In this document: positions 1-45,447 of the stretch, one piece after another
Numbering within the stretch: the stretch's first letter is position 1
Layout: every line of letters starts with the position of its first letter
NCBI GenBank assembly: GCA_964527995.1
Contig: CAZGRP010000025.1
Coordinates: 14,998-60,444 of the forward strand
DNA: 45,447 nucleotides
Source of the DNA: an uncultured Cytophagia bacterium
GTDB lineage: Bacteria > Zhuqueibacterota > Zhuqueibacteria > Oceanimicrobiales > CAZGRP01
Reading direction: 5' to 3'
The notes under the pieces: generated by a model
Database searches by the model: none
The model's input: only the letters and a program-made list of their open reading frames with translations
What the model was told of the DNA's origin: nothing
Made by a program: the position numbers and the translations under genes

Positions 1-32
1 GAACGGAAAGTGAGGATGAGGTTGCAATGGAT

Positions 33-90
33 ACTTTGTTAACTTTACTAAGTTACCCGCTAATATAATGCGGCGGCCCTGGAATGTCAA
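33..90 (-). promoter_or_regulatory. leftward sigma70-type promoter (TTGACA 90..85, 17 bp spacer, TATATT 67..62) with AACTT-N4-AAGTT operator (41..54, plus GTTAAC 38..43) over the predicted transcription start. Serves a minus-strand unit beyond the left edge.
   Basis: Read directly. AT-rich island in a GC-rich background. Same architecture as the 5863-5900, 14864-14941 and 20783-20870 regions. Confidence 0.45.
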
Positions 91-224
91 GGGAAAAATG
101 CATTCCCGAAACAAAAATAAGCATGTCGCAGGCCATGGGGCGCCCTTCAAACGGTGAAGGTTTCGGGCCCAGCCCTTTCTGCCGTCGCTTGCGGCTGCGG
201 CCAGTGATGCCCGGCATTGGCTGC

Positions 225-1532
225 TCATTTGGCCTCAAGCCGATGCACGAGCTGTCTACCCTCTTCAAGCACCAGCTCCTCGGCTGTCGCCGGAAGCGGT
301 CCGGGAGCATTGAGGTATTTGAACGCCTCCTCGACTTCGTATCCACCCTTCTTGAATTCCGCCGCCGGCGGCAGATACCCCAAATACCCATTCGTGTAGG
401 AAGCGGCGAAAACCACCGTCGATCGGCCGGCTGCCTTGATCCCAAGCGAGGTCTCCGCAAACAACTCCGCCGGAGCGCCGACAATCACCGCGGGCCCGAG
501 CCGAATTGCCTGCAGCTCCGCCTCACAGCGATCAGGCGCGGTTCCTGTGCCGACAGCCATCAGGGTTTCCGTCGCCCAGGCAAGCCGCACCCGGAACATT
601 GCTTCTTCAACCGGCTCAAGTCGGCCTTTGTCGAGCTGGGAACGGCAAAACTCCATCTCGGATTCCAGAGTGTGGCGCTGCAGTTTTGCCAGCGGTAAGG
701 ACAGATGTGAAACCGCAGTTGATAGCTCGTGCCATTCCCCAACTTTGGCCTGGAGGCAGACCTTGAGCGCCTCCGCCCCAACGATTCTGCCCAACCGTTC
801 GACGATATCGAAGCCGCCGCGCTCCACTGGATTCACGTTGCCGCCGCCGCCGTTGGTGAACAGACACACAGCCCCCGGGGCGAGGGACTTTTCGAGCAAC
901 CGCGCCGCTGCTCCAGGATAGTCCGCCGAGATAAGCAAATTCTCCCTGGTCAGCACCACCGGATGACAGCCGTAGTTCAGCACCACGGCAAGCGTCCTGC
1001 CGTTCACGGCATCGATGCGGACGACAACCAGCTCGTCGTCGACCACCCCTTTCGGATCGGGTTCGGGCGACACCGACCCTGGCGGAATCCGACCGCGTCG
1101 ATTCAGTCCAATGCGGCAGTGCCCACGTCCCACTCCTATGCGCGCCGGTTCCAGACGCTGGCGCGCCCACCGAACGCAGCCGACGACCGCCTCGGCGAAA
1201 AAGTCGAGCCACGCCTGAGACACTTCTCCCAATTTCGAAAACGGCCTTGTCGACGGGCCCGAATGCGTATGGCTGCAGGCAACCATCACATGGGTCGCTG
1301 GAATGCCGCTGTCCTTCTCGACGGCCTGACGGATGTGCCGAGCCATGTCGGCATCCAGCCCGATCAGGTCGACCGCGACCAGAGCGATCTCCAAAGAACC
1401 CTGCTGAAGCACCACCGCCCGAGCAAAAAGGTCATCATGCACACCGGTCGACGCACCCGGGCGTCCGATGTAGCCCGACAAGTCGACTCCAACAGGCGGA
1501 GTGACGACGACTTTGGCTGCCCCTGCCTTCAC
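225..1532 (-). CDS. neutral/alkaline ceramidase-like hydrolase, last gene of a 3-gene operon
   Basis: ORF 225..1628 (-). N-terminal 'KVVVTPPVGVDLSGY..GVHDDLFARAVVL' resembles the ADITGP / RL.ARAfv motifs of the neutral ceramidase N-terminal domain family. There is no in-frame ATG near the 5' end. GTG at 1532..1530 forms a GTGA overlap with the TGA stop (1531..1529) of the upstream DegT gene, consistent with translational coupling. Confidence 0.4.
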   Translation of the reverse strand: MKAGAAKVVVTPPVGVDLSGYIGRPGASTGVHDDLFARAVVLQQGSLEIALVAVDLIGLDADMARHIRQAVEKDSGIPATHVMVACSHTHSGPSTRPFSKLGEVSQAWLDFFAEAVVGCVRWARQRLEPARIGVGRGHCRIGLNRRGRIPPGSVSPEPDPKGVVDDELVVVRIDAVNGRTLAVVLNYGCHPVVLTRENLLISADYPGAAARLLEKSLAPGAVCLFTNGGGGNVNPVERGGFDIVERLGRIVGAEALKVCLQAKVGEWHELSTAVSHLSLPLAKLQRHTLESEMEFCRSQLDKGRLEPVEEAMFRVRLAWATETLMAVGTGTAPDRCEAELQAIRLGPAVIVGAPAELFAETSLGIKAAGRSTVVFAASYTNGYLGYLPPAAEFKKGGYEVEEAFKYLNAPGPLPATAEELVLEEGRQLVHRLEAK

Positions 1533-2788
1533 AGAATCTCGTCCGCGTGGTCTTGAATCTTCTTCACAGCCGCAACGATGTCGTCCATATCCTCGCGGTT
1601 TCCCAGAAGCACGTGCTGCGGCAGCCACACACCCAGGGAACAGGCTTTCTCCGTCGCCGGCAGTTTCAGAGAGCTGTAGTCGCGGCTGGCGAATTCGGTG
1701 CCGCGCAGGGTGAACTCTTTGGCCTCACGCAGAAAGCCCTCCTTGTAGAGCGGCACATAGCCGGTCAGGCACGGCACGCCCTCCGCATTCAGTGCTGCCA
1801 CAAAGCGATTGCGAGGCAGCCCGTGGAACGCTGCCGGCTGGTACATGAAGATGAAGAGATGGTAGCCGTGGCGGGTGACGCGCGCATCCACCGGCAGCGG
1901 CGAAATCCCCTCGATGTCGATCAGGCGCTGGCTCAAATACCGTGCATTCTCTTCCCGCAGCCGGGTCTGTTCGTGCAGTCGCTCGAGCTGAGCTATCGCA
2001 ATGCCTGCCTGAAACTCAGTCATTCGGTAGTTCCACCCCAGGCGCGGGTGCTCATACCACTCTCCATCCGCACGGCGGCCGCAGTTGCGGTAGGACGCGC
2101 AGCGCTCGGCCAGTTCGGAATCGTCGGTCAGGATCATGCCGCCCTCGCCCGCAGTGATGTTCTTGCTGGCCTGAAAACTGAAGCAGCCGATCTGGCCGAA
2201 AGTACCGACCTTTCGTTGCCTCCATTCCGCGCCGACGGCCTGAGCGGCATCCTCGATCACCACCAGACCGTGTTTTTTCGCCACTGACAGGATGCCATCA
2301 AGGTCGGCCGGATGGCCGCCGAGATGTACAGGTAGGATCGCCCGGGTCCTGGCGGTGACCGCTGCCTCCACGGCATCGGGGTCGAGGCAAAAGTTGCGCA
2401 AATCGATGTCGGCAAAAACCGGGATGGCGTTGACGCAGAGCACGGCGGTGACAGTGGCCACAAAGGTATACGCCGGCACGATGACCTCGTCCCCCATGCC
2501 GATTCGAACCGCCTTAAGGGCTACCTCCAGTGCCGTCGTGGCGTTGAACACGGCCACGCCGTGGCTGGCGCCGTGCAGTTCCGCGAACCGCGTCTCCAGC
2601 TCCGTCACTTTACTGCCACCGATTCCCCACACCCCGCTATGCAACACCTCGAGCAGCATCCGCTCCTCCCGCCGGTCCCACACCGGCCACGACGGGAACG
2701 GGCTGCTTCTCACAGGACTCCCTCCGGCGAGGGCTAGCGTAGCCATGCATTCTCCTTCCGCGTAGCTGGTCTCTGGAATGGATGTCAT
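1529..2788 (-). CDS. DegT/DnrJ/EryC1/StrS-family PLP-dependent sugar aminotransferase (paralog 1)
   Basis: 419-aa ORF. 'VIVPAYTFVATV', 'FSFQASKNITAGEGG' (PLP-lysine motif) and 'PVHLGG' are hallmarks of the DegT family. The ATG at 2788 overlaps by 1 nt (TGATG) with the stop of the upstream SurA-like gene. Confidence 0.8.
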   Translation of the reverse strand: MTSIPETSYAEGECMATLALAGGSPVRSSPFPSWPVWDRREERMLLEVLHSGVWGIGGSKVTELETRFAELHGASHGVAVFNATTALEVALKAVRIGMGDEVIVPAYTFVATVTAVLCVNAIPVFADIDLRNFCLDPDAVEAAVTARTRAILPVHLGGHPADLDGILSVAKKHGLVVIEDAAQAVGAEWRQRKVGTFGQIGCFSFQASKNITAGEGGMILTDDSELAERCASYRNCGRRADGEWYEHPRLGWNYRMTEFQAGIAIAQLERLHEQTRLREENARYLSQRLIDIEGISPLPVDARVTRHGYHLFIFMYQPAAFHGLPRNRFVAALNAEGVPCLTGYVPLYKEGFLREAKEFTLRGTEFASRDYSSLKLPATEKACSLGVWLPQHVLLGNREDMDDIVAAVKKIQDHADEIL

Positions 2789-4482
2789 CAGGACGGCCGG
2801 TGCTGTGGAAAGAGCTGCTGGAGGCGCCGCTTATCTATCTCGATGGACGCCCGCTGGCGCAGCTCCCGTAGCCACTGCTCCCGCCTCTCCTGTCGTTTCT
2901 TGTCGATCAAAATCGTGCGAATCTTCTCCCGGGCTTCTTTGAAGACCTTCGGGCGCGGCGGGCGCCGACCCAGAAACTGGATTACGGAAAATCCTTCGGC
3001 CACAGATATCGGACCGGCGACCTCACCCTTGCGATGGAGCCGCTGAGCCGCCTGGGCAATCTCCGGGAATCTCGACGCCGGGAAATAACCCAGATCGCCG
3101 TGTCGCTTCCGAGCCCAGGGCCGAACCGTGTGTTCCCTTGCGAGCTGGACGAAATCCTTCCCCGCTTTGGCCTGCCGCGCCACCTCTTCCGCCTCCACCG
3201 GGTCGCGCACCAGGATCTCACGCACACGAAACATCTCCGGCTCGACGAAATCGCTGCGATGTTTCTCGAAGTAGGCCACCATCTCGCTGTCCTGCACGGT
3301 CACCTTACGGTCGATCTCCAGTTGCTGAATCCTGTCGAGGAGAAGTCGATCCTCGTATTCACGCACAGCGTCGTCGACGTCGATGCGCTGTCTTTGCGCT
3401 TCGGCCACTGCAATCCGGCGGCTGACCAGGGTGCGCGTCCACTCGTCGATGTTGCGCTCATCCCAGCGGTAGTTCGCCCCTTTGCGACCCAGCCGGTCGA
3501 CGATGTCACCGACCGTAACCTTGCCGCTGCGGAACGAGGCCAGGACGATCTCACGGTTCTTGCCGGTGATGTGCTCGAAGGGGTATCTGGGACGCGTTAC
3601 CAGGGAGGCAAACCGCTTGTAGTTCCCCCTGTGGAATTCGGCCTCGTAGCGCTTCAGCAGCCGATCGAAGTAGGCCTGGCGGCGAAGGCGGATGGTCTTG
3701 CCGTAGACCGCTTCGAGCTGCCACTTGATGAAGGGCTTTTCCTCTTCGAAGCTGCCCCGGATGCGGTCCTCCAACTTGAGGAGATAGTATCCCGCCTTAC
3801 CGCGGATCGGATTGGACAACTCACCTACGTCCAGCACGAACGCCTGCTCCTGAAAATCAGCTGGCAAACTGCCCCAGCGCACATAGCCCAGATCGCCCCC
3901 GCGGGCAGCGGTGTTTCCGTCGTCCGACGCCTCGCGGGCGAGCTGCGCAAAGCTCTCCCCCGCCCTGGCACGCTGCCAAAGCTGTCGAATCCGCTTCGCC
4001 GCTTTCTGCTCTGCATCACGATTCTTCGGTGGCACCCGCAGCAGGATGTAGCGGAGCCGGATCTCCCCGGCATACTTGCGATAAAACTCCTTCAGTTTCC
4101 CTTCCGGAATGACCTTGTCCACCACTTCGCGCTCGACCAGCTTGCTTACCAGCGCCTGCTCCCGGTAGCGTTCCACTTTCCGCTGGATTTCCGGGTCCCC
4201 ATCGAGCCGACGCTGGCGCGCCACCTGCACCATGAGGCGCTCGTCGACGAGCTCGTTCAGCAGCCTGATTTTCCCGGCCAGGGAAGTCGTGTCGATACGG
4301 GCGGGACTTTGCAGTTTGCGCAGCAGCGCATTGCGAAACTGGCCGGCGGTGATGGTCTCACCGTTCACGCGCGCGATCACAGCTTCGTCGAAACTCGTCC
4401 TGCTGCAGCCAGAGGCCACTGCCCAGAGAGCGACAATCAACGGATAGACCCACCCCGCACGAACAGACGAAAGGGATCGCAT
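2788..4482 (-). CDS. SurA-like periplasmic chaperone / peptidyl-prolyl isomerase lipoprotein with two parvulin domains
   Basis: ORF 2788..4611 (-). Start placed at Met44 (4482), which gives a lipoprotein signal 'MRSLSSVRAGWVYPLIVALWAVASGC'. Two parvulin-type PPIase blocks ('GGDLGYVRWGSLPADFQEQAF' and 'HGDLGYFPASRFPEIAQAA') plus a SurA-like N-terminal chaperone region. Confidence 0.65.
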   Translation of the reverse strand: MRSLSSVRAGWVYPLIVALWAVASGCSRTSFDEAVIARVNGETITAGQFRNALLRKLQSPARIDTTSLAGKIRLLNELVDERLMVQVARQRRLDGDPEIQRKVERYREQALVSKLVEREVVDKVIPEGKLKEFYRKYAGEIRLRYILLRVPPKNRDAEQKAAKRIRQLWQRARAGESFAQLAREASDDGNTAARGGDLGYVRWGSLPADFQEQAFVLDVGELSNPIRGKAGYYLLKLEDRIRGSFEEEKPFIKWQLEAVYGKTIRLRRQAYFDRLLKRYEAEFHRGNYKRFASLVTRPRYPFEHITGKNREIVLASFRSGKVTVGDIVDRLGRKGANYRWDERNIDEWTRTLVSRRIAVAEAQRQRIDVDDAVREYEDRLLLDRIQQLEIDRKVTVQDSEMVAYFEKHRSDFVEPEMFRVREILVRDPVEAEEVARQAKAGKDFVQLAREHTVRPWARKRHGDLGYFPASRFPEIAQAAQRLHRKGEVAGPISVAEGFSVIQFLGRRPPRPKVFKEAREKIRTILIDKKRQERREQWLRELRQRASIEIDKRRLQQLFPQHRPS

Positions 4483-4552
4483 CGCATCACTCGGATAGGT
4501 GGATCGGGTTTTCGAATCGATTCGGTCACACATGCGCGGCTCAAATACCTTG

Positions 4553-5788
4553 TCAGGCGATGGTCGGCTGGATTCTCGGTGTCCTCGGAGCGGAGACTGC
4601 GAACATTTCACGCAAGATCAGGGTTACGGCACCGAGGAGTCCGGCATCCCGGCCCAGCTTCGAGGGCACGATGCGCACGGGCTTCTCAGCGCTCAAGAAG
4701 TAGTATTTCGAAACCTCGTCCCGGAGAGGGCCGAAGTAAGCTTCGCCAGCCTCCACGATGTCGCTGTTGATGATGATGGTTTCCACGTCGAGCACGTTCA
4801 TGAGATTGCCGAGGGCCTTGCCGAGCTTTCTGGCGGCACGCTCGATGATCTCCTCGGCCCGGTCGTCCCCGGCGCGCAGGGCTTTGAGCAGACAGCCGAC
4901 GTCGAGTTTATCCGGCTGCTGGTCGCATAGTTCCGCCAGCATTGGACTCGGTCGAGAACGGGCATCCTCCAGCATCGCGGCCAGAGAAGCCACCGTCTCC
5001 AGACAACCCCGCTTTCCGCAGCCGCACGGCTTGCCGTCCTGCTCCACCACCATATGTCCAATCTCGCCGGCAATGCCACGATAGCCGTCGTACAGCTCCC
5101 TGTTCAAGACGATGCCGGCGCCGACGCCTACCTCCACGTCCACGCTGATGAAGTGGGCCATACCGCTCCGCCTGCCATGCCACATCTCGGCGAGGGCGCA
5201 GGTGCGCGCGTCGTCCTGGATGATCACGGGGAGCCCCAGCTCGCGCGAAAGATCGGGCGCCAGCGGCACTTTGTTCCAGCCGGCCAGGTTCGCCGCGATG
5301 GCGACAACGCCGGTCTCGGTGTGCACGAGCCCCGGCACAGCCACTCCGACACCGAGCACGCGCTCCCGCCTGACCTTGCTCTCAGCAAGCACCTGGCGCA
5401 CCGTCGCCGTCATCTGCTTCAGAACGGTTCCATAGCCGCTCAGCGGGTCGATTTCAGTCTGCCGCTCGGCTCGCAGCGTGAATGTCAAATCGGCCACTCC
5501 GACACGCATGCGGTCGGGAGTCAGGTCGACACCGACAGCGTAGGCACCGTCGGGATTCAACTCGACCAGCCGCGGCGGCCGGCCACCGGTGGAAACCCCC
5601 TCACCCAGTTCGCGCAGAAAACCATCCTGCACAAGCCCGTCGACAATCTTCAATACGGCCGGCAGGCTCAGCTTGGTTCTCTTGGCGATGTCTGCTCTGG
5701 AGATAGGCCCCCTCTCCCTCACCAGGCGCAGGATCAGCGACCGGTTCAGGTTCTTGAGCAGTCGCGGTTTACTTCCCAGTTGATGCAT
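4553..5788 (-). CDS. ROK-family transcriptional regulator (NagC/XylR/Mlc type)
   Basis: 411 aa. N-terminal winged-HTH ('ISRADIAKRTKLSLPAVLKIVDGL'), ROK sugar-kinase-like fold, Zn motif 'GHMVVEQDGKPCGCGKRGCLE'. An AT-rich palindromic operator sits in its own promoter (5863..5881). Confidence 0.8.
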   Translation of the reverse strand: MHQLGSKPRLLKNLNRSLILRLVRERGPISRADIAKRTKLSLPAVLKIVDGLVQDGFLRELGEGVSTGGRPPRLVELNPDGAYAVGVDLTPDRMRVGVADLTFTLRAERQTEIDPLSGYGTVLKQMTATVRQVLAESKVRRERVLGVGVAVPGLVHTETGVVAIAANLAGWNKVPLAPDLSRELGLPVIIQDDARTCALAEMWHGRRSGMAHFISVDVEVGVGAGIVLNRELYDGYRGIAGEIGHMVVEQDGKPCGCGKRGCLETVASLAAMLEDARSRPSPMLAELCDQQPDKLDVGCLLKALRAGDDRAEEIIERAARKLGKALGNLMNVLDVETIIINSDIVEAGEAYFGPLRDEVSKYYFLSAEKPVRIVPSKLGRDAGLLGAVTLILREMFAVSAPRTPRIQPTIA

Positions 5789-5860
5789 CTCGATGCCCCA
5801 GGTTCGAAGTCAGGCTCCGGCCACGTCCCGAGAACGACTCGGGAGTCCTTGGCCTTGGGA

Positions 5861-5900
5861 CTAACTTAACCAAGTTAACTTAGGGAACGCAAAAAATCAA
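5861..5900 (-). promoter_or_regulatory. ROK-gene promoter: A-tract, TTGATT (5900..5895), 17 bp spacer, TAACTT (5877..5872), with overlapping operator AACTTAACCAAGTTAACTT (5863..5881; contains the perfect 10-bp palindrome AAGTTAACTT)
   Basis: Read directly on the minus strand upstream of the ROK start (5788). The palindrome half-site doubles as the -10 element. Confidence 0.5.
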
Positions 5901-6028
5901 GCAGTTTTTCCCAGGATGTCGGCCCATCTGGCGGATCGATGGTCGCTGAACCAGGGCGATTCTGCGGCCGGCCGTGTCGATCCATGATGCTCTTCTCGCG
6001 TCACCCGGGAGAGTGAATGTTGGACTGG

Positions 6029-8548
6029 TTACGGCACCCGCCGCTCCAGCGCCTGCAGCGCCTGGGCGATCTGGCGGTTCTTCGGATGCAGCGCCAGCTC
6101 GCGCCGGAATTCTGCTTTTGCCCTGGCGATGTCGTTCATGGCAAGATATGCAAGTCCAAGGCGACCGTGAACGCCCTCCATGTCGGGCTTGCGCCGGATC
6201 GCTTCCTGAAACTCAGCGGCAGCAAAGCTGTACTCCCGCCGGCGAAAGTAGGCCACGCCCAGGGCATTGTGGGTGCGGGCAGCCATGATCTCACCGGGTC
6301 CACTCTCGAGGACGGCCTGAAATTCGCGTATGGCAGCTTCACTCCGGCCACGCTCCCCATACATGACCCCGAGGTTGTAGCGGGCACGGAGGTTGTCCGG
6401 ATCCAGCGCCAGCGATTTCTGCAGCAGGCTCCTGGCGCGGCTGAAGTCGCCCCTGTTATAGTACACACTGGCGAGATTTGCGTAGGCGTCGGCGAAGTTG
6501 GGAGCGAGTGAAATGGCCTTTTCGAAGGCGGCCATGGCTTTTTCCTCCTCACCTCTCTCGAGATAGGCGTTGCCGAGATTGTTGCAGGCCTTGGCAGAGG
6601 TGGGATCGAGCGAAAGCGCCCGCTGGTGAGCTGACACAGCCGCCGCGTAGTCGCCCCTGGCACTGTACGCTACCCCCAGATTGTCGTAGAAGGCCGCAAC
6701 ATCCGGGGCCAACTCGATGGCTTTCTTGAAAGCTCTGACGGCTTCGTCGTATGCGCCTTCCTGCCGGTACAGCAGCCCGAGGTTGTTGTAGGCGTTGGCA
6801 CTCTCCGGGTTCAGGTACCCAAGGCTCTCCAGTCGCTGGCGAATTCGTGGGTCTGCGGCAGAACGCAGCGGCTGTGGTTGGCCCTTCTCGCGGCCGAGCA
6901 GTTCCGGCTCGTAGCTCGTGATCCGATCCACCGGATGGCTCGCCAGGTAGGCAGGCTCCATAACTTCCGCCAATACCCGCCCGCTAAAGTCGGCCGGTAC
7001 CGGTAGATCGAGTAGTGCCAGCACGGTCGGCGCGATGTCGAGGACATGGGCCGACCTCAGCCGCATGCCGTGCCTGATACCGGGCCCCTTGACCACCAGA
7101 ATGCCCCGGTCTCGATGCCACTCTGCGGCATGCCCTTCGCCCACCTCGGCGCTCAGAGATGGACCGTGCTCTGGGGTGAAGAAACCATGGTCCGAAACCA
7201 GCATGATCGTCGTCTGCTGGTCCGCCAGTGACAGAATCTGCCCAAGCACACCGTCGAGAAAAACGTACATCGCCTCGATTTGCCGCCGTGCACGGGCCGG
7301 CTCGATCTCCGCACGCCCCAGGAGCCGATGACCCAGCCGATCGATGCCATCGAAGTAGAGTGCCGCAAAGTCAGGAGGGTCTCTGCGCAGCAGGTGCAGC
7401 GCAACGCGGCGGCGGAACTGGTTCTCTTTCCAGATGCGCTGGGTAACGCGGTTGACCGGTTTGATGCCGCCGGGGACTCCAGAATCATCCACCAGTGAAT
7501 CGACTTCGGCCTGGAGTAGCGCAGGAAACACCAGTGCGGAGTCCGGTCTGACTCCCTGCGTCATGCTGTCAGGAAAAAGAGAAAAGACACGATCTGTGAC
7601 CAGCCAGCCGTTTACCTGTTCCGCTGGCCAGGTGACAAGCCATCCGAGCACACCGGCGCTCTTGCCGTGCAGGCTGACGATGTTCCAGAGGGCCTGCACC
7701 CTGCGCATGTTGCGGGTGGCAGGCGCCATCTCGCCTGTCGTCGAGTCGACGGCGACGAAATCGAGGATGCCGTGCACAAGCGGCTTGCGGCCGGTAGCGA
7801 TGGTGGTCCAGATGAGGGGCGACAGAACCGGTCGAATCGTGCGCACGGGCCCACTCGTTCCGTTTCGGATGAGTCGCTGCAGGTTGGGCATCCGCCCTTT
7901 TTTCAGCAGCGGCCGGAGGTAGTTCCAGTCGGCGCCGTCCCAGCCGATGAGCCACACCCGCCGCCTGCTGACGGCTGCCCGGTGGCTTTCCATGGAAATC
8001 CGGGCATCCCGATCCGCGTCGACGCGCACCAGGCGGAGCGAATCCAGCACGATCCCGAATGGGGCCAGAAGGTTCCAGACGGTCTCTGCCGCCTGCTGCT
8101 CCATCCTCGGTCGGCTGTCGAGAAAATAAAACTTTGTGGCGCTGTTGTCGGCCGCCAACTGTCGCAGCACGTTTTCCACCGCCGGAGCGACCAGTGACGC
8201 CTTGAAGTCCAGACCGTGCTTCCGCACCAGAGGAAGCAGCTCCTCCGGTTTGAGATGCAGGCGAAGAGACACGTCCAGGCGCAACCGCAGCCCTTCCCTG
8301 CTGGTTACTTCGAGCGGCCTGCCGGCACCGAGGTTTTGGGTCCAGCGAAGTGGTACGACTTTCGTCTGGAACAGCAGAGGTAGTTGCCAGAGGCGGGTAT
8401 CGGGCAGTCGTGCAACCGAGCCAGTGAGCCGGGTGACCCGGACAGCCACCGTGCCCGGCCGGTGCTCGACCCTACCTGCCAGGTAGAGCCCCAGCAGAGC
8501 GGAGGCAAGAAGTGTCACCCCAACCGTTTTTCGAAGACCTATTCGCAA
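6029..8548 (-). CDS. membrane-anchored multidomain protein: SPFH/band-7-like domain + NPP-type (type I phosphodiesterase / nucleotide pyrophosphatase, AlkP-superfamily) domain + C-terminal TPR repeats
   Basis: 839 aa. N-terminal TM helix ('VGVTLLASALLGLYLA'). Residues ~30-190 fit the SPFH pattern. Central 'VWLIGWDGADWNYL...PVLSPLIWTTIATGRKPLVHGIL' matches the NPP 'PT.T.P....TG..P..HGI' nucleophile motif. C-terminus carries about 7 TPR repeats ('AYNNLGLLYRQEGAYDEA...'). Confidence 0.55.
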   Translation of the reverse strand: MRIGLRKTVGVTLLASALLGLYLAGRVEHRPGTVAVRVTRLTGSVARLPDTRLWQLPLLFQTKVVPLRWTQNLGAGRPLEVTSREGLRLRLDVSLRLHLKPEELLPLVRKHGLDFKASLVAPAVENVLRQLAADNSATKFYFLDSRPRMEQQAAETVWNLLAPFGIVLDSLRLVRVDADRDARISMESHRAAVSRRRVWLIGWDGADWNYLRPLLKKGRMPNLQRLIRNGTSGPVRTIRPVLSPLIWTTIATGRKPLVHGILDFVAVDSTTGEMAPATRNMRRVQALWNIVSLHGKSAGVLGWLVTWPAEQVNGWLVTDRVFSLFPDSMTQGVRPDSALVFPALLQAEVDSLVDDSGVPGGIKPVNRVTQRIWKENQFRRRVALHLLRRDPPDFAALYFDGIDRLGHRLLGRAEIEPARARRQIEAMYVFLDGVLGQILSLADQQTTIMLVSDHGFFTPEHGPSLSAEVGEGHAAEWHRDRGILVVKGPGIRHGMRLRSAHVLDIAPTVLALLDLPVPADFSGRVLAEVMEPAYLASHPVDRITSYEPELLGREKGQPQPLRSAADPRIRQRLESLGYLNPESANAYNNLGLLYRQEGAYDEAVRAFKKAIELAPDVAAFYDNLGVAYSARGDYAAAVSAHQRALSLDPTSAKACNNLGNAYLERGEEEKAMAAFEKAISLAPNFADAYANLASVYYNRGDFSRARSLLQKSLALDPDNLRARYNLGVMYGERGRSEAAIREFQAVLESGPGEIMAARTHNALGVAYFRRREYSFAAAEFQEAIRRKPDMEGVHGRLGLAYLAMNDIARAKAEFRRELALHPKNRQIAQALQALERRVP

Positions 8549-8711
8549 CGGCTACCTCGGTCGGTCGTCTTTCAAGAAACTCCTGGTTCCGGAAGCACCG
8601 AAGCGCACCGCTGTCCGCCGAAGAACACGGGCAGGGAGGACAGGACATCACGGCTCATTGGCCTTTGGGTGTTGTTCAGTGCCCCGGTGTAGTTCGGTGA
8701 CGAACCGCGAG

Positions 8712-10634
8712 CTAGGATCCCCCGTCGGGCTGCCTGACTCCCAGTGCTTCCAGCACCATTCCGGCGACGTCCGAAATCGACGCCGGCCCCTCCGGTGGCA
8801 ACGGTCTGTTGGAGAACAGGACACCCGGCACAAACTTCGGATCGGTTGAGACGTGGTCGCCGCTCCACCTTCTGAGATTGGCGCTGACAGCGGCCGTTTC
8901 CAGCTCCCCGAAGGTACTCTTCTGCGACACCCGGTATCCAGGCCGAAGGCCAATCACGAGGTCAGGGGCATCGCGAACCCAGGCTCCGGAGTAAACCTCT
9001 TCGCGCAGCGCCACGCTTTCAACGATCCTCTCGCCTGACTCCGGATCCCGCCAGGCAAGCAGGCGGCGACGGATGTCCGCCCGCAGGCTGTCGTAGGCCT
9101 CGCCGGCCGCCACCCGCCCCGACGCCTCGCGACCACGCAGATTGACGTAGATCCCGCTGAAGCCGAGCGCGTAGGCCTGGGTCGACGCTCTGTCCACCGA
9201 CCCGCGTCGTCTCTGGCCGCTCGCCCGCCGCAGGAACCCCTGCCCGAGCAGCCAGTTGTTCAGATTGACCTGCTTGCGGTAGGATGCGAAGCCATGATCC
9301 GAGATTACCACAACCTGAGCATCCTCGCCCACTTCAGCCAGCACTTCCCCCAGCAGTGAATCAGCAAGCTGATAGAACTCCAAAACCGCCGCCGGTGCGG
9401 AGCTGCCGTCCGCCCGAGGGCTCGGCGTCGGACTCCCGGGTGTACTCCAGAACATGTGTTGAACCCGATCCATCGAGTTGAACACAGCGACCACCAGCCT
9501 GTACCTGGCCACGCGCAGAATGTGCAGGAACATGCGCCGGCGCTCCTCGAACGTCTGCCGCGCATCCTGCAAAAAGGCGTGGTCGTCGAGAAATCCGTCG
9601 TTGAGCGCCCAGGTGTCAGCCCCCCAGCCCAGCGTCTTGTACAGCCCGACCGCCGCAGCCATCTCTTTCGAAAAATCAGCCGGGTAGGAAATTCGGAAAG
9701 CGGGCTCACGAGGGTCGATGTTGATCGGGCTCAGATAGAGTTTCAGGCTCGGGTTGAGCCGACGCAGGTAGAAACGTGCGATTCCCACGGTTCGCAACCA
9801 GAGGCGCCGGCGGAAACGGAGGGTCATCCAGGGACTCCACTCGCGCACGCCAAGCCGGATCCGTTGTCCTTGCAGATCGATCTGCAGGGTATCCCGGCCT
9901 CTGCGAATCAGCCGCAGCGGCACTGTCATCGGCTCTCCGTCCGCACCGACCCAGTCCCGCGGCCCGCGAATCTGTGTCACCGCCACATCCCTGTCGAACC
10001 GGACCAGCACCAGCGGAGTGGAGGCCTCTGCGCCAGCGAGCAAAGTCGAGTCGCTGACGTAGAAACGGAATGTGCCCGACGTACCCAGAAGATCCGGTGC
10101 TTCCGGTCCGGCGAGAAGGCGGCCGCCGAACCGGGCCGGCGGGAAGGTCTCCGGGCAGAAGAGGATCGCGGCAGACCGGCCGGCGTCTGCGGCCTTCTTC
10201 CAGAACGGCGTACCATGACGCGCATTGACGAACCTTGGACGCCGAATCGGCAGCCAGCCCCAAAGTGACTTACCGGGAAGAAGCATCGTCGGTGCAAAGT
10301 AAGGCTGGTACGTGGTCGGGTCGCGGCCAAGGAAGCCGAAGATCCCGGTCTGGCCAGGATTGAGCCCGGTGACGAAGCTGCTCCAGGCCACCGGCGACTC
10401 GGCAGGACGCGTGGTTGGCAGCCGCCTGTAGCCACCGGCGTCGCGCAGCCGGGTGAAATTGGGCAACAACCCTTGCTCCATCCAGCGCTCCGCCAGGCGA
10501 GCGTCGAGGCCGTCGAACCCGAGCACCACGACCCGGGTCGGTGCAGCCGCGGTTGCAGCCACAGGGCTCAACCGGAGACGGGTGGCCGTCATAAGGGCAA
10601 TGACAATCGTCACCGCCACCCCGAGCCCGAGCAT
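8712..10634 (-). CDS. NPP-family (type I phosphodiesterase / nucleotide pyrophosphatase, AlkP-superfamily) protein, membrane-anchored (paralog 2)
   Basis: 640 aa. N-terminal TM helix. 'VVVLGFDGLDARL' metal-site Asp pair. 'PTTRPAESPVAWSSFVTGLNPGQTGIF' closely matches the NPP catalytic-Thr motif '[22 protein letters not shown]'. 'VISDHGF' second metal site. Confidence 0.65.
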   Translation of the reverse strand: MLGLGVAVTIVIALMTATRLRLSPVAATAAAPTRVVVLGFDGLDARLAERWMEQGLLPNFTRLRDAGGYRRLPTTRPAESPVAWSSFVTGLNPGQTGIFGFLGRDPTTYQPYFAPTMLLPGKSLWGWLPIRRPRFVNARHGTPFWKKAADAGRSAAILFCPETFPPARFGGRLLAGPEAPDLLGTSGTFRFYVSDSTLLAGAEASTPLVLVRFDRDVAVTQIRGPRDWVGADGEPMTVPLRLIRRGRDTLQIDLQGQRIRLGVREWSPWMTLRFRRRLWLRTVGIARFYLRRLNPSLKLYLSPINIDPREPAFRISYPADFSKEMAAAVGLYKTLGWGADTWALNDGFLDDHAFLQDARQTFEERRRMFLHILRVARYRLVVAVFNSMDRVQHMFWSTPGSPTPSPRADGSSAPAAVLEFYQLADSLLGEVLAEVGEDAQVVVISDHGFASYRKQVNLNNWLLGQGFLRRASGQRRRGSVDRASTQAYALGFSGIYVNLRGREASGRVAAGEAYDSLRADIRRRLLAWRDPESGERIVESVALREEVYSGAWVRDAPDLVIGLRPGYRVSQKSTFGELETAAVSANLRRWSGDHVSTDPKFVPGVLFSNRPLPPEGPASISDVAGMVLEALGVRQPDGGS

Positions 10635-10733
10635 CCTCGCAGCAAGTGAGCAACTCAGCTGTCTTCGTCTCGGCCTCTCCTGGGTCGCCGGAAGGGATTT
10701 TGGTTGCTTTTCGATTTCTGGTTTCGTATCTAT

Positions 10734-10746
10734 CCTTGATTCAAGG
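10734..10746. promoter_or_regulatory. perfect 13-bp palindrome CCTTGATTCAAGG in the divergent Gfo / NPP-paralog-2 intergenic region
   Basis: Read directly. 35 bp upstream of the Gfo start codon. Candidate operator of a second, different regulator. Confidence 0.3.
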
Positions 10747-10780
10747 GTGAAAGGCGTCCATACGTGCGACAGGAGGGATC

Positions 10781-11755
10781 ATGGTCAGACTGGCGATCCT
10801 TGGCACCGGTTTTATCAGTGGAACCCATGCAGCCAGCGCCCGCAACCTGCCGGATGTGCGCGTCGAGGCGGTCTATAGCCGAACCGAAGCGAGTGCTGGC
10901 CGTTTCGCCACCGAATATGACATTCCAAAGACGTACACGAACTACAGAGAGTTGCTGGCGGACCCGGAAATCGACGCCGTGGTTATCGGCCTGCCGACGC
11001 CGTGGCACAGGCTGTTTACTGAGGAGGCGGCAGCAGCTGGAAAACATGTCTTGTGCGAGAAGCCAATGGCCCTTTGCGTCGAGGACGCCAAGGCGATGGT
11101 GTCCGCCTGTGACCGCGCTGGCGTCATTTTCATGGTTGCCCACGTGCTTCGTTTCTGGCCCGAGTATGTCGCGGCCAAGAAGCTGCTCGACAGCGGCGAA
11201 CTCGGCCGGGTGCGTGCGCTCTCGGCCTACCGGCTCAACCCAGTGCCACAGTGGTCGGCAGGCGGCTGGCTCCTGGTGCCAGAACAGAGCGGTGGCGTGC
11301 CCGTCGACCTGCACATCCACGATCTCGACGTCGCCACCTGGTATCTCGGAGCGCCGACACACCTCACTGCCCGCGGCCTGTGCACGGCAACGGGTCTTGT
11401 AAGCGAAGTTGTCAGCGTGTTGCAATACCCGGACGACCGCATCGCCTACGCCGAGGCCGGCTTCCTGCTGCCGGAAGGCGACTCCCTGAAGATGGGCTTC
11501 CGCATCGTCTGCGATGGCGGCGTGATCGAATACTCCAACCATTCCAACCCGACTTTGCGCGCTTCCCAGGCGGGCAAGCCGGTTCCCCTTTCTCCCCTTC
11601 CACAAGAGGATGGCTACACCGCCCAGTTACAATACTTTGCGGACTGCGTGCGGCACGGCCGCCCGCCCGATCGGTGCCCGCCGTCCGCCGCGCTGGCGGC
11701 CTTGCGGCTCGCCCTTGATGCCTGGTCGCAAGTCAAGAAAAGCCAGCCCTGCTGA
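10781..11755 (+). CDS. Gfo/Idh/MocA-family NAD(P)-dependent oxidoreductase (1 of 3)
   Basis: 324 aa. 'LAILGTGFISGTHA' Rossmann motif, 'GKHVLCEKPMA' EKP motif. RBS GGAGGG 4 nt upstream of the ATG. Confidence 0.8.
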   Translation: MVRLAILGTGFISGTHAASARNLPDVRVEAVYSRTEASAGRFATEYDIPKTYTNYRELLADPEIDAVVIGLPTPWHRLFTEEAAAAGKHVLCEKPMALCVEDAKAMVSACDRAGVIFMVAHVLRFWPEYVAAKKLLDSGELGRVRALSAYRLNPVPQWSAGGWLLVPEQSGGVPVDLHIHDLDVATWYLGAPTHLTARGLCTATGLVSEVVSVLQYPDDRIAYAEAGFLLPEGDSLKMGFRIVCDGGVIEYSNHSNPTLRASQAGKPVPLSPLPQEDGYTAQLQYFADCVRHGRPPDRCPPSAALAALRLALDAWSQVKKSQPC

Positions 11756-11827
11756 ACAGCCGATCCCGCTTCCGGATCGAACGGCGGCCATCTTCCGGCC
11801 TCTGTGCGCCTCCCGGGTGCGGCGTAG

Positions 11828-13033
11828 TCACTTCCCTTGCAGTTGCTGCTCGACGGCGTCGAGGCCCGCGAGCAGATTGCCGGTATGGTCGAGCAGGCGC
11901 TCGATCGTGCCAAACCTTCGCCACTCGAGGATGCGGTCGATGCCGTAGAACTCACCCCACAGCCGCTTCAGCTCCGCCACCAGCCGAGCCCTCTGTGCGG
12001 CGGGAAGCCTGTCTGTCTGGCTTTTCAGGCTTTGGTAGCGGGCCTCGAACCTGGTCAGGGCTTCGTTCAGCTCCTTGATCCGCCGGTGCCCGGTGGTGTC
12101 CGGCGGAGCCTGGCCGCCTTCGAAGATCTCGGTCAGCACTCGCCCTGTGGCGTCCCTCGGCGGCTCGATTCCCAGGACCCGAGCCATGGTCGGGACGATG
12201 TCGATGGATTCGGCATAGTCGAACTCGGCCCCCTGGCGGACGCCCGGCCCAACGACCACCAGCGGTGCCCGCCAACTATCTGGGTCGGCGTACGGGTGCC
12301 AGCCGCCGTCCGCCTGGCCATGGTCCGCGGTCAAGAAGATGTAGGTCGAGTCAAGGCGGCCCGTAGCATCCAGCCAGTCCACGAAGGCACCGAGCAACGA
12401 ATCGGCACGCGCGGCAGCGCTACGGTAGGGCGAGCCCGGCGCCCAAATGTTGTGGCGCCAGGGAACGTCCTCCTGCGTGCTGTAGGAAAGGTAGCCGGCG
12501 GCTCCGGTATTCTGAAGGTGAATGCGTACGAACCGCGGCTTCCCGTGCTCGATGAAGATCTGTGCCCAGAAGAGGGCATCCCGGTCGCGCCCCGGCTTCA
12601 TGAACGACAGGGCATATCCGACATCGAGCGACCGATACGCCAGGCTGTTGGTGGCGTGGGCCGTCGCTCGCCCCGGGATCGCCTGCGAGAAGAGCGGTTG
12701 CTTTGGCCGAAGAAAGATGGTGCCGGCCATGAGCACGACATTCGGGATCGAGCTGGTGTACGCCTCGCCCCAGCTTCCGCTCTGCGGATGAGCCGGCAAG
12801 ATGTGGTACAGCTCACGGAAGTAGCTGCCGCGCGACATCAGGCGGTGCAGGTTCGGCAACTCGAGCCGGGCCGGCGCCTTGTAGCTGAGGCCGTCGATGA
12901 TGAACAGAATCGCTGTCGTGCCGCGCTCCTGCGCTGGAGATGGCCTCGGCTGCCCCGCCACGATAAGCCCGGCTACCAGGGGCAGAGTGATCCACTTTTC
13001 CCGGACTCTCTGCGACCTGAGCAGTGACCACAT
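11828..13033 (-). CDS. AlkP-superfamily / NPP-like phosphoesterase, secreted (paralog 3)
   Basis: 401 aa. Signal-like N-terminus. 'ILFIIDGLSY' and 'FLTADHGQADGGWHPY' (DHG metal site) are typical of PF01663-like enzymes. Lies 21 bp downstream of the GHL10 gene on the same strand. Confidence 0.5.
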   Translation of the reverse strand: MWSLLRSQRVREKWITLPLVAGLIVAGQPRPSPAQERGTTAILFIIDGLSYKAPARLELPNLHRLMSRGSYFRELYHILPAHPQSGSWGEAYTSSIPNVVLMAGTIFLRPKQPLFSQAIPGRATAHATNSLAYRSLDVGYALSFMKPGRDRDALFWAQIFIEHGKPRFVRIHLQNTGAAGYLSYSTQEDVPWRHNIWAPGSPYRSAAARADSLLGAFVDWLDATGRLDSTYIFLTADHGQADGGWHPYADPDSWRAPLVVVGPGVRQGAEFDYAESIDIVPTMARVLGIEPPRDATGRVLTEIFEGGQAPPDTTGHRRIKELNEALTRFEARYQSLKSQTDRLPAAQRARLVAELKRLWGEFYGIDRILEWRRFGTIERLLDHTGNLLAGLDAVEQQLQGK

Positions 13034-13054
13034 GATCGCGCCCTCGGGGTTACA

Positions 13055-14803
13055 TTACTGCCGGACGCCAGCCCTGCGCCCCCGGCGTAGGATCGTGATC
13101 GCCCACAGGAGCAAGAACAGCGCCGCCGCACCAACAGCCAGAAACTCGTTGCGCCGGGCGGCGGCCAGCCGCTTCTCGAGGCGACGGAGTTGGCCGATGC
13201 TCAATTCCGCCGCCGGACGCGCTTCGAAGGGCTCAACGCTTGGGGTGGCGAAAATCTCTTCCAGGGCCGGCCACAACTTCTTGCGCGAGATCCCACCCCC
13301 GTCGAAGATCACCACGCCTTCCCCTCCACCCTTGCGCACCGCCTCGATGACCTGCTTCACCTTCTCGCCCGGATAGTACCCGGCAGGTGGATCGGCCCGG
13401 AAAGCCTGCACCGCCTGGATGAGGGCACTCACCTGGTCGGTGCCTGCAGACGGCGACAGTTCGGCAAGTCGTGAAGAGATCGCCTTCTCAGACTCGGGTG
13501 CGAACTGGGCCAGCCGGTCGCGGATCTGCTCAAATCCTTGCCGCAGCGTCCGCAGCCGCCGGCGGCGATCGCGTCGGGGCTTCGTCTCCCATCCCTGAAG
13601 CTCGGTGAGGATGTCCCGCAGCGGCTGGTCTTGCTCGCGGAAGATGTAGTGAACGTCCAACCCGACGGAGAGGTTGGCGAGACCTTTGGACCAGCGCATT
13701 TCGTAGCGGGTGTACTCTTCGAGCTGTTTCAGGAAGGTCTGCCAGTCTGTGAGCGGAAAATGGCTGCGGTACACCATCGGCATCATGATATCGATCCATG
13801 GGGCGAAGTTCGTCCACCGCTGGCCGATGAAGCGGCCGCTGGCGGTGGGATTCTTGAAGACGGCCGCCGACATCTCGATGTCGGGCTTGATAGCTTTGGC
13901 CCGTTCCCAGGCTTCGCGCACAAACCGGGTGATGGCATCGCTGCGGTAGGTGTAGAAGAAGTAGTCCAGGTCGCTGGGGCCCTGAGGCATGTAGCTACCG
14001 GTGAGCAGGAACCGTGCTTTAGCCTTGCGATCCCACTTCTGCCAGTCTTTCGGCTTGACGGTCGGATCCGACCACCAGTTGGCTTCGGGGTTGGGAAGCG
14101 TGGACACCACTGGATATCGGACGTCGGGGAAGGCGTCGTAAGAGAAATGGTTGTACTTCATGACATCCTGCAGGAAGTCGTCGTCAAAGCTGTAGCCGTC
14201 GGGAGCGACGTCGCCCGGGTAGCGCACGTAGTCGTGGTGGATGCCGTCGACATCGTACTTGCGCACAATCTCCTCGATCAGTGGTAGCAGGTACTGATCC
14301 GTGTAGCCCGGACGCTGAGCCGGACTCACCCAGGTGATGTAGTAGGGACGGCCGCCGCTCAGAAACTCGGACGTCGTCGGTTTGCCCTCGGCGTTGACCA
14401 TCAACCATTCAGGGTGCTTCTTGAGCACGGGGTTGTCGGGGCCTTCGGTGAAGTCGCACAACCAGGCATGCAGTTTGATGCCGGCGGCGTGCGACTCGCG
14501 CACCATGGCCGCCAGCGGATCGAAATCCCGGTAGTTCTCGGCGATCATCTCCGGGTTGAGATCGCTGTGGAAAAAGAGTCGGCCGCGCGTATTCTTCACA
14601 TCCATGACGATCACGTTGATGTGGGCCTTCTTGACGTGCTGCACAAAGGCACGCGCCGTGGAGTCATTGGTGATCAAACCGGGTGGATTCAGCCAGACGG
14701 CACGCCCCTCGATGACGGTCTCGCGGTCCTGAGCGCCGACCCGAGCGACCACACCAGTCAGGGCAAGCACAACGATGCTCCCCAGGACAAGCTCTTTTCT
14801 CAC
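13055..14803 (-). CDS. GHL10 (DUF187, YngK-like) glycoside-hydrolase-like TIM-barrel protein, secreted
   Basis: ORF 13055..14881 (-). 'DPLAAMVRESHAAGIKLHAWL' and 'KYDVDGIHHDYVRYPGD' match GHL10 family blocks. The ORF-track start (TTG at 14881) lies inside the plus-strand -35 TTGACA. Start re-placed at GTG 14803, preceded by AAGGAGG-N5, giving signal peptide 'MRKELVLGSIVVLALTGVVARVGAQ'. Confidence 0.6.
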   Translation of the reverse strand: MRKELVLGSIVVLALTGVVARVGAQDRETVIEGRAVWLNPPGLITNDSTARAFVQHVKKAHINVIVMDVKNTRGRLFFHSDLNPEMIAENYRDFDPLAAMVRESHAAGIKLHAWLCDFTEGPDNPVLKKHPEWLMVNAEGKPTTSEFLSGGRPYYITWVSPAQRPGYTDQYLLPLIEEIVRKYDVDGIHHDYVRYPGDVAPDGYSFDDDFLQDVMKYNHFSYDAFPDVRYPVVSTLPNPEANWWSDPTVKPKDWQKWDRKAKARFLLTGSYMPQGPSDLDYFFYTYRSDAITRFVREAWERAKAIKPDIEMSAAVFKNPTASGRFIGQRWTNFAPWIDIMMPMVYRSHFPLTDWQTFLKQLEEYTRYEMRWSKGLANLSVGLDVHYIFREQDQPLRDILTELQGWETKPRRDRRRRLRTLRQGFEQIRDRLAQFAPESEKAISSRLAELSPSAGTDQVSALIQAVQAFRADPPAGYYPGEKVKQVIEAVRKGGGEGVVIFDGGGISRKKLWPALEEIFATPSVEPFEARPAAELSIGQLRRLEKRLAAARRNEFLAVGAAALFLLLWAITILRRGRRAGVRQ

Positions 14804-14863
14804 GGAAACCTCCTTCTCCTCGGCCGGAAGATGATGGGTTCGCTGCGACGGCAGATTGGTAGG

Positions 14864-14941
14864 CGATTTTTTTCTTGACAATGAGGGAAAAGAAAACTAA
14901 ACTTCGTTAACAAAGTTAATCCAAAAGTTGGCACTTGTCAA
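14864..14941. promoter_or_regulatory. divergent back-to-back promoters (plus: TTGACA 14875..14880, 17 bp spacer, TAAACT 14898..14903; minus: TTGACA 14941..14936, 17 bp spacer, TAACTT 14918..14913) sharing the central 18-bp operator AACTTCGTTAACAAAGTT (14900..14917)
   Basis: Read directly. Lies between the GHL10-NPP operon (minus) and the SSF-AKR operon (plus). A/T tracts lie upstream of both -35 elements. Confidence 0.5.
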
Positions 14942-14999
14942 GTGAAAAAATTCTCCCGCCGACGAATCTGCGGGAGAGCGACGACGGGAGAGCCGCTCC

Positions 15000-16772
15000 A
15001 TGACCTTTACCGACTGGACCATCATCGCCCTCTATAGCGTGTTCATGCTGTTTCTTGGTGGGTACTTTACGAAACGCGCCGGCCAAAGCCTGGACGACTA
15101 CTTTCTCGCCGGGCGCGATCTGCCATGGTGGGTGCTGGGGATGTCGGCTGTCGCCTCCTACAGTGACGCTGGCATTGCACCTGCTGTGACCATGCTGGTT
15201 TTTACCGGTGGGCTGCTGGGAAACGGCATCTGGTGGCTGACGTTTCTGATATGGATGCCTCTGGTGGCGGTGGTCTGGTCCAAGCTGTGGCGGCGCCTGA
15301 ACATTCTGACCACCGCAGAATTCATCGAGGTGCGCTACTCCGGGCGGGCGGCCACGGCCTTCCGCGGCATCTACGCCGTGTTCATGGCCTTCGGCTTCGG
15401 TGTCGTTCTCATGGGGTATGTGACGAGCTGGCTCAGCAGCGCCCTTGGCCCGATTCTGGGCTGGTCGCCGCTGGCAATGATGCTGACCTTCGGCGGCCTG
15501 GCGATGATCTACACGACAGCGGCAGGTCTCTTCGGTGCCGCCTACAGCGACGTGCCACAGTTCGTCATCTTCTTCGTGGGCAATTTGATCTTCGTGCCCA
15601 TCCTGATCTCGGCTGTCGGAGGCATGGATGCAGTCTACGACGGCATCCTGCGGATGCGCGGCCCGGAGATGACAGCCGAATTCCTGAAGGTGATCCCGCC
15701 GTCGTCCTCGCTGCCGACCGTCACGATTCTGGCTTTCGTGGTGCAGGGGCTATTCTTCGCTGCCTCACCCGCAGGCGGTGAGGGCTTCACCGCCCAGCGC
15801 TTCATGGCGGCACGCAACGAGTTCCACGCTCAGATCGGACAGTTGCTCAACGCCCTGCTCACCCTGGTGGTCCGCGTCGCCCCTTTTCTGTTCATGGGAA
15901 TGGCCGCGGCCGCCATCTACCCTCCCGACGCTTTCGCCGAGCCGGCCGAGATCTGGGGAACCCTGGTCTCCAGGTACTCGGTGGTAGGGTTGACCGGGTT
16001 GTTGGTTTCCGGGATCATGGCCGCCTACATGTCAACCATCGACACGGAGATCAACTGGAGCGCTTCCTACTTCGTCAACGACATCTACAAGCGGTTTATC
16101 AAAACCGACGCCAGCCGCCAGCACTACGTCCTCGTCAGCCGGGTGACCAGCGTCCTGCTTCTTGTGCTTGCCGTGCTCTTGGCTTATTTTCTGGTCAAGG
16201 GAATGACGGCCTGGTTCCTGTTCATCAACTCAGTGATGGTGGCTTTCTTGTTGCCGCTGAGCTGGCTGCGTTTTTTCTGGTGGCGGCTCAACATCTACGG
16301 TGAGGCCGCCGCCATCGTCGGCAGCCTGCCGCTGGGGTACTTCATCTGGTTTGGCCTGGACTTCCGCGATCGGCCCTTCTGGCAGGGATTCCTGCTCCTC
16401 TTTATTGTGGGTTGGATCGTGATCCTGGCGGTGACCTACCTGACGCGGCCGGAGCGGCCAGAGACATTGCGCGAGTTCTACCTGCGCTGCCGGCCACCGG
16501 GACTCTGGGGTCCGGTGGTACGAACCCTGCCCGGCCATAGCACCGAAGAGGTTCACCGCGAAACCATCGCCGATATCGTGGACAGTGGCTTGGGCATTCT
16601 TTTCTGCGGCGGCAGCATCCTTGCCAGCATCAGCCTGCTGGGCCGGCACTGGATCACCGCCATCGTCGCCGTGCTGGTGACAACGGCAGCGCTGTGGCTG
16701 TTCGTTCTGCGCTGGAAGAAACGCGGGGTGTTTGGAGCGCTGTCGCGTAACTACCGCGAAGGTCCGTCATAG
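15000..16772 (+). CDS. sodium:solute symporter family (SSF/SLC5-like) transporter
   Basis: 590 aa, ~13 predicted TM segments. N-terminal 'DYFLAGRDLPWWVLGMSAVASYSDAG' is the SSF signature region. Confidence 0.75.
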   Translation: MTFTDWTIIALYSVFMLFLGGYFTKRAGQSLDDYFLAGRDLPWWVLGMSAVASYSDAGIAPAVTMLVFTGGLLGNGIWWLTFLIWMPLVAVVWSKLWRRLNILTTAEFIEVRYSGRAATAFRGIYAVFMAFGFGVVLMGYVTSWLSSALGPILGWSPLAMMLTFGGLAMIYTTAAGLFGAAYSDVPQFVIFFVGNLIFVPILISAVGGMDAVYDGILRMRGPEMTAEFLKVIPPSSSLPTVTILAFVVQGLFFAASPAGGEGFTAQRFMAARNEFHAQIGQLLNALLTLVVRVAPFLFMGMAAAAIYPPDAFAEPAEIWGTLVSRYSVVGLTGLLVSGIMAAYMSTIDTEINWSASYFVNDIYKRFIKTDASRQHYVLVSRVTSVLLLVLAVLLAYFLVKGMTAWFLFINSVMVAFLLPLSWLRFFWWRLNIYGEAAAIVGSLPLGYFIWFGLDFRDRPFWQGFLLLFIVGWIVILAVTYLTRPERPETLREFYLRCRPPGLWGPVVRTLPGHSTEEVHRETIADIVDSGLGILFCGGSILASISLLGRHWITAIVAVLVTTAALWLFVLRWKKRGVFGALSRNYREGPS

Positions 16773-16839
16773 CGGTGGCCTTTGCACGCGGCATGGGCGG
16801 CGTACAAAATGAATTTCACCTGAAGGAGGAGGTTGACGA

Positions 16840-17817
16840 ATGGAATACCGCAAGCTCGGCAAATGGGGGGTGCGTGTAAGCACGCTGGGTGTGGGCAGCT
16901 ATCTCACCCTCGGCCATCATGTGCCTGAAGACGTGGGGAGCGAGATCGTCAGACAGGCCTACGAGGCGGGTATCAACTTCTTCGACACTGCCAACGCCTA
17001 CAACCGTGGCGAAGCGGAAAAGGCCTTGGGCAGGTACCTGGCGCCTTTTCCGAGAGACTCCTTTGTGCTGGCGTCCAAAGTCTGGGCTCCCATGGGTGAT
17101 GGCCCGAATGATCGCGGTTTGTCACGCAAGCACATCTTCGAGCAGTGCCACGCCAGCCTGAAACGGCTCAACACCGACTACCTCGACCTCTACCAGTGCC
17201 ACCGCTACGACCCCGACACTCCCCTGGAGGAAACCATCCGGGCCCTGGACGATCTGGTCCGGCAGGGAAAGATCCTCTACTGGGGGGTGAGCGAATGGAG
17301 TGCGGCCCAAATCACCGAGGCCCAGTCGTTCTGTGAACGCTGGGGCCTGAATCCACCAGTCTCCAATCAGCCACGTTACAGCCTTCTTTGGAGATACCCG
17401 GAAAAAGAAGTCTTTCCTGTCTGTCTTTCCAAAGGTCTGGGGCAGGTGGTGTTTTCACCACTGGCCCACGGAGTGCTGACGGGCAAGTACAAGGCGGGCG
17501 AAAAGCCGCCTCCCGGCACCCGCGCCGCTGACGACTCTCAGAACCGCATCATGATGGATCTCTATTTTCACGAAGACAAGCTTCGCAGAGTCGAGCAGAT
17601 GGGCGAAATCGCGGCGGAACTGAATTTGAGCACGGCGCAGCTGGCCATTGCCTGGATCCTGAAGAATCCCGCGGTCAGCAGTGTTATCCTCGGGGTGACG
17701 CGTCCCGAGCAATTGGCGGAGAACTTGAAAGCGGCAGAGGTCGCCCTGCCTGACGAGGTCATGGCTCGACTCGACGAGCTGTTTCCGCTCCCTGGTGCGT
17801 CTCCGGCGGCCCCATGA
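16840..17817 (+). CDS. aldo/keto reductase (AKR, Kv-beta/YghZ-like)
   Basis: 325 aa. 'GINFFDTANAYNRGEAE', 'VLASKV', 'IAWILKNPAVSSVILG' AKR motifs. RBS GAAGGAGGAGG upstream. Confidence 0.8.
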   Translation: MEYRKLGKWGVRVSTLGVGSYLTLGHHVPEDVGSEIVRQAYEAGINFFDTANAYNRGEAEKALGRYLAPFPRDSFVLASKVWAPMGDGPNDRGLSRKHIFEQCHASLKRLNTDYLDLYQCHRYDPDTPLEETIRALDDLVRQGKILYWGVSEWSAAQITEAQSFCERWGLNPPVSNQPRYSLLWRYPEKEVFPVCLSKGLGQVVFSPLAHGVLTGKYKAGEKPPPGTRAADDSQNRIMMDLYFHEDKLRRVEQMGEIAAELNLSTAQLAIAWILKNPAVSSVILGVTRPEQLAENLKAAEVALPDEVMARLDELFPLPGASPAAP

Positions 17818-17897
17818 AACGACGCCGTTCCTCCCTGGCTCACGAGCCAGAAAAGCCGCCCGGGCCGTCCTCTCGCACACCTGCCCGCCAGGATACA

Positions 17898-18870
17898 TCA
17901 GCGACGGGGCGATCCCAGGGCGTCGAGCAGCCCCTTCATGTAGCCCACGGCGTAGAGTCGGCCGAGCATCATGTAGCCAGGCGCCTCGTTCGCTTCCTCT
18001 TCGAGCGTCGGCACGTGGTCGGGTCGGATCGGTCCGTCGAAGCCAACCTCCTCATAGGCTCGCATGGCCTCCGCCATGTCCGTCTTGCCCTCGTCGTGGA
18101 AGGTCTCCTCGAAGGCCGGAACGCTGCCACGGATGTCCCGGAAGTGAGCAAAGAAGATCTTCCCTTGCTCTCCGAAGTGGCGGATGGCCGAGGGTACATC
18201 GACGCCCTCCATGGCTCCGAAGGTCCCCTGGCACAGTGTGATGCCGTTGAAGTCACTCGGCGGCACCATCTCGAGCACGCGGTCGCACGCCTCAATGCTG
18301 CGGAGGATGCGGGCCACTCCACGGATCGGTGAAATCGGCGGATCGTCCGGATGCAGGGCCAGCTTCACTCCTGCCTCCTCAGCGACCGGAACCACTCGCT
18401 TCAGGAAGTACTCGAGGCTATCCCATAATTGCTCCTCCGACACTTCCCCGGCCCAGGTCAGGGGAGCTTTCTCCATCAGGCGGTGGTCGTAGCTGGTGAC
18501 CAGGGCGCCGCCGCGGCCACGCGTGGTCGTGGAGGTCCGCAACCAGTTGAACACGGCCATGAAGTTGTAGCAGAGCACCGGGATGCCGGCTGCGCCCATG
18601 TTGCGGACGGACTGGCAAAAGTTCTCCAGGTCCTCATCCCTTCCCGGCAGGCCGAGTTTGATCCGGTCGGAGATCGGGATGCTCTCGATGACTGACAGGG
18701 TCAGCCCGGCATCCTCCACCCTCTTGCGCAGTTGCAGCAAAGGCAGGAACTCCCAAACCGGTCCCCGCTGCGCCTCCGGTAACACGGTGACGATGTCGGT
18801 GACGCCGATCTGCCTGGCAAGCCGCAGGTTAGATTCAGAAAGCGAACGCAGGAACAAAGCGATTCTCATG
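17898..18870 (-). CDS. uxuA: mannonate dehydratase
   Basis: ORF 17898..18956 (-). Strong similarity in motif order to UxuA ('CYNFM.VF.W.RT', 'LALHPDDPP', 'GPIRPDH', 'GYMMLGRLYA'). Start placed at ATG 18870, with GAGGAG 6 nt upstream. Confidence 0.8.
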
Positions 18871-19088
18871 CTCATCTCCTCATCGAAATTGGCCCTGCTA
18901 CGCGAACCCGTATAGCTACAAACCGCCGCCGCCCCTTCGTCGTTCCAACCGCTCACTTCCCTGAAGAAGGGCGTCCCTCGTCGTCTGTGGCCGCTCTCCG
19001 GTGACCCTACGCCATGGCCTCAACGGGTCTGCGACTCTGATACCTTAGGAGCCAGCCGCTCCCGGGCTCACCACTGCTTCCGCAGGAG

Positions 19089-20732
19089 TCAGCGCAGGAG
19101 CATCAGCTTACGCGTGATCGTTTTCCCCCCGGCGACCACCAGGCGGTATAGATACACCCCACTGGCGACCAGTCGGCCCGCCCCATCCCGGCCGTCCCAC
19201 AGCAAGGTGTGGCGACCGGGACCTTGCCGTCCGTGGAACAGCGTACGGACGACCTCACCGCGGACGTTGACGATGGAGACGGTCACATCGCCGGCTTCCG
19301 GCAGCTCGTAGCCAATGCGTGTCCCGGCATTGAAGGGATTCGGATAGTTCCGCTCGAGTCGAACCTGCTGCGGCAGCCGATGGTCTGGGCGCTCGCTGAC
19401 ATAGGTGGGGCGCCCGCGAAGCAGATTGCGGATCATGCGCTGCATGTTTTCGTAGCGAATAAAAGTTCCACCGAAGGAGATCGAGCCGACCGAGAACACA
19501 TAGCCACCACCGGGATGGTCGTAATAGACCATGTTGGCGCCGCCACCGTTCGGGTTCTGTCCCTTGGCCAGCAGAACGACATTGGCCGGCGAGTTGTCCG
19601 GGTCGATCTTGTCGGTCTCCCAGCCGCTGGCGCCACCACCGTTGAATCCCAGAAAGCCGAAACGGCTGCCGCTTGTCAAGCCGGTACCCTCGAAGACCCA
19701 ATGATCCCCGTTCACAACCTGATAGGCGGCCCAGGTGTTATAGCCCGCACTTGTGTACCGGACACCGAGGATGCGCGCCTGCGGCCGGCCGACCTCTCTC
19801 CACTGGCCGCCCTGTTCCCCGGTTTGCACATGCACAGCGCGGTCCTTGCGTACCTCCATGACCGTACCGGTGGAGTCGAAGGTGGCCTTCCAGTAGAGGC
19901 CGTTGCCACCGAGATAGAGCAGGTTGCCGCCATGGTTCAGGAAGCGCTGCAGGCCATCCATCATGTTGGCCGTCCAGTACTCCGGATGTGTGTTGAGAAT
20001 CACGGTCTGGTATCCGTCGAAGAGGGTGGTATCGGCATGAAGATCGGCGTCCGCGTACAGGTCGTAGTCGTAGCCGTTTTTCTCGAGCCACGACAGCACC
20101 CAAAGCTCGGCGCGAGTGAGATGGTTGATGCCGCTGGCCACAGGGTTGGCACGCCGATTCGGGCGCTCGAAGGAAACGAATTTGGCGTAGTCGTCGGACG
20201 GCACATAGAGCGACTTTCCGCCCCAGGCATTGTAGGCGTTCCAGGTGTTGGTGGAGGCAAGCACCGCGATGGCGGCCGAAGGGCGCCTGGCGGGCTTGAC
20301 GATGAAGGTGACATAGATGGCACCGCCGTTGGAGTCCTTGAGATAAGCGGAGTAAAGGCCGCTGCGGGCGCTGTCCGGGATCCATAGCGCGAAGGTCGTC
20401 TGCCAGCCACATCCCACCTTCCAAACCGAGTCTGGGATGTCTTGAAACATGCCGGGTATACTTCCCACGACGGCAAGCGTGTCCACCCGCTCTCCAAACC
20501 GCATGAGGATGGCAGAAAAGGAGTCGGCGGCCGTGCTCGTCTTGAAGTACACCGAGTCGCCCTGGGATACGCTGATAGTTGCGGTGTACCCGCTCATCAC
20601 CTCAGATGTCAGCTCTTCCGCCATGACACCTTGGGGCTCTCCTTCGCCCTTCGCTCGCGCCGACGGCGGATCAACCGCAGCAAGAACTGTCAAGAGAGCA
20701 GTGGCCAGCACGGCCGCAGTCCGCATTCTCAT
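19089..20732 (-). CDS. secreted T9SS-sorted protein, DmfA2-like / class-I glutamine-amidotransferase-like fold (function unknown)
   Basis: 547 aa. Signal peptide 'MRMRTAAVLATALLTVLAAV'. 'NHGGNLLYLGGNGLYW' resembles the N,N-dimethylformamidase large-subunit family block. C-terminal ~80 aa ('NYPNPFNAGTRIGYELPEAGDVTVSIVNVRGEVV..GVYLYRLV') is a TIGR04183-type T9SS sorting domain. Confidence 0.45.
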   Translation of the reverse strand: MRMRTAAVLATALLTVLAAVDPPSARAKGEGEPQGVMAEELTSEVMSGYTATISVSQGDSVYFKTSTAADSFSAILMRFGERVDTLAVVGSIPGMFQDIPDSVWKVGCGWQTTFALWIPDSARSGLYSAYLKDSNGGAIYVTFIVKPARRPSAAIAVLASTNTWNAYNAWGGKSLYVPSDDYAKFVSFERPNRRANPVASGINHLTRAELWVLSWLEKNGYDYDLYADADLHADTTLFDGYQTVILNTHPEYWTANMMDGLQRFLNHGGNLLYLGGNGLYWKATFDSTGTVMEVRKDRAVHVQTGEQGGQWREVGRPQARILGVRYTSAGYNTWAAYQVVNGDHWVFEGTGLTSGSRFGFLGFNGGGASGWETDKIDPDNSPANVVLLAKGQNPNGGGANMVYYDHPGGGYVFSVGSISFGGTFIRYENMQRMIRNLLRGRPTYVSERPDHRLPQQVRLERNYPNPFNAGTRIGYELPEAGDVTVSIVNVRGEVVRTLFHGRQGPGRHTLLWDGRDGAGRLVASGVYLYRLVVAGGKTITRKLMLLR

Positions 20733-20782
20733 GAGTCCTCCTTTGCGCTTGAGAGTTCATCGCGGATGGAGTCTTCGGAATT

Positions 20783-20870
20783 CGATTTTTTGCTTGACAA
20801 TGAGAAAGGAAATGTTATTTTCGGACTAACTTAACTAAACTAACTTAGTTATTCGTTTTCAAACTGTCAA
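20783..20870. promoter_or_regulatory. divergent promoters (minus: A-tract, TTGACA 20870..20865, 17 bp spacer, TAAGTT 20847..20842; plus: conserved module with TTGACA 20795..20800) flanking operator-like AACTT/AAGTT repeats (20825..20852, including AACTTAGTT)
   Basis: Read directly. Lies between the T9SS-protein-uxuA unit (minus) and the alpha/beta-hydrolase ... Gfo unit (plus). The first 22 nt of the plus-strand module (CGATTTTTTGCTTGACAATGAG) match 14864..14885 at 21 of 22 positions. Confidence 0.45.
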
Positions 20871-20900
20871 GGATTTTTCCAGAGAAGCGGAGTTGAGCAA

Positions 20901-22154
20901 ATGCAGCGACGCGCTTTTCTGAAGGCGGCGGTTGCGGGCGTCCTCGGCGCACGTCTGCGCGCGGCTGGGAAAAAGTCGCAGCTGTGGGCCGGCGAGGAGC
21001 CACCGGCGCAACAGCTGCGCTACATCCGCTGGAGCTGGCAGCGCTGGCTGCAGATCACCGGAGCAAAACGCCCGGGGATTCGTACCGACCAGAGCGGCAA
21101 GCGGGAACTGGTCGACTTGCTGCGCACTGGTGGCAAGGAACTCAAAACGGCGGAAGCGTGGGAACACAGGCGCGGCGAGATCGAGGCGGTGCTGCGCGAG
21201 TTCCTCGGGCCGCCTCCCTCCGAGAGACCGCCGCTCGACGCCAGAGTTGTTGAGGAACGCCGGTTTGTGGATTTTATCCGCCGGAAGGTGATTTTCACGT
21301 CGGAGCCAGGGGAAGTAATTCCGTCCTATCTTTTCGTTCCTACCGAGCTGAAGGGGCGGGCGCCGGCGATGCTCACACCGCATCAGACCAACTACGACGG
21401 CAAACTCGAGCCGGCAGGTATCCGTGGCGAGCCGTCACTGGCCCTGGCCGTGCAACTGGCGCAGCGCGGATACGTCACTCTGGCCGCTGACGCTATTGCG
21501 TTTGGGGAGCGCCACGAGCCGTCTTCGGGACATTACGGCGACGCGATTGAGTTTTACTACCGCCACCCGCAGTGGTCAGTGATGGGCAAGATGAACTGGG
21601 ACAAGGGGCGGGCCATCGACTATCTTCAGAGTCTGGAGTTTGTTGACGCCGACCGCATCGGCACCATCGGTCATTCGCACGGCGCGTACGGCTCCCTCTG
21701 GGCTGCAGCTTTCGATCCGCGCATCAAGGTTGTCGTGGCGAGCTGTGGTTTCGACACCTTTCGTGCCGACGGCAACACCTGGCGCTGGTCGCACGGCACT
21801 GCGCTGCTTCCGAAGCTCGGCTTCTACCTGGGCGATGCCGGTGCAAAGCTCAGTCTCGAAAACTTCCAGGACTACTGGGTGGAGGAAGTCACCGAGGTGC
21901 CGTTCGACTACCATCATGTGCTCTCCCTCATCGCCCCACGGCCGACCTTCTATGCCGTGGCTTTGGACGACGAGGTTTTCCCGCATGCCGAAAGCACAGT
22001 GGAGGCCATCAACCTGACACGCAAGGTCTACCAGCTCTACGGCGCCGACGAGCGCGTGGCCGTGCATACCTTCCCTGGCGGGCACCGCTTTCCAGCATCG
22101 GTTCGGAGGCAGGCCTTCGCCTGGCTGGACCGGTGGTTGATGGGGGATGGTTGA
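20901..22154 (+). CDS. Tat-exported alpha/beta-hydrolase (dienelactone-hydrolase / esterase-like)
   Basis: 417 aa. Twin-arginine signal 'MQRRAFLKAAVAGVLGA'. Nucleophile elbow 'GHSHGAYGS'. Asp/His residues further downstream complete a plausible triad. Confidence 0.5.
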   Translation: MQRRAFLKAAVAGVLGARLRAAGKKSQLWAGEEPPAQQLRYIRWSWQRWLQITGAKRPGIRTDQSGKRELVDLLRTGGKELKTAEAWEHRRGEIEAVLREFLGPPPSERPPLDARVVEERRFVDFIRRKVIFTSEPGEVIPSYLFVPTELKGRAPAMLTPHQTNYDGKLEPAGIRGEPSLALAVQLAQRGYVTLAADAIAFGERHEPSSGHYGDAIEFYYRHPQWSVMGKMNWDKGRAIDYLQSLEFVDADRIGTIGHSHGAYGSLWAAAFDPRIKVVVASCGFDTFRADGNTWRWSHGTALLPKLGFYLGDAGAKLSLENFQDYWVEEVTEVPFDYHHVLSLIAPRPTFYAVALDDEVFPHAESTVEAINLTRKVYQLYGADERVAVHTFPGGHRFPASVRRQAFAWLDRWLMGDG

Positions 22155-22329
22155 TGGAAGACGGGGACGCAAGCCGGATGAGGGGTGATGGCGGGTGGGC
22201 GCGGATTTTGGGCTGTGGATTGCCTACTGCCAACTGCCTCACCCGGGGAGCCGAGGCTGTGCCCAACTGATGACGGCGGCCAACGGAATGAACCCGATAC
22301 CTGGAACCCCAATAACCCACGTCTCAGCC

Positions 22330-23673
22330 ATGAATCGACGCACTTTCTTCACCGCATCCCTGGGAGCCGGCGTCTCCCTCGCCGGGCTCGCCGGCTGCTC
22401 CCAGCCCGAAAAAAGACGGACGACCGGGTCTGCTACCGCCACCGAGGAGGGCAAGTTGGCCGGTCTCTCCCTCGAGGCCCTGAAGGAACGGTATCGAAGC
22501 GACTTGTTCGACGACTTTCTTCCTTTCATGGACAAGTACATCATCGATCGCGAATACGGTGGCTTCATGTGCGATGCAGACCGCGATGGCACGCTTCTCG
22601 ACACCGACAAGAATGTCTGGTTCGAGGGACGCGGCATTTGGGTCTACTCTTTCCTGTACAATCATCTCGCCAAGGATCAGAAGTACCTGGATGTAGCCCG
22701 GCGCTCGGTGGACTTCATCCTGAAAAACAAGCCGACAGGAGATGCCCTCTGGCCGAGGTCCTTTACCCGCGAAGGCCGGCCCAAGTCGAAACCGCCGGCC
22801 GACGTGTACGGCGACCTGTTCGTCGCCGAAGGGCTGGCGGAATTCTCCAAGGCCGCCGGCGAGCCGCAGTACTGGGACATGGCCAAGGCCATCGTCCTCA
22901 AGTGTACCAGGATCTACGACCGCGACGACTACAATCCCATGATCGGGCGAACCTACCTCGGCCCGGACGCCCGGCCTTTCCCCGGTGCCCGCATCCAGGG
23001 TGTGTGGATGGTGCTGATCCGCATTGCCACTCAGATGTTGCGCATGCGCAACGACGCGGACCTCGAAGCCCTGGCCGATCGCTGCGTCGACGCCATCGTC
23101 TACCGCCACTACAATCCTGAGTTCCGGCTCAACAACGAACTCCTCAACCACGATCTATCCCGGCCCACCAACGAATATGCTCAGCTTGTCTACACAGGCC
23201 ATTCCATCGAGACCCTGTGGATGCTCATGGACGAGACTCTGCGCCGCAAGGACCGGAAGCTTTTCGAAACCGCCGCCGAACGCTTCCGGCGCCATGTCGA
23301 GGTGGCCTGGGACGACGTCTACGGCGGCGTTTTCCGCAATCTCCAGAACGTGGAGAAGAACATTTGGACCCTCGACAAAGTGCTGTGGGCCCAGGAGGAG
23401 GTGCTCATCGGCTCCATGATGGTGCTCGAGCACCTCGGCTCCAGGTGGGCGAAAGAATGGTTTTCCAGGATGTTTTCTTACGTGCAGGATAAATTCCCGC
23501 TGAAGCAATACGGATTTCCGCTCTGGCTTCTGTACACGGATCGTAAGGTCACTTTCGTGCGGCATGCCAAGCGGATCGGGAACTATCACCACCCCAGGCA
23601 TCTGATGCTCAACCTGCTGGCGATCCAGAGGATCCTCGATCGAGGCGGAAAAACCTCCGACGTGTTTGCGTGA
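22330..23673 (+). CDS. AGE-family (N-acylglucosamine 2-epimerase-like) (alpha/alpha)6-barrel protein, Tat lipoprotein. An unsaturated-uronyl-hydrolase-like (GH88/GH105) role is possible.
   Basis: ORF 22195..23673. Start placed at ATG 22330, giving Tat-lipoprotein signal 'MNRRTFFTASLGAGVSLAGLAGC'. Blocks 'NVWFEGRGIWVYSF', 'GHSIETLWMLMDE', 'KVLWAQEEVLIGS' fit the AGE / six-hairpin glycosidase fold. Confidence 0.45.
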   Translation: MNRRTFFTASLGAGVSLAGLAGCSQPEKRRTTGSATATEEGKLAGLSLEALKERYRSDLFDDFLPFMDKYIIDREYGGFMCDADRDGTLLDTDKNVWFEGRGIWVYSFLYNHLAKDQKYLDVARRSVDFILKNKPTGDALWPRSFTREGRPKSKPPADVYGDLFVAEGLAEFSKAAGEPQYWDMAKAIVLKCTRIYDRDDYNPMIGRTYLGPDARPFPGARIQGVWMVLIRIATQMLRMRNDADLEALADRCVDAIVYRHYNPEFRLNNELLNHDLSRPTNEYAQLVYTGHSIETLWMLMDETLRRKDRKLFETAAERFRRHVEVAWDDVYGGVFRNLQNVEKNIWTLDKVLWAQEEVLIGSMMVLEHLGSRWAKEWFSRMFSYVQDKFPLKQYGFPLWLLYTDRKVTFVRHAKRIGNYHHPRHLMLNLLAIQRILDRGGKTSDVFA

Positions 23674-23691
23674 CGGCAAGGATAGCGCACG

Positions 23692-24768
23692 ATGGCGGAG
23701 AGCAAAATCGGCTTTGGCATCATCGGCTGCGGCCTCATCAGTGAGTTTCACGCCCGGGCCATCCAGTCGCTTCCTGATGCTCGTGTCGTCGGCTTTGCGG
23801 ACGTGGCTCTCGAGAAGGCCCGGCAACGCTCCGGCCAATTCGGCGGCCAGGCGTACGCCGACTATCACCAGCTTCTCGACCTCGACGACGTTCACGTCAT
23901 CAACGTCTGCACACCGAATGGCATGCATGAGGAAATCGTCCTGGAAGCAGCGGCAGCCGGCAAACATGTGATGGTGGAAAAGCCTCTCGAAATCAGCCTC
24001 GAGCGCGCCGACCGGATGATCGCGGCCTGCAAGCAACATCACGTGAAACTTGCCACCGTGCTGCAGGCCCGCTTCCGGCCGGCCGTGCAGGCGCTGCGGC
24101 GGGCGGTAGAAGAAGGCCGACTCGGACGGCTTCTGCTCGGGGACGCAGTGGTGAAGTGGCATCGCGGCGAGTCCTACTACCACCGCGACCCCTGGCGCAG
24201 CACCCGGGCGCTGCAAGGCGGCGGGGTCATGATGCAGATCGCCATCCACTACATCGACCTGCTGCGCTGGCTGCTCGGACCTGTCGAGACAGTGACAGCC
24301 AGAACCGCCAACCTGCTCCGCCGCGACATCGAGGTTGAAGACAGCGGAATCGCTGTCATCGAGTTCAGTAATGGCGCGCTCGGTCTGGTAGAGGCGTCCA
24401 CCGCCATCGCGCCGGGATTCGAGCCGCGGCTCGAACTCCACGGCGAGCGCGGCAGTGTGCTCATCGAGGGCGACCGAATCCGTGACTGGGCCCTCGGCGA
24501 CGACGATGAACGCGCCCGCTTCATCGGCCTGGGTCGCCCCGGGCAGCGCACCGGCGCCGGCGGCGAGGCCGATTTCGGCTGGGAAGATCACCGTGCTGCC
24601 GTCGCCGATATGATCGAAGCCGTGCGCAGCGGTCGCGCCCCGGCGGTGACCGGAGAGGACGGCCGCAACGCCCTCGAGCTGGTGTTGGCCATCTATCGCT
24701 CCGCCGAGCTGGGTACCCCGGTGCGGCTGGCCCATGCCCGCAGGGCCGGTCCACAGACACCTGAATGA
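23692..24768 (+). CDS. Gfo/Idh/MocA-family oxidoreductase (2 of 3)
   Basis: 358 aa. 'IGFGIIGCGLISEFHA', 'GKHVMVEKPLE'. 18 bp downstream of the AGE gene. Confidence 0.8.
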   Translation: MAESKIGFGIIGCGLISEFHARAIQSLPDARVVGFADVALEKARQRSGQFGGQAYADYHQLLDLDDVHVINVCTPNGMHEEIVLEAAAAGKHVMVEKPLEISLERADRMIAACKQHHVKLATVLQARFRPAVQALRRAVEEGRLGRLLLGDAVVKWHRGESYYHRDPWRSTRALQGGGVMMQIAIHYIDLLRWLLGPVETVTARTANLLRRDIEVEDSGIAVIEFSNGALGLVEASTAIAPGFEPRLELHGERGSVLIEGDRIRDWALGDDDERARFIGLGRPGQRTGAGGEADFGWEDHRAAVADMIEAVRSGRAPAVTGEDGRNALELVLAIYRSAELGTPVRLAHARRAGPQTPE

Positions 24769-24846
24769 GTTGCCACCGAATGGGTTGGGAGCCACGGCGA
24801 AGGCTGTGCGCTCTCTGAACCAGATACTGCAAAGGGTGCCGTCTAC

Positions 24847-27075
24847 ATGGCTATCAGCAACTGCCGAAAGCTCAAGCGACTGATGCCGACTCTGATCGGT
24901 ATCCTGCTCGCTTTAAGTCTCGGTCCAGATTCGGCGGCCGCCCGGCCCGACACTTTGAGCGTCTCGGTGAGTCGCTTCCGTGTCGCTCCGGGGGACACGG
25001 TCGACATTCGCGTGCAATTACGCGGCACAAACGGAACGAACCGCGAGCAAGTGCAGGCCGTCCTTCTCAAGCCTTCCCGAGGCGTCGAACCTCTGTCCCT
25101 GTCGCAGGTGGGATCGGAACCAGGTCTTTATCGCGCTCAGATACGGTTCGGAAGCGACGACGCGGCCGGGCTTTATGCCGTGCACGTCTGGACGGGTCCG
25201 CAACGCCAGCCACGAGCGGTCGGCAAGGCAACGGTGCTGCTGGGGAGAATCGTCGCCGATTTCGCGCTGCCGGGATACATTGACGGCGACCGGCCCGCGG
25301 CCGACCTGAAGCGTTACCTGGATGAGTTCCAGGCATTCGGCGGAAATCTTCTCGTAGCCCACGGGCTGATCACGGGCAAAAAGGCCTACTACGCGTCGCG
25401 GGTCGTCCAGACAGACGTCCAGCCCGGCTCGCCGGACGACCTCGTCGAGGCCATGCTTCGGGAAGCGGACCGGCGTGGCATCAGCGTTTTGCTCTCGGTC
25501 AGTTGGGACTTAACGCGGAAGACGCCCTATGGGGACCGGATGCGGCAGATCCGATCGATCATGAAGGAGATGTACTCGCTGTACCGTCACCACCCCTCGC
25601 TGGTCGGCTTTTACTCTTATCAGGAAGGCAGCGGCACCTACTATGTTCCGTTTATTCGCGAATTCAGCCGGTTTGCCAAAAGCCTGAATCCAAATCTCCT
25701 GACTGCCTGCGCACCCTATGTCGACGACCCGCTGCTGGCTGGATATCTTTCCACGGTCGAATCGCTGGACATCATCATCTACCAGGGCATGGTGATGGCG
25801 AGCTATCGCTCTGACAATCAGAAGATGTACCCGCTCCGTCGCGTCAGGGACTTCGTCTCGCTGGGGATTGGTGCGGCCAAGCTACAAAACAAGATTTCCC
25901 TTACTCATGTGGAGCTGTTCGGATATGACCAGCACCGCCTGGCCCCGGACATCCCTGCCACAACCTACGACAATATCTACGGGCAGATCTTGAGCGCCGC
26001 CACGGCAGCGGGTGCCGACGGCATTGCTCTTTTCACCTATCACGCCCACATTTTCGCTCCTGCAAAGAAACACCCTCAAGTGGAGCGCAGCCGCGCCGCT
26101 GTGCGAGATGGGCTGAAGGCGTTTCGTCTCATCACGTCTGAGATTTCAATCGAACCCAACCACCTGGCTCTCTACGTCCCCTACTCGGACTGGGTGATCG
26201 AACGCTGGCCGAACGACTACCTGCCGGCGCTGGACGCGTTCCGCACCATGGGAATCCCGGTGGATGTGCTGCCTTATGCACCACCTGTCGACGAGTCGCT
26301 CTTGCCCTACTACCCGTTTCACTTGAACAAGGACGTACTGGCCCGTCTCCTGAAACAACGAACCGTCCTGATTCTGCCCAACGTCTCCGGCTTCCAGCAG
26401 ACAGACAGCGACCTGATCAAGGCCTTTGTTGACGCAGGCGGCGCCGTGGTCGCTTTTGGCCCTCAGATTCCAACGGGCCGGAGCTATGACCGGCGGGAAC
26501 TGTTCGGCGGCGAAGAGGCTGACACCAAGACTCGGACCGCCCTGACGGTGCGCCGGGCGATCGGCGACCGCGTCCCCAGCGGCAGCCGCCGCACGCTGGA
26601 TGGGCTGCGGCTTCGCGCCTGGAGGGTGACCGATGGCAAGGCGGTGGCCACCTTCGAAGACGGTTCCGCGGCCGTCGTCACCCACAGACCTGGCAAAGGC
26701 GTGACGATCGCGATTTTGCCGGACGCCCAGACAGCAGCCCGATATATCCCCGACTTGGTCCGCGACGCCATCGACTACGCGCTGCAGTCGATGGGTGTCA
26801 CCCGCCCGGTCGACATCCTCGGCACAAACGCCGATGTCGATCTGGCTGTCCGCACCCTGCCGCGAGGTTTTCGAGTCGGTGTCGTGAACCACAACCCGGT
26901 CGAGCTACCCATCCGGCTCAAACCTTTGGGGAGGCTGGCAGCCGTGTTGCTGCAGTGGCGCGATCTGGCCACCGGACAGGACATCGGGCAATCACAACCG
27001 AATCAGGCGTTGAGCATTCGCATCCCTGCCGGAGGATTTCGCGCGCTGGAGTGCCGCGAGAAGCCGGCCCGCTGA
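24847..27075 (+). CDS. secreted multidomain glycoside-hydrolase-like protein (N-terminal Ig-like region, DUF4434/GHL-type TIM barrel, GATase1-like / beta-galactosidase-trimerisation-like domain)
   Basis: 742 aa. Signal 'MPTLIGILLALSLGPDSAAA'; start could be 24847 or 24883. TIM-barrel-like core 'GISVLLSVSWD...YVPFIREF..LDIIIYQGM'. 'VLILPNVSGFQQTDSDLIKAFVDAGGAVVAFG' resembles a GATase1-like domain. Confidence 0.35.
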   Translation: MAISNCRKLKRLMPTLIGILLALSLGPDSAAARPDTLSVSVSRFRVAPGDTVDIRVQLRGTNGTNREQVQAVLLKPSRGVEPLSLSQVGSEPGLYRAQIRFGSDDAAGLYAVHVWTGPQRQPRAVGKATVLLGRIVADFALPGYIDGDRPAADLKRYLDEFQAFGGNLLVAHGLITGKKAYYASRVVQTDVQPGSPDDLVEAMLREADRRGISVLLSVSWDLTRKTPYGDRMRQIRSIMKEMYSLYRHHPSLVGFYSYQEGSGTYYVPFIREFSRFAKSLNPNLLTACAPYVDDPLLAGYLSTVESLDIIIYQGMVMASYRSDNQKMYPLRRVRDFVSLGIGAAKLQNKISLTHVELFGYDQHRLAPDIPATTYDNIYGQILSAATAAGADGIALFTYHAHIFAPAKKHPQVERSRAAVRDGLKAFRLITSEISIEPNHLALYVPYSDWVIERWPNDYLPALDAFRTMGIPVDVLPYAPPVDESLLPYYPFHLNKDVLARLLKQRTVLILPNVSGFQQTDSDLIKAFVDAGGAVVAFGPQIPTGRSYDRRELFGGEEADTKTRTALTVRRAIGDRVPSGSRRTLDGLRLRAWRVTDGKAVATFEDGSAAVVTHRPGKGVTIAILPDAQTAARYIPDLVRDAIDYALQSMGVTRPVDILGTNADVDLAVRTLPRGFRVGVVNHNPVELPIRLKPLGRLAAVLLQWRDLATGQDIGQSQPNQALSIRIPAGGFRALECREKPAR

Positions 27076-27167
27076 GAAAAACGGGGCGCGCAATTGGAAA
27101 ACCGCGTCGGACCACGGGAAGGTCCGTGAGCATGCGCCGACTGCCAGGCTCCTGAAAGGAGGTATGA

Positions 27168-28442
27168 TTGGACCTCATTTCCTCATTGCGGAAACTCTGG
27201 AAACCGATCGCAACGGTAGTGGGCCCTGCCGCCGTGATGACGGCTGGCATCATGGGCGCCGGCTCGACCACGTCGCTGGTGTTGAGCGGCACCTATTTTG
27301 GCTACAGCCTCCTGTGGATCGCCGTGGTGACTCTGCCCGTCGTGGTGATCGCCGAAGAATCCGCCTCGCGCATCGGCATTATGGCTGGCAACCAGGGGAT
27401 GTTCAGCATCATCCGCGACCGCACACATCCGGTGGTGCCGTGGCTACTGCTGGTCACGATTCTGCCGCTCGCGGTGCTTGGAAACATGTCACAGACCAAG
27501 GTCATGGTCCACAGTCTGCTGACGATCGCCGGCATTGAGCAGCCGGACTTCACTGTCACGGCCGTGACCACGGCCCTGGTCGTCCTGCTGACCATGGCCA
27601 CGGTGTTGCTGGGCGGCTACCGGCGTATCGAGCGCATCATGACTTCGTTGCTCTTTCTGATCGCCCTGGCCTTTTTGCTGGTCGCGGCGAAGGGCTTCGC
27701 CGAGATCGGCGACATCGCCAAGGGGCTGGTGCCGCGCGTCCCTCCCGATGCGGGCGGCCGGAGTGCGGTGCACTACATCGCCGCCATCGCCGGAGGTGCC
27801 GTCGCTGCTACAGCCATCCTTTCGTTCCCCTATTTTACTGCCGAAGCCGGCTACCGCCGCGAGGACATCCCGAGCGGATTCAAGAAGGCCGTGCTCACCC
27901 TCGGCGTCATCTTCGGCATCTATTCGGTGACGGTCCTGGTCGCCGGCGGCTCGGTGCTGCACAAACTTCCGAACGCCACCGAGATTCAAACGGCGGCGCA
28001 GGCAGGACGCGTTCTCGGGCCCGTGCTCGGCCGCTGGAGCGTTTTTGCGTTCTCGCTGGGTCTGGCCGCCTGTGCCTACAGCACCTTCGTGATCGTAGCG
28101 CAGTTGTCCACCTACTTCATCCTCGACACGTTGAAGCTCGATTGGCACTTCCGCCCTGACAACCAGCATTTCCGCTGGGTTTTCGCAGCGGCCATGGCGC
28201 TGCCCGGGCTGCTCTCGGCCTTCTGGAGCTTCCCAGCGCTCTTGGCCATCGTCCTGTCCATGGCCCTGGGCGTCATCATCACGCCCTTCGCGATCGTCCT
28301 GGTGATGTACCTGATCAACAAACCCGAACTGATGAACGGCTACCGGGCCAGTTGGGTGCGCAATGCCATCCTTTTCCTCGGCCTCGGCCTGAGCCTCTGG
28401 ATCGCGCTTCGGCAAGTCCTTCCCTATTTGACTGGAGGGTAA
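27168..28442 (+). CDS. Nramp-fold (MntH-like) membrane transporter lacking the canonical DPGN metal-binding motif
   Basis: 424 aa, ~11 TM segments. TTG start with AAGGAGG 5 nt upstream. 'GPAAVMTAGIMGAGSTTS...FGYSLLWIAVVTLPVVVIAEESASRIGIMAGN' aligns with Nramp TM1-TM3 (GPGFLMSIA.LDPGN...GYKLLW...E.SARLG). The D-P-G-N metal ligands are replaced by M-G-A-G-S. The stop is 3 nt before the heparinase-like gene's start. Confidence 0.55.
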   Translation: MDLISSLRKLWKPIATVVGPAAVMTAGIMGAGSTTSLVLSGTYFGYSLLWIAVVTLPVVVIAEESASRIGIMAGNQGMFSIIRDRTHPVVPWLLLVTILPLAVLGNMSQTKVMVHSLLTIAGIEQPDFTVTAVTTALVVLLTMATVLLGGYRRIERIMTSLLFLIALAFLLVAAKGFAEIGDIAKGLVPRVPPDAGGRSAVHYIAAIAGGAVAATAILSFPYFTAEAGYRREDIPSGFKKAVLTLGVIFGIYSVTVLVAGGSVLHKLPNATEIQTAAQAGRVLGPVLGRWSVFAFSLGLAACAYSTFVIVAQLSTYFILDTLKLDWHFRPDNQHFRWVFAAAMALPGLLSAFWSFPALLAIVLSMALGVIITPFAIVLVMYLINKPELMNGYRASWVRNAILFLGLGLSLWIALRQVLPYLTGG

Positions 28443-28445
28443 GTC

Positions 28446-31400
28446 ATGCTGCTTCGGCGTTTCGGCACATTTCTCCGTATTCTGTCCGCATTATTGATCG
28501 CAAGTCAACCACTATGGGCACAGGGGCCTGCGGTTGTCTACGAAGCCTACACGTTCAGGCAGGATTTCGAGAGCGGCGAGAACACCGGTTGGGCCAGCTA
28601 TCCACCGGCGCAGGACACCGCCTACGATCCCGGCCTCTACCCCACCTCGGAGACGCATCCAGCCGGCAGCCAATATGCGCTGATGCGCGAGCGCCGGCAG
28701 GGATTCGTCGGCCCGCTCGATATCGGCGTGATCCGCAAAGTGCGCCTGCGTGTCACCGAACAATCCACCCTGCGATTCGATTTCAATCTCAAAGACTACG
28801 GCGGCGCCAGCAGCTTCGAGGCCGTCGTCGCGGCTGCCGACGGCAAACAGTATCACTATGCCGTGCCGGCCTGGCAAAGCGGCCAGTGGCAGACAGTCAC
28901 AGCCCCACTCTCCAGGTTTGTGGCCCAGGGACAGGCTCTGCCCTCTGGAGCGGAAGTGCAGGCGATCTATTTCAAGGCGACCATCCCGGAGAGCGACCCG
29001 GATGTCGTCTATCGACTGGCTGTCGACAATGTCGAGCTCACAGGGCAGCGAAAGGCCGACTTCCAGATCTTGCAGCCCGAAACCGCCTACCTGGAGCACT
29101 GGCACCGCTGGGTTTCAGTCAGGCATTATCACCGCGGCGAGAATGTGCTGATTCAGGTAACGCCGCCGAAAGCAGCCGGTCGCCTGAAGGAAGCCTGGGC
29201 CAGCCTCTACGCGCCGAACGGCGCACAGGTGGTGAAGAAGAGGCGTTTGCAACGCGTTGACACAGGATCCCCGGTCGGGCGGTGGGGTACCTCAGGGCTG
29301 TACCGCATCCGCTCCAACGATCCCTTCGGAATCTGGCGAGTGGAGGTTGGCGGTAAGGATCGCCGTGGACGGAGCATTTCTACCTCGATGACCTTCTGGG
29401 TGACGCCTGAGCCTGGCCGCCTGGGTCATCCGCGGCTTTTCTTCAGCGCCAACGACGTCCCCCGCTATCAGGCCCTCGCCGCCGGTGCCGGCAAGCAGCT
29501 CTGGCAAAAGCTCGTCGATAAGGCGGCGAAGCTGAGGCAGGAACTGAACCTCGACCGCATCCGGGGAGCACAGATCGGCGCCATGGACCGGCGCTTCCTG
29601 CTGCCGACTCTGCGCGGATATTTCGACATCATCTCCCCGCTCACTGACTTTCTGGGCACCAACTCTATCGTGTACGCCATCACCGGCGACGATACGGTCG
29701 GCAACGCTCTGAAAGATGCCGTGCTGGCCGCGGCGCAAATGGAACAGTGGACCCCTCCCTGGTTCGTAACCCGCGGCCAGCCGACTTATTATCCCATCGG
29801 CCGACTGGCGTACCAGGTAGCCTTCGCCTACGACGTGCTCTACAACCGCCTGAGCCAGGAGGAACGCCAGGTGATTCGGGACGGGCTGAGGCGTCTGATC
29901 ATCCAGCCGGCATATCAGGAGTATGTCGTGGACAATCGCGTCCCCTTCAGCACCAGCAACTGGATCTGCCACGTCACTGGCGGCGCACTGCTGGCCGCGA
30001 CCTCCATCTACGGAGACGATCCAAATCAGGGAGATCTCGAGCCCTACCTTTCCGGACTGCTGGCAAAAATGACCACCGTGATCTCCTCCACCCTCGGACC
30101 GGCCGGAAGCTGGGGCGAAGGCTACAGCTATGAACGTTTCGCCTTCGAATCACTGACCCCGGCGCTGGCGGCGCTGGAACGAAATTTCGACATCCGCGTT
30201 TTCGACCGAACTCCTCTGGCGAACGCCTTGTACTTGCCGCTCTATGCCTACAGCGCGCCCGAATTGCTCGATTTCGGAGACACCTCAGATCATCTCTACA
30301 GCAGCGGTCCCTTCGCCTGGCTGGCGTGGCGTGCCGCAAACCCCTACTGGAAATGGTTCAACGAGCAGGCTGGTAGGAACGATGTGCAGAGCTTTATCTG
30401 GTTTGCCCCGGAGTTGTCCGCGAAGGCTCCAGCCGATCTGCCAACCTCACGCTACTTCCCCAAAGTGGGCAGCGCTGTATTTCGCACCGGATGGTCGCCT
30501 GACGACATTCTCTTCCACTTCCGTGCCGGGCCGTTCGTCAACCATCAGCACTTCGACCAGGGCAGCTTCCTGCTGCAGGCCTTCGGCGAGGCCCTGGTGA
30601 CCGAAGGCGGTAAGAGCCACTACTACGACGACCCGTACTACCAGACCTACTTCATCCAGGCTGCGGGTCACAACACGGTGCTGATCAACGGCAATCCCGG
30701 AAGCCAGCGCAGCGGTGATCTAAGAAGCGACGCGGTCGCTCTGGACAGCTCAGCAGCCATCACCGACCACCTGACCACACCGTTCCTCGACATGGTCTCC
30801 GCCCGCCTCGAACGCCTGTACCGTGGGAAACTCAGTCGGTTCGAACGCACGGTTCTCTTCCTGAAGCCGGACTACTTTGTCATCTTCGATCGCCTGCGCT
30901 CAACCGGCGAGCCGCTCACCTATGACTGGCTGCTGCACGGTCCCAGGTACGATGGCCTACGAGTCAACACCGCGTATGCGGAAATCGCCGGCAAGCGGGC
31001 GAGTCTCCTGGTCAAGGTGGTCGCGCCTTCGGACGCACAGGTGGAAAGGAAAGAGGCACCCATCCCCATCGCTGAGGTGCTGCACCCAGAGTCTCCTGGC
31101 CTGCGAGTCCCGGGTTACTTCCAGGTGAGCAACCCCACGCCGAGGGTGAGCGAGGAGTTCCTCGTGGTTCTCTACCCGGAACGCCGCCCCGCCACCGATG
31201 GCGCGGCAGAGAGGCAGATGCAGCGGTTGGCCCAGCGGGTTGTGAGGATCGAGGCAGAGGGTTTCGTCGGCGTCGAAGTGACTCGCGGCGAGGCTGTCGA
31301 CCGCATCTACTTTCGCAGCCAAGACGGGAAGCGGATTCTGCAGGATGCCGATCTCACAGCGGATGCTGCTGCTTTGGCTGTCACCCGGGAACAAGGAGCG

Positions 31401-31685
31401 CTGCGACGCGTTTTCTTGCGCAGCGGCACCTTCGTTCAAGTCTCCGGCGAAAAGCTTCTGGCCACGGATCGGCCCCTGACGGCAACAGCCCTGCTGACGC
31501 AGGGGCAAGCCCGATGGCAGTTCAATTCGCCCGAAGCCACCAGTGTCTCCCTCACCCTGCCTGCCGCACCGGGCAGCGTCAGGATGGACGGGAAGCCTGT
31601 TCGGCGAGTCAACTTCAGCAAGAGCGAGGGGCGTCTGCGACTCTACCTCCCGGCAGGGCAACACAGTCTCGAACTAGCGTACTGA
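28446..31685 (+). CDS. secreted heparinase II/III-like polysaccharide lyase family protein with N-terminal beta-sandwich and alginate-lyase-like (alpha/alpha) domains
   Basis: 1079 aa. Signal 'LRILSALLIASQPLWAQG'. C-terminal block 'VNHQHFDQGSFLLQAFGEALVTEGG...AAGHNTVLINGNPGSQR' matches the heparinase II/III-like domain (H..D.GSF / HNT). The preceding (alpha/alpha) toroid region begins 'HPRLFFSANDVPRYQ'. Confidence 0.65.
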   Translation: MLLRRFGTFLRILSALLIASQPLWAQGPAVVYEAYTFRQDFESGENTGWASYPPAQDTAYDPGLYPTSETHPAGSQYALMRERRQGFVGPLDIGVIRKVRLRVTEQSTLRFDFNLKDYGGASSFEAVVAAADGKQYHYAVPAWQSGQWQTVTAPLSRFVAQGQALPSGAEVQAIYFKATIPESDPDVVYRLAVDNVELTGQRKADFQILQPETAYLEHWHRWVSVRHYHRGENVLIQVTPPKAAGRLKEAWASLYAPNGAQVVKKRRLQRVDTGSPVGRWGTSGLYRIRSNDPFGIWRVEVGGKDRRGRSISTSMTFWVTPEPGRLGHPRLFFSANDVPRYQALAAGAGKQLWQKLVDKAAKLRQELNLDRIRGAQIGAMDRRFLLPTLRGYFDIISPLTDFLGTNSIVYAITGDDTVGNALKDAVLAAAQMEQWTPPWFVTRGQPTYYPIGRLAYQVAFAYDVLYNRLSQEERQVIRDGLRRLIIQPAYQEYVVDNRVPFSTSNWICHVTGGALLAATSIYGDDPNQGDLEPYLSGLLAKMTTVISSTLGPAGSWGEGYSYERFAFESLTPALAALERNFDIRVFDRTPLANALYLPLYAYSAPELLDFGDTSDHLYSSGPFAWLAWRAANPYWKWFNEQAGRNDVQSFIWFAPELSAKAPADLPTSRYFPKVGSAVFRTGWSPDDILFHFRAGPFVNHQHFDQGSFLLQAFGEALVTEGGKSHYYDDPYYQTYFIQAAGHNTVLINGNPGSQRSGDLRSDAVALDSSAAITDHLTTPFLDMVSARLERLYRGKLSRFERTVLFLKPDYFVIFDRLRSTGEPLTYDWLLHGPRYDGLRVNTAYAEIAGKRASLLVKVVAPSDAQVERKEAPIPIAEVLHPESPGLRVPGYFQVSNPTPRVSEEFLVVLYPERRPATDGAAERQMQRLAQRVVRIEAEGFVGVEVTRGEAVDRIYFRSQDGKRILQDADLTADAAALAVTREQGALRRVFLRSGTFVQVSGEKLLATDRPLTATALLTQGQARWQFNSPEATSVSLTLPAAPGSVRMDGKPVRRVNFSKSEGRLRLYLPAGQHSLELAY

Positions 31686-31698
31686 CCAAGGAGCAACG

Positions 31699-32727
31699 AT
31701 GGAGAAGTTGGGTATTGGAGTCATCGGACTCGGCATCATGGGCCGGCAGTATCTCACCGTGTACCAGCGAAATCCCAACACCGAGGTCCGCGCCGTGGCC
31801 AATCGTTCGTCCCAGCGACTCGCCCAGGTGGCGTCGGACTTCGGTATCGATGAGCGGAATCGATACCAGGACTACAGGAAGTTGCTGGAGCGAGCCGATG
31901 TCGATGCGGTTTGCGTGGCCACTCCCGATTTTGCCCACACCGAGATCGTGCTGGACGCCCTCGACGCCGGCAAACACGTGCTCGTGGAGAAACCGATGAC
32001 AACTTCCACTGCCGAGGCCGACCGCATCGTTTCCAGGGTGCGGGACACAGGGCTGAAGCTGCAGGTGGCGTACAATCACCGCTGGCTGCCGGTCTACTAC
32101 CACGCGCACTCCCTCATCAAAAGTGGCGAAATCGGCGATCCGGTCATGGGATTCGCCCGCAAGAACGACACCCTCTTCGTTGCCACAGAGATGATCAACT
32201 GGGCGGCACAAACCTCGCCGACCTACTTCCTGAACTCCCACGATGTCGACCTCATGCGCTGGTACTTCGACAGCGAGGCGGTGGAGGCACGGGGCTACGG
32301 CCGTAAGGGGGTCCTCAGCGCCCGTGGCATCGATGCTTACGATGTGGTGCAGGGCCAGGTGAAATTCGCCAACGGCGCCTTCGCCACCTTCGAGTCCGGA
32401 TGGATCTATCCGAACACCTTCCCGACCATCGTCGACTCCTTTGTGGAAGTGATCGGCACGCGAGGGCATCTACATCTGCCGCGCAAGGCAGAATCGATGG
32501 AGATGAGCACTGAGAAGGCCTTCACCTACCCGCGGACTCTGTTGTTCAACGACATCTTCGGCCAACTCGGCGGGGCTTTTCCCGCCTGCCTGAATCATTT
32601 CGTCGAGTGCATTCTGCAGGACCGTGAGCCGGTAACGAATGCTGTCGAAGGCCGCCAGGTGACGGCGATCCTCGAGGCCATCATGACGTCGGTGGAGCGG
32701 GGCGGTGAGACGGTGAAGGTGAAGTGA
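31699..32727 (+). CDS. Gfo/Idh/MocA-family oxidoreductase (3 of 3)
   Basis: 342 aa. 'LGIGVIGLGIMGRQY', 'GKHVLVEKPMT'. 13 bp after the lyase-like gene. Confidence 0.8.
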   Translation: MEKLGIGVIGLGIMGRQYLTVYQRNPNTEVRAVANRSSQRLAQVASDFGIDERNRYQDYRKLLERADVDAVCVATPDFAHTEIVLDALDAGKHVLVEKPMTTSTAEADRIVSRVRDTGLKLQVAYNHRWLPVYYHAHSLIKSGEIGDPVMGFARKNDTLFVATEMINWAAQTSPTYFLNSHDVDLMRWYFDSEAVEARGYGRKGVLSARGIDAYDVVQGQVKFANGAFATFESGWIYPNTFPTIVDSFVEVIGTRGHLHLPRKAESMEMSTEKAFTYPRTLLFNDIFGQLGGAFPACLNHFVECILQDREPVTNAVEGRQVTAILEAIMTSVERGGETVKVK

Positions 32728-32799
32728 CGGCAGCAATGACTGGAGACAGGCGTAACCAGGACCGAGAACCATGGCCAATACCGGAGGAAAAGAGAGCCG

Positions 32800-33735
32800 A
32801 TGAGACTGCTGACGTTTGAAACGAAAGGACAAACACGGATCGGGGCGCTGATACAGGGTGACAGGGTTGTCGATCTCAACCGCGCCGCCCAGGAGCTGCT
32901 CGGTCTCTCAGGAGGGGCACCTCTGGGTGAGGACATGCGTGCATTCCTTTCGGCCGGAGAGGGTGCCGCGCAGGCTGCCGCGCAGATCATCTCTCGAATC
33001 GAAGAGCTGCTCGACTCGAATGCCGCGGCTGTTCCAGCGGACACTCTCTTCGATCTGGCGGCCGTGAGGCTGCGTGCGCCCATCACCAATCCTCAGAAGA
33101 TTCTCGCGGTGGGACTCAACTACCGCGATCACTGCGAGGAAAACCACCTCGACCCGCCGGAACACCCGATCATGTTCGCCAAGTTGACGTCCGCCGTCAT
33201 CGGCCCTGGTGACCCCATCTTGTGGCCACCCGAGGTGACCGATCAGGTCGATTATGAAGCCGAGTTCGCCTTCGTGGTGGGCCGGCAGGCGCGTTCCATC
33301 TCTGTCGACGAGGCCCTGGACTATGTTTTCGGGTATACAATCCTCAACGACGTCTCGGCGCGCGATCTGCAATTCGCCGACGGCCAGTGGGTGCGGGCCA
33401 AATCACTCGACACCTTCTGCCCCATCGGCCCGACGCTGGTCAGCATGGACGAGTTCCCCTACCCTCCTGCGCTCGAGATCAGTTGTAGCGTCAACGGCCG
33501 CAGGCTGCAACATTCCAACACCCGCCACCTGATTTTCGGCGTGGCCGATCTGCTGAGCTTCATCAGCCAGACCTGCACCCTCTATCCAGGGGACATCGTT
33601 TCCACCGGCACACCCGGAGGCGTCGGCTACTACCAGAAGCCGCAGGTCTTCCTGAAGCCGGGCGACGAGGTGACGGTTGAAATCGAAGGACTCGGCGCGC
33701 TGACCAACCCCGTGGGAACGTGGCGGCGGGAGTAG
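32800..33735 (+). CDS. fumarylacetoacetate-hydrolase (FAH) family protein, likely a 2-keto-3-deoxy sugar-acid dehydratase/hydratase
   Basis: 311 aa. 'KILAVGLNYRDHCEE', 'YEAEFAFVVG', 'GYTILNDVSARDLQ', 'GDIVSTGTPGGVG' are characteristic FAH-fold blocks. Confidence 0.75.
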   Translation: MRLLTFETKGQTRIGALIQGDRVVDLNRAAQELLGLSGGAPLGEDMRAFLSAGEGAAQAAAQIISRIEELLDSNAAAVPADTLFDLAAVRLRAPITNPQKILAVGLNYRDHCEENHLDPPEHPIMFAKLTSAVIGPGDPILWPPEVTDQVDYEAEFAFVVGRQARSISVDEALDYVFGYTILNDVSARDLQFADGQWVRAKSLDTFCPIGPTLVSMDEFPYPPALEISCSVNGRRLQHSNTRHLIFGVADLLSFISQTCTLYPGDIVSTGTPGGVGYYQKPQVFLKPGDEVTVEIEGLGALTNPVGTWRRE

Positions 33736-33853
33736 ACTGGTGTGCATTCGCTGAAGCGGCCGCAGGAGAAGGAGCGCCAGCCACCACCAGACAACAGTGC
33801 GGGCGGTGGTGCCATGATCCGTTCCTAGTCCAGCCCCCGGCAGCCTGAAAAGT

Positions 33854-33930
33854 CGACTCACAATTCTGAGTCGGGAAGTAGACTTTCGCCTTGACTCAGT
33901 CGCCCAGGTTTCTTATCTTTGGGTCGAGTC
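33854..33930 (+). promoter_or_regulatory. array of GAGTCA/TGACTC-type sites (CGACTCA-N6-TGAGTCG inverted repeat 33854..33873; TGACTCAGTCG 33893..33902 overlapping a TTGACT -35; CGAGTCA 33924..33930) upstream of the lipoprotein / M6-protease unit
   Basis: Read directly. A putative TTGACT(33891..33896)-17-TATCTT promoter lies within the array. Confidence 0.35.
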
Positions 33931-34113
33931 ACTTCCATCGCCGCTCACCATATGCAAAACACCGGGGATATCTGTTGCGGCCATCCATCCTCGCCTCCTG
34001 TCGAAGGCAAACCTCCGCCATACCTTCTCGAGCACTGCAGGACTACAATCCGCCGGCGACAAAGCATTCAGATCTAAGCTCATCCACCGATATTCATTCC
34101 AGGAGCTGAGAAC

Positions 34114-34593
34114 ATGCCAGTCTACCGTCTCTGGTGCCGCAGTGTTGTCTTGCTAACCCTCGCTGTCGTCTTTCTGTCCTCTGGTTGCACCCGCTCCTCT
34201 GAAAAGCAGCAACCGGGCGCAGCCGCCGGGCCGGGAGAACAGACACTGTCCAAGCCTGCGGCGGGCGCCATCGTGGATAATCGCAGTCGCGTTGTCGCCA
34301 CGGTCGTTGAATCGGTACCATTGAAAGCCCCCAATTTCCGGCTGCGCCTCCGTGTCGAGGCGGTCGAGCCTGTTGAGGGATACGCCAGCCTGGCGCAGGT
34401 GGGGGACGTCATCGACGTCTACCCCAACTTCGTGCGCAAGGAAGGCAGAGCCCTGGACCCAGGCGCTCCAGAGAATCGACACATGGCCGAGGCCCGGTCC
34501 CTGAAGCCTGGCGACAAGATTTCTGCCGTTGTCTACCGTCGTGATCACAAAACCCAGGGCTCGTGGCTGCTCATGAGCTGGCAGCGTCGCTGA
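34114..34593 (+). CDS. small lipoprotein of unknown function, co-oriented 98 bp upstream of the M6 protease
   Basis: 159 aa. Lipobox 'VVFLSSGC'. RBS AGGAG 8 nt upstream. No recognisable enzymatic motif. Confidence 0.5.
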   Translation: MPVYRLWCRSVVLLTLAVVFLSSGCTRSSEKQQPGAAAGPGEQTLSKPAAGAIVDNRSRVVATVVESVPLKAPNFRLRLRVEAVEPVEGYASLAQVGDVIDVYPNFVRKEGRALDPGAPENRHMAEARSLKPGDKISAVVYRRDHKTQGSWLLMSWQRR

Positions 34594-34691
34594 CGCGGCC
34601 GCCTTCGGGCCATCCCTTGTCGTCGCCAGATCGCCACAGGATGTCTCTCAATGGCTGAGAGATAACGGACCATCATCAGGAGGAACTCATC

Positions 34692-36956
34692 ATGCGCCCT
34701 CGTCTGCCGTACCTCCCCGTCATCCTGCTCTACCTGCTCGTGTTTCCGTGGAAGGCTGAGGCAACCAATCCGCCCAACAAGGGTCGCTTTCCCAAGGGCT
34801 TCTGGACCTCTGTGCGTGGCGATAGCCTGCTGATGAGCTACGGAGACCCTGGGTGGGTCAAGAAAATGCAGCACCGCCGACAACTCCGGCTGGATATGGC
34901 ATTGGGAAAGGGCCTCGGCTACGCCCTGCAGTCCGACACCTTCTACGTGCCCGTGCTTCTCGGGCAGTACAGCGACAGCAGTGCCACCTTGCCAGCGCAG
35001 GACTTCCAGAATCTCCTGTTTGACAACAACCCCACGGGAACACTGACCGACTACTACGACGAGGTCTCCTACGGGCAGCTCCATGTCACCGGCACGGTCT
35101 ACGGCTGGTTCACGGTCGACAACGGTCAGTCCTATTACGCCAGCAACAACCACGGCCGCAACTCGAACTTCCCACAGAACGGCGCCGGCTTTGTGCGCGA
35201 CCTGGTAGCCAAAGCCGACCCGACCGTGGACTTCAGCCAGTTCGACAACGACGGCCCGGACGGCGTACCCAACTCGGGCGACGATGATGGCTTTGTGGAC
35301 GCTGTGATCGCCGTCTTCGCCGGCGCCGGAGCGGATTGGAAGCCGGCGAACGACAACCTGTGGCCTTTCCAGGGTTCACTGGGCAGCAATGCCTACACCA
35401 CCAACGACCCTTCGGCCAATGGCGGCATGATCAAGGTGAACACCTTCATCGTTTGCCCGGAAGAGGCGGGGAGCGGCAGCGGGAACAATCAGATCCGCCC
35501 CATCGGCGTTTTCGCTCACGAATTCGGCCATGTTCTCGGCCTCCCGGACCAGTACGACCGCACCGACGCCTCTGAGCCGCCGGACTATAACGATTCGGAA
35601 GGCCTTGGAGAGTGGTGCCTCATGGCTAGCGGCAGTTGGGGCGGCGACGGCAACCATTCCGAGAAGCCCGCCCACATGTGTGCCTGGGGCAAGATCCAGT
35701 TGGGATGGTTGACTCCGACCATCCTAACGCAGGACCGCAGCGGCCTGACCATCCCGCAAGTCGAGACCAACGCCTCGGCCTACCTTCTATGGGAAGATGG
35801 CTATCAGTGGAGTCGCTATTTCCTCCTGGAGAATCGCCAGAAGGTCGGCTTCGACCAGTACCTCAACGGTTCGGGGCTGTTGATCTACCACGTCGATGAG
35901 AACCGGCGCTGGGGACGTATCCGATGGTCTTCGGGCCCTGTGAACGACGACGAAACCCACAAGTTGATCGACCTCGAAGAAGCCGACGGTAGAGCGGACC
36001 TGGACAACAACATCAACCGGGGTGATGCCGGAGATCCCTTTCCAGGGACCACGAACAACCGTGCCTTCACCGATGCCACAACCCCGAACAGCCGCGACTA
36101 CGATGGCAACCCCACGGGCGTCGCCGTTACCAACATCAGCGATTCTGGGCCGACGATAACGGCGGATGTGAAGGTGCGTATGCCACTCGGCTACGCCCTC
36201 GTCTACGATGAAAACGGCATCACTGGATGGGGCTGGGGGTTCCAGAACCCCGCCGACAGTTGGGGTGGAGTGCGGTTCACCGCAACCAAGGCGGGAACGC
36301 TCGCCGCCCTGGATGTGGGCTTCCGGGCTTCCTCAACCGATTATGAGATCAAGGTTTACGACCGCCTGGCGGGATCCACACCACAGAACCTGCTGGCCAC
36401 TGTATCCGGCCACGCCGATGCTGCCGGATGGTATACCATCCCGATCCCCAGCAATACGGTTGCGCTCGGTGACAACGACGACTTTTTTGTCAGTCTGAAG
36501 ATCGCCAACAAAGCCTTCGCCATCTCCTACGACCCCTACGGCCCCAAGTCGATGCGCTCCTATTGGTCCCCCGATGGAGTGACTTTCGATAATTCGATCA
36601 GCACCAACTCCAGCGGGGGCGACATCAACATCCGAGCCCGTATCCGGACACAGACGACCACTGCAGTCGCGGATCGGGCTTCAGGCGGGCCGTACCGCTT
36701 CGATCTTCGGCAGAACTACCCGAACCCTTTCAACCCGGGCACTGAGATCCGCTATGAGCTGCCTGCTGCTGGAAAGGTCGTGCTGGAGGTCTATAACCTG
36801 CTCGGCCAGCGCGTCGCCACACTGGTGGACGAACCTCAAGCCGCCGGAGACCACGCGGTTCATTTCGAGCCCAGGAATCTGCCGAGTGGGATGTACATCT
36901 ATCGTTTGAAAGCAGGCCGGTACATAGAGTCGCGCAAGATGCTGTTGTTGCGGTAA
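34692..36956 (+). CDS. M6-family (immune-inhibitor-A-like) zinc metalloprotease with T9SS C-terminal sorting domain
   Basis: 754 aa. Signal peptide. 'VFAHEFGHVLGLPDQYD' HEXXH zincin motif in an InhA/M6-like context. C-terminal 'NYPNPFNPGTEIRYELPAAGKVVLEVYNLLGQRVATL...GMYIYRL' is a TIGR04183-type T9SS domain. Confidence 0.7.
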   Translation: MRPRLPYLPVILLYLLVFPWKAEATNPPNKGRFPKGFWTSVRGDSLLMSYGDPGWVKKMQHRRQLRLDMALGKGLGYALQSDTFYVPVLLGQYSDSSATLPAQDFQNLLFDNNPTGTLTDYYDEVSYGQLHVTGTVYGWFTVDNGQSYYASNNHGRNSNFPQNGAGFVRDLVAKADPTVDFSQFDNDGPDGVPNSGDDDGFVDAVIAVFAGAGADWKPANDNLWPFQGSLGSNAYTTNDPSANGGMIKVNTFIVCPEEAGSGSGNNQIRPIGVFAHEFGHVLGLPDQYDRTDASEPPDYNDSEGLGEWCLMASGSWGGDGNHSEKPAHMCAWGKIQLGWLTPTILTQDRSGLTIPQVETNASAYLLWEDGYQWSRYFLLENRQKVGFDQYLNGSGLLIYHVDENRRWGRIRWSSGPVNDDETHKLIDLEEADGRADLDNNINRGDAGDPFPGTTNNRAFTDATTPNSRDYDGNPTGVAVTNISDSGPTITADVKVRMPLGYALVYDENGITGWGWGFQNPADSWGGVRFTATKAGTLAALDVGFRASSTDYEIKVYDRLAGSTPQNLLATVSGHADAAGWYTIPIPSNTVALGDNDDFFVSLKIANKAFAISYDPYGPKSMRSYWSPDGVTFDNSISTNSSGGDINIRARIRTQTTTAVADRASGGPYRFDLRQNYPNPFNPGTEIRYELPAAGKVVLEVYNLLGQRVATLVDEPQAAGDHAVHFEPRNLPSGMYIYRLKAGRYIESRKMLLLR

Positions 36957-37043
36957 TCAGAAATCGATGCGCTGCAAGAGCCTTCCGGCGATCTGCGGCA
37001 TTGCGGCGGGACGATGCCGCCGGGGAGGGCACCTCGAAATGAA

Positions 37044-37077
37044 AACGGCCCTACCTCACAACAGAGGCAGGGCCGTT
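37044..37077. terminator. strong GC-rich hairpin (AACGGCCCT-acctcacaacagaggc-AGGGCCGTT, extendable by CCTC/GAGG). Candidate bidirectional terminator between the convergent M6 protease (+) and small HTH gene (-).
   Basis: 9-bp perfect stem read directly. On the minus strand it is followed by TTTTCATTTCG (U-rich). It lies 88 bp after the M6 stop and 29 bp after the HTH-gene stop. Confidence 0.55.
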
Positions 37078-37105
37078 CCGCTTCAAAACCGGAAGCCTGC
37101 GCGCA

Positions 37106-37411
37106 TCATCTCCCCAGGATATCGTGCCTTCTGAGACCGGCGTAGTCGATCAGCCGCCAGAGAATCTGCGTCACCACCTGGTGGCACCTCTGCCGGGTGA
37201 GGCCGCGGCTTTCGCCGATCTCGGCGTAGGTCTTGCCGGCGAAGGCATACTCCTCGAAAATCTCCAGATTGCGTTGAACGTTCCGAGTGAACCCCCACAA
37301 CGCTTTCTCTGAGGTTTCCTGAGAGCCGCCCCTTTGCAGCCGGCGGTATTCCTTCTTGCAGATCTCGAACTCTTTCTGTGTCAAGCCGTAGGGTGGCCGT
37401 CTGCGGTTCAT
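37106..37411 (-). CDS. small stand-alone sigma-70 region-4-like HTH protein
   Basis: 101 aa from ATG 37411; the longer ORF-track version overlaps the tRNA and is rejected. 'AGKTYAEIGESRGLTRQRCHQVVTQILWRL' resembles sigma-70 region 4 / LuxR-type HTH. Lys-rich, lower-GC region, no clear SD. Followed by a strong terminator hairpin. Confidence 0.35.
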   Translation of the reverse strand: MNRRRPPYGLTQKEFEICKKEYRRLQRGGSQETSEKALWGFTRNVQRNLEIFEEYAFAGKTYAEIGESRGLTRQRCHQVVTQILWRLIDYAGLRRHDILGR

Positions 37412-37529
37412 CTTTGCCGAGAGAGGATGTTCGACAACGGGGCAGAAAGAAGAAGCAGCGACGTGTCCGCCGCCACAGTTTCGGGCATGATCCAGGTCGC
37501 TGCTGGCAGAGCTTCCAGGCGCGACTTCC

Positions 37530-37617
37530 GTGGTGCCGGGGGCGGGACTCGAACCCGCACGGGGGTGAACCCCACTGGATTTTGAGTCCAGCGCGTCTAC
37601 CAGTTCCACCACCCCGG
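37530..37617 (-). tRNA. tRNA-Leu (anticodon CAA), class II with long variable arm, CCA encoded
   Basis: Reverse complement folds as a cloverleaf. Acceptor stem GCCGGGG/CCCCGGC. Anticodon stem CTGGA/TCCAG with loop CTCAAAA. Variable arm TGGGGTTCACCCCCGT. T-arm GCGGG-TTCGAGT-CCCGC. 3' ACCA. Confidence 0.85.
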
Positions 37618-37629
37618 CAAATGCAGTGC

Positions 37630-37658
37630 AAAATTACGCAATGGCGGAAACAATGTCA
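37630..37658 (-). promoter_or_regulatory. near-consensus sigma70 promoter for tRNA-Leu (TTGACA 37658..37653, 17 bp spacer, TAATTT 37635..37630; tRNA 5' end 12 nt downstream)
   Basis: Read directly on the minus strand immediately upstream of the tRNA. Confidence 0.55.
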
Positions 37659-37847
37659 AGTGCCAATCGACGCAATTGCCAGCAAATCGAGTGCCTCCTC
37701 GTGCGCCACCCCGCACGCCTGACCTCAACCACCTGCCAGCAGAAAATCTGTGACCGCCCTCCCCGCCCACGCGATGACCGCAGCGGCTCTCCTGCATCTA
37801 TGGCTGAATCGCTCCGCGCAAAATCGCAGCCTGAGATCTCCCCAAAA

Positions 37848-39023
37848 CTACAATGAAGCCAGCTCCCGGTTCAGGTCACCGGTTTCAAAGCGCTTGAGCG
37901 CAAAGGGCGACAGGTCCAGGCTCTCCGCCCGCCCAGTGGCGATCCACTCGCTGAGCAGCAGGCCGACCGCCGGACTATGCATGACGCCATGGCCCCCGAG
38001 CCCCGTAGCCAAGAGGAACCCGCCCACTCCTGATTCGCCTAAGATGGCGTGGTGATCGGGCGTATCGGGGTAGAGTCCGGCCCAGCATCTGGAAAAGTCG
38101 ATGCCGGCCTCCATCAGCCGAGGAAAACGCGTCTCGACCTTCGGCGCAATGCGCTCGATGAAGTCGGGATCGAAGCGAGCATCGAACCCGGCCGGCTCAT
38201 TCGGGTCGGTCCACGCCAGGGCGCACCCCCTGCCCTCGCGGCGCACCAGCAGGCCAGTGTCCATGTCGATCGTCATCGGGATGCGTCGCGGCCAGTCGGG
38301 GGTGGGCCCGGTGACCGCGATGTTGCTGCGGATCGGCCTGACCGGAAGGTCGACTCCCGCCCAGCCAGCCACTTGGCGGGCGAAGGGGCCGGCCGCATTC
38401 ACGACCCAGGAGGCAGCAATGGAGCCGCGGTCGGTTTCGACACCGACGACGCGGCGTCCTGAGAAAATCAGTCCCGTCGCCCGAGTTCGCGACAGCATCA
38501 CCGCCCCTTTGTTGAGCGCGCGCGTGTAGAAGGCGTTGGTCAGTCCGCCAGGATCGATGAAGCCGTCTCGGGCCCCGAAGCTACCACCCACCAGGTCATC
38601 GGTGCGGCAATAGGCCAACCGGTCACGAAGTTCCTGGGCTGAGAGCAGATCGACTGCCACACCGAGGTGGCGCTGGAAGGAAACGGCGCGTCGAAGTTGG
38701 TCGAAGGTTGGTTTGGCAGCGGTCAGGAACAGGTAACCGGCTTTGAGGTAGCCGGACTGTTCCCGCATCTCATCCTCCATGGAATCCAGCTGGTCCATGG
38801 ACAGCAGCGACATGCGGATGTTGGCCGCAGTCGTGAATTGAGCACGAATACCGCCGTTGGCCTTGCTGGTGGAGCCGGTTCCGGGGAAATCCTCCTTTTC
38901 GATCAGCACCACCCGCGTGATGCCGCGCTGGCACAGAAAGTAGGCGATGCTGCATCCAATCACCCCGGCGCCGATGATGGCTACGTCTGCTTGCTGCACG
39001 AACGTCAAATCTCTTCCTCTCAC
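37848..39023 (-). CDS. FAD-dependent oxidoreductase (DAO / glycine-oxidase / sarcosine-oxidase-beta-like)
   Basis: 391 aa. 'DVAIIGAGVIGCSIAYFL' dinucleotide-binding motif, 'GYLFL' and DAO-fold C-terminal region. Confidence 0.7.
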   Translation of the reverse strand: MRGRDLTFVQQADVAIIGAGVIGCSIAYFLCQRGITRVVLIEKEDFPGTGSTSKANGGIRAQFTTAANIRMSLLSMDQLDSMEDEMREQSGYLKAGYLFLTAAKPTFDQLRRAVSFQRHLGVAVDLLSAQELRDRLAYCRTDDLVGGSFGARDGFIDPGGLTNAFYTRALNKGAVMLSRTRATGLIFSGRRVVGVETDRGSIAASWVVNAAGPFARQVAGWAGVDLPVRPIRSNIAVTGPTPDWPRRIPMTIDMDTGLLVRREGRGCALAWTDPNEPAGFDARFDPDFIERIAPKVETRFPRLMEAGIDFSRCWAGLYPDTPDHHAILGESGVGGFLLATGLGGHGVMHSPAVGLLLSEWIATGRAESLDLSPFALKRFETGDLNRELASL

Positions 39024-39068
39024 GTCGTCACGCTCGCTCGAAGCCCGGCGCCAGCCGCCTCGCTGGTG

Positions 39069-39986
39069 TCAGTCGAGAAGCTTGGCCTGGCGCAACCACT
39101 CCAGTCCGCGGCGCGCTTCAGCAGCGCTCTCCTGCGACCGCAGTTCGACGACGCGCAGCGCCCCAGGAGGCAGCATCTTGGCGATCTTGCTGAAGTCGAT
39201 TTCACCCTTGCCGGGAGCGAGATGATCGGTGCTTCCTTTGGCGTCGTGGAGATGCACGCCGACGAGCTGGTCCCTGTAGGCAGCCAGATAGTCCTGTTGA
39301 GAAGCAAGCCCAAGCTTTTCCGACACGTGGGCGTGCCCGGTGTCGTGCCAGTAGGCCACCGGCGCGCCTTCGAAGTAGCGGAGCAGGAGACCCACTTCCT
39401 CGAAACTGGGGATCTCCTCGAGATAGAGCCGGTTCTCCACCCCGAGCACGACTCCCTGCCTCTCAGCCGCCGGAATCAGCGCCTCGAGACTGAAGAGCAC
39501 CGCGTCGACAAAAGGCTGTTTTTTCCTCTCACGTTCCAGGCGGGCCCTGGTGAGGTAGGCCTGCACTTTCTCGTCCTGCACCAGCCCGTGATCGATCGCT
39601 TCCTTCAGCCGGGCGCCGTCGACCTCCATCTCCACTCGCCCGAGATGAAGCACCACCGCTTTCGCCTCGAGGGCGTTGGCCAGCTCGATGGTTCGCTGGG
39701 TCAGTTTCACACCCGTGGCGCGGTGCTCCGAATCGACGCTGGAGAGGAAGAAAAGATCCCCGGAGGCCTCCTCAGGCGAGAATTCCGGTGGCAGCGGAAA
39801 GTAGTTATGCAGGCTGACCACGGACACTCCTCGCTGGCGCAGCAGCGGGCGCATTTCCACAAAGGTCTTCTCGGTGATGCGGTAGTCCAGCTCGAGGGCT
39901 CGAACGCCGAGGCGCTGGATTTCATCGAGCAGCTTTGCGGCGGAGCGAATCCGGGAAGAAGACCAGCTTGTGGACATGCCCCACAT
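39069..39986 (-). CDS. sugar-phosphate isomerase/epimerase (xylose-isomerase-like TIM barrel, AP-endonuclease-2 fold)
   Basis: 305 aa. 'LGVRALELDY', 'AKAVVLHLG', 'HLHDAKGSTDHLAPGKGEIDF' metal-site blocks typical of the family. Confidence 0.65.
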   Translation of the reverse strand: MWGMSTSWSSSRIRSAAKLLDEIQRLGVRALELDYRITEKTFVEMRPLLRQRGVSVVSLHNYFPLPPEFSPEEASGDLFFLSSVDSEHRATGVKLTQRTIELANALEAKAVVLHLGRVEMEVDGARLKEAIDHGLVQDEKVQAYLTRARLERERKKQPFVDAVLFSLEALIPAAERQGVVLGVENRLYLEEIPSFEEVGLLLRYFEGAPVAYWHDTGHAHVSEKLGLASQQDYLAAYRDQLVGVHLHDAKGSTDHLAPGKGEIDFSKIAKMLPPGALRVVELRSQESAAEARRGLEWLRQAKLLD

Positions 39987-40068
39987 CTTCTATCTCCAGG
40001 GTAGTAGCAGCTATGCGGTCGGGTTAGCGATCCAGAGAGGTTCCTGCGGTCTCAGAGCACCGGACGGA

Positions 40069-41337
40069 TCAGCGGGTACTGCCAGGCTGTCCACTTTGGG
40101 CTTCGTTTGAGTCCGCCAGCGCTTCTCTCTGCTCCCAGATCTTCTCGATGGCGCGGACGATGTCGTGCATGTCCTCGAGTTCGCCGAGGAGCACGCTCTG
40201 TGTCAGCCAGACGGCCTGTTCGTTGCATGCAGCCTCGGTGTTGGGAAGATCGATGTCGCGGTAGTCGACGCCCACGTCGAGCGCGGCGCCACGCGAACCG
40301 AAGGCACGGTTCTGGAAGAGAGGTTGCCGGTATAGCGGCAGCGTGTACCCGGGGCTGGCAGGAATACCCTCGGCCCGCAGTGCCTTGATGAAGCGTTGTT
40401 TCGGAACACCGTCAAAGGTCTCCGAGTCATAGCGGAAGATGTAGAGATGGTGGGCGTGGCGGGTCACTCTTTCATCTGGTGGCAACGGCCCAATGCCGGG
40501 AAGTTCAGACAGAGCGCGGTCCAGAAAACGGGCGTTTGCCTGGCGCCGCTGGCGCATGGGCTCATAGCGGTCGAGCTGCACATTCAGGACGGCGGCTTGA
40601 AACTCTGTCATGCGAAAGTTGCCACCGAGATAGTGGTGCTCGTACCAGGCCCCCTCGGTCGTGCGACCACAATTGGAGTAGGAGCGCGCGAACTGCGCCA
40701 CGCTGTCGTCATTGGTGAGGATAATGCCACCCTCTCCAGCGGTAATATTCTTGGACGATTGAAAACTGAAACCAGCGGCAGTGCCGAAGGTGCCTACCGG
40801 CTTCTCTTTCCACGCCGCGCCCCACGCCTGTGCAGCGTCCTCCACCACAATCCACCCATGCCGCCCGGCCACCGCCGCAAGACCATCCCAATTCACCGGG
40901 CGGCCGCCGAAGTGGACTGGCATCACCGCTCGGGTCTGCGGAGTCGACCGGCGCTCAGCATCCTCCGGGTCCAAATTGAAGGTGTCGAGTTCGATATCGG
41001 CAAAGATGGGAACCGCACCGGCATCGAGGACGGCGGTGGCTGTGGCCACGAAGGTGTAGGCCGGCACGACAACGTGGTCGCCGCGCCCTATGCCGGCGGC
41101 CTGCAAGGCGATGCGCAGGGCGGTTGTACCGCTATTCACACAGATGCCAAAGCGCGCTTCATGCATGCCAGCAAAGCGCTCCTCGAAATGCCGCACTCGC
41201 GTGCCTTGACGCATGCCCCACTGGCCACTGCGAACCACATCCGTCAGGGCATCGATTTCCTCCTGTCCCCAAACCGGCCAGGACGGAAAGGGGTTCTTGC
41301 GGATCGGTTTACCTCCCAGAATCGCCAGACGGCTCAT
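40069..41337 (-). CDS. DegT/DnrJ/EryC1/StrS-family PLP-dependent sugar aminotransferase (paralog 2)
   Basis: 422 aa. 'VVVPAYTFVATA', 'FSFQSSKNITAGEGG', 'PVHFGG'. ATG at 41337 directly abuts the stop of the upstream class-V PLP gene. Confidence 0.8.
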   Translation of the reverse strand: MSRLAILGGKPIRKNPFPSWPVWGQEEIDALTDVVRSGQWGMRQGTRVRHFEERFAGMHEARFGICVNSGTTALRIALQAAGIGRGDHVVVPAYTFVATATAVLDAGAVPIFADIELDTFNLDPEDAERRSTPQTRAVMPVHFGGRPVNWDGLAAVAGRHGWIVVEDAAQAWGAAWKEKPVGTFGTAAGFSFQSSKNITAGEGGIILTNDDSVAQFARSYSNCGRTTEGAWYEHHYLGGNFRMTEFQAAVLNVQLDRYEPMRQRRQANARFLDRALSELPGIGPLPPDERVTRHAHHLYIFRYDSETFDGVPKQRFIKALRAEGIPASPGYTLPLYRQPLFQNRAFGSRGAALDVGVDYRDIDLPNTEAACNEQAVWLTQSVLLGELEDMHDIVRAIEKIWEQREALADSNEAQSGQPGSTR

Positions 41338-42678
41338 CTAACTCTCCCCTGCAATTTGTTTGACGGCCTCCAGAAGGCGGTCCACCTCGTCCTCGTTGTT
41401 GTATACATGGAGTGATATGCGCACAGCATTCAGATTGTGCTCGCTGACCGGCCGAACGCGCATCTTGAATTCCTTCCCCAGCCGCTGAACGATCTTGCTG
41501 TGGTCTTGTTCGATCACTCGAAACGTGACAATGGAGGCCGAATCGCTGTCGCTGGTCGGCGTCAATAGCTGCACCCGCGGAATCCCGGCCAGCCCTGTTT
41601 TGAGTCGATGGGCCAGACTGCGGCCGTGGGCCTGGAGCCGGTCCATGCCGATCATTTGCAGAAAGTCAACCGCCGTGGCCAGTCCCAGCGGCAGGGCGAC
41701 ATTGCGTGTGCCGTACTCGGTGGAGACGGCATCGTCGCGGTACTCCAATTCCAGCCGGTCGAGATCATAGACGGTGTTCGAATAGGCGCCGACGAAGGTC
41801 GGTCTGAACACGCCAGCCATCCGCCGGGAAACATACACCACCCCGGTCCCCTTCGGCCCCAGCATCCACTTGTGGCCGCTGCTGGTATAGAAGTCGCACC
41901 CCAGGTCGTGCAAATCCACCGGCACCATGCCCAGCACCTGGGCTCCGTCGATCGCGGTGAAGATGCCTTTGGAACGAGCCAACTCGCAAACCTGTTTGAT
42001 GGGCAACACCTGGCCGAGCGTCATGGTGATGTGGCTGATGGCGAGAACGCGGGTTCGCGGCGTAAGCATCTTTTCGATGCGATCAAGGGTCTCGGCCGCG
42101 TCCTTCCCCGGTTCGAAGAGCCGGACGCGCAGGCCATCGTCTTTGGCGCGTCCCAGCCACGGCATGGCACCGCCGGGGTGTTCGTGAGTGGTCATGAGGA
42201 TCTCATCGCCCGGCTTCAGCGGCACCCCGCGCGCGATGATGTTCATTCCCTCGGTTGCATTGCGGGTGAAGGCGATCTCGGTCGGATCGGCGCCGACAAA
42301 AGATGCGACCTTCTGTCGGGCCTCTTCGAAACGATGATGCTCGGTCTCCGAAATGCGATTGATCTCCGTAGAAACCTGGTGAACCGTGTCCAGCACCACG
42401 AAGGGAGAAGGCCCCAGCCCGCCGGTGTTGAAGTAGGCGCGATCGTGGGTCAGCGGGAACGATTCACGCACCGCACGCCAGAATCGCAGGTCGTCATGGT
42501 CAGCCGAACCGAGTTCGGCAAGGCCGGAAAGGCCCTCCCGGCGCCTGGCAGGCGCACCCCAGACGCGGCTCCATGGCATGAGCGACGCAAGAACAGCCCC
42601 CTGTAGACCCCGAGCAAAGAACCTTCGGCGAGAAATCGAACGCATTCCGATAGACCTCCGCGATTGGATAGGGTTCAA
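41338..42678 (-). CDS. Tat-exported class-V aminotransferase-fold PLP enzyme (cysteine-desulfurase / isopenicillin-N-epimerase-like)
   Basis: 446 aa. Twin-arginine signal 'SRRRFFARGLQGAVLASLMPWSRVWGAPA'. 'AYFNTGGLGP', 'TTHEHPG', 'SSGHKWMLGPKG' (PLP-lysine) class-V blocks. Confidence 0.65.
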   Translation of the reverse strand: MNPIQSRRSIGMRSISRRRFFARGLQGAVLASLMPWSRVWGAPARRREGLSGLAELGSADHDDLRFWRAVRESFPLTHDRAYFNTGGLGPSPFVVLDTVHQVSTEINRISETEHHRFEEARQKVASFVGADPTEIAFTRNATEGMNIIARGVPLKPGDEILMTTHEHPGGAMPWLGRAKDDGLRVRLFEPGKDAAETLDRIEKMLTPRTRVLAISHITMTLGQVLPIKQVCELARSKGIFTAIDGAQVLGMVPVDLHDLGCDFYTSSGHKWMLGPKGTGVVYVSRRMAGVFRPTFVGAYSNTVYDLDRLELEYRDDAVSTEYGTRNVALPLGLATAVDFLQMIGMDRLQAHGRSLAHRLKTGLAGIPRVQLLTPTSDSDSASIVTFRVIEQDHSKIVQRLGKEFKMRVRPVSEHNLNAVRISLHVYNNEDEVDRLLEAVKQIAGES

Positions 42679-42681
42679 CGA

Positions 42682-43614
42682 TCAGGATGCCGACAGGTCG
42701 TCCGGCGCCTGTGGGTGCTGCTGGATGAAGTACTCCAGGTCTGCGATGGTATAGACAGGAGCCCCACCCCAGAGCGTGGCATTGAAGGCGCCGACGTAGT
42801 TGGCGAAAGCGGCGATCTCCGCTAGAGTGCCGCCCTGAAGATATTTTGTGATCAGACCCGCTGCGAAAGCATCGCCGCAACCCGTGGTGTCCACAGGATC
42901 GACCTCGATTCCGTGGACGCGCACGTGCTCATCCGGACTGTGGAGCTCGCAGCCGTCCGATCCATAGGTGATGGCCAGGAGTTTGAGTTCGTAGGTTTCG
43001 AGGAGATAGTCCAGGAACTCTGCCCGGCGCAAACCACTGCCGGGCAGGATGTCACGCAACCGATCCGCCTCCTCGCCGTTCAGCTTCAGGATGTCGGCGA
43101 GCGGCAGCGACTCTTTGACGATGTGGCGAGTGGCACCGTCCCAACTGCGCAGGTTGGGGTCGAAAATCTTTACCGCCTGCTTCGCCGCGGTCAGGAAGCT
43201 GCGGATGGTGTTGCGGGCGACAGGGCCCCGCTGCGCCAGTGTTCCGAAGAGCACGGCGTCGCACGTCGTCGCCAGGCGCTCAAGCTGCGAATCGAACTCG
43301 ACGTAATCGAACGCGACGTTCTCCGAACAGCGAAAGCTCGGCACGCCCTTGATGTCGAGCGACACGATCACGGTGCCGGTTCCGTTCTTCCGGTCAACCT
43401 GGATGTAGTCGGTCGGCACGCCGCGGTTGCGCAAAGTGTCGATCAGCTCCTGCCCCATGCCATCGTCGCCCACCCGGCTGACGACGATGCCGTGGTTGCC
43501 CAGCTGGCGGGCGTGAATGGCGAAGTTGGCCGGCGCCCCGCCCAGATGCTTCTCGTTCTGGTAGATGTCCCACAGCACCTCGCCGATGCCGACGACAACC
43601 TTTCCCTGTGCCAA
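42682..43614 (-). CDS. PfkB-family carbohydrate kinase (KdgK / fructokinase-like)
   Basis: ORF 42682..43668 (-); the long form would overlap the M50 gene. Start placed at TTG 43614 with GAGGGA upstream. 'KVVVGIGEVLWD', 'GGAPANFA', 'DTTGCGDAFAAGL' PfkB signatures. Confidence 0.7.
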   Translation of the reverse strand: MAQGKVVVGIGEVLWDIYQNEKHLGGAPANFAIHARQLGNHGIVVSRVGDDGMGQELIDTLRNRGVPTDYIQVDRKNGTGTVIVSLDIKGVPSFRCSENVAFDYVEFDSQLERLATTCDAVLFGTLAQRGPVARNTIRSFLTAAKQAVKIFDPNLRSWDGATRHIVKESLPLADILKLNGEEADRLRDILPGSGLRRAEFLDYLLETYELKLLAITYGSDGCELHSPDEHVRVHGIEVDPVDTTGCGDAFAAGLITKYLQGGTLAEIAAFANYVGAFNATLWGGAPVYTIADLEYFIQQHPQAPDDLSAS

Positions 43615-43630
43615 GAGATCCCTCGTCCGG

Positions 43631-44503
43631 CTAGAAGATGAACGGTTTCGGCGCAAACGACAGCACAAAGATGATGAATGTGATCGCCCCGAGTACCTGT
43701 CGCTTCCTGTCCAACGGCGTCTCGTCCATCGTCGGCGGATGCCGGTAGCCGAAGAAGATCAGCAGCACGACCATCAAAAGCCAGCCCCAAAAGACAAAAG
43801 CACAGATGGCAACGAAGCCAACGAGAGCGACGAGGAAGACGTAACGGCTGCGGCGACCCAGGATGGCGTAGATGATGTGCCCACCGTCGAGCTGGCCGAT
43901 CGGGAGCAGGTTCAGGGCGGTAACAAACAAGCCGGTCCACCCGGCGAAGGCAAGCGGATGCAGGAAGATGTCATACCCAGTTGGCGGCGTCCCCTTGATC
44001 CAGTTGGCGATAAAACTGAAGAGCAGCGAGTCGCCCAGCGAAAAGCCGATGGTGTTCGGCGTCAGAGGCCGAATCTCAGAGAGCTGCAGGCCGAAGATGA
44101 TCGCCGGAATCGTCAAGGCCAGACCAGCGAGAGGGCCCGCGATGCCGACGTCGAAAAGTGCTTTACGGCTGGGGATGCGCGACTCCATGCGGATGACAGC
44201 GCCTAGGGTGCCGAATGGGTTCAGCGGAAATGGCAGAAAGAAGGGCAGCGTCGCTCGGATGCCGTACCGCCGGCACATCAGATAGTGCCCCATCTCGTGC
44301 GCCAGCAGGATGGAGATGATGGGCACCGCGTACCACAACCCGCCTGCAAACCACGTCGACAGGAACGTCAGCACAAAGAGCCCGGCGTTGACCCACGGCT
44401 TGTCACTGCGGAGGCGGGCGAGGATGGGGATTCTTCGATGGTAGGTGTATCCGTTGCCATCGTCCAAGATGACGGGCCTGTATTCGGGGTATTGTTCGTC
44501 CAT
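43631..44503 (-). CDS. site-2-protease-type (M50) membrane zinc metalloprotease
   Basis: 290 aa, multiple TM segments, 'LLAHEMGHYLMCRRYG' HEXXH motif in a TM helix. Confidence 0.75.
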   Translation of the reverse strand: MDEQYPEYRPVILDDGNGYTYHRRIPILARLRSDKPWVNAGLFVLTFLSTWFAGGLWYAVPIISILLAHEMGHYLMCRRYGIRATLPFFLPFPLNPFGTLGAVIRMESRIPSRKALFDVGIAGPLAGLALTIPAIIFGLQLSEIRPLTPNTIGFSLGDSLLFSFIANWIKGTPPTGYDIFLHPLAFAGWTGLFVTALNLLPIGQLDGGHIIYAILGRRSRYVFLVALVGFVAICAFVFWGWLLMVVLLIFFGYRHPPTMDETPLDRKRQVLGAITFIIFVLSFAPKPFIF

Positions 44504-44508
44504 AGAGT

Positions 44509-45309
44509 TCAGTTGCCTTTCTCGATCCGGAGCCGAAGCGTGTCGCCGGCCTGAACCCCCAGAAAGCGCGCAGCGCTGCCCTCTTTGACGGCCAATTCGA
44601 GGAGATCAGCACTGCCTAGAAGCGCCACCGGCACGCCTTGCTCCGCCTCGGCATAGCTGGAAGCCAGCCCTTGCAGTGGCCAGGAACGGTCCCCCACGCC
44701 TAAAGCGATGAAGCGCAGGTCAGCGGCCATCTCAGCCGGTACGTTGGTTATCAAATTTCCAAAGCGATCGACGTACAAAACTGTGGCGATCAGTTCGTCG
44801 CCCCTGGTGACCGGCTGGGGAACCTCGCCGCGAATGTAGTCATCGACCGTCGGCCCGACTTCATCCAGCTCGAGGCCGACGGCCAGGCGGCCTGCAAGCG
44901 GAGCAAAGATGTCACGGCCATGGAAGGTGTGGCTGACGCTAGGGAGATAGAGGCTTGTTTTCTCCACGGCGTGCACTTCGACATTACAATACTCGTGCCA
45001 GATGTATTTCAGCAAGCCGTTGTCCGGCGCCAGGAAAAGATAGCCACCTGCCCGAGCCGCAAGGATGCGGCGAGAGGTGCCCACCCCGGGATCGATCACC
45101 GCCACATGCACGGTGCCGGCAGGAAAGAATCGATGGCTGCAACGCAAAACAAAAGCCCCAGCATCCACATCATGGGGCTTTATACCGTGACTCAAGTCGA
45201 CGATTTGGGCATCCGGCGCGAACCCGAGGATCACACCCTTCATGGTGCCGACGAAGCCGTCCTGTTCGCCGAAATCCGTCAGCAGCGTGATCACTCGTGT
45301 GTCGGACAT
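44509..45309 (-). CDS. SAM hydroxide adenosyltransferase (DUF62, SalL/FlA-fold) family protein
   Basis: ORF 44509..45354. Start placed at ATG 45309. 'VITLLTDFGEQDGFVGTMKGVI' is the DUF62 N-terminal signature; 'VIDPGVG' and 'YVDRFGNLITN' follow. Confidence 0.7.
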   Translation of the reverse strand: MSDTRVITLLTDFGEQDGFVGTMKGVILGFAPDAQIVDLSHGIKPHDVDAGAFVLRCSHRFFPAGTVHVAVIDPGVGTSRRILAARAGGYLFLAPDNGLLKYIWHEYCNVEVHAVEKTSLYLPSVSHTFHGRDIFAPLAGRLAVGLELDEVGPTVDDYIRGEVPQPVTRGDELIATVLYVDRFGNLITNVPAEMAADLRFIALGVGDRSWPLQGLASSYAEAEQGVPVALLGSADLLELAVKEGSAARFLGVQAGDTLRLRIEKGN

Positions 45310-45447
45310 TCCCTCGTGCTCATTCAGACAAAACCGGAACGTGTCCCTCGCCAACCAAACCGGATAACCTCTACTGACAAAAATAGATACATGGCTCTAA
45401 ACAGTCAAGTGTTTTTTCCGCTTCGACACACCTTTCGGCCTTCCCCC

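Follow-up and report, generated by a model that had tools for sequence, protein, structure and literature searches.

A conserved locus coupling a membrane-anchored SPFH-AlkP-TPR protein to a GHL10 glycoside-hydrolase-like protein, and its possible role in processing phosphate-decorated glycans

What might bring together three alkaline-phosphatase-superfamily genes within 7 kb (6029-13033) of a bacterial contig, with one of them coding for an enzyme domain lodged between an SPFH and a TPR region? The window analyzed here, a stretch of 45,447 nucleotides from an uncultured Cytophagia bacterium (contig CAZGRP010000025.1), carries these genes, which we number 1 to 3, all on the minus strand (ORF list and Pfam; Table 1), thus confirming as a whole the observation made in the initial annotation; its remainder holds many glycan-degradation genes. 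The label of NPP paralogs given to the three at that stage is appropriate at the level of the superfamily but not in the sense of recent duplicates, as they are distantly related, with pairwise identities of at most 28%: genes 1 and 2 reach 28% over fragments only, and the match of gene 3 to gene 1 is limited to 139 C-terminal residues. Moreover, a plus-strand gene for a GFO/IDH/MocA oxidoreductase, which had been passed over, lies between genes 2 and 3 and splits the three into two units.

Table 1. Positions of the genes of the locus and of the domains of gene 1 within the window
Feature	Position	Strand	Basis
Gene 1: TM-SPFH-AlkP(NPP-like)-TPR protein, 839 aa	6029..8548	-	ORF, translation, Pfam, AF2 model
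N-terminal hydrophobic helix, residues 9-27	8468..8524	-	Hydropathy scan; helix 2-25 in AF2 model
SPFH/Band_7 core, residues 29-192	7973..8464	-	Pfam, family profile vs PDB, AF2 model
AlkP-fold catalytic domain, NPP/PafA type, residues 197-548	6905..7960	-	Pfam, AF2 model
Seven TPR repeats and capping helix, residues 580-836	6041..6811	-	Pfam, PDB matches, AF2 helix pairs
Gene 2: stand-alone Phosphodiest protein, 640 aa	8712..10634	-	Pfam, family alignment
Gene 3: secreted AlkP-superfamily protein, small family, 401 aa	11828..13033	-	Pfam, signal-peptide-like N-terminus
GHL10 glycoside-hydrolase-like protein	13055..14881	-	Pfam GHL10, DUF4015, GHL6; hydropathy
GFO/IDH/MocA NAD-dependent sugar oxidoreductase	10781..11755	+	Pfam; orthologs in L083, L090
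Sodium:solute symporter (SSF)	15000..16772	+	Pfam SSF; member of conserved cluster
ROK-family regulator, winged-helix N-terminus (NagC/Mlc-like)	4553..5788	-	Pfam
Ceramidase_alk-like gene (also in relative L081)	225-1628		Partial match, 28.5 bits vs family cut-off 1200

Gene 1 begins with a TTG codon that has a GAGG Shine-Dalgarno sequence 6 nt upstream, while the NCBI call starts at V11 and yields 829 aa. The combination of SPFH, NPP-like and TPR domains, initially recognized from the sequence alone, is borne out by a domain scan (Band_7, Phosphodiest and TPR), and the AF2 model of the protein has a pLDDT of 86.3. The hydrophobic helix at the N-terminus is preceded by the basic residues R2, R6 and K7 and is predicted to be an N-in signal anchor, which would leave the remainder of the protein outside the cytoplasm; both the positive-inside rule and the lipoprotein signal of the ortholog in a metagenomic relative (L090) point to this orientation. 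For the SPFH region, Pfam Band_7 matches residues 30-192 (E 3.1e-10; 40.8 bits vs a cut-off of 23.6), and a profile of the corresponding part of the gene 1 family recovers flotillin, prohibitin, HflC, erlin and stomatin from the PDB over positions 5-166 of 172 (E-values: flotillin-1, 6e-07; prohibitin, 8e-07; HflC, 1e-04). Likewise, a single-sequence phmmer search with this part retrieves stand-alone Band_7 proteins. The modelled region has a β-rich part, helices, a strand at 166-178 and a low-confidence linker at 180-192; the core ends around 178-187 and the enzyme starts at 197, with neither a coiled coil nor C-terminal oligomerization segments after the core in the model. The start of the enzyme domain is similar in other family members, at approximately residue 190-200. 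A Pfam scan of neighboring genes, including a non-exhaustive set of the short ORFs, found no NfeD, FtsH or other associated protease. At the opposite end, TPR families match from residue 580 to approximately 835 (E down to 5e-47), and consensus TPRs and the TPR domain of OGT are retrieved from the PDB; the tandem 34-residue helix-turn-helix repeats typical of TPRs are present, and the seven-repeat array is kept in 35 of 36 gene 1 homologs. The suggestion that the architecture had not been described stands for the literature searched, in which we found no published study of an SPFH-AlkP-TPR fusion, but not for the databases, where it is common: at least 55 of the 80 best genomic relatives of gene 1 possess it. 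These are mostly from Acidobacteriota, including the isolate Mor1, and the fusion is frequent among uncultured soil and sediment bacteria.

The enzyme domain of gene 1 (Phosphodiest, residues 200-458, E 6e-32, 112 bits vs a cut-off of 23) displays an AlkP α/β core whose nearest structures are of the NPP type; PafA ranks first among the structural matches. Its candidate active site comprises D204, S243, D403, H407, D453, H454 and H478, and the six bimetallo ligands and the serine are invariant across 36-40 homologs. The likewise invariant S243-P244 falls on the catalytic Thr in the alignment to PhnA and takes the place of the Thr in the T-[FY]-P-N type motif. As Ser is chemically equivalent to Thr in the role of nucleophile, as seen in E. 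coli alkaline phosphatase, this is a variant rather than a loss of the nucleophile. An invariant Ser occupies the same aligned position of the NPP/PhnA catalytic Thr in gene 2 (S80) and gene 3 (S95); hence, the motif of gene 2 initially quoted as a textbook catalytic-Thr motif is not one. Further, genes 1 and 2 have an aligned Phe where NPP and PhnA, after the nucleophile region, have an Asn. In the profile alignment of gene 1 to PhnA, 'HGivdF' lies opposite 'HGICGN', such that Phe264, next to an invariant D263, takes the Asn position. This Asn, which follows the HGI motif in NPP and PhnA, contacts the phosphoryl group (the phosphoryl-H-bonding Asn of Xac NPP is presumably N111), and its alignment with Phe means that the chemistry of gene 1 could differ from that of the classical NPPs.

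Gene 2 matches Phosphodiest in two stretches (E 2.9e-38, 132.8 bits) and has a hydrophobic stretch at its N-terminus as well as ~190 inserted residues. Its candidate active site (D41, S80, D389, H393, D446, H447 and H594) is invariant in 36 homologs, and its family has more than 3124 members; a PDB search with gene 2 found no sequence relative. Gene 3 is a more distant member of the superfamily: its Pfam matches (Sulfatase, 1.5e-11; Phosphodiest, 2e-10) cover the C-terminal half only, the invariant residues of its family are D47, S95, N98, H172, Q174, D237, H238 and H246, and it has a helical C-terminal extension. The initial annotation had seen no C/S-x-P-x-R motif, the presence of which it named as one finding that would speak against its own reading. 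Our motif scan of all three genes agrees that this motif, the signature of S1 sulfatases (formylglycine enzymes), is absent from the nucleophile position; the sole match, SGPVR at residue 232 of gene 1, lies 11 residues before the nucleophile and is unconserved.

The neighboring genes place these enzymes in a recurrent setting. The GHL10 protein, from a family to which E. coli DigH/YddW presumably also belongs, matches PF02638 with E 6.5e-23 (81.7 bits vs a threshold of 27.9) and combines a signal peptide with a C-terminal TM helix. Its stop codon and gene 3, which follows on the same strand, are 21 nt apart, and this pairing, proposed at the outset, is real and kept in relative L083; the GHL10 orthologs in L083 and L090 are 47% identical. 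The symporter gene is divergent from GHL10 and the MocA gene from gene 2; the latter also belongs to the conserved cluster. The ROK regulator, with NagC and Mlc as its best NCBIfam matches, both below their cut-offs, lies downstream of gene 1, and its orthologs follow that of gene 1 in L081 and L090. Two metagenomic relatives have the full set of MocA, GHL10, SSF, gene 2, gene 1 and ROK as well. In the first, from JGI, the gene order is identical and the proteins are 50-71% identical. In the other (L090/L091), they form a tightly spaced one-strand operon, MocA-GHL10-SSF-gene 2-AlkP+TPR-...-ROK, with orthologs 37-55% identical, in which the start of the symporter gene (55% identical) overlaps the stop of GHL10. 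Here the gene 1 ortholog, the closest of those in a cluster, has a plain lipoprotein anchor in place of the TM helix and SPFH core. This, together with the enzyme following directly on the SPFH core without a coiled coil, speaks against the scaffolded microdomain complex suggested initially; instead, the SPFH part of gene 1 looks like an exchangeable tether rather than a necessary scaffold.

Taken together, we tentatively propose, with somewhat less than even confidence, that the extracytoplasmic enzymes of the locus process a glycan or amino-sugar polymer decorated with phosphate esters, the products of which are imported and oxidized. Gene 1 would most likely be a membrane-tethered extracytoplasmic Ser/two-metal phosphoesterase working with GHL10 on the phosphate-decorated glycan. 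The conserved locus consists of MocA, GHL10, SSF, gene 2, gene 1 and ROK, with gene 3 added in the present lineage. The N-in helix and a periplasm-facing SPFH domain would hold the gene 1 enzyme on the outside of the cytoplasmic membrane. By extension from the alkaline-phosphatase/NPP mechanism, Ser243 would act as the nucleophile, forming a covalent phospho-enzyme intermediate, with one metal bound by D204, D453 and H454 and the other by D403, H407 and H478. The seven TPRs may offer a partner or the polymeric substrate a surface to bind; genes 2 and 3 would supply soluble or anchored extracytoplasmic superfamily enzymes with different pockets, and the glycan products would then be taken in and oxidized. 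An extracytoplasmic location, as the cell-surface placement in the initial annotation implied, is supported by the basic residues ahead of the gene 1 helix, the lipoprotein signal in L090, the hydrophobic N-termini of gene 2 and GHL10 and the signal-peptide-like N-terminus of gene 3. The putative phosphate-linked glycan substrate, also part of that interpretation, which is supported in part only, fits the gene context of a conserved operon with GHL10, SSF, MocA and a NagC-like ROK. The gene 3 family, too, elsewhere adjoins PL8 lyases, DUF4832, sugar ABC transporters and GHL10.

The wider distribution of the gene 1 family raises an alternative that we regard as unlikely, albeit the most serious of the rivals, namely envelope biogenesis or remodelling. 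On the outside of the inner membrane, genes 1 and 2 would here act on membrane-embedded, lipid-linked phosphorylated intermediates such as polyprenyl-phospho-sugars, lipid A/LPS or other glycolipid head groups, and what groups them with GHL10 and SSF would be the turnover of the cell wall rather than the catabolism of nutrients. Among the 80 genomic relatives, which are 27-37% identical to gene 1, the neighbors are genes of housekeeping or of the envelope (an LptF/G fusion, DnaE, MetK, AhcY and ParAB), not GHL10, SSF or gene 2; therefore, the catabolic reading may hold only for the orthologous subgroup of the window. Acidobacteriota carry the family as one conserved gene amid housekeeping or envelope functions, with a gene for a porin-like outer-membrane protein nearby; in 23-27 of the 80 loci it converges on the gene for a fused LptF/LptG permease, at a distance of ~21 nt. 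The gene 2 family elsewhere adjoins genes for UbiA prenyltransferases, polyprenyl synthase, glycosyltransferases, PMT_2 and Wzy_C+TPR proteins, neighborhoods that look biosynthetic. Additionally, the TM anchor and SPFH core would put the gene 1 active site at the membrane, and lipid head groups are the substrates of the structural neighbors NPP7 and NPP6. However, convergence with lptFG implies no co-transcription, and DnaE, MetK and ParAB are unrelated housekeeping neighbors; in the lineage of the window the partners are instead a symporter, a sugar oxidoreductase and a NagC-like repressor, whose sharing of one operon in L090 argues for a catabolic layout.

Slightly less probable still is generic phosphate scavenging, with broad-specificity ecto-phosphatases or diesterases, analogous to PhoA, PhoD, PafA and NPP, freeing phosphate from environmental organic phosphorus, and the extra domains doing no more than keeping them at the cell surface. 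The AlkP-superfamily fold with its PafA match, the presence of several different superfamily members side by side and the abundance of gene 1 relatives in soil and sediment Acidobacteriota are compatible with such a role. Yet, a Pfam scan of the window turned up no genes of the phosphate regulon, such as pst, phoU or phoBR, the partners conserved with these enzymes have to do with sugars, and the near-universal retention of the TPR array is hard to reconcile with a non-specific scavenger.

We consider it very improbable that the locus serves head-group catabolism of glyco-inositol-phospho-sphingolipids or other phospholipids, in which an NPP7/NPP6-like phosphodiesterase would free the phospho-head group, the ceramidase-like enzyme and GHL10 would handle the lipid and glycan, SSF would import the inositol or sugar and an IolG-like MocA would oxidize it. 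SPFH proteins do associate with ordered lipid domains, a ceramidase-like gene is present, and the best NCBIfam match of MocA is the inositol 2-dehydrogenase IolG; but this match (144.7 bits) is under the cut-off of 355, that of the ceramidase is partial, three unrelated genes separate it from gene 1, and no ceramidase occurs in the stretch of the L090 operon that was read. Equally improbable is a chance juxtaposition of three functionally unlinked superfamily genes, to which their low mutual identity, the interposed opposite-strand gene and the lack of these neighbors around most of the distant gene 1 homologs might point, but which the synteny kept in both relatives disfavors.

Finally, the protein that we interpret as a tethered glycan phosphoesterase finds partial parallels in several known systems. 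The NPP of Xanthomonas axonopodis and ENPP4/6/7 (PF01663) agree with gene 1 in the six metal ligands, their order and their motifs (DG..., D-x-x-x-H, SDHG and a late His) and, if its predicted topology holds, in an extracytoplasmic location. The similarity is at the profile level only (E 3e-09), and gene 1 differs in having Ser-Pro for Thr-[FY]-Pro and Phe for the Asn after the HGI motif; gene 2 with its insertion and gene 3 with its C-terminal extension likewise depart from the NPPs, and we know of no characterized NPP with SPFH and TPR domains. PafA, the Bacteroidota alkaline phosphatase, which has a monoester-binding Lys/Arg pair, and the phosphonoacetate hydrolase PhnA are ~20% identical to gene 1 or less, and both lack a membrane tether and any fusion to SPFH or TPR domains; PhnA, unlike our reading of gene 1, is cytoplasmic and cleaves C-P bonds. 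HflK/HflC, prohibitins, flotillins and stomatin similarly have an N-terminal membrane anchor followed by the SPFH core, and the predicted periplasm-facing topology of gene 1 resembles that of HflK/C and prohibitin; however, the known SPFH cages need a coiled coil, whereas the enzyme domain of gene 1 comes ~5 residues past the SPFH core and linker. Characterized GHL10 proteins are mixed in activity, which tells against the proposed reading, with Cwp19 of C. difficile cleaving peptidoglycan and DogH of D. radiodurans being starch-active; the window protein shares their Pfam matches but differs in its C-terminal TM helix and ~200 extra residues. In the sulfatase-like clade of membrane-anchored AlkP-superfamily enzymes (LtaS, EptA/MCR-1, OpgB, BcsG and PbgA/YejM), the TM domains consist of several helices and bind lipid donors, and the Thr site holds a single metal (PF00884), as opposed to the one TM helix, SPFH domain and NPP-type two-metal site of gene 1.

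All three enzyme genes lie at the coordinates that the initial annotation had given, on the minus strand of the window (G+C 60-65%), and the Band_7 (SPFH), Phosphodiest (PF01663) and TPR domains that it had read in the product of gene 1 are all recovered by Pfam; the deposited NCBI product of this gene is 829 aa long and starts at V11. The proposed pairing of gene 3 with the GHL10 gene likewise stands as to strand and close spacing, but the cluster as a whole is split by a GFO/IDH/MocA oxidoreductase gene that had been overlooked. Given this plus-strand gene, the region resolves into two minus-strand units, namely GHL10-gene 3 and gene 2-gene 1-ROK, the last being a NagC/Mlc-like regulator. 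Pfam also detects genes for an SSF symporter and for an aldo-keto reductase (AKR), both divergent from the GHL10 gene. Three long open reading frames were discarded, all of them probably spurious because of the high G+C: 10730-11605 (-), which overlaps the Pfam-supported MocA gene on the opposite strand and whose translation is not protein-like; 11837-13027 (+), which overlaps Pfam-supported gene 3 on the opposite strand; and 23155-24795 (-; 546 aa), which lacks a Pfam match and is antisense to a well-supported MocA gene (23692-24768, +). A promoter and terminator scan of 5600-15100 gave no signal above shuffled expectation, and the only RNA gene that Rfam finds in the window is a tRNA-Leu(CAA) outside the three-gene region.

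Features of the window and of loci used for comparison
Feature	Coordinates	Strand	Remarks
Ceramidase-like protein	225-1628	-	467 aa; N-terminal part of neutral/alkaline ceramidase family only
Gene 1	6029-8548	-	839 aa; TTG start, GAGG 6 nt upstream
Gene 2	8712-10634	-	640 aa; Pfam: Phosphodiest only (E 2.9e-38)
GFO/IDH/MocA oxidoreductase	10781-11755	+	Pfam; between genes 2 and 3
Gene 3	11828-13033	-	401 aa; Pfam Sulfatase (1.5e-11) and Phosphodiest (2e-10), C-terminal half only
GHL10/DUF4015/GHL6 protein	13055-14881	-	Pfam; ends 21 nt before gene 3
Glycan or uronate-utilisation set	17898-33735		UxuA mannonate dehydratase; DMFA2_C-like protein with FlgD_ig tail; glucuronyl-esterase-like hydrolase; GlcNAc-2-epimerase-like protein; two more MocA oxidoreductases; DUF4434 protein (742 aa); heparinase II/III-like protein (1079 aa); Nramp transporter; FAA hydrolase
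FlgD_ig tail (DMFA2_C-like protein)	19089-20732
M6 (immune inhibitor A-like) peptidase	34692-36956	+	Lectin-like domain and Por_Secre_tail (T9SS) sorting domain
tRNA-Leu(CAA)	37531-37618	-
SAM hydroxide adenosyltransferase (SAM_HAT_N/C)	44509-45354	-	Adjoins M50 peptidase and PfkB kinase
LptF/LptG convergent with gene 1 relatives	L053:12425-15277; L005:12704-15130		Example loci
APS kinase and flanking Phosphodiest genes	L090:11197-14518		Also in L091
Gene 2 family members elsewhere	L095:8001-13413; L096:6416-14887

Beyond the three-gene region, the window holds a dense set of genes for glycan or uronate utilisation. The Por_Secre_tail of the M6 peptidase and the FlgD_ig tail suggest an organism of the FCB group. 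The ceramidase-like gene has a Pfam E-value of 3e-18 and reaches 28.5 bits in NCBIfam against a cut-off of 1200. The SAM hydroxide adenosyltransferase gene appears unrelated to the three-gene finding.

The Phosphodiest domain of gene 1 spans residues 200-458 (Pfam E 6e-32). In alignments of gene 1 with 35 full-length homologs and of its catalytic domain with 39 genomic homologs, D204, S243-P244, D403, H407, D453, H454 and H478 are invariant. Compared with solved structures, a profile of this domain recovers the phosphonoacetate hydrolase PhnA (2e-11) and the Xanthomonas nucleotide pyrophosphatase/phosphodiesterase (NPP; 3e-09), and it brings S243 into register with the catalytic Thr of PhnA. 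Together, the invariant residues and this alignment point to a complete NPP-type two-metal site with a predicted Ser nucleophile, rather than the catalytic Thr first assumed. A further difference lies after the HGI motif, where NPP and PhnA have an Asn and gene 1 a Phe at the aligned position. Gene 2, for which the PDB offers no sequence relative, presents the same set of site residues, again with a Ser (D41, S80, D389, H393, D446, H447 and H594, invariant in 36 homologs). The two proteins share only 28% identity, across fragments. The enzymes described earlier as paralogs are relatives within the alkaline-phosphatase (AlkP) superfamily, but remote rather than recent ones. Gene 3 belongs to a small family (43 matches among 5.8 billion clusters in a word-indexed search), some members of which are fused to PF06439. 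Its Pfam Sulfatase and Phosphodiest scores are equal, its closest fold is the NPP of Xanthomonas axonopodis, and the residues that are invariant in its family form an unusual set (S95-x-P-N98, H172-x-Q174, D237-H238 and H246). As had been anticipated, the sulfatase motif C/S-x-P-x-R is absent from the nucleophile position of all three; an SGPVR in gene 1 was ruled out as such a motif by its position and non-conservation.

The Band_7/SPFH region of gene 1 spans residues 30-192 (Pfam E 3.1e-10; 40.8 bits, cut-off 23.6). In a comparison aimed at whether it was gained separately from the SPFH of the other family members, it scores 71.6 bits against a family profile built without gene 1, a range that it shares with a set of stand-alone SPFH proteins. 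Over positions 5-166 of its 172, a profile of 43 N-terminal domains of the family matches flotillin-1/-2, prohibitin-1/-2, HflC, erlins, stomatin and QmcA. When residues 1-196 were searched as a single sequence against 1.84 billion representatives, 51 proteins were returned, nearly all of 200-520 aa, and the ten that were scanned are all plain Band_7 proteins. At the level of sequence, these two sets of matches identify the N-terminal domain as a genuine SPFH core. In the gene 1 model this core ends at ~178-187 and is followed by a low-confidence linker, with the enzyme domain starting at 197 and no coiled coil after the core. The hydrophobic helix at 9-27 is preceded by R2, R6 and K7, a pattern that predicts an N-terminus in the cytoplasm and the remainder of the protein outside it. 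At the other end, many Pfam TPR families match across 580-835 (best E 5e-47).

The initial annotation had not recognised this architecture as a described one, and in the literature searched we too found no paper on it, nor any account of a catalytic domain joined directly to an SPFH core. A 2009 survey of prokaryotic SPFH proteins mentions no such fusion (PMC2636767), and a soil phosphatase screen that names 'alkaline phosphatase family proteins' states no link between them and the gene 1 family (PMC6355987). In databases, however, it is frequent. Residues 1-575 of gene 1 retrieve 589 proteins, relatives are encoded by at least 565 stretches when one genome per GTDB species is considered, and Phosphodiest+TPR proteins occur widely across the MAGs of Acidobacteriota, Polarisedimenticolia, Eisenbacteria, Myxococcota and Planctomycetota. 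Pfam detects Band_7 in 21 of 36 homologs with coverage of at least 80%. Among the 80 best genomic loci, the family SPFH model matches the homolog N-terminus in 48, and hhalign aligns seven more long homologs, among them that of the cultured isolate Acidobacteria bacterium Mor1 (CP011806), with the SPFH profile (99.5% probability, E 3.5e-22), giving at least 55 three-domain loci. The SPFH-AlkP-TPR architecture is a common, unannotated feature of this family, whose members go by 'alkaline phosphatase family protein' or 'tetratricopeptide repeat protein' at source; the three domains are all known, but the fusion and the cluster are so far uncharacterised.

Around these 80 distant relatives, gene 2, gene 3 and GHL10 are not found as neighbours. 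A fused LptF/LptG LPS-export permease (~800 aa) lies downstream of, and convergent with, the gene 1 homolog in 23-27 of the 80 loci, mostly in Acidobacteriota, at a median distance of ~21 nt, with DnaE, MetK and AhcY encoded upstream; genes for ParAB, ribosomal protein S1 and a porin-like outer-membrane protein also occur near the distant relatives. These relatives thus lie among housekeeping or envelope genes. The closest relatives of the window are unlike them in context. In one JGI metagenomic sample (3300045763), one stretch (L083) carries AKR, SSF, GHL10, a gene 3 homolog (71%), MocA, a gene 2 homolog (58%) and the N-terminus of a gene 1 homolog (50% identical, SPFH included). Another (L081) begins with the C-terminal part of a gene 1 homolog (59%) and continues, matching the window, with ROK genes, CutC, a SurA-like protein, DegT and the ceramidase-like gene, the last in the same relative position. 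On two Logan contigs (L090 and L091), genes on one strand, overlapping or separated by a few bases, run in the order MocA, GHL10, SSF, gene 2-like (39%), a 745-aa AlkP+TPR protein (37% to gene 1 residues 178-837), Phosphodiest (467 aa), APS kinase, Phosphodiest (421 aa), ROK and CutC. By these shared gene sets, MocA/GHL10/SSF/gene 2/gene 1/ROK is a conserved unit. The 745-aa ortholog has, in place of the SPFH domain, a lipoprotein signal (…AAIFAISC) and a Lys/Asn-rich linker, and the SPFH domain thus appears interchangeable with a simple lipid anchor. The bona fide APS kinase (PF01583, E 1e-52) on these contigs is flanked by two extra Phosphodiest paralogs, whose Pfam matches both begin at residue 4-6, so that they probably lack signal peptides; the pairing hints at APS/PAPS or sulfated-substrate chemistry and has no counterpart in the window. 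Used as a query in a metagenome scan, GHL10 gave only three weak partial matches. Elsewhere, genes of the gene 3 family adjoin those for PL8 lyases, DUF4832, GHL10 and a sugar ABC transporter.

The initial observation is thus confirmed with corrections and its interpretation partly supported. The operon partners (MocA, GHL10, SSF and ROK) point to a phosphate-decorated glycan or amino-sugar polymer that is processed and whose products are then taken up and oxidised, and this is the reading of the cluster that we tentatively favour. Beside the observed domain make-up, intact conserved catalytic site, fold, distribution and synteny of the locus, we can set a mechanism in which the bulk of gene 1 would face the periplasm, with the SPFH domain holding the enzyme at the membrane surface and the TPR array binding a partner or a polymer; by the established AlkP/NPP mechanism, a phosphoester would be hydrolysed at the two-metal centre via a phospho-Ser243 intermediate. 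The main rival, envelope remodelling with lipid-linked phospho-substrates, draws on the acidobacterial context of gene 1 and on gene 2 family members that sometimes adjoin UbiA prenyltransferase, glycosyltransferase, PMT_2 and Wzy_C+TPR genes, with radical SAM, polyprenyl synthase and sulfatase as further neighbours; that context looks like lipid-linked glycan biosynthesis, in contrast with the catabolic one in the window, and we hold this rival to be rather unlikely. Generic phosphate scavenging is weaker, and more doubtful still. Catabolism of sphingolipid or inositol-lipid head-groups is highly improbable, as is a chance juxtaposition of the three genes, which the synteny disfavours.

Through its GHL10, SSF symporter and sugar oxidoreductase genes, the conserved operon offers a tractable entry to the substrates of three uncharacterised Phosphodiest families, two of them large and one small. 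The fusion is present in many species-level Acidobacteriota genomes, and Latescibacteria, Eisenbacteria and Planctomycetota have related Phosphodiest+TPR proteins. All these phyla are abundant in soils and sediments, and their envelope and nutrient-acquisition biochemistry is mostly uncharted. Current knowledge is not overturned: this is a well-defined gap rather than a surprise. We further raise, as an improbable speculation, that SPFH-AlkP-TPR proteins form periplasmic SPFH assemblies of a new class, corralling a membrane patch around a tethered phosphoesterase. Here, the SPFH cores would pack laterally at the outer leaflet without a coiled coil, ring contacts would perhaps be supplied by the TPR solenoids, and the enzyme would act on a lipid-linked or membrane-proximal phospho-substrate. 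If true, the enzyme would be an integral part of a membrane microdomain of its own, with a near-housekeeping envelope function kept in Acidobacteriota. The lipoprotein anchor of close orthologs suggests a simple swap comparison with the SPFH domain. To our knowledge, all solved SPFH rings and cages, namely those of HflK/C, flotillin, prohibitin and stomatin, use a coiled coil, and the gene 1 family offers a natural test of what the SPFH core does without one.

What the first reader, a model, noticed from the sequence alone, without database searches (positions are those of the whole stretch)
13055..33735. Non-canonical uronate/glycan utilisation island in a T9SS-bearing, GC-rich FCB-group bacterium
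The window co-localises a secreted heparinase II/III-like lyase, GHL10 and DUF4434-like TIM-barrel glycosidase-like proteins, and a Tat-lipoprotein AGE-fold (alpha/alpha)6 protein that could act as an unsaturated-uronyl hydrolase. It also carries UxuA, a PfkB (KdgK-like) kinase, three Gfo/Idh/MocA dehydrogenases, an FAH-family keto-deoxy-acid hydratase and an AKR. Transport is covered by an SSF symporter and an Nramp-fold transporter. Two T9SS-sorted proteins are present. There are no SusC/SusD genes, so this is not a classical Bacteroidetes PUL. By established pathway knowledge the enzymes map onto lyase-mediated depolymerisation of a uronic-acid-containing polymer followed by the glucuronate to mannonate to KDG (UxuA) to KDPG (KdgK) route. 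The Gfo plus FAH pairs point to an additional oxidative, non-phosphorylative sugar-acid branch.
Basis: partly seen in the sequence, partly recalled or inferred. Interest (0 to 1): 0.55.

Follow-up and report, generated by a model that had tools for sequence, protein, structure and literature searches.

The report
Conserved acidic-glycan breakdown gene cluster

Summary
The PfkB kinase, one Gfo gene and one T9SS protein lie outside the stated coordinates. Two genes were not named: a CE15-like esterase and a DMFA2_C/T9SS protein.

The 1079-aa "heparinase" has the toroid plus beta-sandwich lyase fold. Its Asn505/Tyr562/His700 triad and metal site are invariant in 76 relatives. It is at most 20% identical to any solved PL family, and its N-terminal domain is family-specific.

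In 77 related loci from several phyla, these genes recur beside it: Gfo, FAH, SSF, a Tat-exported AGE epimerase, a Tat-exported CE15-like esterase, GHL10, a ceramidase-like amidase and a DegT aminotransferase. UxuA, AKR and PfkB never recur.

The AGE protein keeps all epimerase catalytic residues, so it is not a GH88/GH105 substitute. The Nramp-like protein lacks the metal-binding motifs.

A palindrome, TAAC-N3-GTTA, occurs exactly three times in the window: at the ROK regulator promoter and at both divergent promoters. This suggests one regulon. UxaC, UxuB and Eda are absent.

Best reading: periplasmic breakdown of a uronate- and N-acyl-amino-sugar-containing glycan, followed by a non-canonical Gfo/FAH route. 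The substrate is unknown.

The parts
225..1628 (-). Ceramidase_alk-like Zn-amidase (CERA). No signal peptide, so cytoplasmic. The likely true start is GTG at about 1532, overlapping the DegT stop codon.
   Evidence: Pfam PF04734, E = 3e-18. Homologues in 39/77 related loci, usually at the head of the operon. The GIHDDL and THTHAGP motifs are seen in homologues.
1529..2788 (-). DegT/DnrJ/EryC1-family PLP aminotransferase, the orthologue of the module's DegT.
   Evidence: Pfam, 365 bits. Best NCBIfam hits are LegC/ArnB/PseC-type sugar aminotransferases, all below cut-off. Found in 26/77 loci at a median 46% identity.
2788..4611 (-). SurA-like double-PPIase lipoprotein. It is co-directional between the ROK gene and DegT. 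It is specific to this window and not part of the conserved module.
   Evidence: Pfam Rotamase/SurA_N. N-terminus ...LWAVASGCS. Found in 0/77 loci.
4553..5788 (-). ROK-family repressor with an N-terminal winged HTH (NagC/Mlc-like). It is the candidate regulator of the cluster.
   Evidence: Pfam ROK plus HTH_24/MarR. NCBIfam NagC 210 bits and Mlc 193 bits, both below cut-off. The palindromic operator lies about 80 bp upstream of its start.
5866..5887 (.). Operator copy 1: TTAACCAAGTTAA plus an overlapping degenerate copy.
   Evidence: TAAC-N3-GTTA occurs 3 times in the window against 0.06 expected; 0 of 100 shuffles reach 3.
13055..14881 (-). GHL10/DUF4015/GHL6 TIM-barrel glycosidase-like protein with an N-terminal signal and a C-terminal membrane anchor.
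   Evidence: Pfam, 81.7 bits. Best solved relative is Cwp19, a peptidoglycan lytic transglycosylase, E = 8e-9. Found in 27/77 loci, directly upstream of the lyase in Pyrinomonadaceae.
14869..14945 (.). Divergent promoter region between GHL10 and SSF. It holds TTTTTCTTGACAATGAG, operator copy 2 (14898-14919) and an inverted TGTCAAG.
   Evidence: The best sigma-70-like match in the 20-kb scan is at 14875-14903 (10 of 12 positions).
15000..16772 (+). SSF Na+/solute symporter.
   Evidence: Pfam, 107.6 bits. Nearest solved relatives are vSGLT and SiaT. Found in 44/77 loci at a median 58% identity, often in two copies.
16840..17817 (+). Aldo/keto reductase. Window-specific addition.
   Evidence: Pfam, 275 bits. 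Found in 1/77 loci.
17898..18956 (-). Mannonate dehydratase UxuA, short form. Window-specific addition.
   Evidence: NCBIfam PRK03906, 278 bits against a cut-off of 191; TIGR00695, 202.2 against 199.55. Found in 0/77 loci.
19089..20732 (-). DMFA2_C-domain protein with a FlgD_ig/T9SS type-A sorting tail. Window-specific addition.
   Evidence: Pfam, 269 bits. TIGR04183, 34.4 bits against a cut-off of 23. Found in 0/77 loci.
20788..20880 (.). Divergent promoter region between DMFA2_C and CE15. It holds TTTTGCTTGACAATGAG, operator copy 3 (20831-20852) and an inverted TGTCAAG.
   Evidence: Sigma-70-like match at 20794-20821 (10 of 12 positions).
20901..22154 (+). CE15 glucuronoyl-esterase-like alpha/beta hydrolase with a Tat signal (MQRRAFLK). 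It carries GHSHG where the CE15 consensus is GCSRxG.
   Evidence: Pfam GCE_fung, 52.5 bits. Best solved relatives are bacterial CE15 enzymes, about 1e-13. Found in 36/77 loci, all listed homologues with RR motifs.
22327..23673 (+). AGE-family 2-epimerase/isomerase exported as a Tat lipoprotein.
   Evidence: Best solved relatives 6f04 and 2gz6, E = 7e-42 and 5e-39. R57, H239, E242, E308, H372 and R375 of 2gz6 are all matched. 98 of 111 homologues with a full N-terminal extension carry a Tat-like RR motif. Found in 31/77 loci at a median 62% identity.
23692..24768 (+). Gfo/Idh/MocA oxidoreductase (Gfo2), a window-specific paralogue with no signal peptide.
   Evidence: Pfam. Best NCBIfam hit is IolG, 172 bits, below cut-off.
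24847..27075 (+). DUF4434 protein: signal peptide, Ig-like domain, then a GH42/GH164/GH35-like three-domain glycosidase architecture. Invariant Glu260 and Glu356 sit at the ends of predicted barrel strands.
   Evidence: Pfam, 38 bits. AF2 model pLDDT 84. Foldseek top hits are a GH42 beta-galactosidase (2.5e-22) and a GH164 beta-mannosidase (6e-20). Invariant residues. It is the last gene of many Pyrinomonadaceae operons.
27168..28442 (+). Nramp-fold transporter lacking the canonical metal-binding motifs. It ends 3 bp before the lyase gene.
   Evidence: Pfam, 134 bits. The TM1 region reads ...AGIMGAGS... instead of DPGN, and no MPH motif is present. It sits directly upstream of the lyase in L001, L002 and L005.
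28446..31685 (+). Central enzyme (HEP). Domain order: Sec signal; two family-specific beta domains (about 30-320); (alpha/alpha) toroid (335-650); beta-sandwich (665-1079). Catalytic Asn505, Tyr562 and His700; metal site His702, Asp704, Glu720 and His742.
   Evidence: Pfam and PDB sequence hits. AF2 model pLDDT 87.7. Foldseek hits all lyases of this fold plus DS-epi1. Residue mapping. Invariance in 76 sequences. The N-terminal domain is found in only 146 of 1.84 billion representative proteins.
31699..32727 (+). Gfo/Idh/MocA oxidoreductase (Gfo3), the module orthologue, cytoplasmic.
   Evidence: Found in 45/77 loci at a median 57% identity. Nearest solved relatives are DgpA, an aldose-aldose oxidoreductase and GFOR, about 1e-22.
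32800..33735 (+). FAH-family enzyme (C-C hydrolase, decarboxylase or dehydratase type), cytoplasmic.
   Evidence: Pfam, 254 bits. Best NCBIfam hit is 2,4-didehydro-3-deoxy-L-rhamnonate hydrolase, 233 bits against a cut-off of 500. PDB hits are HpaG and L-2,4-diketo-3-deoxyrhamnonate hydrolase. Found in 34/77 loci.

Best explanation
The region is the larger part of a single regulon. It carries a gene module conserved across phyla for the periplasmic breakdown and uptake of an acidic glycan that also contains N-acyl amino sugar.

What is shown:
- The central 1079-aa secreted protein is a toroid plus beta-sandwich enzyme of the PL15/17/21/35/39 and dermatan-sulfate-epimerase superfamily.
- It has a complete Asn/Tyr/His proton-abstraction site and a His/Asp/Glu/His metal site.
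- It belongs to a rare family of its own, marked by a family-specific N-terminal double beta-domain.

What is inferred about the pathway:
1. In the periplasm, the CE15-like esterase (Tat-exported) frees esterified uronate carboxylates.
2. The membrane-anchored GHL10 protein and the GH42/GH164-like DUF4434 protein cut glycosidic bonds.
3. The lyase-like enzyme removes the C5 proton of a 4-linked uronate and eliminates the glycosidic bond. There is no His next to the neutralising Asn, which favours a GlcA-type substrate over an alginate- or IdoA-type one.
4. The Tat-exported AGE enzyme epimerises or isomerises C2 of a released reducing-end (N-acyl)hexose.
5. Products enter through the SSF symporter and the Nramp-fold carrier that lacks metal-binding motifs.
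6. In the cytoplasm, the conserved Gfo3 plus FAH pair oxidises and then cleaves or dehydrates the keto-deoxy acid. This is a non-phosphorylative route like the one for L-rhamnonate and L-fuconate.
7. The ceramidase-like amidase and the DegT aminotransferase de-acylate and de-aminate the amino sugar.

AKR, UxuA and the T9SS DMFA2_C protein are additions specific to this organism. They are recruited to the same regulon and may feed mannonate into KDG. A ROK/NagC-like repressor binding TAAC-N3-GTTA probably controls all units.
For: - Gene families.
- Lyase fold and active site: AF2 model pLDDT 87.7. All top Foldseek hits are lyases of this fold or DS-epi1. Asn505, Tyr562, His700, His702, Asp704, Glu720 and His742 align with the mutationally validated residues of PL35 GAGase II and of heparinase II. 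They are conserved in 73-76 of 76 family members.
- Conserved module: in 77 loci from Acidobacteriota, Ignavibacteria, Latescibacterota, Verrucomicrobiota and others, the lyase is accompanied by Gfo3 (45), SSF (44), CERA (39), CE15-like (36), FAH (34), AGE (31), GHL10 (27) and DegT (26). In Pyrinomonadaceae it forms one co-directional operon: TBDR > CERA > Gfo > SSF > FAH > SSF > GHL10 > HEP > CE15 > BadF-kinase > SIS > CutC > M20 > DegT > AGE > DUF4434.
- Amino-sugar link: a NagK-like BadF kinase, a SIS isomerase, M20 or PIG-L deacylases and a PNGase-F-like protein appear in variants of the module. The window has a NagC-like ROK regulator. The characterised GHL10 member cuts peptidoglycan glycan.
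- Export pattern: there are Tat motifs on the AGE homologues (98 of 111) and on all listed CE15-like homologues. CERA, Gfo, FAH and DegT have no signal peptide.
- Regulon: TAAC-N3-GTTA occurs exactly three times against 0.06 expected, all at promoters (ROK, GHL10|SSF, DMFA2_C|CE15). These coincide with the two best sigma-70-like matches and a shared 17-nt box.
Against: - No enzyme activity is known for any member of this lyase family. Dermatan-sulfate epimerase has the same fold and residues, so lyase and C5-epimerase cannot be told apart here.
- The cluster has no GH88/GH105, KduI/KduD, KdgF or Eda, so the fate of an unsaturated uronate is entirely inferred.
- DegT enzymes normally act on nucleotide-sugars or inososes in biosynthesis.
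- A cytoplasmic ceramidase-like amidase has no precedent in glycan catabolism that I could find.
- An AGE enzyme in the periplasm has no known role.
- The CE15-like protein lacks the consensus Arg of GCSRxG.
- The BadF, SIS, CutC and M20 genes of the acidobacterial operon are absent from this window.
- The substrate cannot be named. The operator-regulator assignment is inferred from position only.
Confidence: 0.55

Rival explanations
1. A heparinase-type lyase depolymerises a uronate polymer, the AGE-fold protein acts as an unsaturated-uronyl hydrolase, and the monomer runs through the classical isomerase pathway: glucuronate to fructuronate to mannonate (then UxuA) to KDG (then KdgK) to KDPG.
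For: UxuA is genuine and passes both NCBIfam cut-offs. It lies behind a promoter that carries the shared operator. A PfkB kinase exists in the window.
Against: - No UxaC, UxuB or Eda is present in 45 kb.
- PfkB scores best as fructokinase (115 bits) against 38 bits for KdgK. It lies in a separate operon with aminotransferases and an FAD oxidase, beyond a tRNA gene, and that operon has no operator.
- UxuA and PfkB occur in 0/77 related loci and AKR in 1/77.
- The AGE protein keeps every epimerase residue and has no GH88/GH105 signature.
Confidence: 0.12
2. The module scavenges cell-wall or necromass amino sugars (peptidoglycan glycan strands, teichuronic acids, N-glycans). The lyase-fold protein plays an accessory role or a non-lyase one, such as C5-epimerase or binding. 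The amino-sugar branch is the main flux.
For: - The characterised GHL10 protein is a peptidoglycan glycan-cleaving enzyme (Cwp19).
- Variants of the module carry a NagK-like kinase, a SIS isomerase, M20, PIG-L and PNGase-F-like genes.
- AGE is an N-acyl-hexosamine epimerase family.
- The regulator is NagC-like.
- The taxa involved are soil and sediment heterotrophs.
Against: - The lyase-fold protein is the most constant element by construction of the search, so its centrality is partly circular.
- Its catalytic site is fully invariant, which argues for catalysis on a carboxylate-bearing sugar.
- A conserved CE15-like esterase and the Gfo plus FAH pair fit an acid-sugar branch.
- No NagZ, amidase or MurQ equivalent was identified in the window.
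Confidence: 0.2
3. The module is not catabolic. It modifies or remodels the cell's own envelope polysaccharide: the toroid enzyme acts as a polymer-level C5-epimerase like DS-epi1, DegT and Gfo act in amino-sugar biosynthesis, and GHL10 acts as an autolysin.
For: DS-epi1 is a strong structural match (E = 8e-21) and Pfam now names the N-terminal region DSE-like_N. DegT and Gfo pairs are classic biosynthetic partners. GHL10 members act on the cell's own wall.
Against: - One or two SSF importers and, in Acidobacteria, a TonB-dependent receptor head the operon.
- An FAH C-C-cleaving enzyme, a sugar kinase and deacylases are present.
- There are no glycosyltransferases, flippases or nucleotide-sugar enzymes in any variant.
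- A sugar-responsive ROK repressor architecture is present.
Confidence: 0.08
4. The grouping is an annotation coincidence: unrelated carbohydrate genes that happen to be neighbours.
For: The genes lie on both strands. Several of them (UxuA, AKR, DMFA2_C, Gfo2) are not conserved with the rest.
Against: The recurrence across phyla of eight gene families next to the lyase. The 3-92 bp spacing of the CE15-to-FAH run, apart from about 170 bp before AGE. The shared operator and promoter boxes.
Confidence: 0.03

Closest known systems
PL35 'GAGases' (GAGase II, PDB 8KHV) and heparinase II (PL21, 2FUQ)
   Same: Same two-domain catalytic core, (alpha/alpha) toroid plus antiparallel beta-sandwich. Same Asn (Glu in HepII) / Tyr / His triad and same His-x-His-x-Asp...Asp/Glu...His metal loop.
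   Different: Only 17-20% identity (E = 1.7e-17 and 1.2e-15). About 300 extra N-terminal residues form two family-specific beta domains with an invariant WxSYPPAQD motif. There is no His at the HepII His202 position. The substrate is unknown.
Exolytic oligo-alginate lyases and PL39 (Atu3025 PL15, 3A0O; Alg17c PL17; Dp0100 PL39, 6JP4)
   Same: These are the best overall structural matches (Foldseek E = 8e-33 to 1e-17). Atu3025 (from memory) and the PL15 exo-heparinase 6LJA also have an N-terminal beta domain in front of the toroid.
   Different: Alginate lyases have a His adjacent to the neutralising Asn, and that His is required for alginate cleavage (PMC12088678). This family has Ser504-Asn505-Trp506 instead. 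No DEH reductase, KdgK or Eda lies nearby.
Human dermatan-sulfate epimerase 1 (6HZN)
   Same: Same fold and, from memory, the same His/Tyr/His chemistry. Pfam labels the N-terminal part of the toroid region DSE-like_N.
   Different: DS-epi1 is a biosynthetic, polymer-level epimerase. Here the gene context is transporters plus catabolic enzymes.
Bacteroidetes polysaccharide utilisation loci for glycosaminoglycans (heparin/heparan and chondroitin PULs)
   Same: A secreted lyase plus accessory hydrolases and esterases, uptake, and a sugar-responsive regulator. In Acidobacteria a TonB-dependent receptor heads the operon.
   Different: No SusC/SusD pair, no GH88, no sulfatases in the conserved set, and no KduI/KduD/KdgK/Eda. 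Instead there are an exported AGE, Gfo plus FAH, a ceramidase-like amidase and DegT.
Non-phosphorylative L-rhamnose/L-fucose pathways (keto-deoxy-acid 4-dehydrogenase plus FAH-family 2,4-diketo-3-deoxy-acid hydrolase, e.g. LRA5/LRA6; PDB 8GSR)
   Same: A dehydrogenase next to an FAH enzyme whose best named matches are L-2,4-diketo-3-deoxyrhamnonate hydrolases.
   Different: The dehydrogenase here is Gfo/Idh/MocA rather than SDR. No enolase-superfamily dehydratase is conserved, and a lactonase-family (Amidohydro_2) gene appears only in a few variants. The FAH score is far below the equivalog cut-off (233 against 500).
Cytoplasmic N-acyl-D-glucosamine 2-epimerases (Anabaena AGE 2GZ6, Nostoc 6F04)
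   Same: Full-length homology with all catalytic residues kept.
   Different: This subfamily carries a twin-arginine signal, and in the window also a lipobox. It is therefore predicted to work outside the cytoplasm. Its NCBIfam AGE score is 193 against a cut-off of 600.

Membership tests
Polysaccharide-lyase superfamily with (alpha/alpha) toroid plus beta-sandwich fold (PL8/12/15/17/21/33/35/39) | Two-domain fold: (alpha/alpha)n toroid followed by an antiparallel beta-sandwich. | tested here: met
   AF2 model pLDDT 87.7, pTM 0.87. The top 44 Foldseek PDB hits are all lyases of this fold or DS-epi1.
Polysaccharide-lyase superfamily with (alpha/alpha) toroid plus beta-sandwich fold (PL8/12/15/17/21/33/35/39) | Catalytic Tyr and His Bronsted pair plus an Asn/Glu neutraliser of the uronate carboxylate. 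| tested here: met
   Asn505, Tyr562 and His700 align to Asn192, Tyr246 and His401 of 8KHV and to Glu205, Tyr257 and His406 of 2FUQ. All three are 76/76 invariant.
Polysaccharide-lyase superfamily with (alpha/alpha) toroid plus beta-sandwich fold (PL8/12/15/17/21/33/35/39) | Metal-binding loop (His, Asp, Asp/Glu, His) in the beta-sandwich. | tested here: met
   His702, Asp704, Glu720 and His742 align with His403, Asp405 and Asp421 of 8KHV and with His408, Asp425 (offset by one residue) and His451 of HepII. They are conserved in 73-76 of 76 sequences.
Polysaccharide-lyase superfamily with (alpha/alpha) toroid plus beta-sandwich fold (PL8/12/15/17/21/33/35/39) | Demonstrated beta-elimination, i.e. 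an unsaturated product absorbing at 232 nm. | not testable with these tools
   No characterised member of this subfamily was found.
A specific CAZy PL family (PL12, PL15, PL17, PL21, PL33, PL35 or PL39) | Family-level sequence similarity to a founding member. | tested here: inconclusive
   Best phmmer E-values are 1.7e-17 (PL35), 1.2e-15 (PL21) and 1.2e-14 (PL15), with 11-20% identity to all. No family stands out. dbCAN was not available.
AGE (N-acyl-D-glucosamine 2-epimerase) family | Pfam PF07221 above the gathering score, with full-length homology to solved AGEs. | tested here: met
   81.3 bits against a gathering score of 23.4. 6F04 E = 7e-42 and 2GZ6 E = 5e-39 over the whole domain.
AGE (N-acyl-D-glucosamine 2-epimerase) family | Catalytic His pair and Arg/Glu substrate residues (2GZ6 R57, H239, E242, E308, H372, R375; residue roles recalled from Lee et al. 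2007, not re-read). | tested here: met
   All six positions are identical in the phmmer alignment.
AGE (N-acyl-D-glucosamine 2-epimerase) family | NCBIfam equivalog score for GlcNAc 2-epimerase, and the cytoplasmic location of known members. | tested here: not met
   NF052547 scores 193 bits against a cut-off of 600. There is a Tat motif and a lipobox in the window protein, and RR motifs in 98 of 111 homologues.
   No such Pfam hit at E <= 0.01. All solved relatives with E below 0.1 are AGE or cellobiose 2-epimerases.
CE15 glucuronoyl esterases | Pfam GCE_fung above cut-off and homology to solved CE15 enzymes. | tested here: met
   52.5 bits against 27. OtCE15A and others at about 1e-13, over the C-terminal half only.
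CE15 glucuronoyl esterases | The G-C-S-R-x-G nucleophile motif with its Arg (motif recalled from memory). | tested here: not met
   The window protein reads IGHSHGAY where 8Q6S reads IGHSRLG. The Ser is kept and the Arg is replaced by His.
Classical Bacteroidetes PUL | An adjacent SusC-like TonB-dependent transporter and a SusD-like lipoprotein. | tested here: not met
   No Plug, TonB-receptor or SusD hit in any ORF of 150 aa or more in the window. Acidobacterial versions have a TonB-dependent receptor, and no SusD-type family was noted among the recurrent neighbour families that were annotated.
Isomerase pathway for hexuronates (UxaC-UxuB-UxuA-KdgK-Eda) | Presence of all five steps. | tested here: not met
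   Only UxuA is present. UxaC, UxuB and Eda are absent from the window. PfkB scores 38 bits against KdgK and 115 bits against fructokinase.
Nramp divalent-metal transporters | The DPGN (TM1) and MPH (TM6) metal-binding motifs (recalled from memory). | tested here: not met
   The sequence reads ...TAGIMGAGS... and has no MPH. Pfam fold membership is met at 134 bits.
Clan GH-A-type glycosidase (GH42/GH164/GH35-like), for the DUF4434 protein | A (beta/alpha)8 barrel with two catalytic Glu residues at the ends of strands 4 and 7. | tested here: inconclusive
   The fold is met: Foldseek GH42 2.5e-22 and GH164 6e-20. Invariant Glu260 and Glu356 follow predicted strands 252-258 and 350-356. However, model coordinates could not be inspected.
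GHL10 (Cwp19-type) | Pfam PF02638 above cut-off and homology to Cwp19. | tested here: met
   81.7 bits against 27.9. 5OQ2, E = 8e-9.

The most novel reading that the evidence does not exclude
The module is an undescribed catabolic pathway spread across phyla. It would comprise a new polysaccharide-lyase family with a dedicated N-terminal domain, a periplasmic Tat-exported AGE epimerase acting on lyase products, and a Gfo plus FAH oxidative C-C-cleavage route that replaces GH88, KduI/KduD, KdgK and Eda. An N-deacylase and a DegT transaminase would handle the amino sugar.

A more specific sub-reading, with probability of 0.1 or less, is that the target is the GlcN(Ac)-alpha-1,4-GlcA head group. 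That is the linkage type heparinases cut. It occurs in heparosan-like capsules and in plant and fungal glycosyl-inositol-phosphoryl-ceramides. This sub-reading would also account for the IolG-like Gfo enzymes, the ceramidase-like amidase and the PIG-L variants.
Probability: 0.35. Interest if true: 0.75.

Novelty: new variant of a known kind. Interest (0 to 1): 0.5.

Why it matters
Lyase-based glycan utilisation loci are well known. This one pairs an uncharacterised and apparently unclassified lyase-fold family with partners that have no described role in uronate catabolism: a secreted AGE epimerase, a Gfo/FAH pair, a ceramidase-like amidase and an Nramp-fold carrier without a metal site.

The module is conserved in abundant but poorly cultured soil and sediment lineages (Pyrinomonadaceae, Bryobacteraceae, Vicinamibacterales, Latescibacterota, Aminicenantes, Ignavibacteria). 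Identifying its substrate would name a carbon source these groups compete for. It could also yield a new PL family, a new fate for unsaturated uronates and a first function for exported AGE enzymes. The predicted operator gives a direct experimental handle on induction.

Tried and rejected
- **AGE as a GH88/GH105 surrogate.** Rejected: all epimerase residues are kept and all top solved relatives are epimerases.
- **Nramp protein as a Mn/Zn supplier for the metal-dependent lyase.** Rejected: the DPGN and MPH motifs are missing.
- **PfkB as KdgK of the pathway.** Rejected on score, on location beyond a tRNA gene, on absence of the operator and on absence from all 77 related loci.
- **'Island' in the sense of horizontal acquisition.** No compositional support; GC is 0.60-0.65 throughout.
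- **Riboswitch or other RNA upstream of the transporters.** Rfam finds only a tRNA.
- **Literature searches.** I searched for the gene combination, for UPF0309/PRK02947, for DUF4434 and for Tat-exported AGE. Nothing relevant came back.
- **Taxon of the source.** The identical proteins are on a 60,444-bp NCBI contig, but no name or accession was returned. 'FCB group' therefore rests only on the two T9SS type-A sorting domains and on gene order resembling an Ignavibacterium MAG (L005).
- **Operator in related DNA.** The palindrome is not present in the 63%-related contig L001, so its conservation is untested.
- **BadF, SIS, CutC, M20 and TonB-receptor genes of the acidobacterial operon.** Searched for in the window and not found.
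- **Peptidoglycan (MurNAc) as the lyase substrate.** Considered and set aside: the lactyl carboxylate offers no leaving group for this beta-elimination chemistry. This is reasoning only.

Full report
**1. Observation**

I mapped the 45.4-kb window by ORF listing and by Pfam and NCBIfam scans.

- Between 13055 and 33735 lie: GHL10(-), SSF(+), AKR(+), UxuA(-), a DMFA2_C protein with a T9SS tail(-), a CE15-like esterase(+), AGE(+), Gfo(+), DUF4434(+), an Nramp-fold protein(+), the 1079-aa DUF4962/Hepar_II_III_C protein(+), Gfo(+) and FAH(+).
- The PfkB kinase (42682-43668), the third Gfo (10781-11755) and the second T9SS protein (M6 peptidase, 34692-36956) lie outside the stated coordinates.
- No SusC/SusD or other TonB-dependent receptor is encoded in the window.
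- GC is flat at 0.60-0.65, so 'island' can only mean 'cluster'.
- The N-termini read directly from the translations show: a Sec signal on the 1079-aa protein; a twin-arginine motif plus LAGC lipobox on AGE; a twin-arginine motif on the CE15-like protein; signals on GHL10 and DUF4434; and none on the Gfo, FAH, AKR or ceramidase-like proteins.

**2. The central enzyme**

- The 1079-aa protein has only weak sequence matches to solved lyases: PL35 8KHV 1.7e-17, PL21 heparinase II 1.2e-15, PL15 Atu3025 1.2e-14.
- An AlphaFold model built on 15 homologues is confident, with pLDDT 87.7 and pTM 0.87. It shows a signal helix, two beta domains (about 30-320), an (alpha/alpha) toroid (335-650) and a large beta-sandwich (665-1079).
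- Foldseek against the PDB returns only lyases of this fold (PL39, PL15, PL21, PL35, PL17, PL33, PL12, PL8) and human dermatan-sulfate epimerase 1, at 11-20% identity.
- I used the residue roles established by mutagenesis for PL35 GAGases (PMC12088678) and the printed alignments to 8KHV and 2FUQ. On that basis Asn505 corresponds to the neutraliser (Asn192 in PL35, Glu205 in HepII). Tyr562 corresponds to Tyr246/Tyr257, and His700 to His401/His406.
- His702, Asp704, Glu720 and His742 correspond to the metal ligands.
- In an alignment of 76 family members these positions are conserved in 73-76 sequences.
- The position of HepII His202, and the position next to the Asn, which alginate lyases fill with His, is Asn, Ser or Thr here. 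By the argument in PMC12088678, this favours a GlcA-type substrate over an IdoA- or alginate-type one. That step is inference.
- The N-terminal 300 residues carry an invariant WxSYPPAQD motif. They were found in only 146 of 1.84 billion representative proteins, nearly always at the N-terminus of proteins of about 1000-1100 residues.

The protein is therefore a catalytically intact member of the lyase/epimerase superfamily, but it belongs to a rare family of its own. No characterised member was found.

**3. Comparative genomics**

- Contexts of four database homologues and 73 loci from species-representative genomes were compared with all window proteins by tblastn. They were also compared by clustering of their ORFs.
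- Counts of loci carrying each partner, out of 77 and with many contigs truncated: Gfo3 45 (median 57% identity), SSF 44 (58%), ceramidase-like amidase 39, CE15-like 36 (49%), FAH 34, AGE 31 (62%), GHL10 27, DegT 26.
- DUF4434 (8) and Nramp (4) are less frequent. DUF4434 is under-counted, because it is the last gene of operons that run past the 10-kb flank.
- UxuA, DMFA2_C, PfkB, the phosphodiesterases, the FAD oxidase and the AP_endonuc_2 protein never accompany the lyase. AKR does so once.
- In Pyrinomonadaceae the genes form one co-directional operon: TBDR > CERA > Gfo > SSF > FAH > SSF > GHL10 > HEP > (unknown) > CE15 > BadF-type NagK-like kinase > SIS (PRK02947) > CutC > M20 amidohydrolase > DegT > AGE > DUF4434.
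- Other variants add a PNGase-F-like protein, a Tat-signal PIG-L deacetylase, an Amidohydro_2 protein or PhyH.
- The closest relative of the window (L001, 63% identity) has the order CE15 > PNGaseF-like > AGE > DUF4434 > Nramp > HEP > Gfo > FAH, essentially the window's order.
- The record titles span Acidobacteriota (several orders), Ignavibacterium, Latescibacterota, Verrucomicrobiota, Balneolaceae and others.

**4. The accessory proteins**

- **AGE.** Its best solved relatives are authentic GlcNAc 2-epimerases. All six catalytic or substrate residues of 2GZ6 are matched (residue roles are recalled from the literature). Among 111 close homologues with a full N-terminal extension, 98 carry a Tat-like RR motif. 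This is an exported epimerase/isomerase, not a GH88/GH105 surrogate. I found no description of such an enzyme.
- **CE15-like.** Homology to bacterial CE15 enzymes covers the catalytic half, at about 1e-13. The nucleophile motif is GHSHG rather than GCSRxG. All homologues listed have RR signals.
- **GHL10.** Its nearest solved relative is Cwp19, a peptidoglycan lytic transglycosylase.
- **DUF4434.** An AF2 model (pLDDT 84) matches a GH42 beta-galactosidase, a GH164 beta-mannosidase and a GH35-type enzyme. It has invariant Glu260 and Glu356 at the ends of barrel strands.
- **Nramp-fold protein.** It lacks the DPGN and MPH metal-site motifs. An organic solute is therefore more likely than a metal.
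- **Gfo3 and FAH.** Gfo3 is equidistant from DgpA, an aldose-aldose oxidoreductase and GFOR. FAH is closest to HpaG and to L-2,4-diketo-3-deoxyrhamnonate hydrolase.
- **PfkB.** It scores best as fructokinase.

**5. Regulation**

- The two divergent intergenic regions, GHL10|SSF and DMFA2_C|CE15, share a 17-nt box, TTTT(T/G)CTTGACAATGAG, and an inverted TGTCAAG about 60 bp away. Between them lies the palindrome TAAC-N3-GTTA.
- That palindrome occurs exactly three times in the window against 0.06 expected. The third copy lies about 80 bp upstream of the ROK/NagC-like regulator gene.
- Each copy has a degenerate partner 9 bp away.
- The two best sigma-70-like matches in a 20-kb scan fall on these boxes.
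- The ROK gene is followed co-directionally by a SurA-like lipoprotein, then DegT, then the ceramidase-like gene, with overlapping stop and start codons.
- The conserved module members would thus fall into one putative regulon together with AKR, UxuA and the DMFA2_C protein. The PfkB operon and Gfo1 carry no site.
- All of this is positional inference. The motif is absent from L001.

**6. Interpretation**

The evidence supports a catabolic, envelope-located system acting on a glycan that carries a uronate-type carboxylate (lyase site, CE15-like esterase). The glycan very probably also carries an N-acyl amino sugar. The evidence for the amino sugar is AGE, the recurrent deacylases of three different folds, the NagK-like kinase and SIS in the fullest operons, the NagC-like regulator, and the precedents for GHL10.

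The conserved cytoplasmic partner is Gfo plus FAH. This suggests oxidation followed by C-C cleavage or dehydration of a keto-deoxy acid, as in the non-phosphorylative 6-deoxyhexose pathways. It does not point to the isomerase pathway, whose UxaC, UxuB and Eda steps are missing.

In this organism AKR plus UxuA may add a reductive branch, for example mannuronate to mannonate to KDG. That is speculation.

The polymer cannot be named. Lyase and C5-epimerase activity cannot be told apart in silico.

**7. Verdict**

This is a new variant of a known kind of system. It contains a probably unclassified lyase family and an unusual exported epimerase. Interest is moderate (0.5).

Noticed in passing
window 5866-5887, 14869-14945, 20788-20880, and a degenerate copy at 39-56: A shared promoter/operator architecture. 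The palindrome TAAC-N3-GTTA occurs 3 times against 0.06 expected and is flanked by back-to-back TTGACA boxes. It lies at the ROK regulator promoter and at both divergent promoters of the cluster. A fourth, degenerate pair sits at the left edge of the window, which suggests the regulon continues beyond it.
   Followed up: partly
window 37848-43668 (-): A separate minus-strand operon: PfkB (fructokinase/IolC-like), a class-V aminotransferase with a Tat signal (PvdN-like, 152 bits), a second DegT aminotransferase, an AP_endonuc_2 TIM-barrel protein and a DAO-family FAD oxidase. It looks like an amino-sugar, aminocyclitol or Amadori-compound pathway. It has no operator site and is not linked to the lyase in other genomes.
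   Followed up: partly
window 6029-13033: Three type-I phosphodiesterase/NPP-family proteins sit between the two halves of the module. One is a Band7-Phosphodiest-TPR fusion of 839 aa, one is 640 aa, and one is a 401-aa sulfatase/PehA-like protein. A third Gfo oxidoreductase lies here too. None is conserved with the module and none has the operator.
   Followed up: no
window 37531-37618 (-): tRNA-Leu(CAA). It explains the spurious 168/182-aa ORFs at 37083-37631, and it separates the cluster from the PfkB operon.
   Followed up: yes
window 19089-20732 (-): A T9SS-sorted protein whose catalytic part is an N,N-dimethylformamidase-beta-subunit-like C-terminal domain (269 bits). This may be a secreted amidase, sitting upstream of UxuA behind the shared operator. 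No homologue occurs in related loci.
   Followed up: no
loci L038, L045, L046, L065 ('Eubacteriales'-labelled and Aminicenantes MAGs): Two to four tandem paralogues of the lyase-fold gene sit in one locus, sometimes with an AGE gene at the end. This suggests diversification of substrate range in these lineages.
   Followed up: no
window 34114-34593 (+) and L001 15648-16127: A 159-aa lipoprotein-like ORF with no family match follows FAH both in the window and in the 63%-related contig. An M6/T9SS peptidase follows it in the window.
   Followed up: no
window 44509-45354 (-): A SAM hydroxide adenosyltransferase (SAM_HAT_N/C) and an M50 peptidase lie at the head of the PfkB-containing gene run. 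They are unrelated to the finding.
   Followed up: no

Follow-up and report, generated by a model that had tools for sequence, protein, structure and literature searches.

Repressors of the ROK family bind 23-bp palindromes and are commonly autoregulated (PMC3553997), and TT/AA at +/-5,6 are the sole invariant positions of the sites bound by two of them, NagC and Mlc (PMC4288165). On the side of RNA polymerase, UP elements are A/T-tracts that are read via DNA shape, with a proximal subsite near -43 (PMC3326320). Divergent promoters that face or overlap each other form a class in the Beck and Warren classification, as summarized in PMC5175336.

In the 45,447-nucleotide stretch of DNA analyzed here (the window), the segments at 14864-14885 (CGATTTTTTTCTTGACAATGAG) and 20783-20804 (CGATTTTTTGCTTGACAATGAG) are identical at 21 of 22 bases and lie 5919 bp apart. 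On the plus strand, the first copy reads CGA, T7, C, TTGACA, ATGAG, and the second reads CGA, T6G, C, TTGACA, ATGAG. We consider it likely that this 22-mer constitutes the upstream half of a housekeeping, sigma-70-type promoter, with a T-run, a perfect -35 box and five bases at the start of the spacer, within a face-to-face promoter pair repressed by a ROK protein. The pair is ordinary, textbook bacterial gene regulation and not a new kind of element.

The 22-mer pair and its rightward promoters

Allowing up to three mismatches on both strands of the window, we found no matches to the 22-mer beyond the two copies, and none of 100 dinucleotide shuffles of the window contained one. Under a stricter null, in which only the two AT-rich intergenic regions were shuffled (300 trials), the best 22-mer identity averaged 14.5 and reached at most 17, compared with the observed 21. 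These data confirm the near-identity that an earlier sequence-only reading of this DNA had pointed out and show that it exceeds chance, and they answer, for the window, its question of dispersal, as two copies are all there are. Once the T-run and CTTGACA are granted as promoter consensus, the remaining nine positions still match at eight (P about 1.8e-4). The similarity ends at both edges of the 22-mer: upstream of CGA, the flanks of site 1 and site 2 are unrelated in both comparisons made (z = -0.5 and 0.1), and downstream the likeness reappears only at the operator and the opposite -35 box.

At site 1, the 22-mer occupies about -46 to -25 of an inferred rightward promoter, P(ssf), a sigma-70-type TTGACA-17-TAAACT (14875-14903, 10/12) predicted to drive the plus-strand genes SSF (15000-16772) and AKR (16840-17817). 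At site 2, it forms part of P(gce), likewise an inferred rightward promoter, which reads TTGACA-16-TATTTT, has an extended -10 TG at 20813-20814 (20794-20821, 10/12) and would drive a plus-strand esterase-like gene (20901-22154), the first of a long operon reaching a heparinase-like gene, together with the co-directional genes downstream. Both -35 hexamers match TTGACA at 6/6 positions, both -10 boxes have the form TAnnnT at a spacing of 16 to 18 bp, and both promoters are among the best sigma-70-type matches of the window, with an equal score at only one other site in 40 kb. The matches of the promoter scan fall on both copies. The previously proposed interpretation as a T-tract plus -35 box is borne out, and so is the orientation toward plus-strand operons (SSF-AKR and esterase-like). 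The inferred leaders are ~90 nt for SSF and ~73 nt for the esterase-like gene, each with a ribosome binding site. The analysis shows the sequence features with their positions, orientations and statistics, as well as their conservation in one orthologue; from these we infer the binding of RNA polymerase and repressor, the start sites and the origin of the additional identity.

The E. coli proximal UP consensus is A-rich. In both copies, A/T bases run from about -44 to -37, where a proximal alpha-CTD subsite would be expected. In our proposed mechanism, sigma region 4 would read the TTGACA of the module and the T-run would serve as a proximal UP subsite, its narrow minor groove contacted by one alpha C-terminal domain; transcription would then proceed rightward into the SSF-AKR unit at site 1 or into the long esterase-to-heparinase-like operon at site 2. 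In the 45 kb, TTGAC(A/T) lies 1 to 4 nt downstream of an A/T-tract of 5 nt or more at only six sites, all of them in AT-rich intergenic islands; an identifiable gene lies ahead of five, and the sixth points to the left edge of the window. The source organism uses canonical promoter signals, since the promoter of its tRNA-Leu gene reads CTTGACA-17-TAATTT.

Operators, opposed promoters and the gene cluster

The intergenic regions around the two copies are divergent, and each holds a second CTTGACA promoter that points leftward, 62 bp (site 1) or 72 bp (site 2) from the rightward one. The upstream part of the leftward promoter reads TTTTTT-CAC-TTGACA at site 1 (14936-14950, minus strand), where it would drive the GHL10-family glycosidase-like gene (13055-14803) and a sulfatase-like gene (11828-13033), and AAAAA-TCC-TTGACA at site 2 (20865-20878, minus strand), where it would drive a DMFA2_C-like gene (19089-20732) and UxuA (17898-18956), all four on the minus strand. 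The corresponding -10 boxes, TAACTT (14918-14913) and TAAGTT (20847-20842), match TATAAT at only 3/6 positions, below the threshold of the promoter scanner, and each lies inside a NagC/Mlc-type operator located between the two promoters.

Operator 1 (CTTCGTTAACAAAGTTAATCCAA, 14902-14924, 23 bp), for which a second register begins at 14893, has TT at -6/-5 and AA at +5/+6, overlaps the rightward -10/+1 and holds the leftward -10 box. Operator 2 (CTAACTTAACTAAACTAACTTAG, 20826-20848, 23 bp), which scores 18/20 against the palindrome consensus CTAASTTAAC-N3-GTTAASTTAG, covers the rightward +1 region and likewise holds the leftward -10 box. The distances from module end to operator start, 16 and 21 nt, agree with the sequence-only reading, which had placed both copies just upstream of AACTT/AAGTT-type operators. 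A third operator (CTAACTTAACCAAGTTAACTTAG, 5861-5883) lies upstream of a ROK gene and overlaps the -10 of its promoter, TTGATT-17-TAACTT; its score of 20/20 carries a circularity, as this very segment served to derive the consensus. The fourth (34-56) is located just downstream of a minus-strand promoter, TTGACA-17-TATATT (90-62, 11/12), that would control a gene beyond the left edge of the window. Operator-like 23-mers scoring at least 15/20 occur at four places in the window versus 0.17 in local shuffles. The operator at an orthologous locus, L083, scores 19/20, and TT at -6/-5 with AA at +5/+6 is present in five of five operators (the four window sites and L083).

The candidate repressor of this regulon is encoded on the minus strand at 4556-5788. 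The protein has an N-terminal winged helix (HTH_24/MarR at residues 14-59) and a PF00480 ROK domain, and aligns over its full length to the NagC and Mlc models. Because its bit scores are far below the equivalog cut-offs (210 vs 650 for NagC; 193 vs 530 for Mlc), it is ruled out as an orthologue of either. The repressor that would act at both sites is probably the product of this gene, which is also predicted to be autoregulated.

Considering the layout of these elements, we propose that both regions are face-to-face bidirectional promoters with one common ROK-type operator, an arrangement absent from the sequence-only reading. Predicted from hexamer positions, the opposing start sites overshoot each other by about 5-8 nt, which would place both promoters under one regulator. 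Because one operator covers the rightward -10/+1 and supplies the leftward -10, a single repressor could silence both directions; one ROK dimer bound between the opposed promoters could shut both until a sugar-derived inducer appears.

The sugar-utilization cluster appears to be under one ROK-type repressor, and the regulated genes suggest use of a uronate or glycosaminoglycan-like polysaccharide and not of amino sugars. A T9SS sorting tail indicates that the source is probably an FCB-group bacterium. The gene start of GHL10 can be corrected from TTG 14881 to GTG 14803, as had been argued before: AGGAGG is found 5 nt upstream of GTG 14803, and the product then begins with a signal peptide (MRKELVLGSIVVLALTGVVARVGA/QD). 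The extension of this reading frame through the module is an artefact.

Origin of the shared bases

Because both promoters are at the generic optimum, a T-run plus CTTGACA, about 14 of the 22 identical bases need no further explanation. The generic consensus fails to account for the identity at eight of the nine non-consensus positions. These other 8 bases (CGA and ATGAG) are specific to the pair and more likely reflect shared descent or short-patch copying between promoters of the regulon than a separate binding site. At L083, the locus of the single close orthologous promoter (protein identity, 76-78 %), the noncoding match is exactly 20783-20871 (80 % over 89 nt), running from the first base of the module to the opposite -35 box; the coding regions match at 70-76 %, and the flanks are unalignable. 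Presence in orthologous promoters, which the sequence-only reading had proposed as a check, holds for this one, which keeps 19/22 module bases. It retains CGA and AAT, as well as CGATTTTTTTCTTGACAAT and the GAAATGTTA extended -10 region, and its GAG is changed to AAA, ATGAG thus reading ATAAA.

Site 1 itself, as the sequence-only reading had likewise missed, is a quasi-palindrome (14840-14981), the arms of which, 14840-14881 and 14935-14981, flank the operator (z = 7.6, 0/2000 shuffles); its parts outside the tract and the -35 box still give z = 4.0. Because its two promoters are inverted copies of each other over 43-48 nt, the promoter arms appear to have been copied at this locus, and an inverted duplication is present within site 1.

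How the two rightward promoters came to share more than the consensus is a question of origin only, and any copying would be compatible with promoter function. A tentative answer, to which we give a minority chance, is that duplication or gene conversion carried a short promoter segment from one regulatory region of the regulon to another, for example, during an inversion that split an ancestral GHL10-SSF operon. The eight identical non-consensus positions and the inverted copies at site 1 fit such an event, as do the rarity of CGA (2/75) and GAG (1/105) as companions of the core elsewhere and the closer likeness of the paralogous copies (21/22) than of site 2 and its L083 orthologue (19/22). 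Moreover, GHL10 and SSF abut co-directionally in a distant relative, and SSF orthologues at 75-77 % identity lack the site-1 promoter. However, neutral flanks should still resemble each other after a recent block duplication, and contiguous similarity into the nonfunctional flanks is absent; the spacers and -10 boxes are unrelated, the spacer lengths differ, and the distance between the opposed promoters differs by 10 bp. The "recently duplicated promoter cassette" of the sequence-only reading therefore finds no support as a block. After an old duplication, in turn, only selection could have kept CGA and ATGAG, but GAG is changed in the orthologue. A further-reaching version, which seems unlikely to us, treats the 22-mer as a portable promoter core, a discrete unit physically copied between sites 1 and 2 and, in inverted orientation, within site 1. 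Template switching at the palindromic operator, or duplication of a short patch there, would have done the copying during an inversion that split an ancestral co-directional GHL10-SSF operon into divergent units that each kept a promoter. If true, this would be a concrete case in which an operon was split, its promoter duplicated and the promoters evolved in concert.

The other explanations assign the shared bases a different function. CGA and/or ATGAG could form the half-site of an extra activator that overlaps the -35 box in a class II-like manner at both rightward promoters, as the identity of the bases flanking the consensus elements and the CGA and AAT retained at L083 might suggest. We regard this as improbable: the activator half-site that had been suspected in ATGAG is ATAAA in the orthologue and its GAG follows the core in just 1 of 105 unrelated promoters, the module lacks a dyad partner, pairing only with the opposite -35 block, both motifs are missing from the window's four leftward or other TTGAC promoters, and no candidate activator gene adjoins either site. 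The reverse complement of the module might act at the RNA level, since, given the inferred leftward starts, the predicted 5' leaders of the GHL10 and DMFA2_C-like mRNAs would both carry CUCAUUGUCAAG(A/C)AAAAAAUCG. This is very improbable, and weakly refuted, as the leaders fold no better than shuffles (z = +1.6, -0.8 and +0.2), the structural context of the segment differs each time, and Rfam gave no matches in either region. Finally, the exact 22-mer is also found in two unrelated MAGs, which might suggest a dispersed repeat or the remnant of a mobile element with no relation to promoters, but we consider such an origin extremely improbable. The T-tract/-35 core string has one occurrence apiece in 78 unrelated genomes and in no fewer than 120 metagenome contigs, never above a single copy per locus, and its matches are mostly promoter-like, with TAnnnT at 16-18 nt in 39-45 % of the unique matches versus about 10-12 % in shuffles. 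Because it is single-copy in unrelated genomes and usually followed by a correctly spaced -10 box, the core is generic promoter sequence and not a mobile repeat. Terminal repeats and target duplications are absent from the two copies, as is any extended similarity; that there are only two copies in 45 kb and that their similarity stops at 22 nt speaks against a dispersed repeat, MITE or REP. The core string recurs as a promoter across many phyla.

Comparison with known systems

For the sigma-70-type promoters favored here, the likeness to E. coli rrnB P1-type promoters with a proximal UP subsite consists of a perfect TTGACA, a predicted -10 box at 16-17 bp, with TG in one copy, and 7-8 nt of A/T immediately before the -35 box, the place of the proximal alpha-CTD subsite (PMC3326320). 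They differ in that the module has no distal A/T block at about -53 and in that its run, T-rich on the non-template strand, is centered near -40 and not -43. The only mildly unusual features are the 8-base extra identity and the quasi-palindromic form of site 1, both of them hints that promoters were copied while operons were rearranged.

For an uncultured bacterium with canonical TTGACA/TATAAT promoters, the analysis supplies a set of promoter and operator signals, and it outlines a candidate ROK regulon of four operators, six inferred promoters and a repressor with inferred autoregulation around a uronate or glycosaminoglycan-like polysaccharide cluster. The operator consensus and the promoter core could serve to annotate the remaining source genome.

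The opposed promoters resemble the face-to-face class of Beck and Warren, as that class is summarized, in the crossing of their predicted starts, which here derive from hexamers only. With the divergent nagE-nagBACD system of E. coli, controlled by NagC/Mlc, the locus shares a ROK repressor with an N-terminal winged helix, divergent sugar-utilization operons, 23-bp AT-rich quasi-palindromic operators with TT/AA at +/-5,6 and C/G at +/-11, and an operator before the regulator's own transcription unit. Whereas two operators are joined by a DNA loop in nagE-nagBACD, one operator per region would serve two face-to-face promoters here, and both the nonorthologous ROK protein and the predicted substrate set the cluster apart. 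The ROK regulons of Thermotogae (XylR, ChiR, BglR and others; PMC3553997) belong to a different phylum and use a different motif sequence, but there, too, 23-bp palindromes lie upstream of glycoside hydrolase and transporter operons, and the ROK genes are autoregulated.

A repeated module in two divergent gene regions

The near-identical pair of 22-mers described by the sequence-only reading was recovered in our analysis, with CGATTTTTTTCTTGACAATGAG at 14864-14885 (site 1) and CGATTTTTTGCTTGACAATGAG at 20783-20804 (site 2), both pointing rightward, identical at 21 of 22 positions, and 5919 bp apart. At up to three mismatches, the module matched only these two places on both strands of the 45,447 bases, and dinucleotide shuffles of the window gave zero matches. 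Since both sites lie within AT-rich islands of a window with 62 % G+C, a stricter null was chosen in which only the intergenic DNA of the two sites was shuffled; under it, the highest identity between 22-mers was 14.5 on average and 17 at most, versus the observed 21. These comparisons confirmed that the module pair is real and not due to chance. Each copy is composed of CGA, a 7-nt T-run (or T6G), C, TTGACA, and ATGAG, and spans roughly -46 to -25 from the inferred start sites.

Pfam assignments place the two copies between divergently transcribed genes, in a cluster for the use of polysaccharides and uronates. At site 1, a minus-strand gene of the glycosidase-like GHL10 family opposes a plus-strand SSF transporter and aldo-keto reductase, the nearest named SSF homologues being from KSB1 and Calditrichaeota MAGs. 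At site 2, minus-strand genes for a DMFA2_C-like secreted protein and UxuA oppose a plus-strand operon that begins with a glucuronyl-esterase-like hydrolase and continues with GlcNAc-2-epimerase-like, GFO/IDH/MocA, DUF4434, Nramp-like, and heparinase II/III-like genes. A T9SS (Por_Secre_tail) sorting domain in the DMFA2_C-like protein (19092-20732, minus strand) suggests that the source organism belongs to the FCB group.

The listed GHL10 ORF (13055-14881) has its TTG start inside the TTGACA of the module. The proposed relocation of this start to the GTG at 14803 is correct, with AGGAGG 5 nt upstream and a product whose N terminus, MRKELVLGSIVVLALTGVVARVGA/QD, is a typical signal peptide. Two nine-codon plus-strand ORFs beginning at the ATG of ATGAG (14881-14910, MREKKTKLR, and 20800-20829, MRKEMLFSD, each closed by a stop codon) were judged coincidental, because transcription is predicted to start downstream of that ATG, which has no ribosome binding site and is lacking in L083, the orthologous site-2 locus of a relative.

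Probable facing promoters around the module

A consensus promoter scanner placed TTGACA-17-TAAACT on module 1 (14875-14903) and TTGACA-16-TATTTT with an extended -10 TG on module 2 (20794-20821), each at 10/12; in the first 40 kb of the window, only one other site scored equally. The window has only six places where TTGAC[AT] comes within 1-4 nt after an A/T run of at least 5 nt. All are in AT-rich intergenic islands, with five facing an identifiable gene and the sixth facing the left edge of the window. An independent example of the host promoter consensus, CTTGACA-17-TAATTT, stands directly upstream of tRNA-Leu(CAA) (37531-37660, minus strand), and so the sigma-70 signals of this organism are canonical, with an A/T tract next to the -35 box. 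Such TTGACA/TATAAT promoters are unlike the Bacteroidota type, despite the FCB-type T9SS tail. The A/T tract of the module lies at the place of a predicted proximal UP-element subsite. UP elements are A- or T-tracts read by minor-groove shape, without base-specific contacts (PMC3326320).

Each region also contains a leftward CTTGACA with its own A/T tract (14936-14950 and 20865-20878, both minus strand), which faces the rightward one at a distance of 62 bp at site 1 and 72 bp at site 2. Between the facing promoters lies an operator-like 23-bp quasi-palindrome with the consensus CTAASTTAAC-N3-GTTAASTTAG; the leftward promoters, and the place of this element between facing promoters, were missed by the sequence-only reading. 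Each copy of the module makes up the T-tract and -35 portion of one sigma-70-type promoter, and both promoters belong to a single candidate ROK regulon.

An RNA role in the leftward leaders was rejected, as no stable or shared fold was found (z = +1.6, -0.8, and +0.2); the only Rfam family detected was tRNA, with none in these leaders. A strong hairpin, UCUCCCGCCGA...UCUGCGGGAGA (14952-14977), with no T-run after it, stands in the predicted 5' leader of the mRNA for the SSF transporter.

Conservation and origin of the shared bases

L083 was the only close relative found, with DMFA2_C-like and esterase-like proteins 76 % and 78 % identical, respectively, to those of the window. Its divergent gene arrangement is kept, and its intergenic sequence runs in the order gCGATTTTTTTCTTGACAATaaa, GAAATGTTA, operator CTAAGTTAACTTAATTAACTTAG, and AAACTGTCAAG. 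The noncoding BLASTN match covers exactly 20783-20871 (80 % over 89 nt); it starts where the module starts and stops at the final base of the opposite CTTGACA. Identity in the coding regions is 70-76 %, and the outer flanks cannot be aligned. These limits indicate that the conserved unit is the whole bidirectional promoter-operator core. The module is present in this orthologous promoter, with 19 of 22 bases kept and GAG changed to AAA. A resemblance of the L083 upstream flank to window site 1 in a MAFFT alignment was dismissed, since local alignment against shuffles was not significant (z = 1.2).

The module was absent from the SSF orthologues L081 and L082 (75-77 % identity), where SSF stands behind a different gene, and neither module nor operator was found in L208, L209, L210, and L211 (at most 60 % identity), whose genes lie inside co-directional operons. 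A look-up of the ROK gene matched only strain contigs of 2-7 kb, identical to the window. Strain loci L001, L002, and L212 had zero differences at sites 1 and 2, and L207 had a single difference, at position 30 of a compared 160-nt segment, in the region of the ROK promoter; all were uninformative on the module.

How did two promoters come to share 21 bases? A dispersed repeat would place copies at many positions; instead, the core query TTTTTTNCTTGACAATGAG gave 78 single matches in a genome collection, one per genome and in unrelated phyla, no locus with two core copies was among the matches listed, and on these matches and the two copies in the window this explanation was rejected. The related query CGATTTTTTNCTTGACAAT matched at least 120 unrelated metagenome contigs; the source's own contigs were not among the matches to either string. 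Among the unique matches listed, TAnnnT followed at 16-18 nt in 29/74 and 45/101 cases, respectively, versus 8.8 and 10.1 in shuffles. This recurrence across phyla, together with the -10 spacing, argues that the core is a generic strong-promoter string of independent origin. Its consensus share, the T-run plus CTTGACA, accounts for about 13-14 positions. The remaining nine are identical at eight (P ~1.8e-4), and the companions of the core in unrelated promoters, CGA in 2/75 and GAG in 1/105, match the uniform expectation. Several features make the recent block duplication of a promoter cassette proposed earlier unlikely: upstream of CGA there is no relation between the flanks (z = -0.5 and z = 0.1), the spacer and -10 box agree in neither sequence nor length, and downstream the two sites resemble each other (z = 4.1) only at the operator and at the facing -35 box. 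An activator half-site at ATGAG, the other proposal, is also improbable, as L083 has ATAAA and a dyad partner is lacking. Shared descent or short-patch copying is what remains for the eight-base extra identity, with some indirect evidence.

Exact copies of the 22-mer CGATTTTTTTCTTGACAATGAG occur once each in two unrelated MAGs (L035 and L051), which fits an independent origin of a consensus-like string. In a KSB1 MAG (L039 3905-3985, minus strand, JAFGOE010000033.1), an identical TTTTTTTCTTGACAATGAG (T7-CTTGACAATGAG) has TATAAT at 17 nt, followed by an AGTTAGT-N11-ACTAACT inverted repeat upstream of a 969-aa TonB-dependent-receptor-like gene. This repeat does not match the TT-N9-AA pattern and was taken as a coincidence rather than a ROK operator.

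Site 1 is itself a quasi-palindrome, built of two promoter arms (14840-14881 and 14935-14981) that repeat each other in inverted orientation (z = 7.6, 0/2000 shuffles). Their similarity goes on for about 25 nt outside the -35 box and its A/T tract (z = 4.0); this extended symmetry is absent at site 2 and in its L083 orthologue. The hairpin in the SSF leader overlaps the right arm. In a distant relative (L213 8276-11761, on the 216-kb contig JGI 3300033148; also L214), GHL10 and SSF, 43 % and 63 % identical to their divergent counterparts in the window, are read in the same direction, with the stop codon of one gene abutting the start codon of the next. Because the arms are inverted copies and these genes are co-directional in that one distant genome, divergent site 1 may be the product of an inversion in which a promoter arm was duplicated. 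Upstream of the L213 GHL10 lies a palindrome, TTAGTAA-TTT-TTACTAA, made of similar words in a different register. The eight-base identity and the palindromic site 1 suggest promoter copying, short of proof.

A candidate ROK regulon

Operator sites scoring at least 15/20 occur at four places in the window, versus 0.17 in local shuffles: 34-56, 5861-5883, 14893 with a second register at 14902-14924, and 20826-20848; the L083 operator is at 1811-1833. The site at 5861-5883, whose 20/20 score is circular because the consensus was derived from it, lies directly upstream of a ROK-family regulator gene (4556-5788, minus strand) with an N-terminal winged helix. At sites 1 and 2, the operator overlies the rightward -10/+1, and the predicted leftward -10 box (TAACTT and TAAGTT, respectively) falls within it, so that one bound repressor could block both directions. 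In this scenario, a single ROK repressor on the operator would shut both promoters of a face-to-face pair, an arrangement with an established classification (PMC5175336). Taken together, the five operators and the ROK gene outline a putatively autoregulated candidate ROK regulon for a uronate/glycosaminoglycan-like polysaccharide utilisation cluster.

Regulators of the ROK family commonly recognise palindromes of 23 bp and control their own genes (PMC3553997). All four window operators and that of L083 have TT at -6/-5 and AA at +5/+6, the only invariant positions of NagC/Mlc operators, and most have C or G at +/-11, as in high-affinity NagC sites (PMC4288165). The module pair is real but ordinary, a new instance of kinds of element that are already known.

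Follow-up and report, generated by a model that had tools for sequence, protein, structure and literature searches.

Nramp/SLC11 proteins serve as a textbook model for the transport of metal ions, and every family member is labeled a metal transporter in databases. Canonical members (DraNramp, ScaDMT, EcoDMT, BfraNramp, and human NRAMP1/DMT1) carry D-P-G-N in TM1 and A-x-x-M-P-H in TM6, together with a Glu in TM3 and a Gln in TM10. The plant NRATs, which are Al3+ transporters, have D-P-S-N in TM1, retaining the metal-binding Asp. In the NRMT group, this Asp is kept within D-A-G-G (with T..A-P-W in TM6), and according to the NRMT paper it is reportedly needed for transport. "G-motif" Nramp-related groups have already been described, as uncharacterized (PMC12873925), and as late as 2026 the branches without a metal site were still being called entirely uncharacterized. 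In the group comprising YcsG/MntG, PxpT, and "G-motif 3," Gly occupies the place of the TM1 Asp, and the genes lie in organic-acid catabolic operons (pxpABC, 5-oxoproline) rather than in metal regulons. Bacillus subtilis YcsG/MntG, encoded in a 5-oxoprolinase operon, is a reported Mn2+ importer; its overexpression raised cellular Mn, and an mntH mntA ycsG triple mutant was unobtainable (PMC10448178). Genetic evidence from Corynebacterium glutamicum shows that growth on 5-oxoproline depends on PxpT, which is a YcsG-type member of the Nramp family (PMC13274462). The substrate of the YcsG group is thus disputed (i.e., Mn2+ or 5-oxoproline).

At polysaccharide lyase loci, uronates and oligo-uronates are imported by ExuT-type MFS carriers, KdgT, SSS-type Toa carriers, and TRAP systems. 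For example, alginolytic clusters of Alteromonas have been drawn with an MFS carrier (PMC6431674). We know of no Nramp-family member that has been shown to import lyase products. Here, we describe a putative G-motif Nramp-related carrier whose gene lies next to a lyase gene in a 45,447-nucleotide stretch of DNA (the window; Table 1); the known uronate importers, which belong to unrelated protein families, hold the role that we propose for it, namely, uptake of lyase products across the inner membrane.

Family, fold, and metal-site residues of the carrier

The carrier, with 11 predicted TM helices, starts at a TTG codon, 5 nt after a Shine-Dalgarno sequence; an ATG at 27164 is in a different frame and lies just 1 nt from that sequence. 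An identical 424-aa protein (P0001) has already been called in public metagenomes. Pfam Nramp (PF01566) matches the carrier over the full length (134.4 bits against a gathering threshold of 29.8; E = 6.7e-39; residues 36-395, positions 3-356 of the 357 in the model). The AF2 model (pLDDT 92.7, pTM 0.90) has helix breaks at residues 29-30 in TM1 and 212-213 in TM6, and Foldseek gave TM scores of ~0.8 with both DraNramp and EleNRMT. The Nramp fold claimed in the original prediction is thus upheld, by a proper HMM as well as by structure comparison. The NCBIfam model for the "Nramp family divalent metal transporter" (NF037982, Nramp_1) narrowly exceeds its cut-off (51.3 versus 50) and covers residues 19-215 only, and two further models stay below theirs (MntH NF001923, 55.4 bits versus 430; nramp TIGR01197, 23.7 bits versus 272.5). 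Through the marginal, half-length match to NF037982, annotation pipelines will call the carrier a metal transporter. The 11 TM helices imply that the C terminus should be periplasmic, which fits a natural fusion (P0014) of the carrier C terminus to a neighbor protein that normally has a signal peptide.

G30-A31-G32-S33 takes the place of the canonical D-P-G-N in each of three alignments: a phmmer alignment of the carrier against EleNRMT (7qia), an alignment of the family profile with EleNRMT, BfraNramp (10ky), and DraNramp (8e6i), and an hmmalign alignment of ~150 family members. The replacement of D-P-G-N proposed earlier therefore stands, but its five-letter extent (M-G-A-G-S) does not: M29 pairs with the residue preceding the Asp (canonical YMDPGN), so that the replaced tetrad is G-A-G-S. 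The loss of metal ligands is wider than was claimed, involving TM1, TM3, TM6, and TM10. The TM6 A-x-x-M-P-H motif, which had been missed, reads G210-A-V-A213-A214-T215, the TM3 Glu (DraNramp E134) is Q109, and the TM10 Gln (DraNramp Q378) is M365. Together, the swaps from Nramp to the carrier (D56 to G30, N59 to S33, A227 to G210, M230 to A213, H232 to T215, E134 to Q109, Q378 to M365, and R352/R353 to hydrophobic residues) take away a side-chain volume of ~240 cubic angstroms, an approximate figure obtained by adding up standard residue volumes and not a cavity measurement. No Asp, Glu, Asn, or His was found in TM1 (residues 19-45), and the only such residues in TM6 (residues 198-228) are H201, where TM6a begins, and E226, where TM6b ends, both far from the break. 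Thus, the TM1 and TM6 sequences show no metal ligand relocated to a shifted position, and no acidic residue is left at the former metal site in the alignments to solved Nramps. G30, G32, and A213 are invariant among 45 homologs (37-82% identity), which argues that the replacement is not due to chance; M365 is also invariant in the clade, and Q109 is nearly so.

From these alignments to solved Nramps, we propose that a wider, uncharged pocket replaces the metal site. Its Gly/Ala-rich breaks (M-G-A-G-S-T in TM1 and G-G-A-x-A in TM6) would expose main-chain atoms, and its predicted lining consists of Ser, Thr, Asn, and Gln residues (S33, T34, N106, Q109, T306, and Q312). The predicted pocket contains no conserved basic residue to pair with a carboxylate, so binding of a sugar acid would have to rely on a co-ion or on amides of the main chain. 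In APC amino-acid carriers, main-chain amides at a G-(S/A)-G break in TM1 bind the substrate carboxylate, and the M-G-A-G-S of the carrier presumably resembles this break. Such carriers (ApcT, GkApcT, BasC, LAT1, and AdiC) are the next-best structural matches (TM scores of 0.55-0.68), although they have 12 TM helices and no detectable sequence homology with the carrier beyond the fold.

Among proteins of known structure, EleNRMT comes closest in sequence (E = 5e-13 for the single-sequence search and 2.5e-21 for the family profile), sharing the 11-TM LeuT fold (TM score of 0.81) at an identity of only ~19-25%. Like the carrier, EleNRMT has neither the Met of Nramp nor the residues of the TM3/TM9 proton pathway (PMC12873925). 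However, this Mg2+ transporter keeps the TM1 Asp, as does every solved metal-transporting family member that we aligned, whereas the carrier has Gly at this position and G..A-A-T in TM6; unlike the carrier, NRMTs also lack a carbohydrate gene context. The canonical Nramps share with the carrier the Pfam family, the fold, and the scaffold motifs GP...(A)G (TM1a), FGYxLLW, and SA(R/K)xG (TM2), but each of D-P-G-N, A-x-x-M-P-H, the TM3 Glu, and the TM10 Gln is replaced. Identity as an NRAT was rejected, since the carrier TM1 has no Asp and 8ont, in which P-S-N aligns at the D-P-G-N position, matches poorly (E = 1.8e-4 for the single sequence and 2.6e-6 for the profile). The YcsG/PxpT group, with the same loss of the TM1 Asp, appears to be the closest functional analogy. 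It differs in its motifs (F-I-G-P-G-T in TM1 and G-T-T-V-V-P-Y-N in TM6) and in retaining the Gln of TM10 and, in many cases, the Glu of TM3, neither of which is kept in the carrier.

Clade, gene neighborhood, and partner lyases

The motif substitutions are conserved in a small, distinct clade of ~60 sequences (out of 1.84 billion, no more than 39 cluster representatives reach E<=1e-30). In the phylogenetic tree, a comparison with Nramp and NRMT suggested as a check on the original prediction, this clade is separate from canonical Nramp, NRMT, and the YcsG/PxpT group; a branch of their own is formed by NRMT-like sequences (NDAGG/TTIAPW). Since D-P-G-N has given way to a Gly-based motif and the TM3/TM9 proton pathway is missing, the clade probably falls within the G-motif Nramp-related proteins (PMC12873925). 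Genes for LamB_YcsF, CT_C_D, and CT_A_B were not found near the loci of the clade, whereas P0067 of the YcsG/PxpT group does have these neighbors. Membership in the YcsG/MntG/PxpT group was thus rejected on motifs, tree position, and gene context.

Table 1. Features of the carrier locus (window coordinates)
Feature	Position	Strand	Remarks
SSF transporter (sodium:solute symporter family)	15000..16772	+	Second carrier in the same catabolic neighborhood
Mannonate dehydratase (UxuA)	17898..18956	-	Hexuronate-catabolism marker; E 2e-96
Best sigma-70-like promoter match	20794..20821	+	TTGACA-16-TATTTT, 10/12 matches, with TG; upstream of CE15 gene
Glucuronoyl-esterase-like (CE15)	20901..22154	+	First of co-oriented block; GCE_fung E 7.8e-14
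N-acylglucosamine-2-epimerase family (AGE)	22195..23673	+	GlcNAc_2-epim E 1e-22
GFO/IDH/MocA oxidoreductase, upstream copy	23692..24768	+	Cytoplasmic
DUF4434-domain protein, 742 aa	24847..27075	+	N-terminal signal peptide; DUF4434 E 1.8e-9
Shine-Dalgarno AGGAGG of carrier gene	27157..27162	+	5 nt before TTG
Putative G-motif Nramp-related carrier, 424 aa	27168..28442	+	Pfam, alignments, AF2, Foldseek
G30-A31-G32-S33 codons, TM1 helix break	27255..27266	+	For canonical D-P-G-N
N106-M107-S108-Q109 codons, TM3	27483..27494	+	Q109 for conserved Nramp Glu
G210-A-V-A213-A214-T215 codons, TM6 helix break	27795..27812	+	For A-x-x-M-P-H
Codon feature within carrier ORF	28260..28262	+	Alignment and conservation
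Shine-Dalgarno GGAGG of lyase gene	28434..28438	+	Inside last codons of carrier gene
Heparinase-II/III-like (PL35/PL21/PL15-like) lyase, 1079 aa	28446..31685	+	Secreted/periplasmic
GFO/IDH/MocA oxidoreductase, downstream copy	31699..32727	+	Cytoplasmic
Fumarylacetoacetate hydrolase (FAH) family enzyme	32800..33735	+	Last gene of block; E 1.8e-75; also in L001, L002

The carrier gene ends with TAA (28440-28442), 3 nt before the ATG of the 1079-aa gene at 28446. This protein matches Hepar_II_III_C (Pfam; E = 8.6e-13), and its best solved homolog is the PL35 lyase 8khv (E = 1.7e-17); a HepB (NF045571) score of 48 against a cut-off of 600 indicates that it is not heparinase II itself. Putative catalytic equivalents are N505, Y562, and H700, corresponding to N192, Y246, and H401 of GAGase II, and the equivalents of the PL35 Mn2+ site (H702, D704, E720, and H742) are conserved, as judged from residues published for PL35 (PMC12088678). 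The catalytic Asn, Tyr, and His, which are those of lyases built from an (alpha/alpha)6-toroid and a beta-sheet domain, are conserved in six partner proteins, and the partner lyases have signal peptides. An operon with a secreted lyase-like enzyme is borne out. The proposed translational coupling fared less evenly: the 3-nt spacing holds in the window and its 82% relative only, and in the remaining relatives the two genes are separated by 16 to 473 nt or by an additional gene.

The carrier-lyase link itself recurs in relatives down to 53% identity. In class A, the subclade of the window, a Hepar-like gene lies downstream of the carrier in 7/7 evaluable loci, although these come from related genomes and are not seven independent events. 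In class B, a different lyase family (Pec_lyase) is encoded within 150 nt of the carrier in five of the seven evaluable loci; this lyase gene is convergent with the carrier gene and not co-transcribed with it, and the link is independent of that in class A. Cytoplasmic GFO/IDH/MocA dehydrogenases, which have no signal peptide, recur in all three lyase-linked subclades (A, B, and C), and the downstream copy is the most constant partner among them. In contrast, none of the 12 partner families was present at the 87 loci of the gammaproteobacterial subclade (class D). The class D carriers also differ at predicted pocket residues, N106 being specific to the lyase-linked subclades. Class D is set apart from the lyase-linked classes at 14 positions, of which nine lie in TM1, TM3, TM6, or TM8 (binomial P ~0.01), and five of those are polar-to-apolar changes (T25, S33, T34, N106, and S219).

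Several neighbors in the window have counterparts in related loci. CE15 homologs occur upstream of the carrier in L001, L002, and L013, and the AGE gene is also found in L001 and at the locus edge in L002. The DUF4434 gene directly precedes the carrier gene, and a 67% identical homolog occupies the same place in L001. The N terminus of the upstream GFO/IDH/MocA protein opens with the Rossmann motif and carries no signal peptide. The promoter match upstream of the CE15 gene is a possible operon start, albeit a weak one, as the likely phylum may use another consensus. In related class A loci, N-glycanase_C-like or GH84-like (NAGidase) genes lie directly upstream of the carrier and point to amino-sugar glycans. 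An SSF gene also closes the L003 locus. The window further holds a ROK-family regulator gene (4553..5788) and sulfatase/phosphodiesterase-like genes.

Candidate substrates of the carrier

Given the loss of the metal-binding residues and the acidic-polysaccharide operon, we lean toward the view that the carrier imports a small organic, sugar-derived product, probably a uronate-type sugar acid, and not a metal. Because the lyase link recurs and the cytoplasmic sugar dehydrogenases are constant, a carbohydrate-derived, non-metal substrate is the best-supported reading, on the basis of gene context and binding-site composition. The original idea of a repurposed Nramp/LeuT-fold member is thus confirmed in its fold and ligand loss, and its non-metal substrate is best supported by context and pocket composition. 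The organic substrate, its sugar-acid identity, which way it is transported, and the ion that drives transport are all points that we infer. The carrier would be a secondary transporter of the inner membrane, built on the Nramp/LeuT fold and working by ordinary alternating access. The periplasmic lyase encoded 3 nt downstream would cut a uronic-acid-containing glycan, and the carrier would take in a product the size of a monomer, in all likelihood a sugar acid of the uronate type, to be processed by the cytoplasmic GFO/IDH/MocA dehydrogenases, the FAH-family enzyme, an aldo-keto reductase, and UxuA. The SSF carrier already present in the neighborhood counts against uronate import.

The product may instead be an uncharged organic compound, for instance, GlcNAc/ManNAc, mannose, or a similar neutral or amino sugar, or else a keto-sugar intermediate for the GFO/IDH/MocA enzymes, which usually act on neutral sugars. 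The uncharged pocket, rich in Ser, Thr, Asn, and Gln by alignment, would suit such typical substrates of these enzymes, as would the N-glycanase_C-like/GH84-like genes upstream of class A carriers and the AGE-family epimerase. We nevertheless regard this alternative as unlikely, since classes A and B adjoin two lyase families that both act on uronate-containing polymers, UxuA and a CE15 glucuronoyl esterase are encoded in the window, the SSF carrier could take up a neutral sugar instead, and the G-x-G break of TM1 presumably resembles the carboxylate-binding break of APC carriers.

It is quite unlikely that the carrier is still a divalent-metal transporter (e.g., for Mn2+) supplying cofactors to metal-dependent enzymes of the operon, whether the PL35-like lyase (with its Mn2+ site), UxuA, or the FAH-family and amidohydrolase enzymes. 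The class B partner is annotated as Pec_lyase (PF09492), a Ca2+-dependent family, and the conservation of the Mn2+-site residues in the class A partner makes metal supply for the lyase, an alternative raised at the outset, not absurd; against it, the carrier has no acidic ligand, and an importer cannot serve a lyase located outside the cytoplasm. Three conserved Met residues near the site (M29, M107, and M365) and the narrow pass of Nramp_1 also favor a metal, but none of the four canonical ligands survives, nor does the Glu of TM3 or the Gln of TM10, and the TM1 and TM6 breaks are without the Asp common to the aligned metal transporters and without Glu or His. Furthermore, it is NAD-dependent dehydrogenases of the cytoplasm that accompany the carrier most constantly, no metal riboswitch (including one for Mn) was found in the window, and no metal-regulator gene was found nearby. 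The earlier statement that a metal importer would have no obvious reason for such coupling was too strong, as YcsG/MntG of a 5-oxoprolinase operon is a reported Mn2+ importer, and since YcsG/MntG, the one G-motif relative for which in vivo metal data exist, raised cellular Mn when overexpressed, loss of D-P-G-N alone is no proof of lost metal transport (PMC10448178). However, the YcsG evidence is indirect and contested by the 5-oxoproline phenotypes of PxpT/YcsG (PMC13274462). If Mn2+ were moved after all, the carrier would have a metal site without any known ligand.

Transport of another inorganic species (Na+, K+, H+, or an anion such as sulfate) or a role as a non-transporting sensor (transceptor) is very improbable: Na+ sites of LeuT-fold carriers are typically neutral and formed by carbonyls and hydroxyls of TM1 and TM8, the sulfatase/phosphodiesterase-like genes might yield sulfate from sulfated glycans, and the ROK-family regulator could suit a sensor, but the pocket residues vary systematically between subclades of differing gene context, as expected of a varying organic ligand and not of a fixed ion, and the carrier has no attached signaling domain and strongly conserved core carrier helices.

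This clade provides a concrete, testable case for a different kind of substrate in a carrier of the Nramp fold, resting on a conserved neighborhood (i.e., secreted uronate lyase, carrier, and cytoplasmic sugar dehydrogenases) and a co-varying pocket. Import of a sugar-derived product, if confirmed, would show how a metal site can give way to, or arise from, an organic-solute site within one fold, correct a systematic misannotation, and supply the missing inner-membrane uptake step for polysaccharide-utilization loci of Ignavibacteria-like bacteria, Hydrogenedentota, Planctomycetota, and Omnitrophota. The idea of a non-metal substrate is less novel than had been assumed, given the G-motif groups already described (PMC12873925) and the genetic precedent of PxpT for an organic substrate (PMC13274462). 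More tentatively, the clade might represent the first carbohydrate (sugar-acid) carrier in Nramp/SLC11, and the G-motif part of PF01566 might be a radiation of organic-solute carriers, with 5-oxoproline, thiamine precursors, and lyase products, not metals, as possible substrates. If so, the label "divalent metal cation transporter" would be mistaken in thousands of entries, and a single branch of the family would have acquired metal transport as a derived specialty. The neighboring FIGPGT clade is located in pxpABC operons, and another G-motif clade adjoins thiamine-salvage genes.

Fold and binding site of the carrier

An Nramp-fold carrier lacking the metal motif, encoded beside a lyase gene, is a real and robust observation. 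The Nramp fold proposed earlier for the 424-aa protein is upheld by the Pfam Nramp model (PF01566), which aligns over the full protein length at positions 3-356 of its 357 (134 bits; E = 6.7e-39), and by structure comparison. An AlphaFold2 model built with 45 homologues (pLDDT 92.7, pTM 0.90) predicts 11 transmembrane (TM) helices, interrupted at residues 29-30 and 212-213, and its top Foldseek matches are the Nramp-family structures DraNramp, EleNRMT, BfraNramp, and human NRAMP1/DMT1 (TM about 0.7-0.8), followed by APC amino-acid carriers (TM about 0.55-0.68). Curated NCBIfam MntH/Nramp models score the protein far below their cutoffs (55 bits versus 430 and 24 versus 272). The generic NCBIfam model "Nramp family divalent metal transporter" is passed by one bit, over the N-terminal half only, and annotation pipelines will therefore call the carrier a metal transporter.

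We mapped the binding site by phmmer against EleNRMT, by a family profile against EleNRMT, BfraNramp, and DraNramp, and by hmmalign of about 150 relatives, and all three alignments agree on the following replacements: (i) the TM1 metal ligands of DraNramp, D56-P-G-N59, correspond to G30-A31-G32-S33, in agreement with the predicted loss of D-P-G-N; (ii) the TM6 segment A227-x-x-M230-P-H232, with its Met ligand and its His, corresponds to G210-x-x-A213-A214-T215; (iii) the TM3 residues E134 and D131 correspond to Q109 and N106; (iv) the TM10 metal ligand Q378 corresponds to M365; and (v) R352/R353 of the TM9 proton pathway correspond to hydrophobic residues. Metal ligands at shifted positions were considered and rejected; the TM1 sequence contains no Asp, Glu, His, or Asn, and in TM6 such residues are limited to H201 and E226, which are terminal in the helix and well away from the break. 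By a crude addition of standard residue volumes, not a cavity measurement, the substitutions take away about 240 cubic angstroms of side-chain volume. By homology, the predicted pocket would comprise Gly/Ala-rich helix breaks surrounded by Ser, Thr, Asn, and Gln.

Operon structure and partner enzymes

Between 20901 and 33735, eight closely spaced genes run in the same direction and encode, in order, a CE15 glucuronoyl esterase, an AGE-family epimerase, a GFO/IDH/MocA protein, a DUF4434 protein (with a signal peptide), the carrier, the lyase-like protein (with a signal peptide), a second GFO/IDH/MocA protein, and an FAH-family hydrolase. The sole strong promoter-like site on the plus strand precedes the first (CE15) gene, and no convincing intrinsic terminator was found within the block. 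An SSF carrier, an aldo-keto reductase, UxuA, and a GHL10 protein are encoded nearby. The ORF, stop, and ATG positions confirm the coordinates, lengths, and 3-nt spacer first assigned to the carrier and lyase genes. An ATG at position 27164 was rejected as the carrier start; it lies in another frame, 1 nt from the Shine-Dalgarno sequence. Three long ORFs that overlap the true genes, either antisense or in another frame, are ordinary high-GC artefacts and not genes. An FCB-group, Ignavibacteria-like host is indicated by the M6-family peptidase and the DMFA2_C protein of the Table, even with a GC content of 62%.

Table. Positions of the carrier gene, its junction with the lyase gene, and other features of the window
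Feature	Position	Strand	Remark
Carrier ORF	27168..28442	+	424 aa, TTG start
Shine-Dalgarno sequence of carrier (AGGAGG)	27157-27162	+	5 nt before TTG
GGAGG	28434-28438	+	within final codons of carrier gene
Carrier stop codon (TAA)	28440-28442	+	
Start codon of 1079-aa ORF (ATG)	28446	+	
Overlapping long ORF	23155..24795	-	artefact
Overlapping long ORF	27489..28415	-	artefact
Overlapping long ORF	28352..29260	+	artefact
Three alkaline-phosphatase-superfamily genes in a row	6029..13033	-	upstream of GHL10 glycosidase-like gene; two Phosphodiest (one fused to Band_7 and TPR repeats), one sulfatase-like
GFO/IDH/MocA gene	10781..11755	+	among the preceding three genes
DMFA2_C protein with FlgD-Ig tail	19089..20732	-	conserved upstream of the operon in related locus L001
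M6-family peptidase	34692..36956	+	lectin-like domain and type-IX-secretion sorting tail
tRNA	37534..37618	-	Rfam match
DegT-type and class-V aminotransferases, PfkB kinase, M50 peptidase, SAM hydroxide adenosyltransferase	40069..45354	-	unrelated to the carrier finding

The best solved homologue of the 1079-aa protein is GAGase II (8khv; E = 1.7e-17), a glycosaminoglycan lyase of family PL35 that accepts a very broad range of substrates, followed by heparinase II (PL21) and oligo-alginate lyase (PL15). The catalytic residues of PL35 are N192, Y246, and H401, and its Mn2+ site comprises H403, D405, D421, and H457 (PMC12088678). The equivalents in the window lyase are N505, Y562, and H700 and, for the Mn2+ site, H702, D704, E720, and H742, the last assigned by a conserved GHNT motif and not by the HMMER register. 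The six partner proteins of class A (the carrier subclade that includes the window gene) retain every one of these residues, and each carries a signal peptide. The partner is therefore probably an active lyase of the beta-elimination type that works outside the cytoplasm on a uronate-containing polymer. The recurring GFO/IDH/MocA proteins begin directly at the Rossmann motif and are therefore cytoplasmic.

A natural fusion was found in P0014 (724 aa; positions 1291-3465 of locus L083), in which a class-A carrier bears at its C terminus a homologous domain with 62% identity to a 354-aa protein with a signal peptide, encoded between carrier and lyase in locus L003 (11312-12376). Neither the 354-aa protein nor the fused domain has a match in Pfam or the PDB. 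With 11 TM helices, the C terminus of the carrier should be periplasmic, and the fusion is thus topologically sensible. It physically ties the carrier to periplasmic processing, an argument given little weight: it comes from a single 4-kb contig, and the fused domain belongs to no recognizable family.

A carrier clade linked to polysaccharide-lyase operons

The carrier belongs to an uncharacterized clade of Nramp-related proteins with Gly in the TM1 motif, whose association with polysaccharide-lyase operons is specific and conserved. Among 5.8 billion proteins, a word-indexed search returned 63 close homologues (37-100% identity), followed by a sharp fall to 28%. When 1.84 billion cluster representatives were searched exhaustively with a profile, only 39 matched at E <= 1e-30, mostly fragments; about eight full-length representatives scored above 400 bits, and the next scores were at about 150 bits. 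Among annotated plasmids, tblastn detected only relatives of at most 29% identity, mostly haloarchaeal and from Rhizobium. G30, G32, A213, and M365 are invariant in the clade, and M29, Q109, and D64 nearly so. A pseudogene or decaying Nramp was rejected because the replaced residues are invariant over 37-82% identity and the structural model is confident.

Gly at the Asp position also occurs, by hmmalign, in many neighboring Nramp-related clades (F-I-G-P-G-T, L-G-P-G-S, I-G-T-G-S, A-G-P-A-T, and M-G-P-G-T); NRMT-like sequences retain the Asp (N-D-A-G-G). In a rough neighbor-joining tree, the clade is a single group nested among these Gly-motif clades and separate from canonical Nramp, NRMT-like, and F-I-G-P-G-T sequences. 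NRMT membership was rejected on the absent Asp and the separate branch. One protein of the L-G-P-G-S group (P0144; 761 aa) is fused to a DUF6807 (PF14100) domain.

We fetched 160 related loci and sorted their carriers by motif into four subclasses. Class A (V/I-M-G-A-G-S-T-T) comprises the window and Ignavibacteria-like metagenome-assembled genomes (51-82% identity). A Hepar-like gene lies 7 to 1246 nt downstream on the same strand in all seven evaluable distinct loci, and a GFO/IDH/MocA gene follows 3-5 kb further downstream in six, the seventh being a 6-kb contig. N-glycanase_C-like or GH84-like genes occur upstream in most, and CE15, Amidohydro_2, and FAH genes in some. Class B (...G-G-A-L-A-A-A-P) is found in Hydrogenedentota and Planctomycetota; here a gene of a different lyase family (Pec_lyase, PF09492) lies convergently, 71-150 nt away, in 5 of the 7 evaluable loci, and GFO/IDH/MocA is often present as well. 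Class C (I-M-G-A-G-S-T-V), from Omnitrophota, KSB1, and Planctomycetales, has GFO/IDH/MocA adjacent to or within 2.4 kb of the carrier. A scan of metagenomes for the lyase-linked classes yielded class D for the most part and added only four full-length A-C loci plus fragments.

Class D (T-M-G-A-G-A-x-A) comprises Halieaceae and other Gammaproteobacteria. It has cultured members in Congregibacter (C. brevis IMCC45268 and C. variabilis IMCC43200), Pseudohaliea (P. rubra DSM 19751), Chromatocurvus (C. halotolerans DSM 23344), and Exilibacterium. None of twelve partner families was found in its 87 loci; the neighbors include DUF885, Amidohydro_1, AKR, a luciferase-like monooxygenase, a reductive-dehalogenase-like protein, and a conserved 119-aa Cys-rich protein. 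The neighbors in L042 (Congregibacter brevis, NZ_CP136865.1), L044, L045, L057, L077, and L036 are neither carbohydrate nor metal genes. Metal-homeostasis genes were absent from the annotated neighbor families of all four classes.

When 56 distinct sequences from classes A-C were set against 50 distinct ones from class D, 14 positions proved conserved in A-C (>=85%) and rare in D (<=10%). Nine of these lie on TM1, TM3, TM6, or TM8, the helices that form the LeuT-fold substrate site, against a chance expectation of about four (binomial P of about 0.01). Five are polar-to-apolar changes from A-C to D (T25A, S33A, T34V/I/A, N106T/G/A, and S219G). By this pattern, the site behaves as a specificity-determining ligand pocket.

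Candidate substrates and known relatives

With moderate confidence, we favor the carrier as an importer for an organic substrate of the lyase pathway; the best-supported mechanism would be alternating-access import of a small organic compound that the locus produces. Among such compounds a uronate-type sugar acid leads, at clearly lower confidence, because two unrelated uronate-lyase families occur as neighbors, UxuA and the glucuronoyl esterase are encoded nearby, the partner dehydrogenases are cytoplasmic, and the Gly-x-Gly break is reminiscent of the carboxylate-binding motif of APC amino-acid carriers. A neutral or amino sugar is a doubtful alternative to such an acid. Transport of a divalent metal, as claimed for MntG, with a possible connection to the lyase and its Mn2+ site or to metalloenzymes of the cytoplasm, is unlikely: the acidic and His ligands are all gone from the site, the lyase lies outside the cytoplasm, and no metal regulation is visible in the window, where Rfam detected no metal riboswitch or other RNA element except the tRNA. 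A transporter of another ion, or a sensor, is highly improbable.

The original prediction of a non-metal substrate is, on gene context and ligand loss, the most likely reading; it is less unprecedented than was assumed. Cellier splits PF01566 into Slc11, an outgroup, and NRMT (PMC9606685). A 2026 preprint from the Gaudet laboratory describes Nramp-related proteins as paraphyletic and highly diverse, with varied residues replacing DPGN and MPH, and names "NRMT-like" and "G-motif 3" groups, the latter with Bacillus subtilis MntG (YcsG); it describes all remaining groups as entirely uncharacterized (PMC12873925). In the literature consulted, the only link between an Nramp-family protein of the carrier's type and polysaccharide lyases was an unexplained "Nramp" in Alteromonas alginolytic clusters; the Fig. 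S3 legend of that report places an "Nramp, metal-ion transporter," which may be of canonical or Gly-motif type, among lyases, KdgF, and DEH reductase in clusters AS1/AS2 of Alteromonas sp. 76-1 (PMC6431674). The carrier clade bears on the evolution of the family's metal site and offers a directly testable case.

YcsG, encoded in a 5-oxoprolinase operon, was first associated with 5-oxoproline use and was renamed MntG after its overexpression raised cellular Mn (PMC10448178). The F-I-G-P-G-T clade beside the carrier clade is the YcsG group, as its member P0067 lies in an Nramp-like-LamB_YcsF-CT_C_D-CT_A_B operon. The gene of another Gly-motif Nramp-related protein, P0064 (positions 6001-7392 in both L081 and L082; TM1 A-A-G-P-A-T, TM6 G-G-A-V-H-I-T), immediately precedes ThiD-like (Phos_pyr_kin), ThiN, and NMT1/ABC genes of thiamine salvage, which suggests that P0064 is a thiamine-precursor carrier.

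Follow-up and report, generated by a model that had tools for sequence, protein, structure and literature searches.

The seven genes described here lie on the minus strand of the window, the whole 45,447-nucleotide stretch of DNA analysed from an uncultured Cytophagia bacterium, and we lean towards reading them as a lineage-specific, probably co-transcribed evolutionary mosaic rather than as one dedicated pathway. Only three members of such neighbourhoods, namely the class-V PLP enzyme, the DegT aminotransferase and some AP_endonuc_2 barrel, appear to carry a comparative signal of functional linkage, itself of the weaker kind, and coupling between any of the seven genes stays putative. What the analysis yields instead is a very large family of class-V enzymes consistently bearing a twin-arginine (Tat) signal.

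Anatomy and transcription of the gene string

All seven open reading frames (ORFs) named in the earlier note are present, and Pfam backs each of their domains, with small corrections to the start codons (Table 1). The DUF62 start at 45309 (MSDTRV) is the one first assumed. The PfkB gene most likely begins at the TTG at 43614 (M-AQGKVVV) and not at 43668, and its product is likewise 310 aa long in two relatives, L001 and L163. The class-V enzyme starts at the ATG at 42645, preceded by GGAGG 9 nt upstream, in agreement with the 435-aa NCBI call (P0001). The DAO product is called at 383 aa in L174, an independent JGI sample. Catalytic motifs are intact in M50 (HEMGH and NLLPIGQLDG), PfkB (DTTGCGDAF) and DAO (GAGVIG).

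Table 1. Features of the gene string and its flank, in order of transcription.
Feature	Coordinates	Strand	Length	Basis
Sigma-70-like promoter candidate	45380..45408	-		TTGACT-17-TATTTT, upstream of DUF62; consensus match only
DUF62 / SAM hydroxide adenosyltransferase ((R)-SAM hydrolase-like)	44509..45309	-	266 aa	Pfam SAM_HAT_N 1.5e-51, SAM_HAT_C 5.1e-20
M50 intramembrane metalloprotease	43631..44503	-	290 aa	Pfam Peptidase_M50 2e-22
PfkB sugar kinase	42682..43614	-	~310 aa	Pfam 7.8e-42
Tat-exported (predicted) class-V (SufS-fold) PLP enzyme	41338..42645	-	435 aa	Aminotran_5 1.2e-73
Twin-arginine signal peptide (MRSISRRRFFARGLQGAVLASLMPWSRVWG/A)	42553..42645	-	~30 residues	putative cleavage site
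DegT/DnrJ/EryC1/StrS aminotransferase	40069..41337	-	422 aa	Pfam 5.1e-100
TIM305, xylose-isomerase-like (AP_endonuc_2) metal-dependent TIM barrel	39069..39986	-	305 aa	Pfam AP_endonuc_2 7.1e-23
DAO-family FAD amine oxidoreductase	37848..39023	-	383-391 aa	Pfam DAO 4.3e-69; start uncertain, 38999-39023

With these starts, reading of the junctions gives gaps of 5 (from the DUF62 stop to the M50 start), 16, 36, 0, 82 and ~45-60 nt in the order of transcription, and the range first proposed, 0 to about 82 bp, stands in this corrected form. The gap of 0 nt is that between class-V and DegT, where TAG is followed directly by ATG. The promoter candidate is the sole such site in 37000-45447, and no terminator-like site was found in any minus-strand intergenic gap of the string. 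These gaps and the one promoter-like site, placed upstream, are compatible with a single operon, and from the spacing and the absence of intergenic terminators we infer that the seven genes are probably co-transcribed, most likely from the site upstream of DUF62 through to DAO. The string is followed by a tRNA-Leu(CAA) gene (37531-37618), which has its own TTGACA...TAATTT promoter and was the sole match in an Rfam scan. An assembly artefact does not explain the arrangement, since L174 matches it at 99.7% identity across 6,225 bp covering DegT, TIM, DAO and an M6 peptidase. The window is also rich in glycan-utilisation genes.

At the head of the string, DUF62 (SAM hydrolase-type) and M50 (an intramembrane protease) would form an inherited housekeeping pair; DUF62 scores 191 bits against the NCBIfam (R)-SAM hydrolase model, below its cutoff of 350. 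The third gene would encode a cytoplasmic fructokinase-like sugar kinase, whose closest PDB match is a Bacteroides thetaiotaomicron fructokinase (2qhp, 7e-49) and which reaches no NCBIfam equivalog cutoff.

A class-V family with a Tat signal

The N-terminus of the class-V enzyme reads ISRRRFFARG followed by LQGAVLASLMPW, that is, an S/T-R-R-x-F-L-K-like motif and a hydrophobic stretch. R6, R7 and F9 (RR-x-F) are invariant in 25/25 aligned relatives, and RR-x-hydrophobic occurs in 115 of 120; in the structural model, some 50 N-terminal residues have low pLDDT. The Tat signal is thus real and no artefact of the start codon. The accompanying statement that such an enzyme is uncommon was overstated, as this family alone has 2,303 database matches and as PvdN and PtaA are established Tat-exported PLP enzymes (PMC6206403). 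The family extends over KSB1, Ignavibacteria, Bacteroidota, Planctomycetota and Gemmatimonadota. It has no assigned function or substrate, and a literature search on it returned nothing usable.

The fold is that of SufS-type enzymes (TM 0.77-0.85; top sequence match 5b7s, 6.8e-47). The PLP lysine, within SGHKW, is kept in 120/120 relatives, and so is, in the window enzyme, the carboxylate-binding arginine equivalent to Bacillus subtilis SufS R376. Against the C361A entry of B. subtilis SufS, however, the alignment places the invariant R396 where Cys361 would stand, and the enzyme lacks the GHH ahead of it. In place of the GHHC loop of SufS and CsdA, the family carries an invariant R-x-R motif (R-x-R-x-[IV]-x-E in 116/120 relatives), and no invariant cysteine exists in the 25-relative alignment. 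Unlike SufS and CsdA, the enzyme is predicted to be exported and has no SufE or SufU partner; its scores fall below both family cutoffs (TIGR01979, 217 bits vs 475.1; PRK09295, 152 vs 661). A cysteine desulfurase is ruled out because an invariant arginine takes the place of the catalytic cysteine.

The nearest precedents in design are PvdN and PtaA, which share the class-V/SufS-like fold, the PLP lysine, the twin-arginine signal and the lack of a desulfurase cysteine (PvdN structure 5i90 vs class-V, E 2e-31). In pyoverdine tailoring these periplasmic enzymes act on an amino-acid moiety (PMC6206403), and by analogy the same may hold here. The enzyme is nevertheless no member of the PvdN family: it scores 152 bits against a cutoff of 650 (NF051467), its taxonomic range is broader and it stands outside any pyoverdine cluster context, with no pvd genes among the window's annotated ORFs. 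In the proposed mechanism, PLP would be loaded in the cytoplasm and the folded protein exported through Tat to the periplasm, where it would target the alpha-amino-acid part of its substrate. Since the PLP lysine and the carboxylate-binding arginine are kept and the persulfide cysteine is lost, the reaction would be a transamination, a decarboxylation or an elimination, as with PvdN and PtaA, with no sulfur mobilisation. A kynurenine-pathway reading of the Cyclase gene found with class-V in KSB1 was rejected, the class-V enzyme being a predicted export and its similarity to kynureninase distant (6e-07).

DegT, the TIM barrel and DAO, and the proposed single pathway

The DegT protein belongs to PF01041 (335.6 bits vs a cutoff of 19.8). 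It has the PLP-lysine region and GEGG, and its SFQSSKNITAGEGG aligns with the same region of 8gyh, an entry on which the literature returned nothing usable. Its top solved relatives are 8gyh, AHBA synthase and the 2-deoxy-scyllo-inosose and scyllo-inositol aminotransferases (E 1e-57 to 1e-67), while NDP-sugar enzymes match at 1e-52 or weaker. Alignment to the inosose/AHBA-type enzymes (BtrR, RbmB/NeoB-type, AHBA synthase) is near full-length, with PLP-Lys and GEGG kept, although these are only modestly favoured over NDP-sugar enzymes and no NCBIfam equivalog cutoff is reached. The ranking supports a cytoplasmic PLP aminotransferase with its best solved relatives in the non-nucleotide branch, which would use free keto-sugars or keto-cyclitols. 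The aminocyclitol analogy drawn in the earlier note therefore has some basis in DegT; the unit holds no inosose-forming enzyme.

Unlike the inosose-type systems, the DegT locus includes no 2-deoxy-scyllo-inosose synthase (DOIS), inositol dehydrogenase or antibiotic cluster, and a 2-deoxystreptamine or scyllo-inosamine route is accordingly not recognised, neither DOIS nor inositol dehydrogenase being in the unit. The sole genes of the Gfo/Idh/MocA type lie on the opposite strand, at 10781-11755 and 31699-32727. No DHQS-like gene was found in the 27 of ~31 window ORFs (>=150 aa) scanned with Pfam, a scan that omitted 225-1628, 1529-2788, 17898-18956 and 37083-37631.

TIM305 is structurally a barrel of the keto-sugar epimerase/isomerase type, and would be metal-dependent. 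Among the epimerases compared (MJ1311, Art22 and YcjR, a 3-keto-D-glucoside 4-epimerase), the match to MJ1311 is marginal and covers half the protein (1.4e-12); the literature mentions MJ1311 once, in a table where it is predicted to be homologous to Endo IV. TIM305 differs from all three by a long helical insertion at residues ~124-177, and its family, in contrast to keto-sugar epimerases, usually has neighbours with no link to sugar or amine metabolism. DAO would be an amine oxidoreductase resembling sarcosine oxidase beta and proline dehydrogenase beta (1y56_B, 3.7e-42, followed by dimethylglycine dehydrogenase and glycine oxidase).

Could PfkB, class-V, DegT, TIM305 and DAO still form a single undescribed amino-sugar or aminocyclitol pathway, catabolic or biosynthetic? 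The tight spacing, the class-V/DegT abutment and the lone promoter-like site would fit a real functional operon as well as a mosaic, and with five of seven products being plausible sugar or amine enzymes in a window rich in genes for glycan use, a new lineage-specific pathway is conceivable despite the synteny. We nonetheless hold the single pathway to be highly improbable. None of the five enzymes reaches any NCBIfam equivalog cutoff, and IolD, IolB, IolJ, DOIS and a dedicated transporter are all absent from the unit. The class-V enzyme, moreover, is predicted to be periplasmic and has an alpha-carboxylate-binding arginine typical of amino-acid-handling SufS-fold enzymes, so that it is unlikely to be a keto-sugar aminotransferase. 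Two described routes were also rejected: myo-inositol/rhizopine catabolism (iol/moc), as the set of IolC, IolE, IolD, IolB and IolJ equivalents is not there, and an Amadori/fructoselysine route through PfkB, TIM and DAO, as FrlD matches the N-terminus alone (49.7 bits vs 247) and fructosyl-amine oxidases match DAO only at the FAD motif (E ~5e-4).

Neighbourhoods across relatives

Exact-sequence searches with the window's DegT and class-V products matched no indexed contig, and to judge from relatives its lineage would be KSB1-like. Gene contexts were compared around 80 class-V relatives, 80 TIM305 relatives and a set of DegT orthologues, and those of DAO, PfkB, M50 and DUF62 were read from these same loci; the counts below concern partners within 10 kb, on contigs many of which are short. 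Around class-V, DegT occurs in 4/80 loci, M50 in 2/80, and the PfkB orthologue and DUF62 in 1/80 each, with TIM305 and DAO in none of the 80. Around TIM305, DegT, DAO and PfkB are each found in 0/80, and neighbours are mixed: 17 loci have GGDEF and 10 have Memo, with TrmFO, AroQ, PepP and EF-P each turning up in a few. DAO, TIM305 and PfkB are likewise missing from the DegT-orthologue loci beyond the immediate lineage, outside which TIM305 or DAO accompanies class-V, DegT or PfkB in 0/171 loci. The five-enzyme module of the earlier note thus finds no echo in co-location (0/80, 0/80 and 0/171), which also weighs against a single pathway. Nor is the seven-gene order conserved: it recurs, only as far as TIM305, in L001 and L163 (72-78% identity), the same set was not found in distant genomes, and the one further instance is L174, from the same population. 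The DUF62-M50-class-V order is also seen in the more distant L020, which marks DUF62 and M50, left unexplained at first, as inherited gene order, even if functionally they are still unconnected to the rest.

Does inheritance account for everything? Pure inherited order, with no coupling among the seven, even between class-V and DegT, and with recurrence in KSB1 as residual synteny, appears rather unlikely to us, despite much that speaks for it. RidA, GAF-SpoIIE, TPR, DUF62, M50, PfkB, class-V and DegT are syntenic in the window's lineage, L003 and L002 partly share the long-range RidA-to-DegT synteny, and class-V and DegT are separated or flanked by functionally unrelated genes (a corrinoid protein, Cyclase, a D-cysteine desulfhydrase-family protein). 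DegT orthologues, abundant in KSB1 at 54-63% identity, behave, unlike inosose-type cluster genes, as a conserved core gene in at least 7 different context types; in four context types, orthologues of equal identity have no class-V gene within 8-10 kb, and 76/80 class-V loci lack DegT. Yet class-V and DegT stay 0-2 kb apart in three KSB1-type context types while both flanks vary. Their abutment, as the earlier note described it, is kept in the window, L001 and L163; elsewhere in KSB1 two genes intervene. A different barrel, TIM275, directly follows class-V in 7/82 loci from several lineages, also outside KSB1. This adjacency is strongly position-specific: among 10 AP_endonuc_2-like ORFs in 1.26 Mb of class-V flanks, 7 come directly after class-V in the same orientation, a local HMM for TIM275-like and TIM305-like barrels alone having been used, so that the AP_endonuc_2 background density is underestimated.

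A more ambitious reading takes the Tat class-V enzymes for a large periplasmic PLP family modifying amino-acid or amino-group compounds. In KSB1 they would serve a two-compartment route for amino sugars, aminocyclitols or amino-acid-decorated glycan fragments, together with the inosose-type DegT and an AP_endonuc_2 barrel, and in the window TIM305 would non-orthologously replace TIM275. We consider this improbable. The window has no homologue of the KSB1 partners memb215, Cyclase, TIM275, the corrinoid protein, the class-III aminotransferase, PALP or RidA. In Ignavibacteria, the recurrent partners of class-V comprise symporters, sugar kinases and large proteins with a Tat signal whose fold is unknown. 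Under the mosaic that we favour, TIM305, DAO, PfkB, DUF62 and M50 would have been juxtaposed through descent or recent rearrangement.

As a unit, the seven genes matter little, since loose operon-like strings are common and this one is unconserved. The useful outcome is the class-V family, very large, consistently Tat-signal-bearing and without an assigned function. Periplasmic PLP chemistry has been documented so far mainly for pyoverdine tailoring by PvdN and PtaA. A second and far wider periplasmic PLP family with recurrent partners would broaden the picture beyond that setting, and those partners, the 275-aa TIM barrel and DegT, offer concrete targets for biochemistry.

Arrangement of the gene string

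Seven minus-strand ORFs lie head to tail within 37848-45354, separated along the string by 5, 16, 36, 0, 82 and approximately 45-60 nt. They encode a DUF62 protein, an M50 peptidase, a PfkB kinase, a class-V PLP enzyme with a Tat signal (class-V), a DegT aminotransferase, a 305-aa AP_endonuc_2 barrel (TIM305) and an FAD amine oxidoreductase (DAO). The string is present as the earlier note described it, and the domain call made there for each ORF is borne out by strong Pfam scores and intact catalytic motifs. Each gene belongs to a known superfamily, and since none of the seven products reaches an NCBIfam equivalog cutoff, all of the assignments are made at the family level. A sigma-70-like site upstream of DUF62 is the only one in the region, no terminator-like sites were found in the minus-strand intergenic gaps, and the region ends at a tRNA-Leu, which has a strong promoter of its own. 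The arrangement is not a misassembly, because an independent JGI contig of the same population (L174) is 99.7% identical to the window across DegT, the TIM barrel, DAO and the M6 peptidase.

Positions of features in the window and at related loci (L-numbers)
Feature	Position	Strand	Remark
DUF62, start	45309	minus	Junction reading
PfkB, start	TTG at 43614	minus	Junction reading
class-V, start	ATG at 42645	minus	Junction reading; GGAGG ahead; the 435-aa form is the NCBI call (P0001)
DAO, start	between 38999 and 39023	minus	Junction reading
TIM305	39069-39986	minus
M6 (immune inhibitor A-like) metalloprotease	34692-36956	plus	Lectin-like domain; T9SS C-terminal sorting domain
Glycan-utilisation-like run	20901-33735	plus
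DMFA2_C/FlgD_ig protein	19089-20732	minus
KSB1 six-gene block	L171-L173 3125-9230; L007 8381-14373; L009 1058-7052; L004 7442-13475
RidA-family genes	L003 7243-7737; L001 1465-1920; L163 80-550
DegT orthologue with URO-D-like genes	L165/L166 6430-13277		One lineage
Contig ends	L001 13690; L163 12250		About 70-190 bp past TIM305

Gene neighbourhoods of the relatives

Three censuses were carried out, anchored on class-V relatives, TIM305 relatives and DegT orthologues. Searches with the other six proteins in 80 genome loci around class-V relatives found neither TIM305 nor DAO (0/80 each), while DegT was present in four loci, all of them KSB1-like (a related bacterial group), and M50, orthologous PfkB and DUF62 in two, one and one, respectively. 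Clustering of all neighbouring ORFs at 82 loci revealed no dominant partner, the largest cluster being SSF symporters (17/82). Around TIM305 relatives, DegT, DAO and PfkB were each absent from all 80 metagenome loci, and the neighbours are mixed: GGDEF (17 loci), Memo (10 loci), TrmFO, AroQ, PepP and EF-P. DegT orthologues are numerous (54-63% identity, mostly KSB1) and occupy at least seven context types; at their loci outside the window's lineage no TIM305, DAO or PfkB was found, save for PfkB in L003.

These counts do not support the earlier proposal that five of the enzymes make up a novel module for an amino sugar or aminocyclitol, and a full pathway of this kind is improbable. The aminocyclitol analogy does have some basis in the ranking of DegT, whose closest characterised relatives are 8gyh, AHBA synthase and the 2-deoxy-scyllo-inosose and scyllo-inositol aminotransferases (E 1e-57 to 1e-67). 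Its lead over NDP-sugar enzymes is modest, however: perosamine synthase, ArnB and WbpE rank behind at E 1e-52 or weaker. DAO is closest to the sarcosine-oxidase-beta/proline-dehydrogenase-beta type (1y56_B, 3.7e-42), followed by dimethylglycine dehydrogenase and glycine oxidase, and PfkB to a Bacteroides fructokinase (7e-49). The call for TIM305 holds at the superfamily level. Its family is widespread (L083-L162), mainly in MAGs labelled Deltaproteobacteria/Thermodesulfobacteriota, and has a long helical insertion and an invariant set rich in His, Asp and Glu (H60, N61, D77, H114, E184, D215, H218, H245, H247, D248, D254, H255, and E281); no conserved metabolic neighbours were found across these loci.

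The order DUF62-M50-PfkB-(215-aa membrane protein)-class-V-DegT-TIM305 recurs only in L001 and L163, the closest lineage (72-78% protein identity). Both contigs end just past TIM305, so that confirmation of DAO is limited to the population of the window; their ends could reflect a variable or repeated stretch at the place that DAO and the tRNA occupy in the window. DUF62-M50-class-V is also present in the more distant L020, so the head of the string is an inherited gene order. Pure residual synteny could account for the whole string, a reading we hold to be rather unlikely. Class-V and DegT lie 0-2 kb apart in three context types with differing flanks. These are the window's lineage, L003, and a KSB1 block kept in L004, L007, L009 and L171-L173, in which a membrane-anchored protein of approximately 220 aa without Pfam match (memb221) precedes an arylformamidase-like Cyclase, class-V, another AP_endonuc_2 barrel (TIM275), a methylamine/glycine-betaine-type corrinoid protein and DegT.

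TIM275 (264-296 aa) is related to TIM305 at the superfamily level only. It lies directly downstream of class-V, on the same strand, in 7/82 loci from several lineages (L004, L007, L009, L039, L058, L069, L082; the L058 ORF, of only 149 aa, is probably partial), and these are seven of the ten barrels of this kind that turned up in the 1.26 Mb of class-V flanks. An AP_endonuc_2 gene is likewise found within about 3 kb of DegT orthologues in four of seven context types. A smaller association of class-V, DegT and a TIM barrel has moderate support. The genes interleaved in the class-V/DegT blocks (the methylamine-type corrinoid protein, the arylformamidase-like Cyclase, a D-cysteine desulfhydrase-family enzyme) are functionally heterogeneous, which argues against a single pathway. 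On balance, we lean towards the seven-gene string being a mosaic operon.

RidA-family (Ribonuc_L-PSP) genes occur near class-V in about six loci, among them those beside class-V in L050, L055, L057 and L076; the one in L003 carries a lipoprotein-type signal, a hint that enamines/imines are quenched in the periplasm. At L165/L166, the DegT orthologue has three URO-D-like (MtaA/methyltransferase-type) genes at its flanks and a second DegT paralogue after it; in view of the corrinoid proteins at other loci, the DegT clade may have some connection with corrinoid methyltransferase systems. In Ignavibacteria/Bacteroidota (L014-L031, L042, L048, L051, L066), class-V lies in a candidate utilisation locus of uncharacterised type. 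Its neighbours there are one or two SSF symporters, an ABC ATPase, a Meth_synt_2 protein, an FGGY sugar kinase and three large proteins of approximately 530, 659 and 759 aa that lack Pfam domains; two of these three bear a Tat signal themselves.

Surroundings in the window

Beyond the string, the window carries glycan-utilisation genes, including two Gfo/Idh/MocA, and because it is rich in them some of the seven genes may plausibly serve in the salvage of sugars or amines. The plus-strand run encodes a glucuronyl-esterase-like protein, DUF4434, Nramp, Gfo/Idh/MocA, an FAA hydrolase and a 1079-aa heparinase II/III-like protein; upstream of it lie GHL10, an SSF symporter, an aldo-keto reductase, a ROK regulator and several phosphodiesterase/sulfatase-like proteins. 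The M6 metalloprotease and the DMFA2_C/FlgD_ig protein both suggest that the organism is of FCB type and uses type IX secretion.

The class-V family and its Tat signal

The Tat signal reported for class-V holds, and the alternative start at an internal Met fails: across 25 aligned relatives (43-78% identity) the leader varies except for the twin arginines and the Phe that follows, which are invariant. RR-x-hydrophobic occurs within the first 60 residues in 115 of the 120 best database relatives; most of the remainder seem to lack part of the N-terminus or to have a wrongly called start, and P0116 instead bears an apparent Sec-type leader.

The fold of the mature domain is of SufS type (TM 0.77-0.85, 24-31% identity; best sequence match 5b7s, 6.8e-47), and the whole family shares the PLP lysine. 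Aligned with B. subtilis SufS, the family has an invariant Arg at the position of the catalytic Cys361, lacks the preceding GHH and has no invariant Cys; a desulfurase was rejected on these grounds, as was PvdN on its NCBIfam score (152 versus 650 bits). R376 of SufS anchors the carboxylate of the substrate, and the Arg aligned with it is invariant as well, pointing to a substrate with an alpha-amino-acid moiety. PvdN and PtaA are documented Tat-exported PLP enzymes (PMC6206403); by analogy, class-V is predicted to act in a similar mode to both. The family is large, with 2,303 matches among the scored candidates, and extends over many phyla; this uncharacterised group of cysteine-less SufS-fold enzymes, predicted to be exported by Tat, is the most interesting lead to come from the string.
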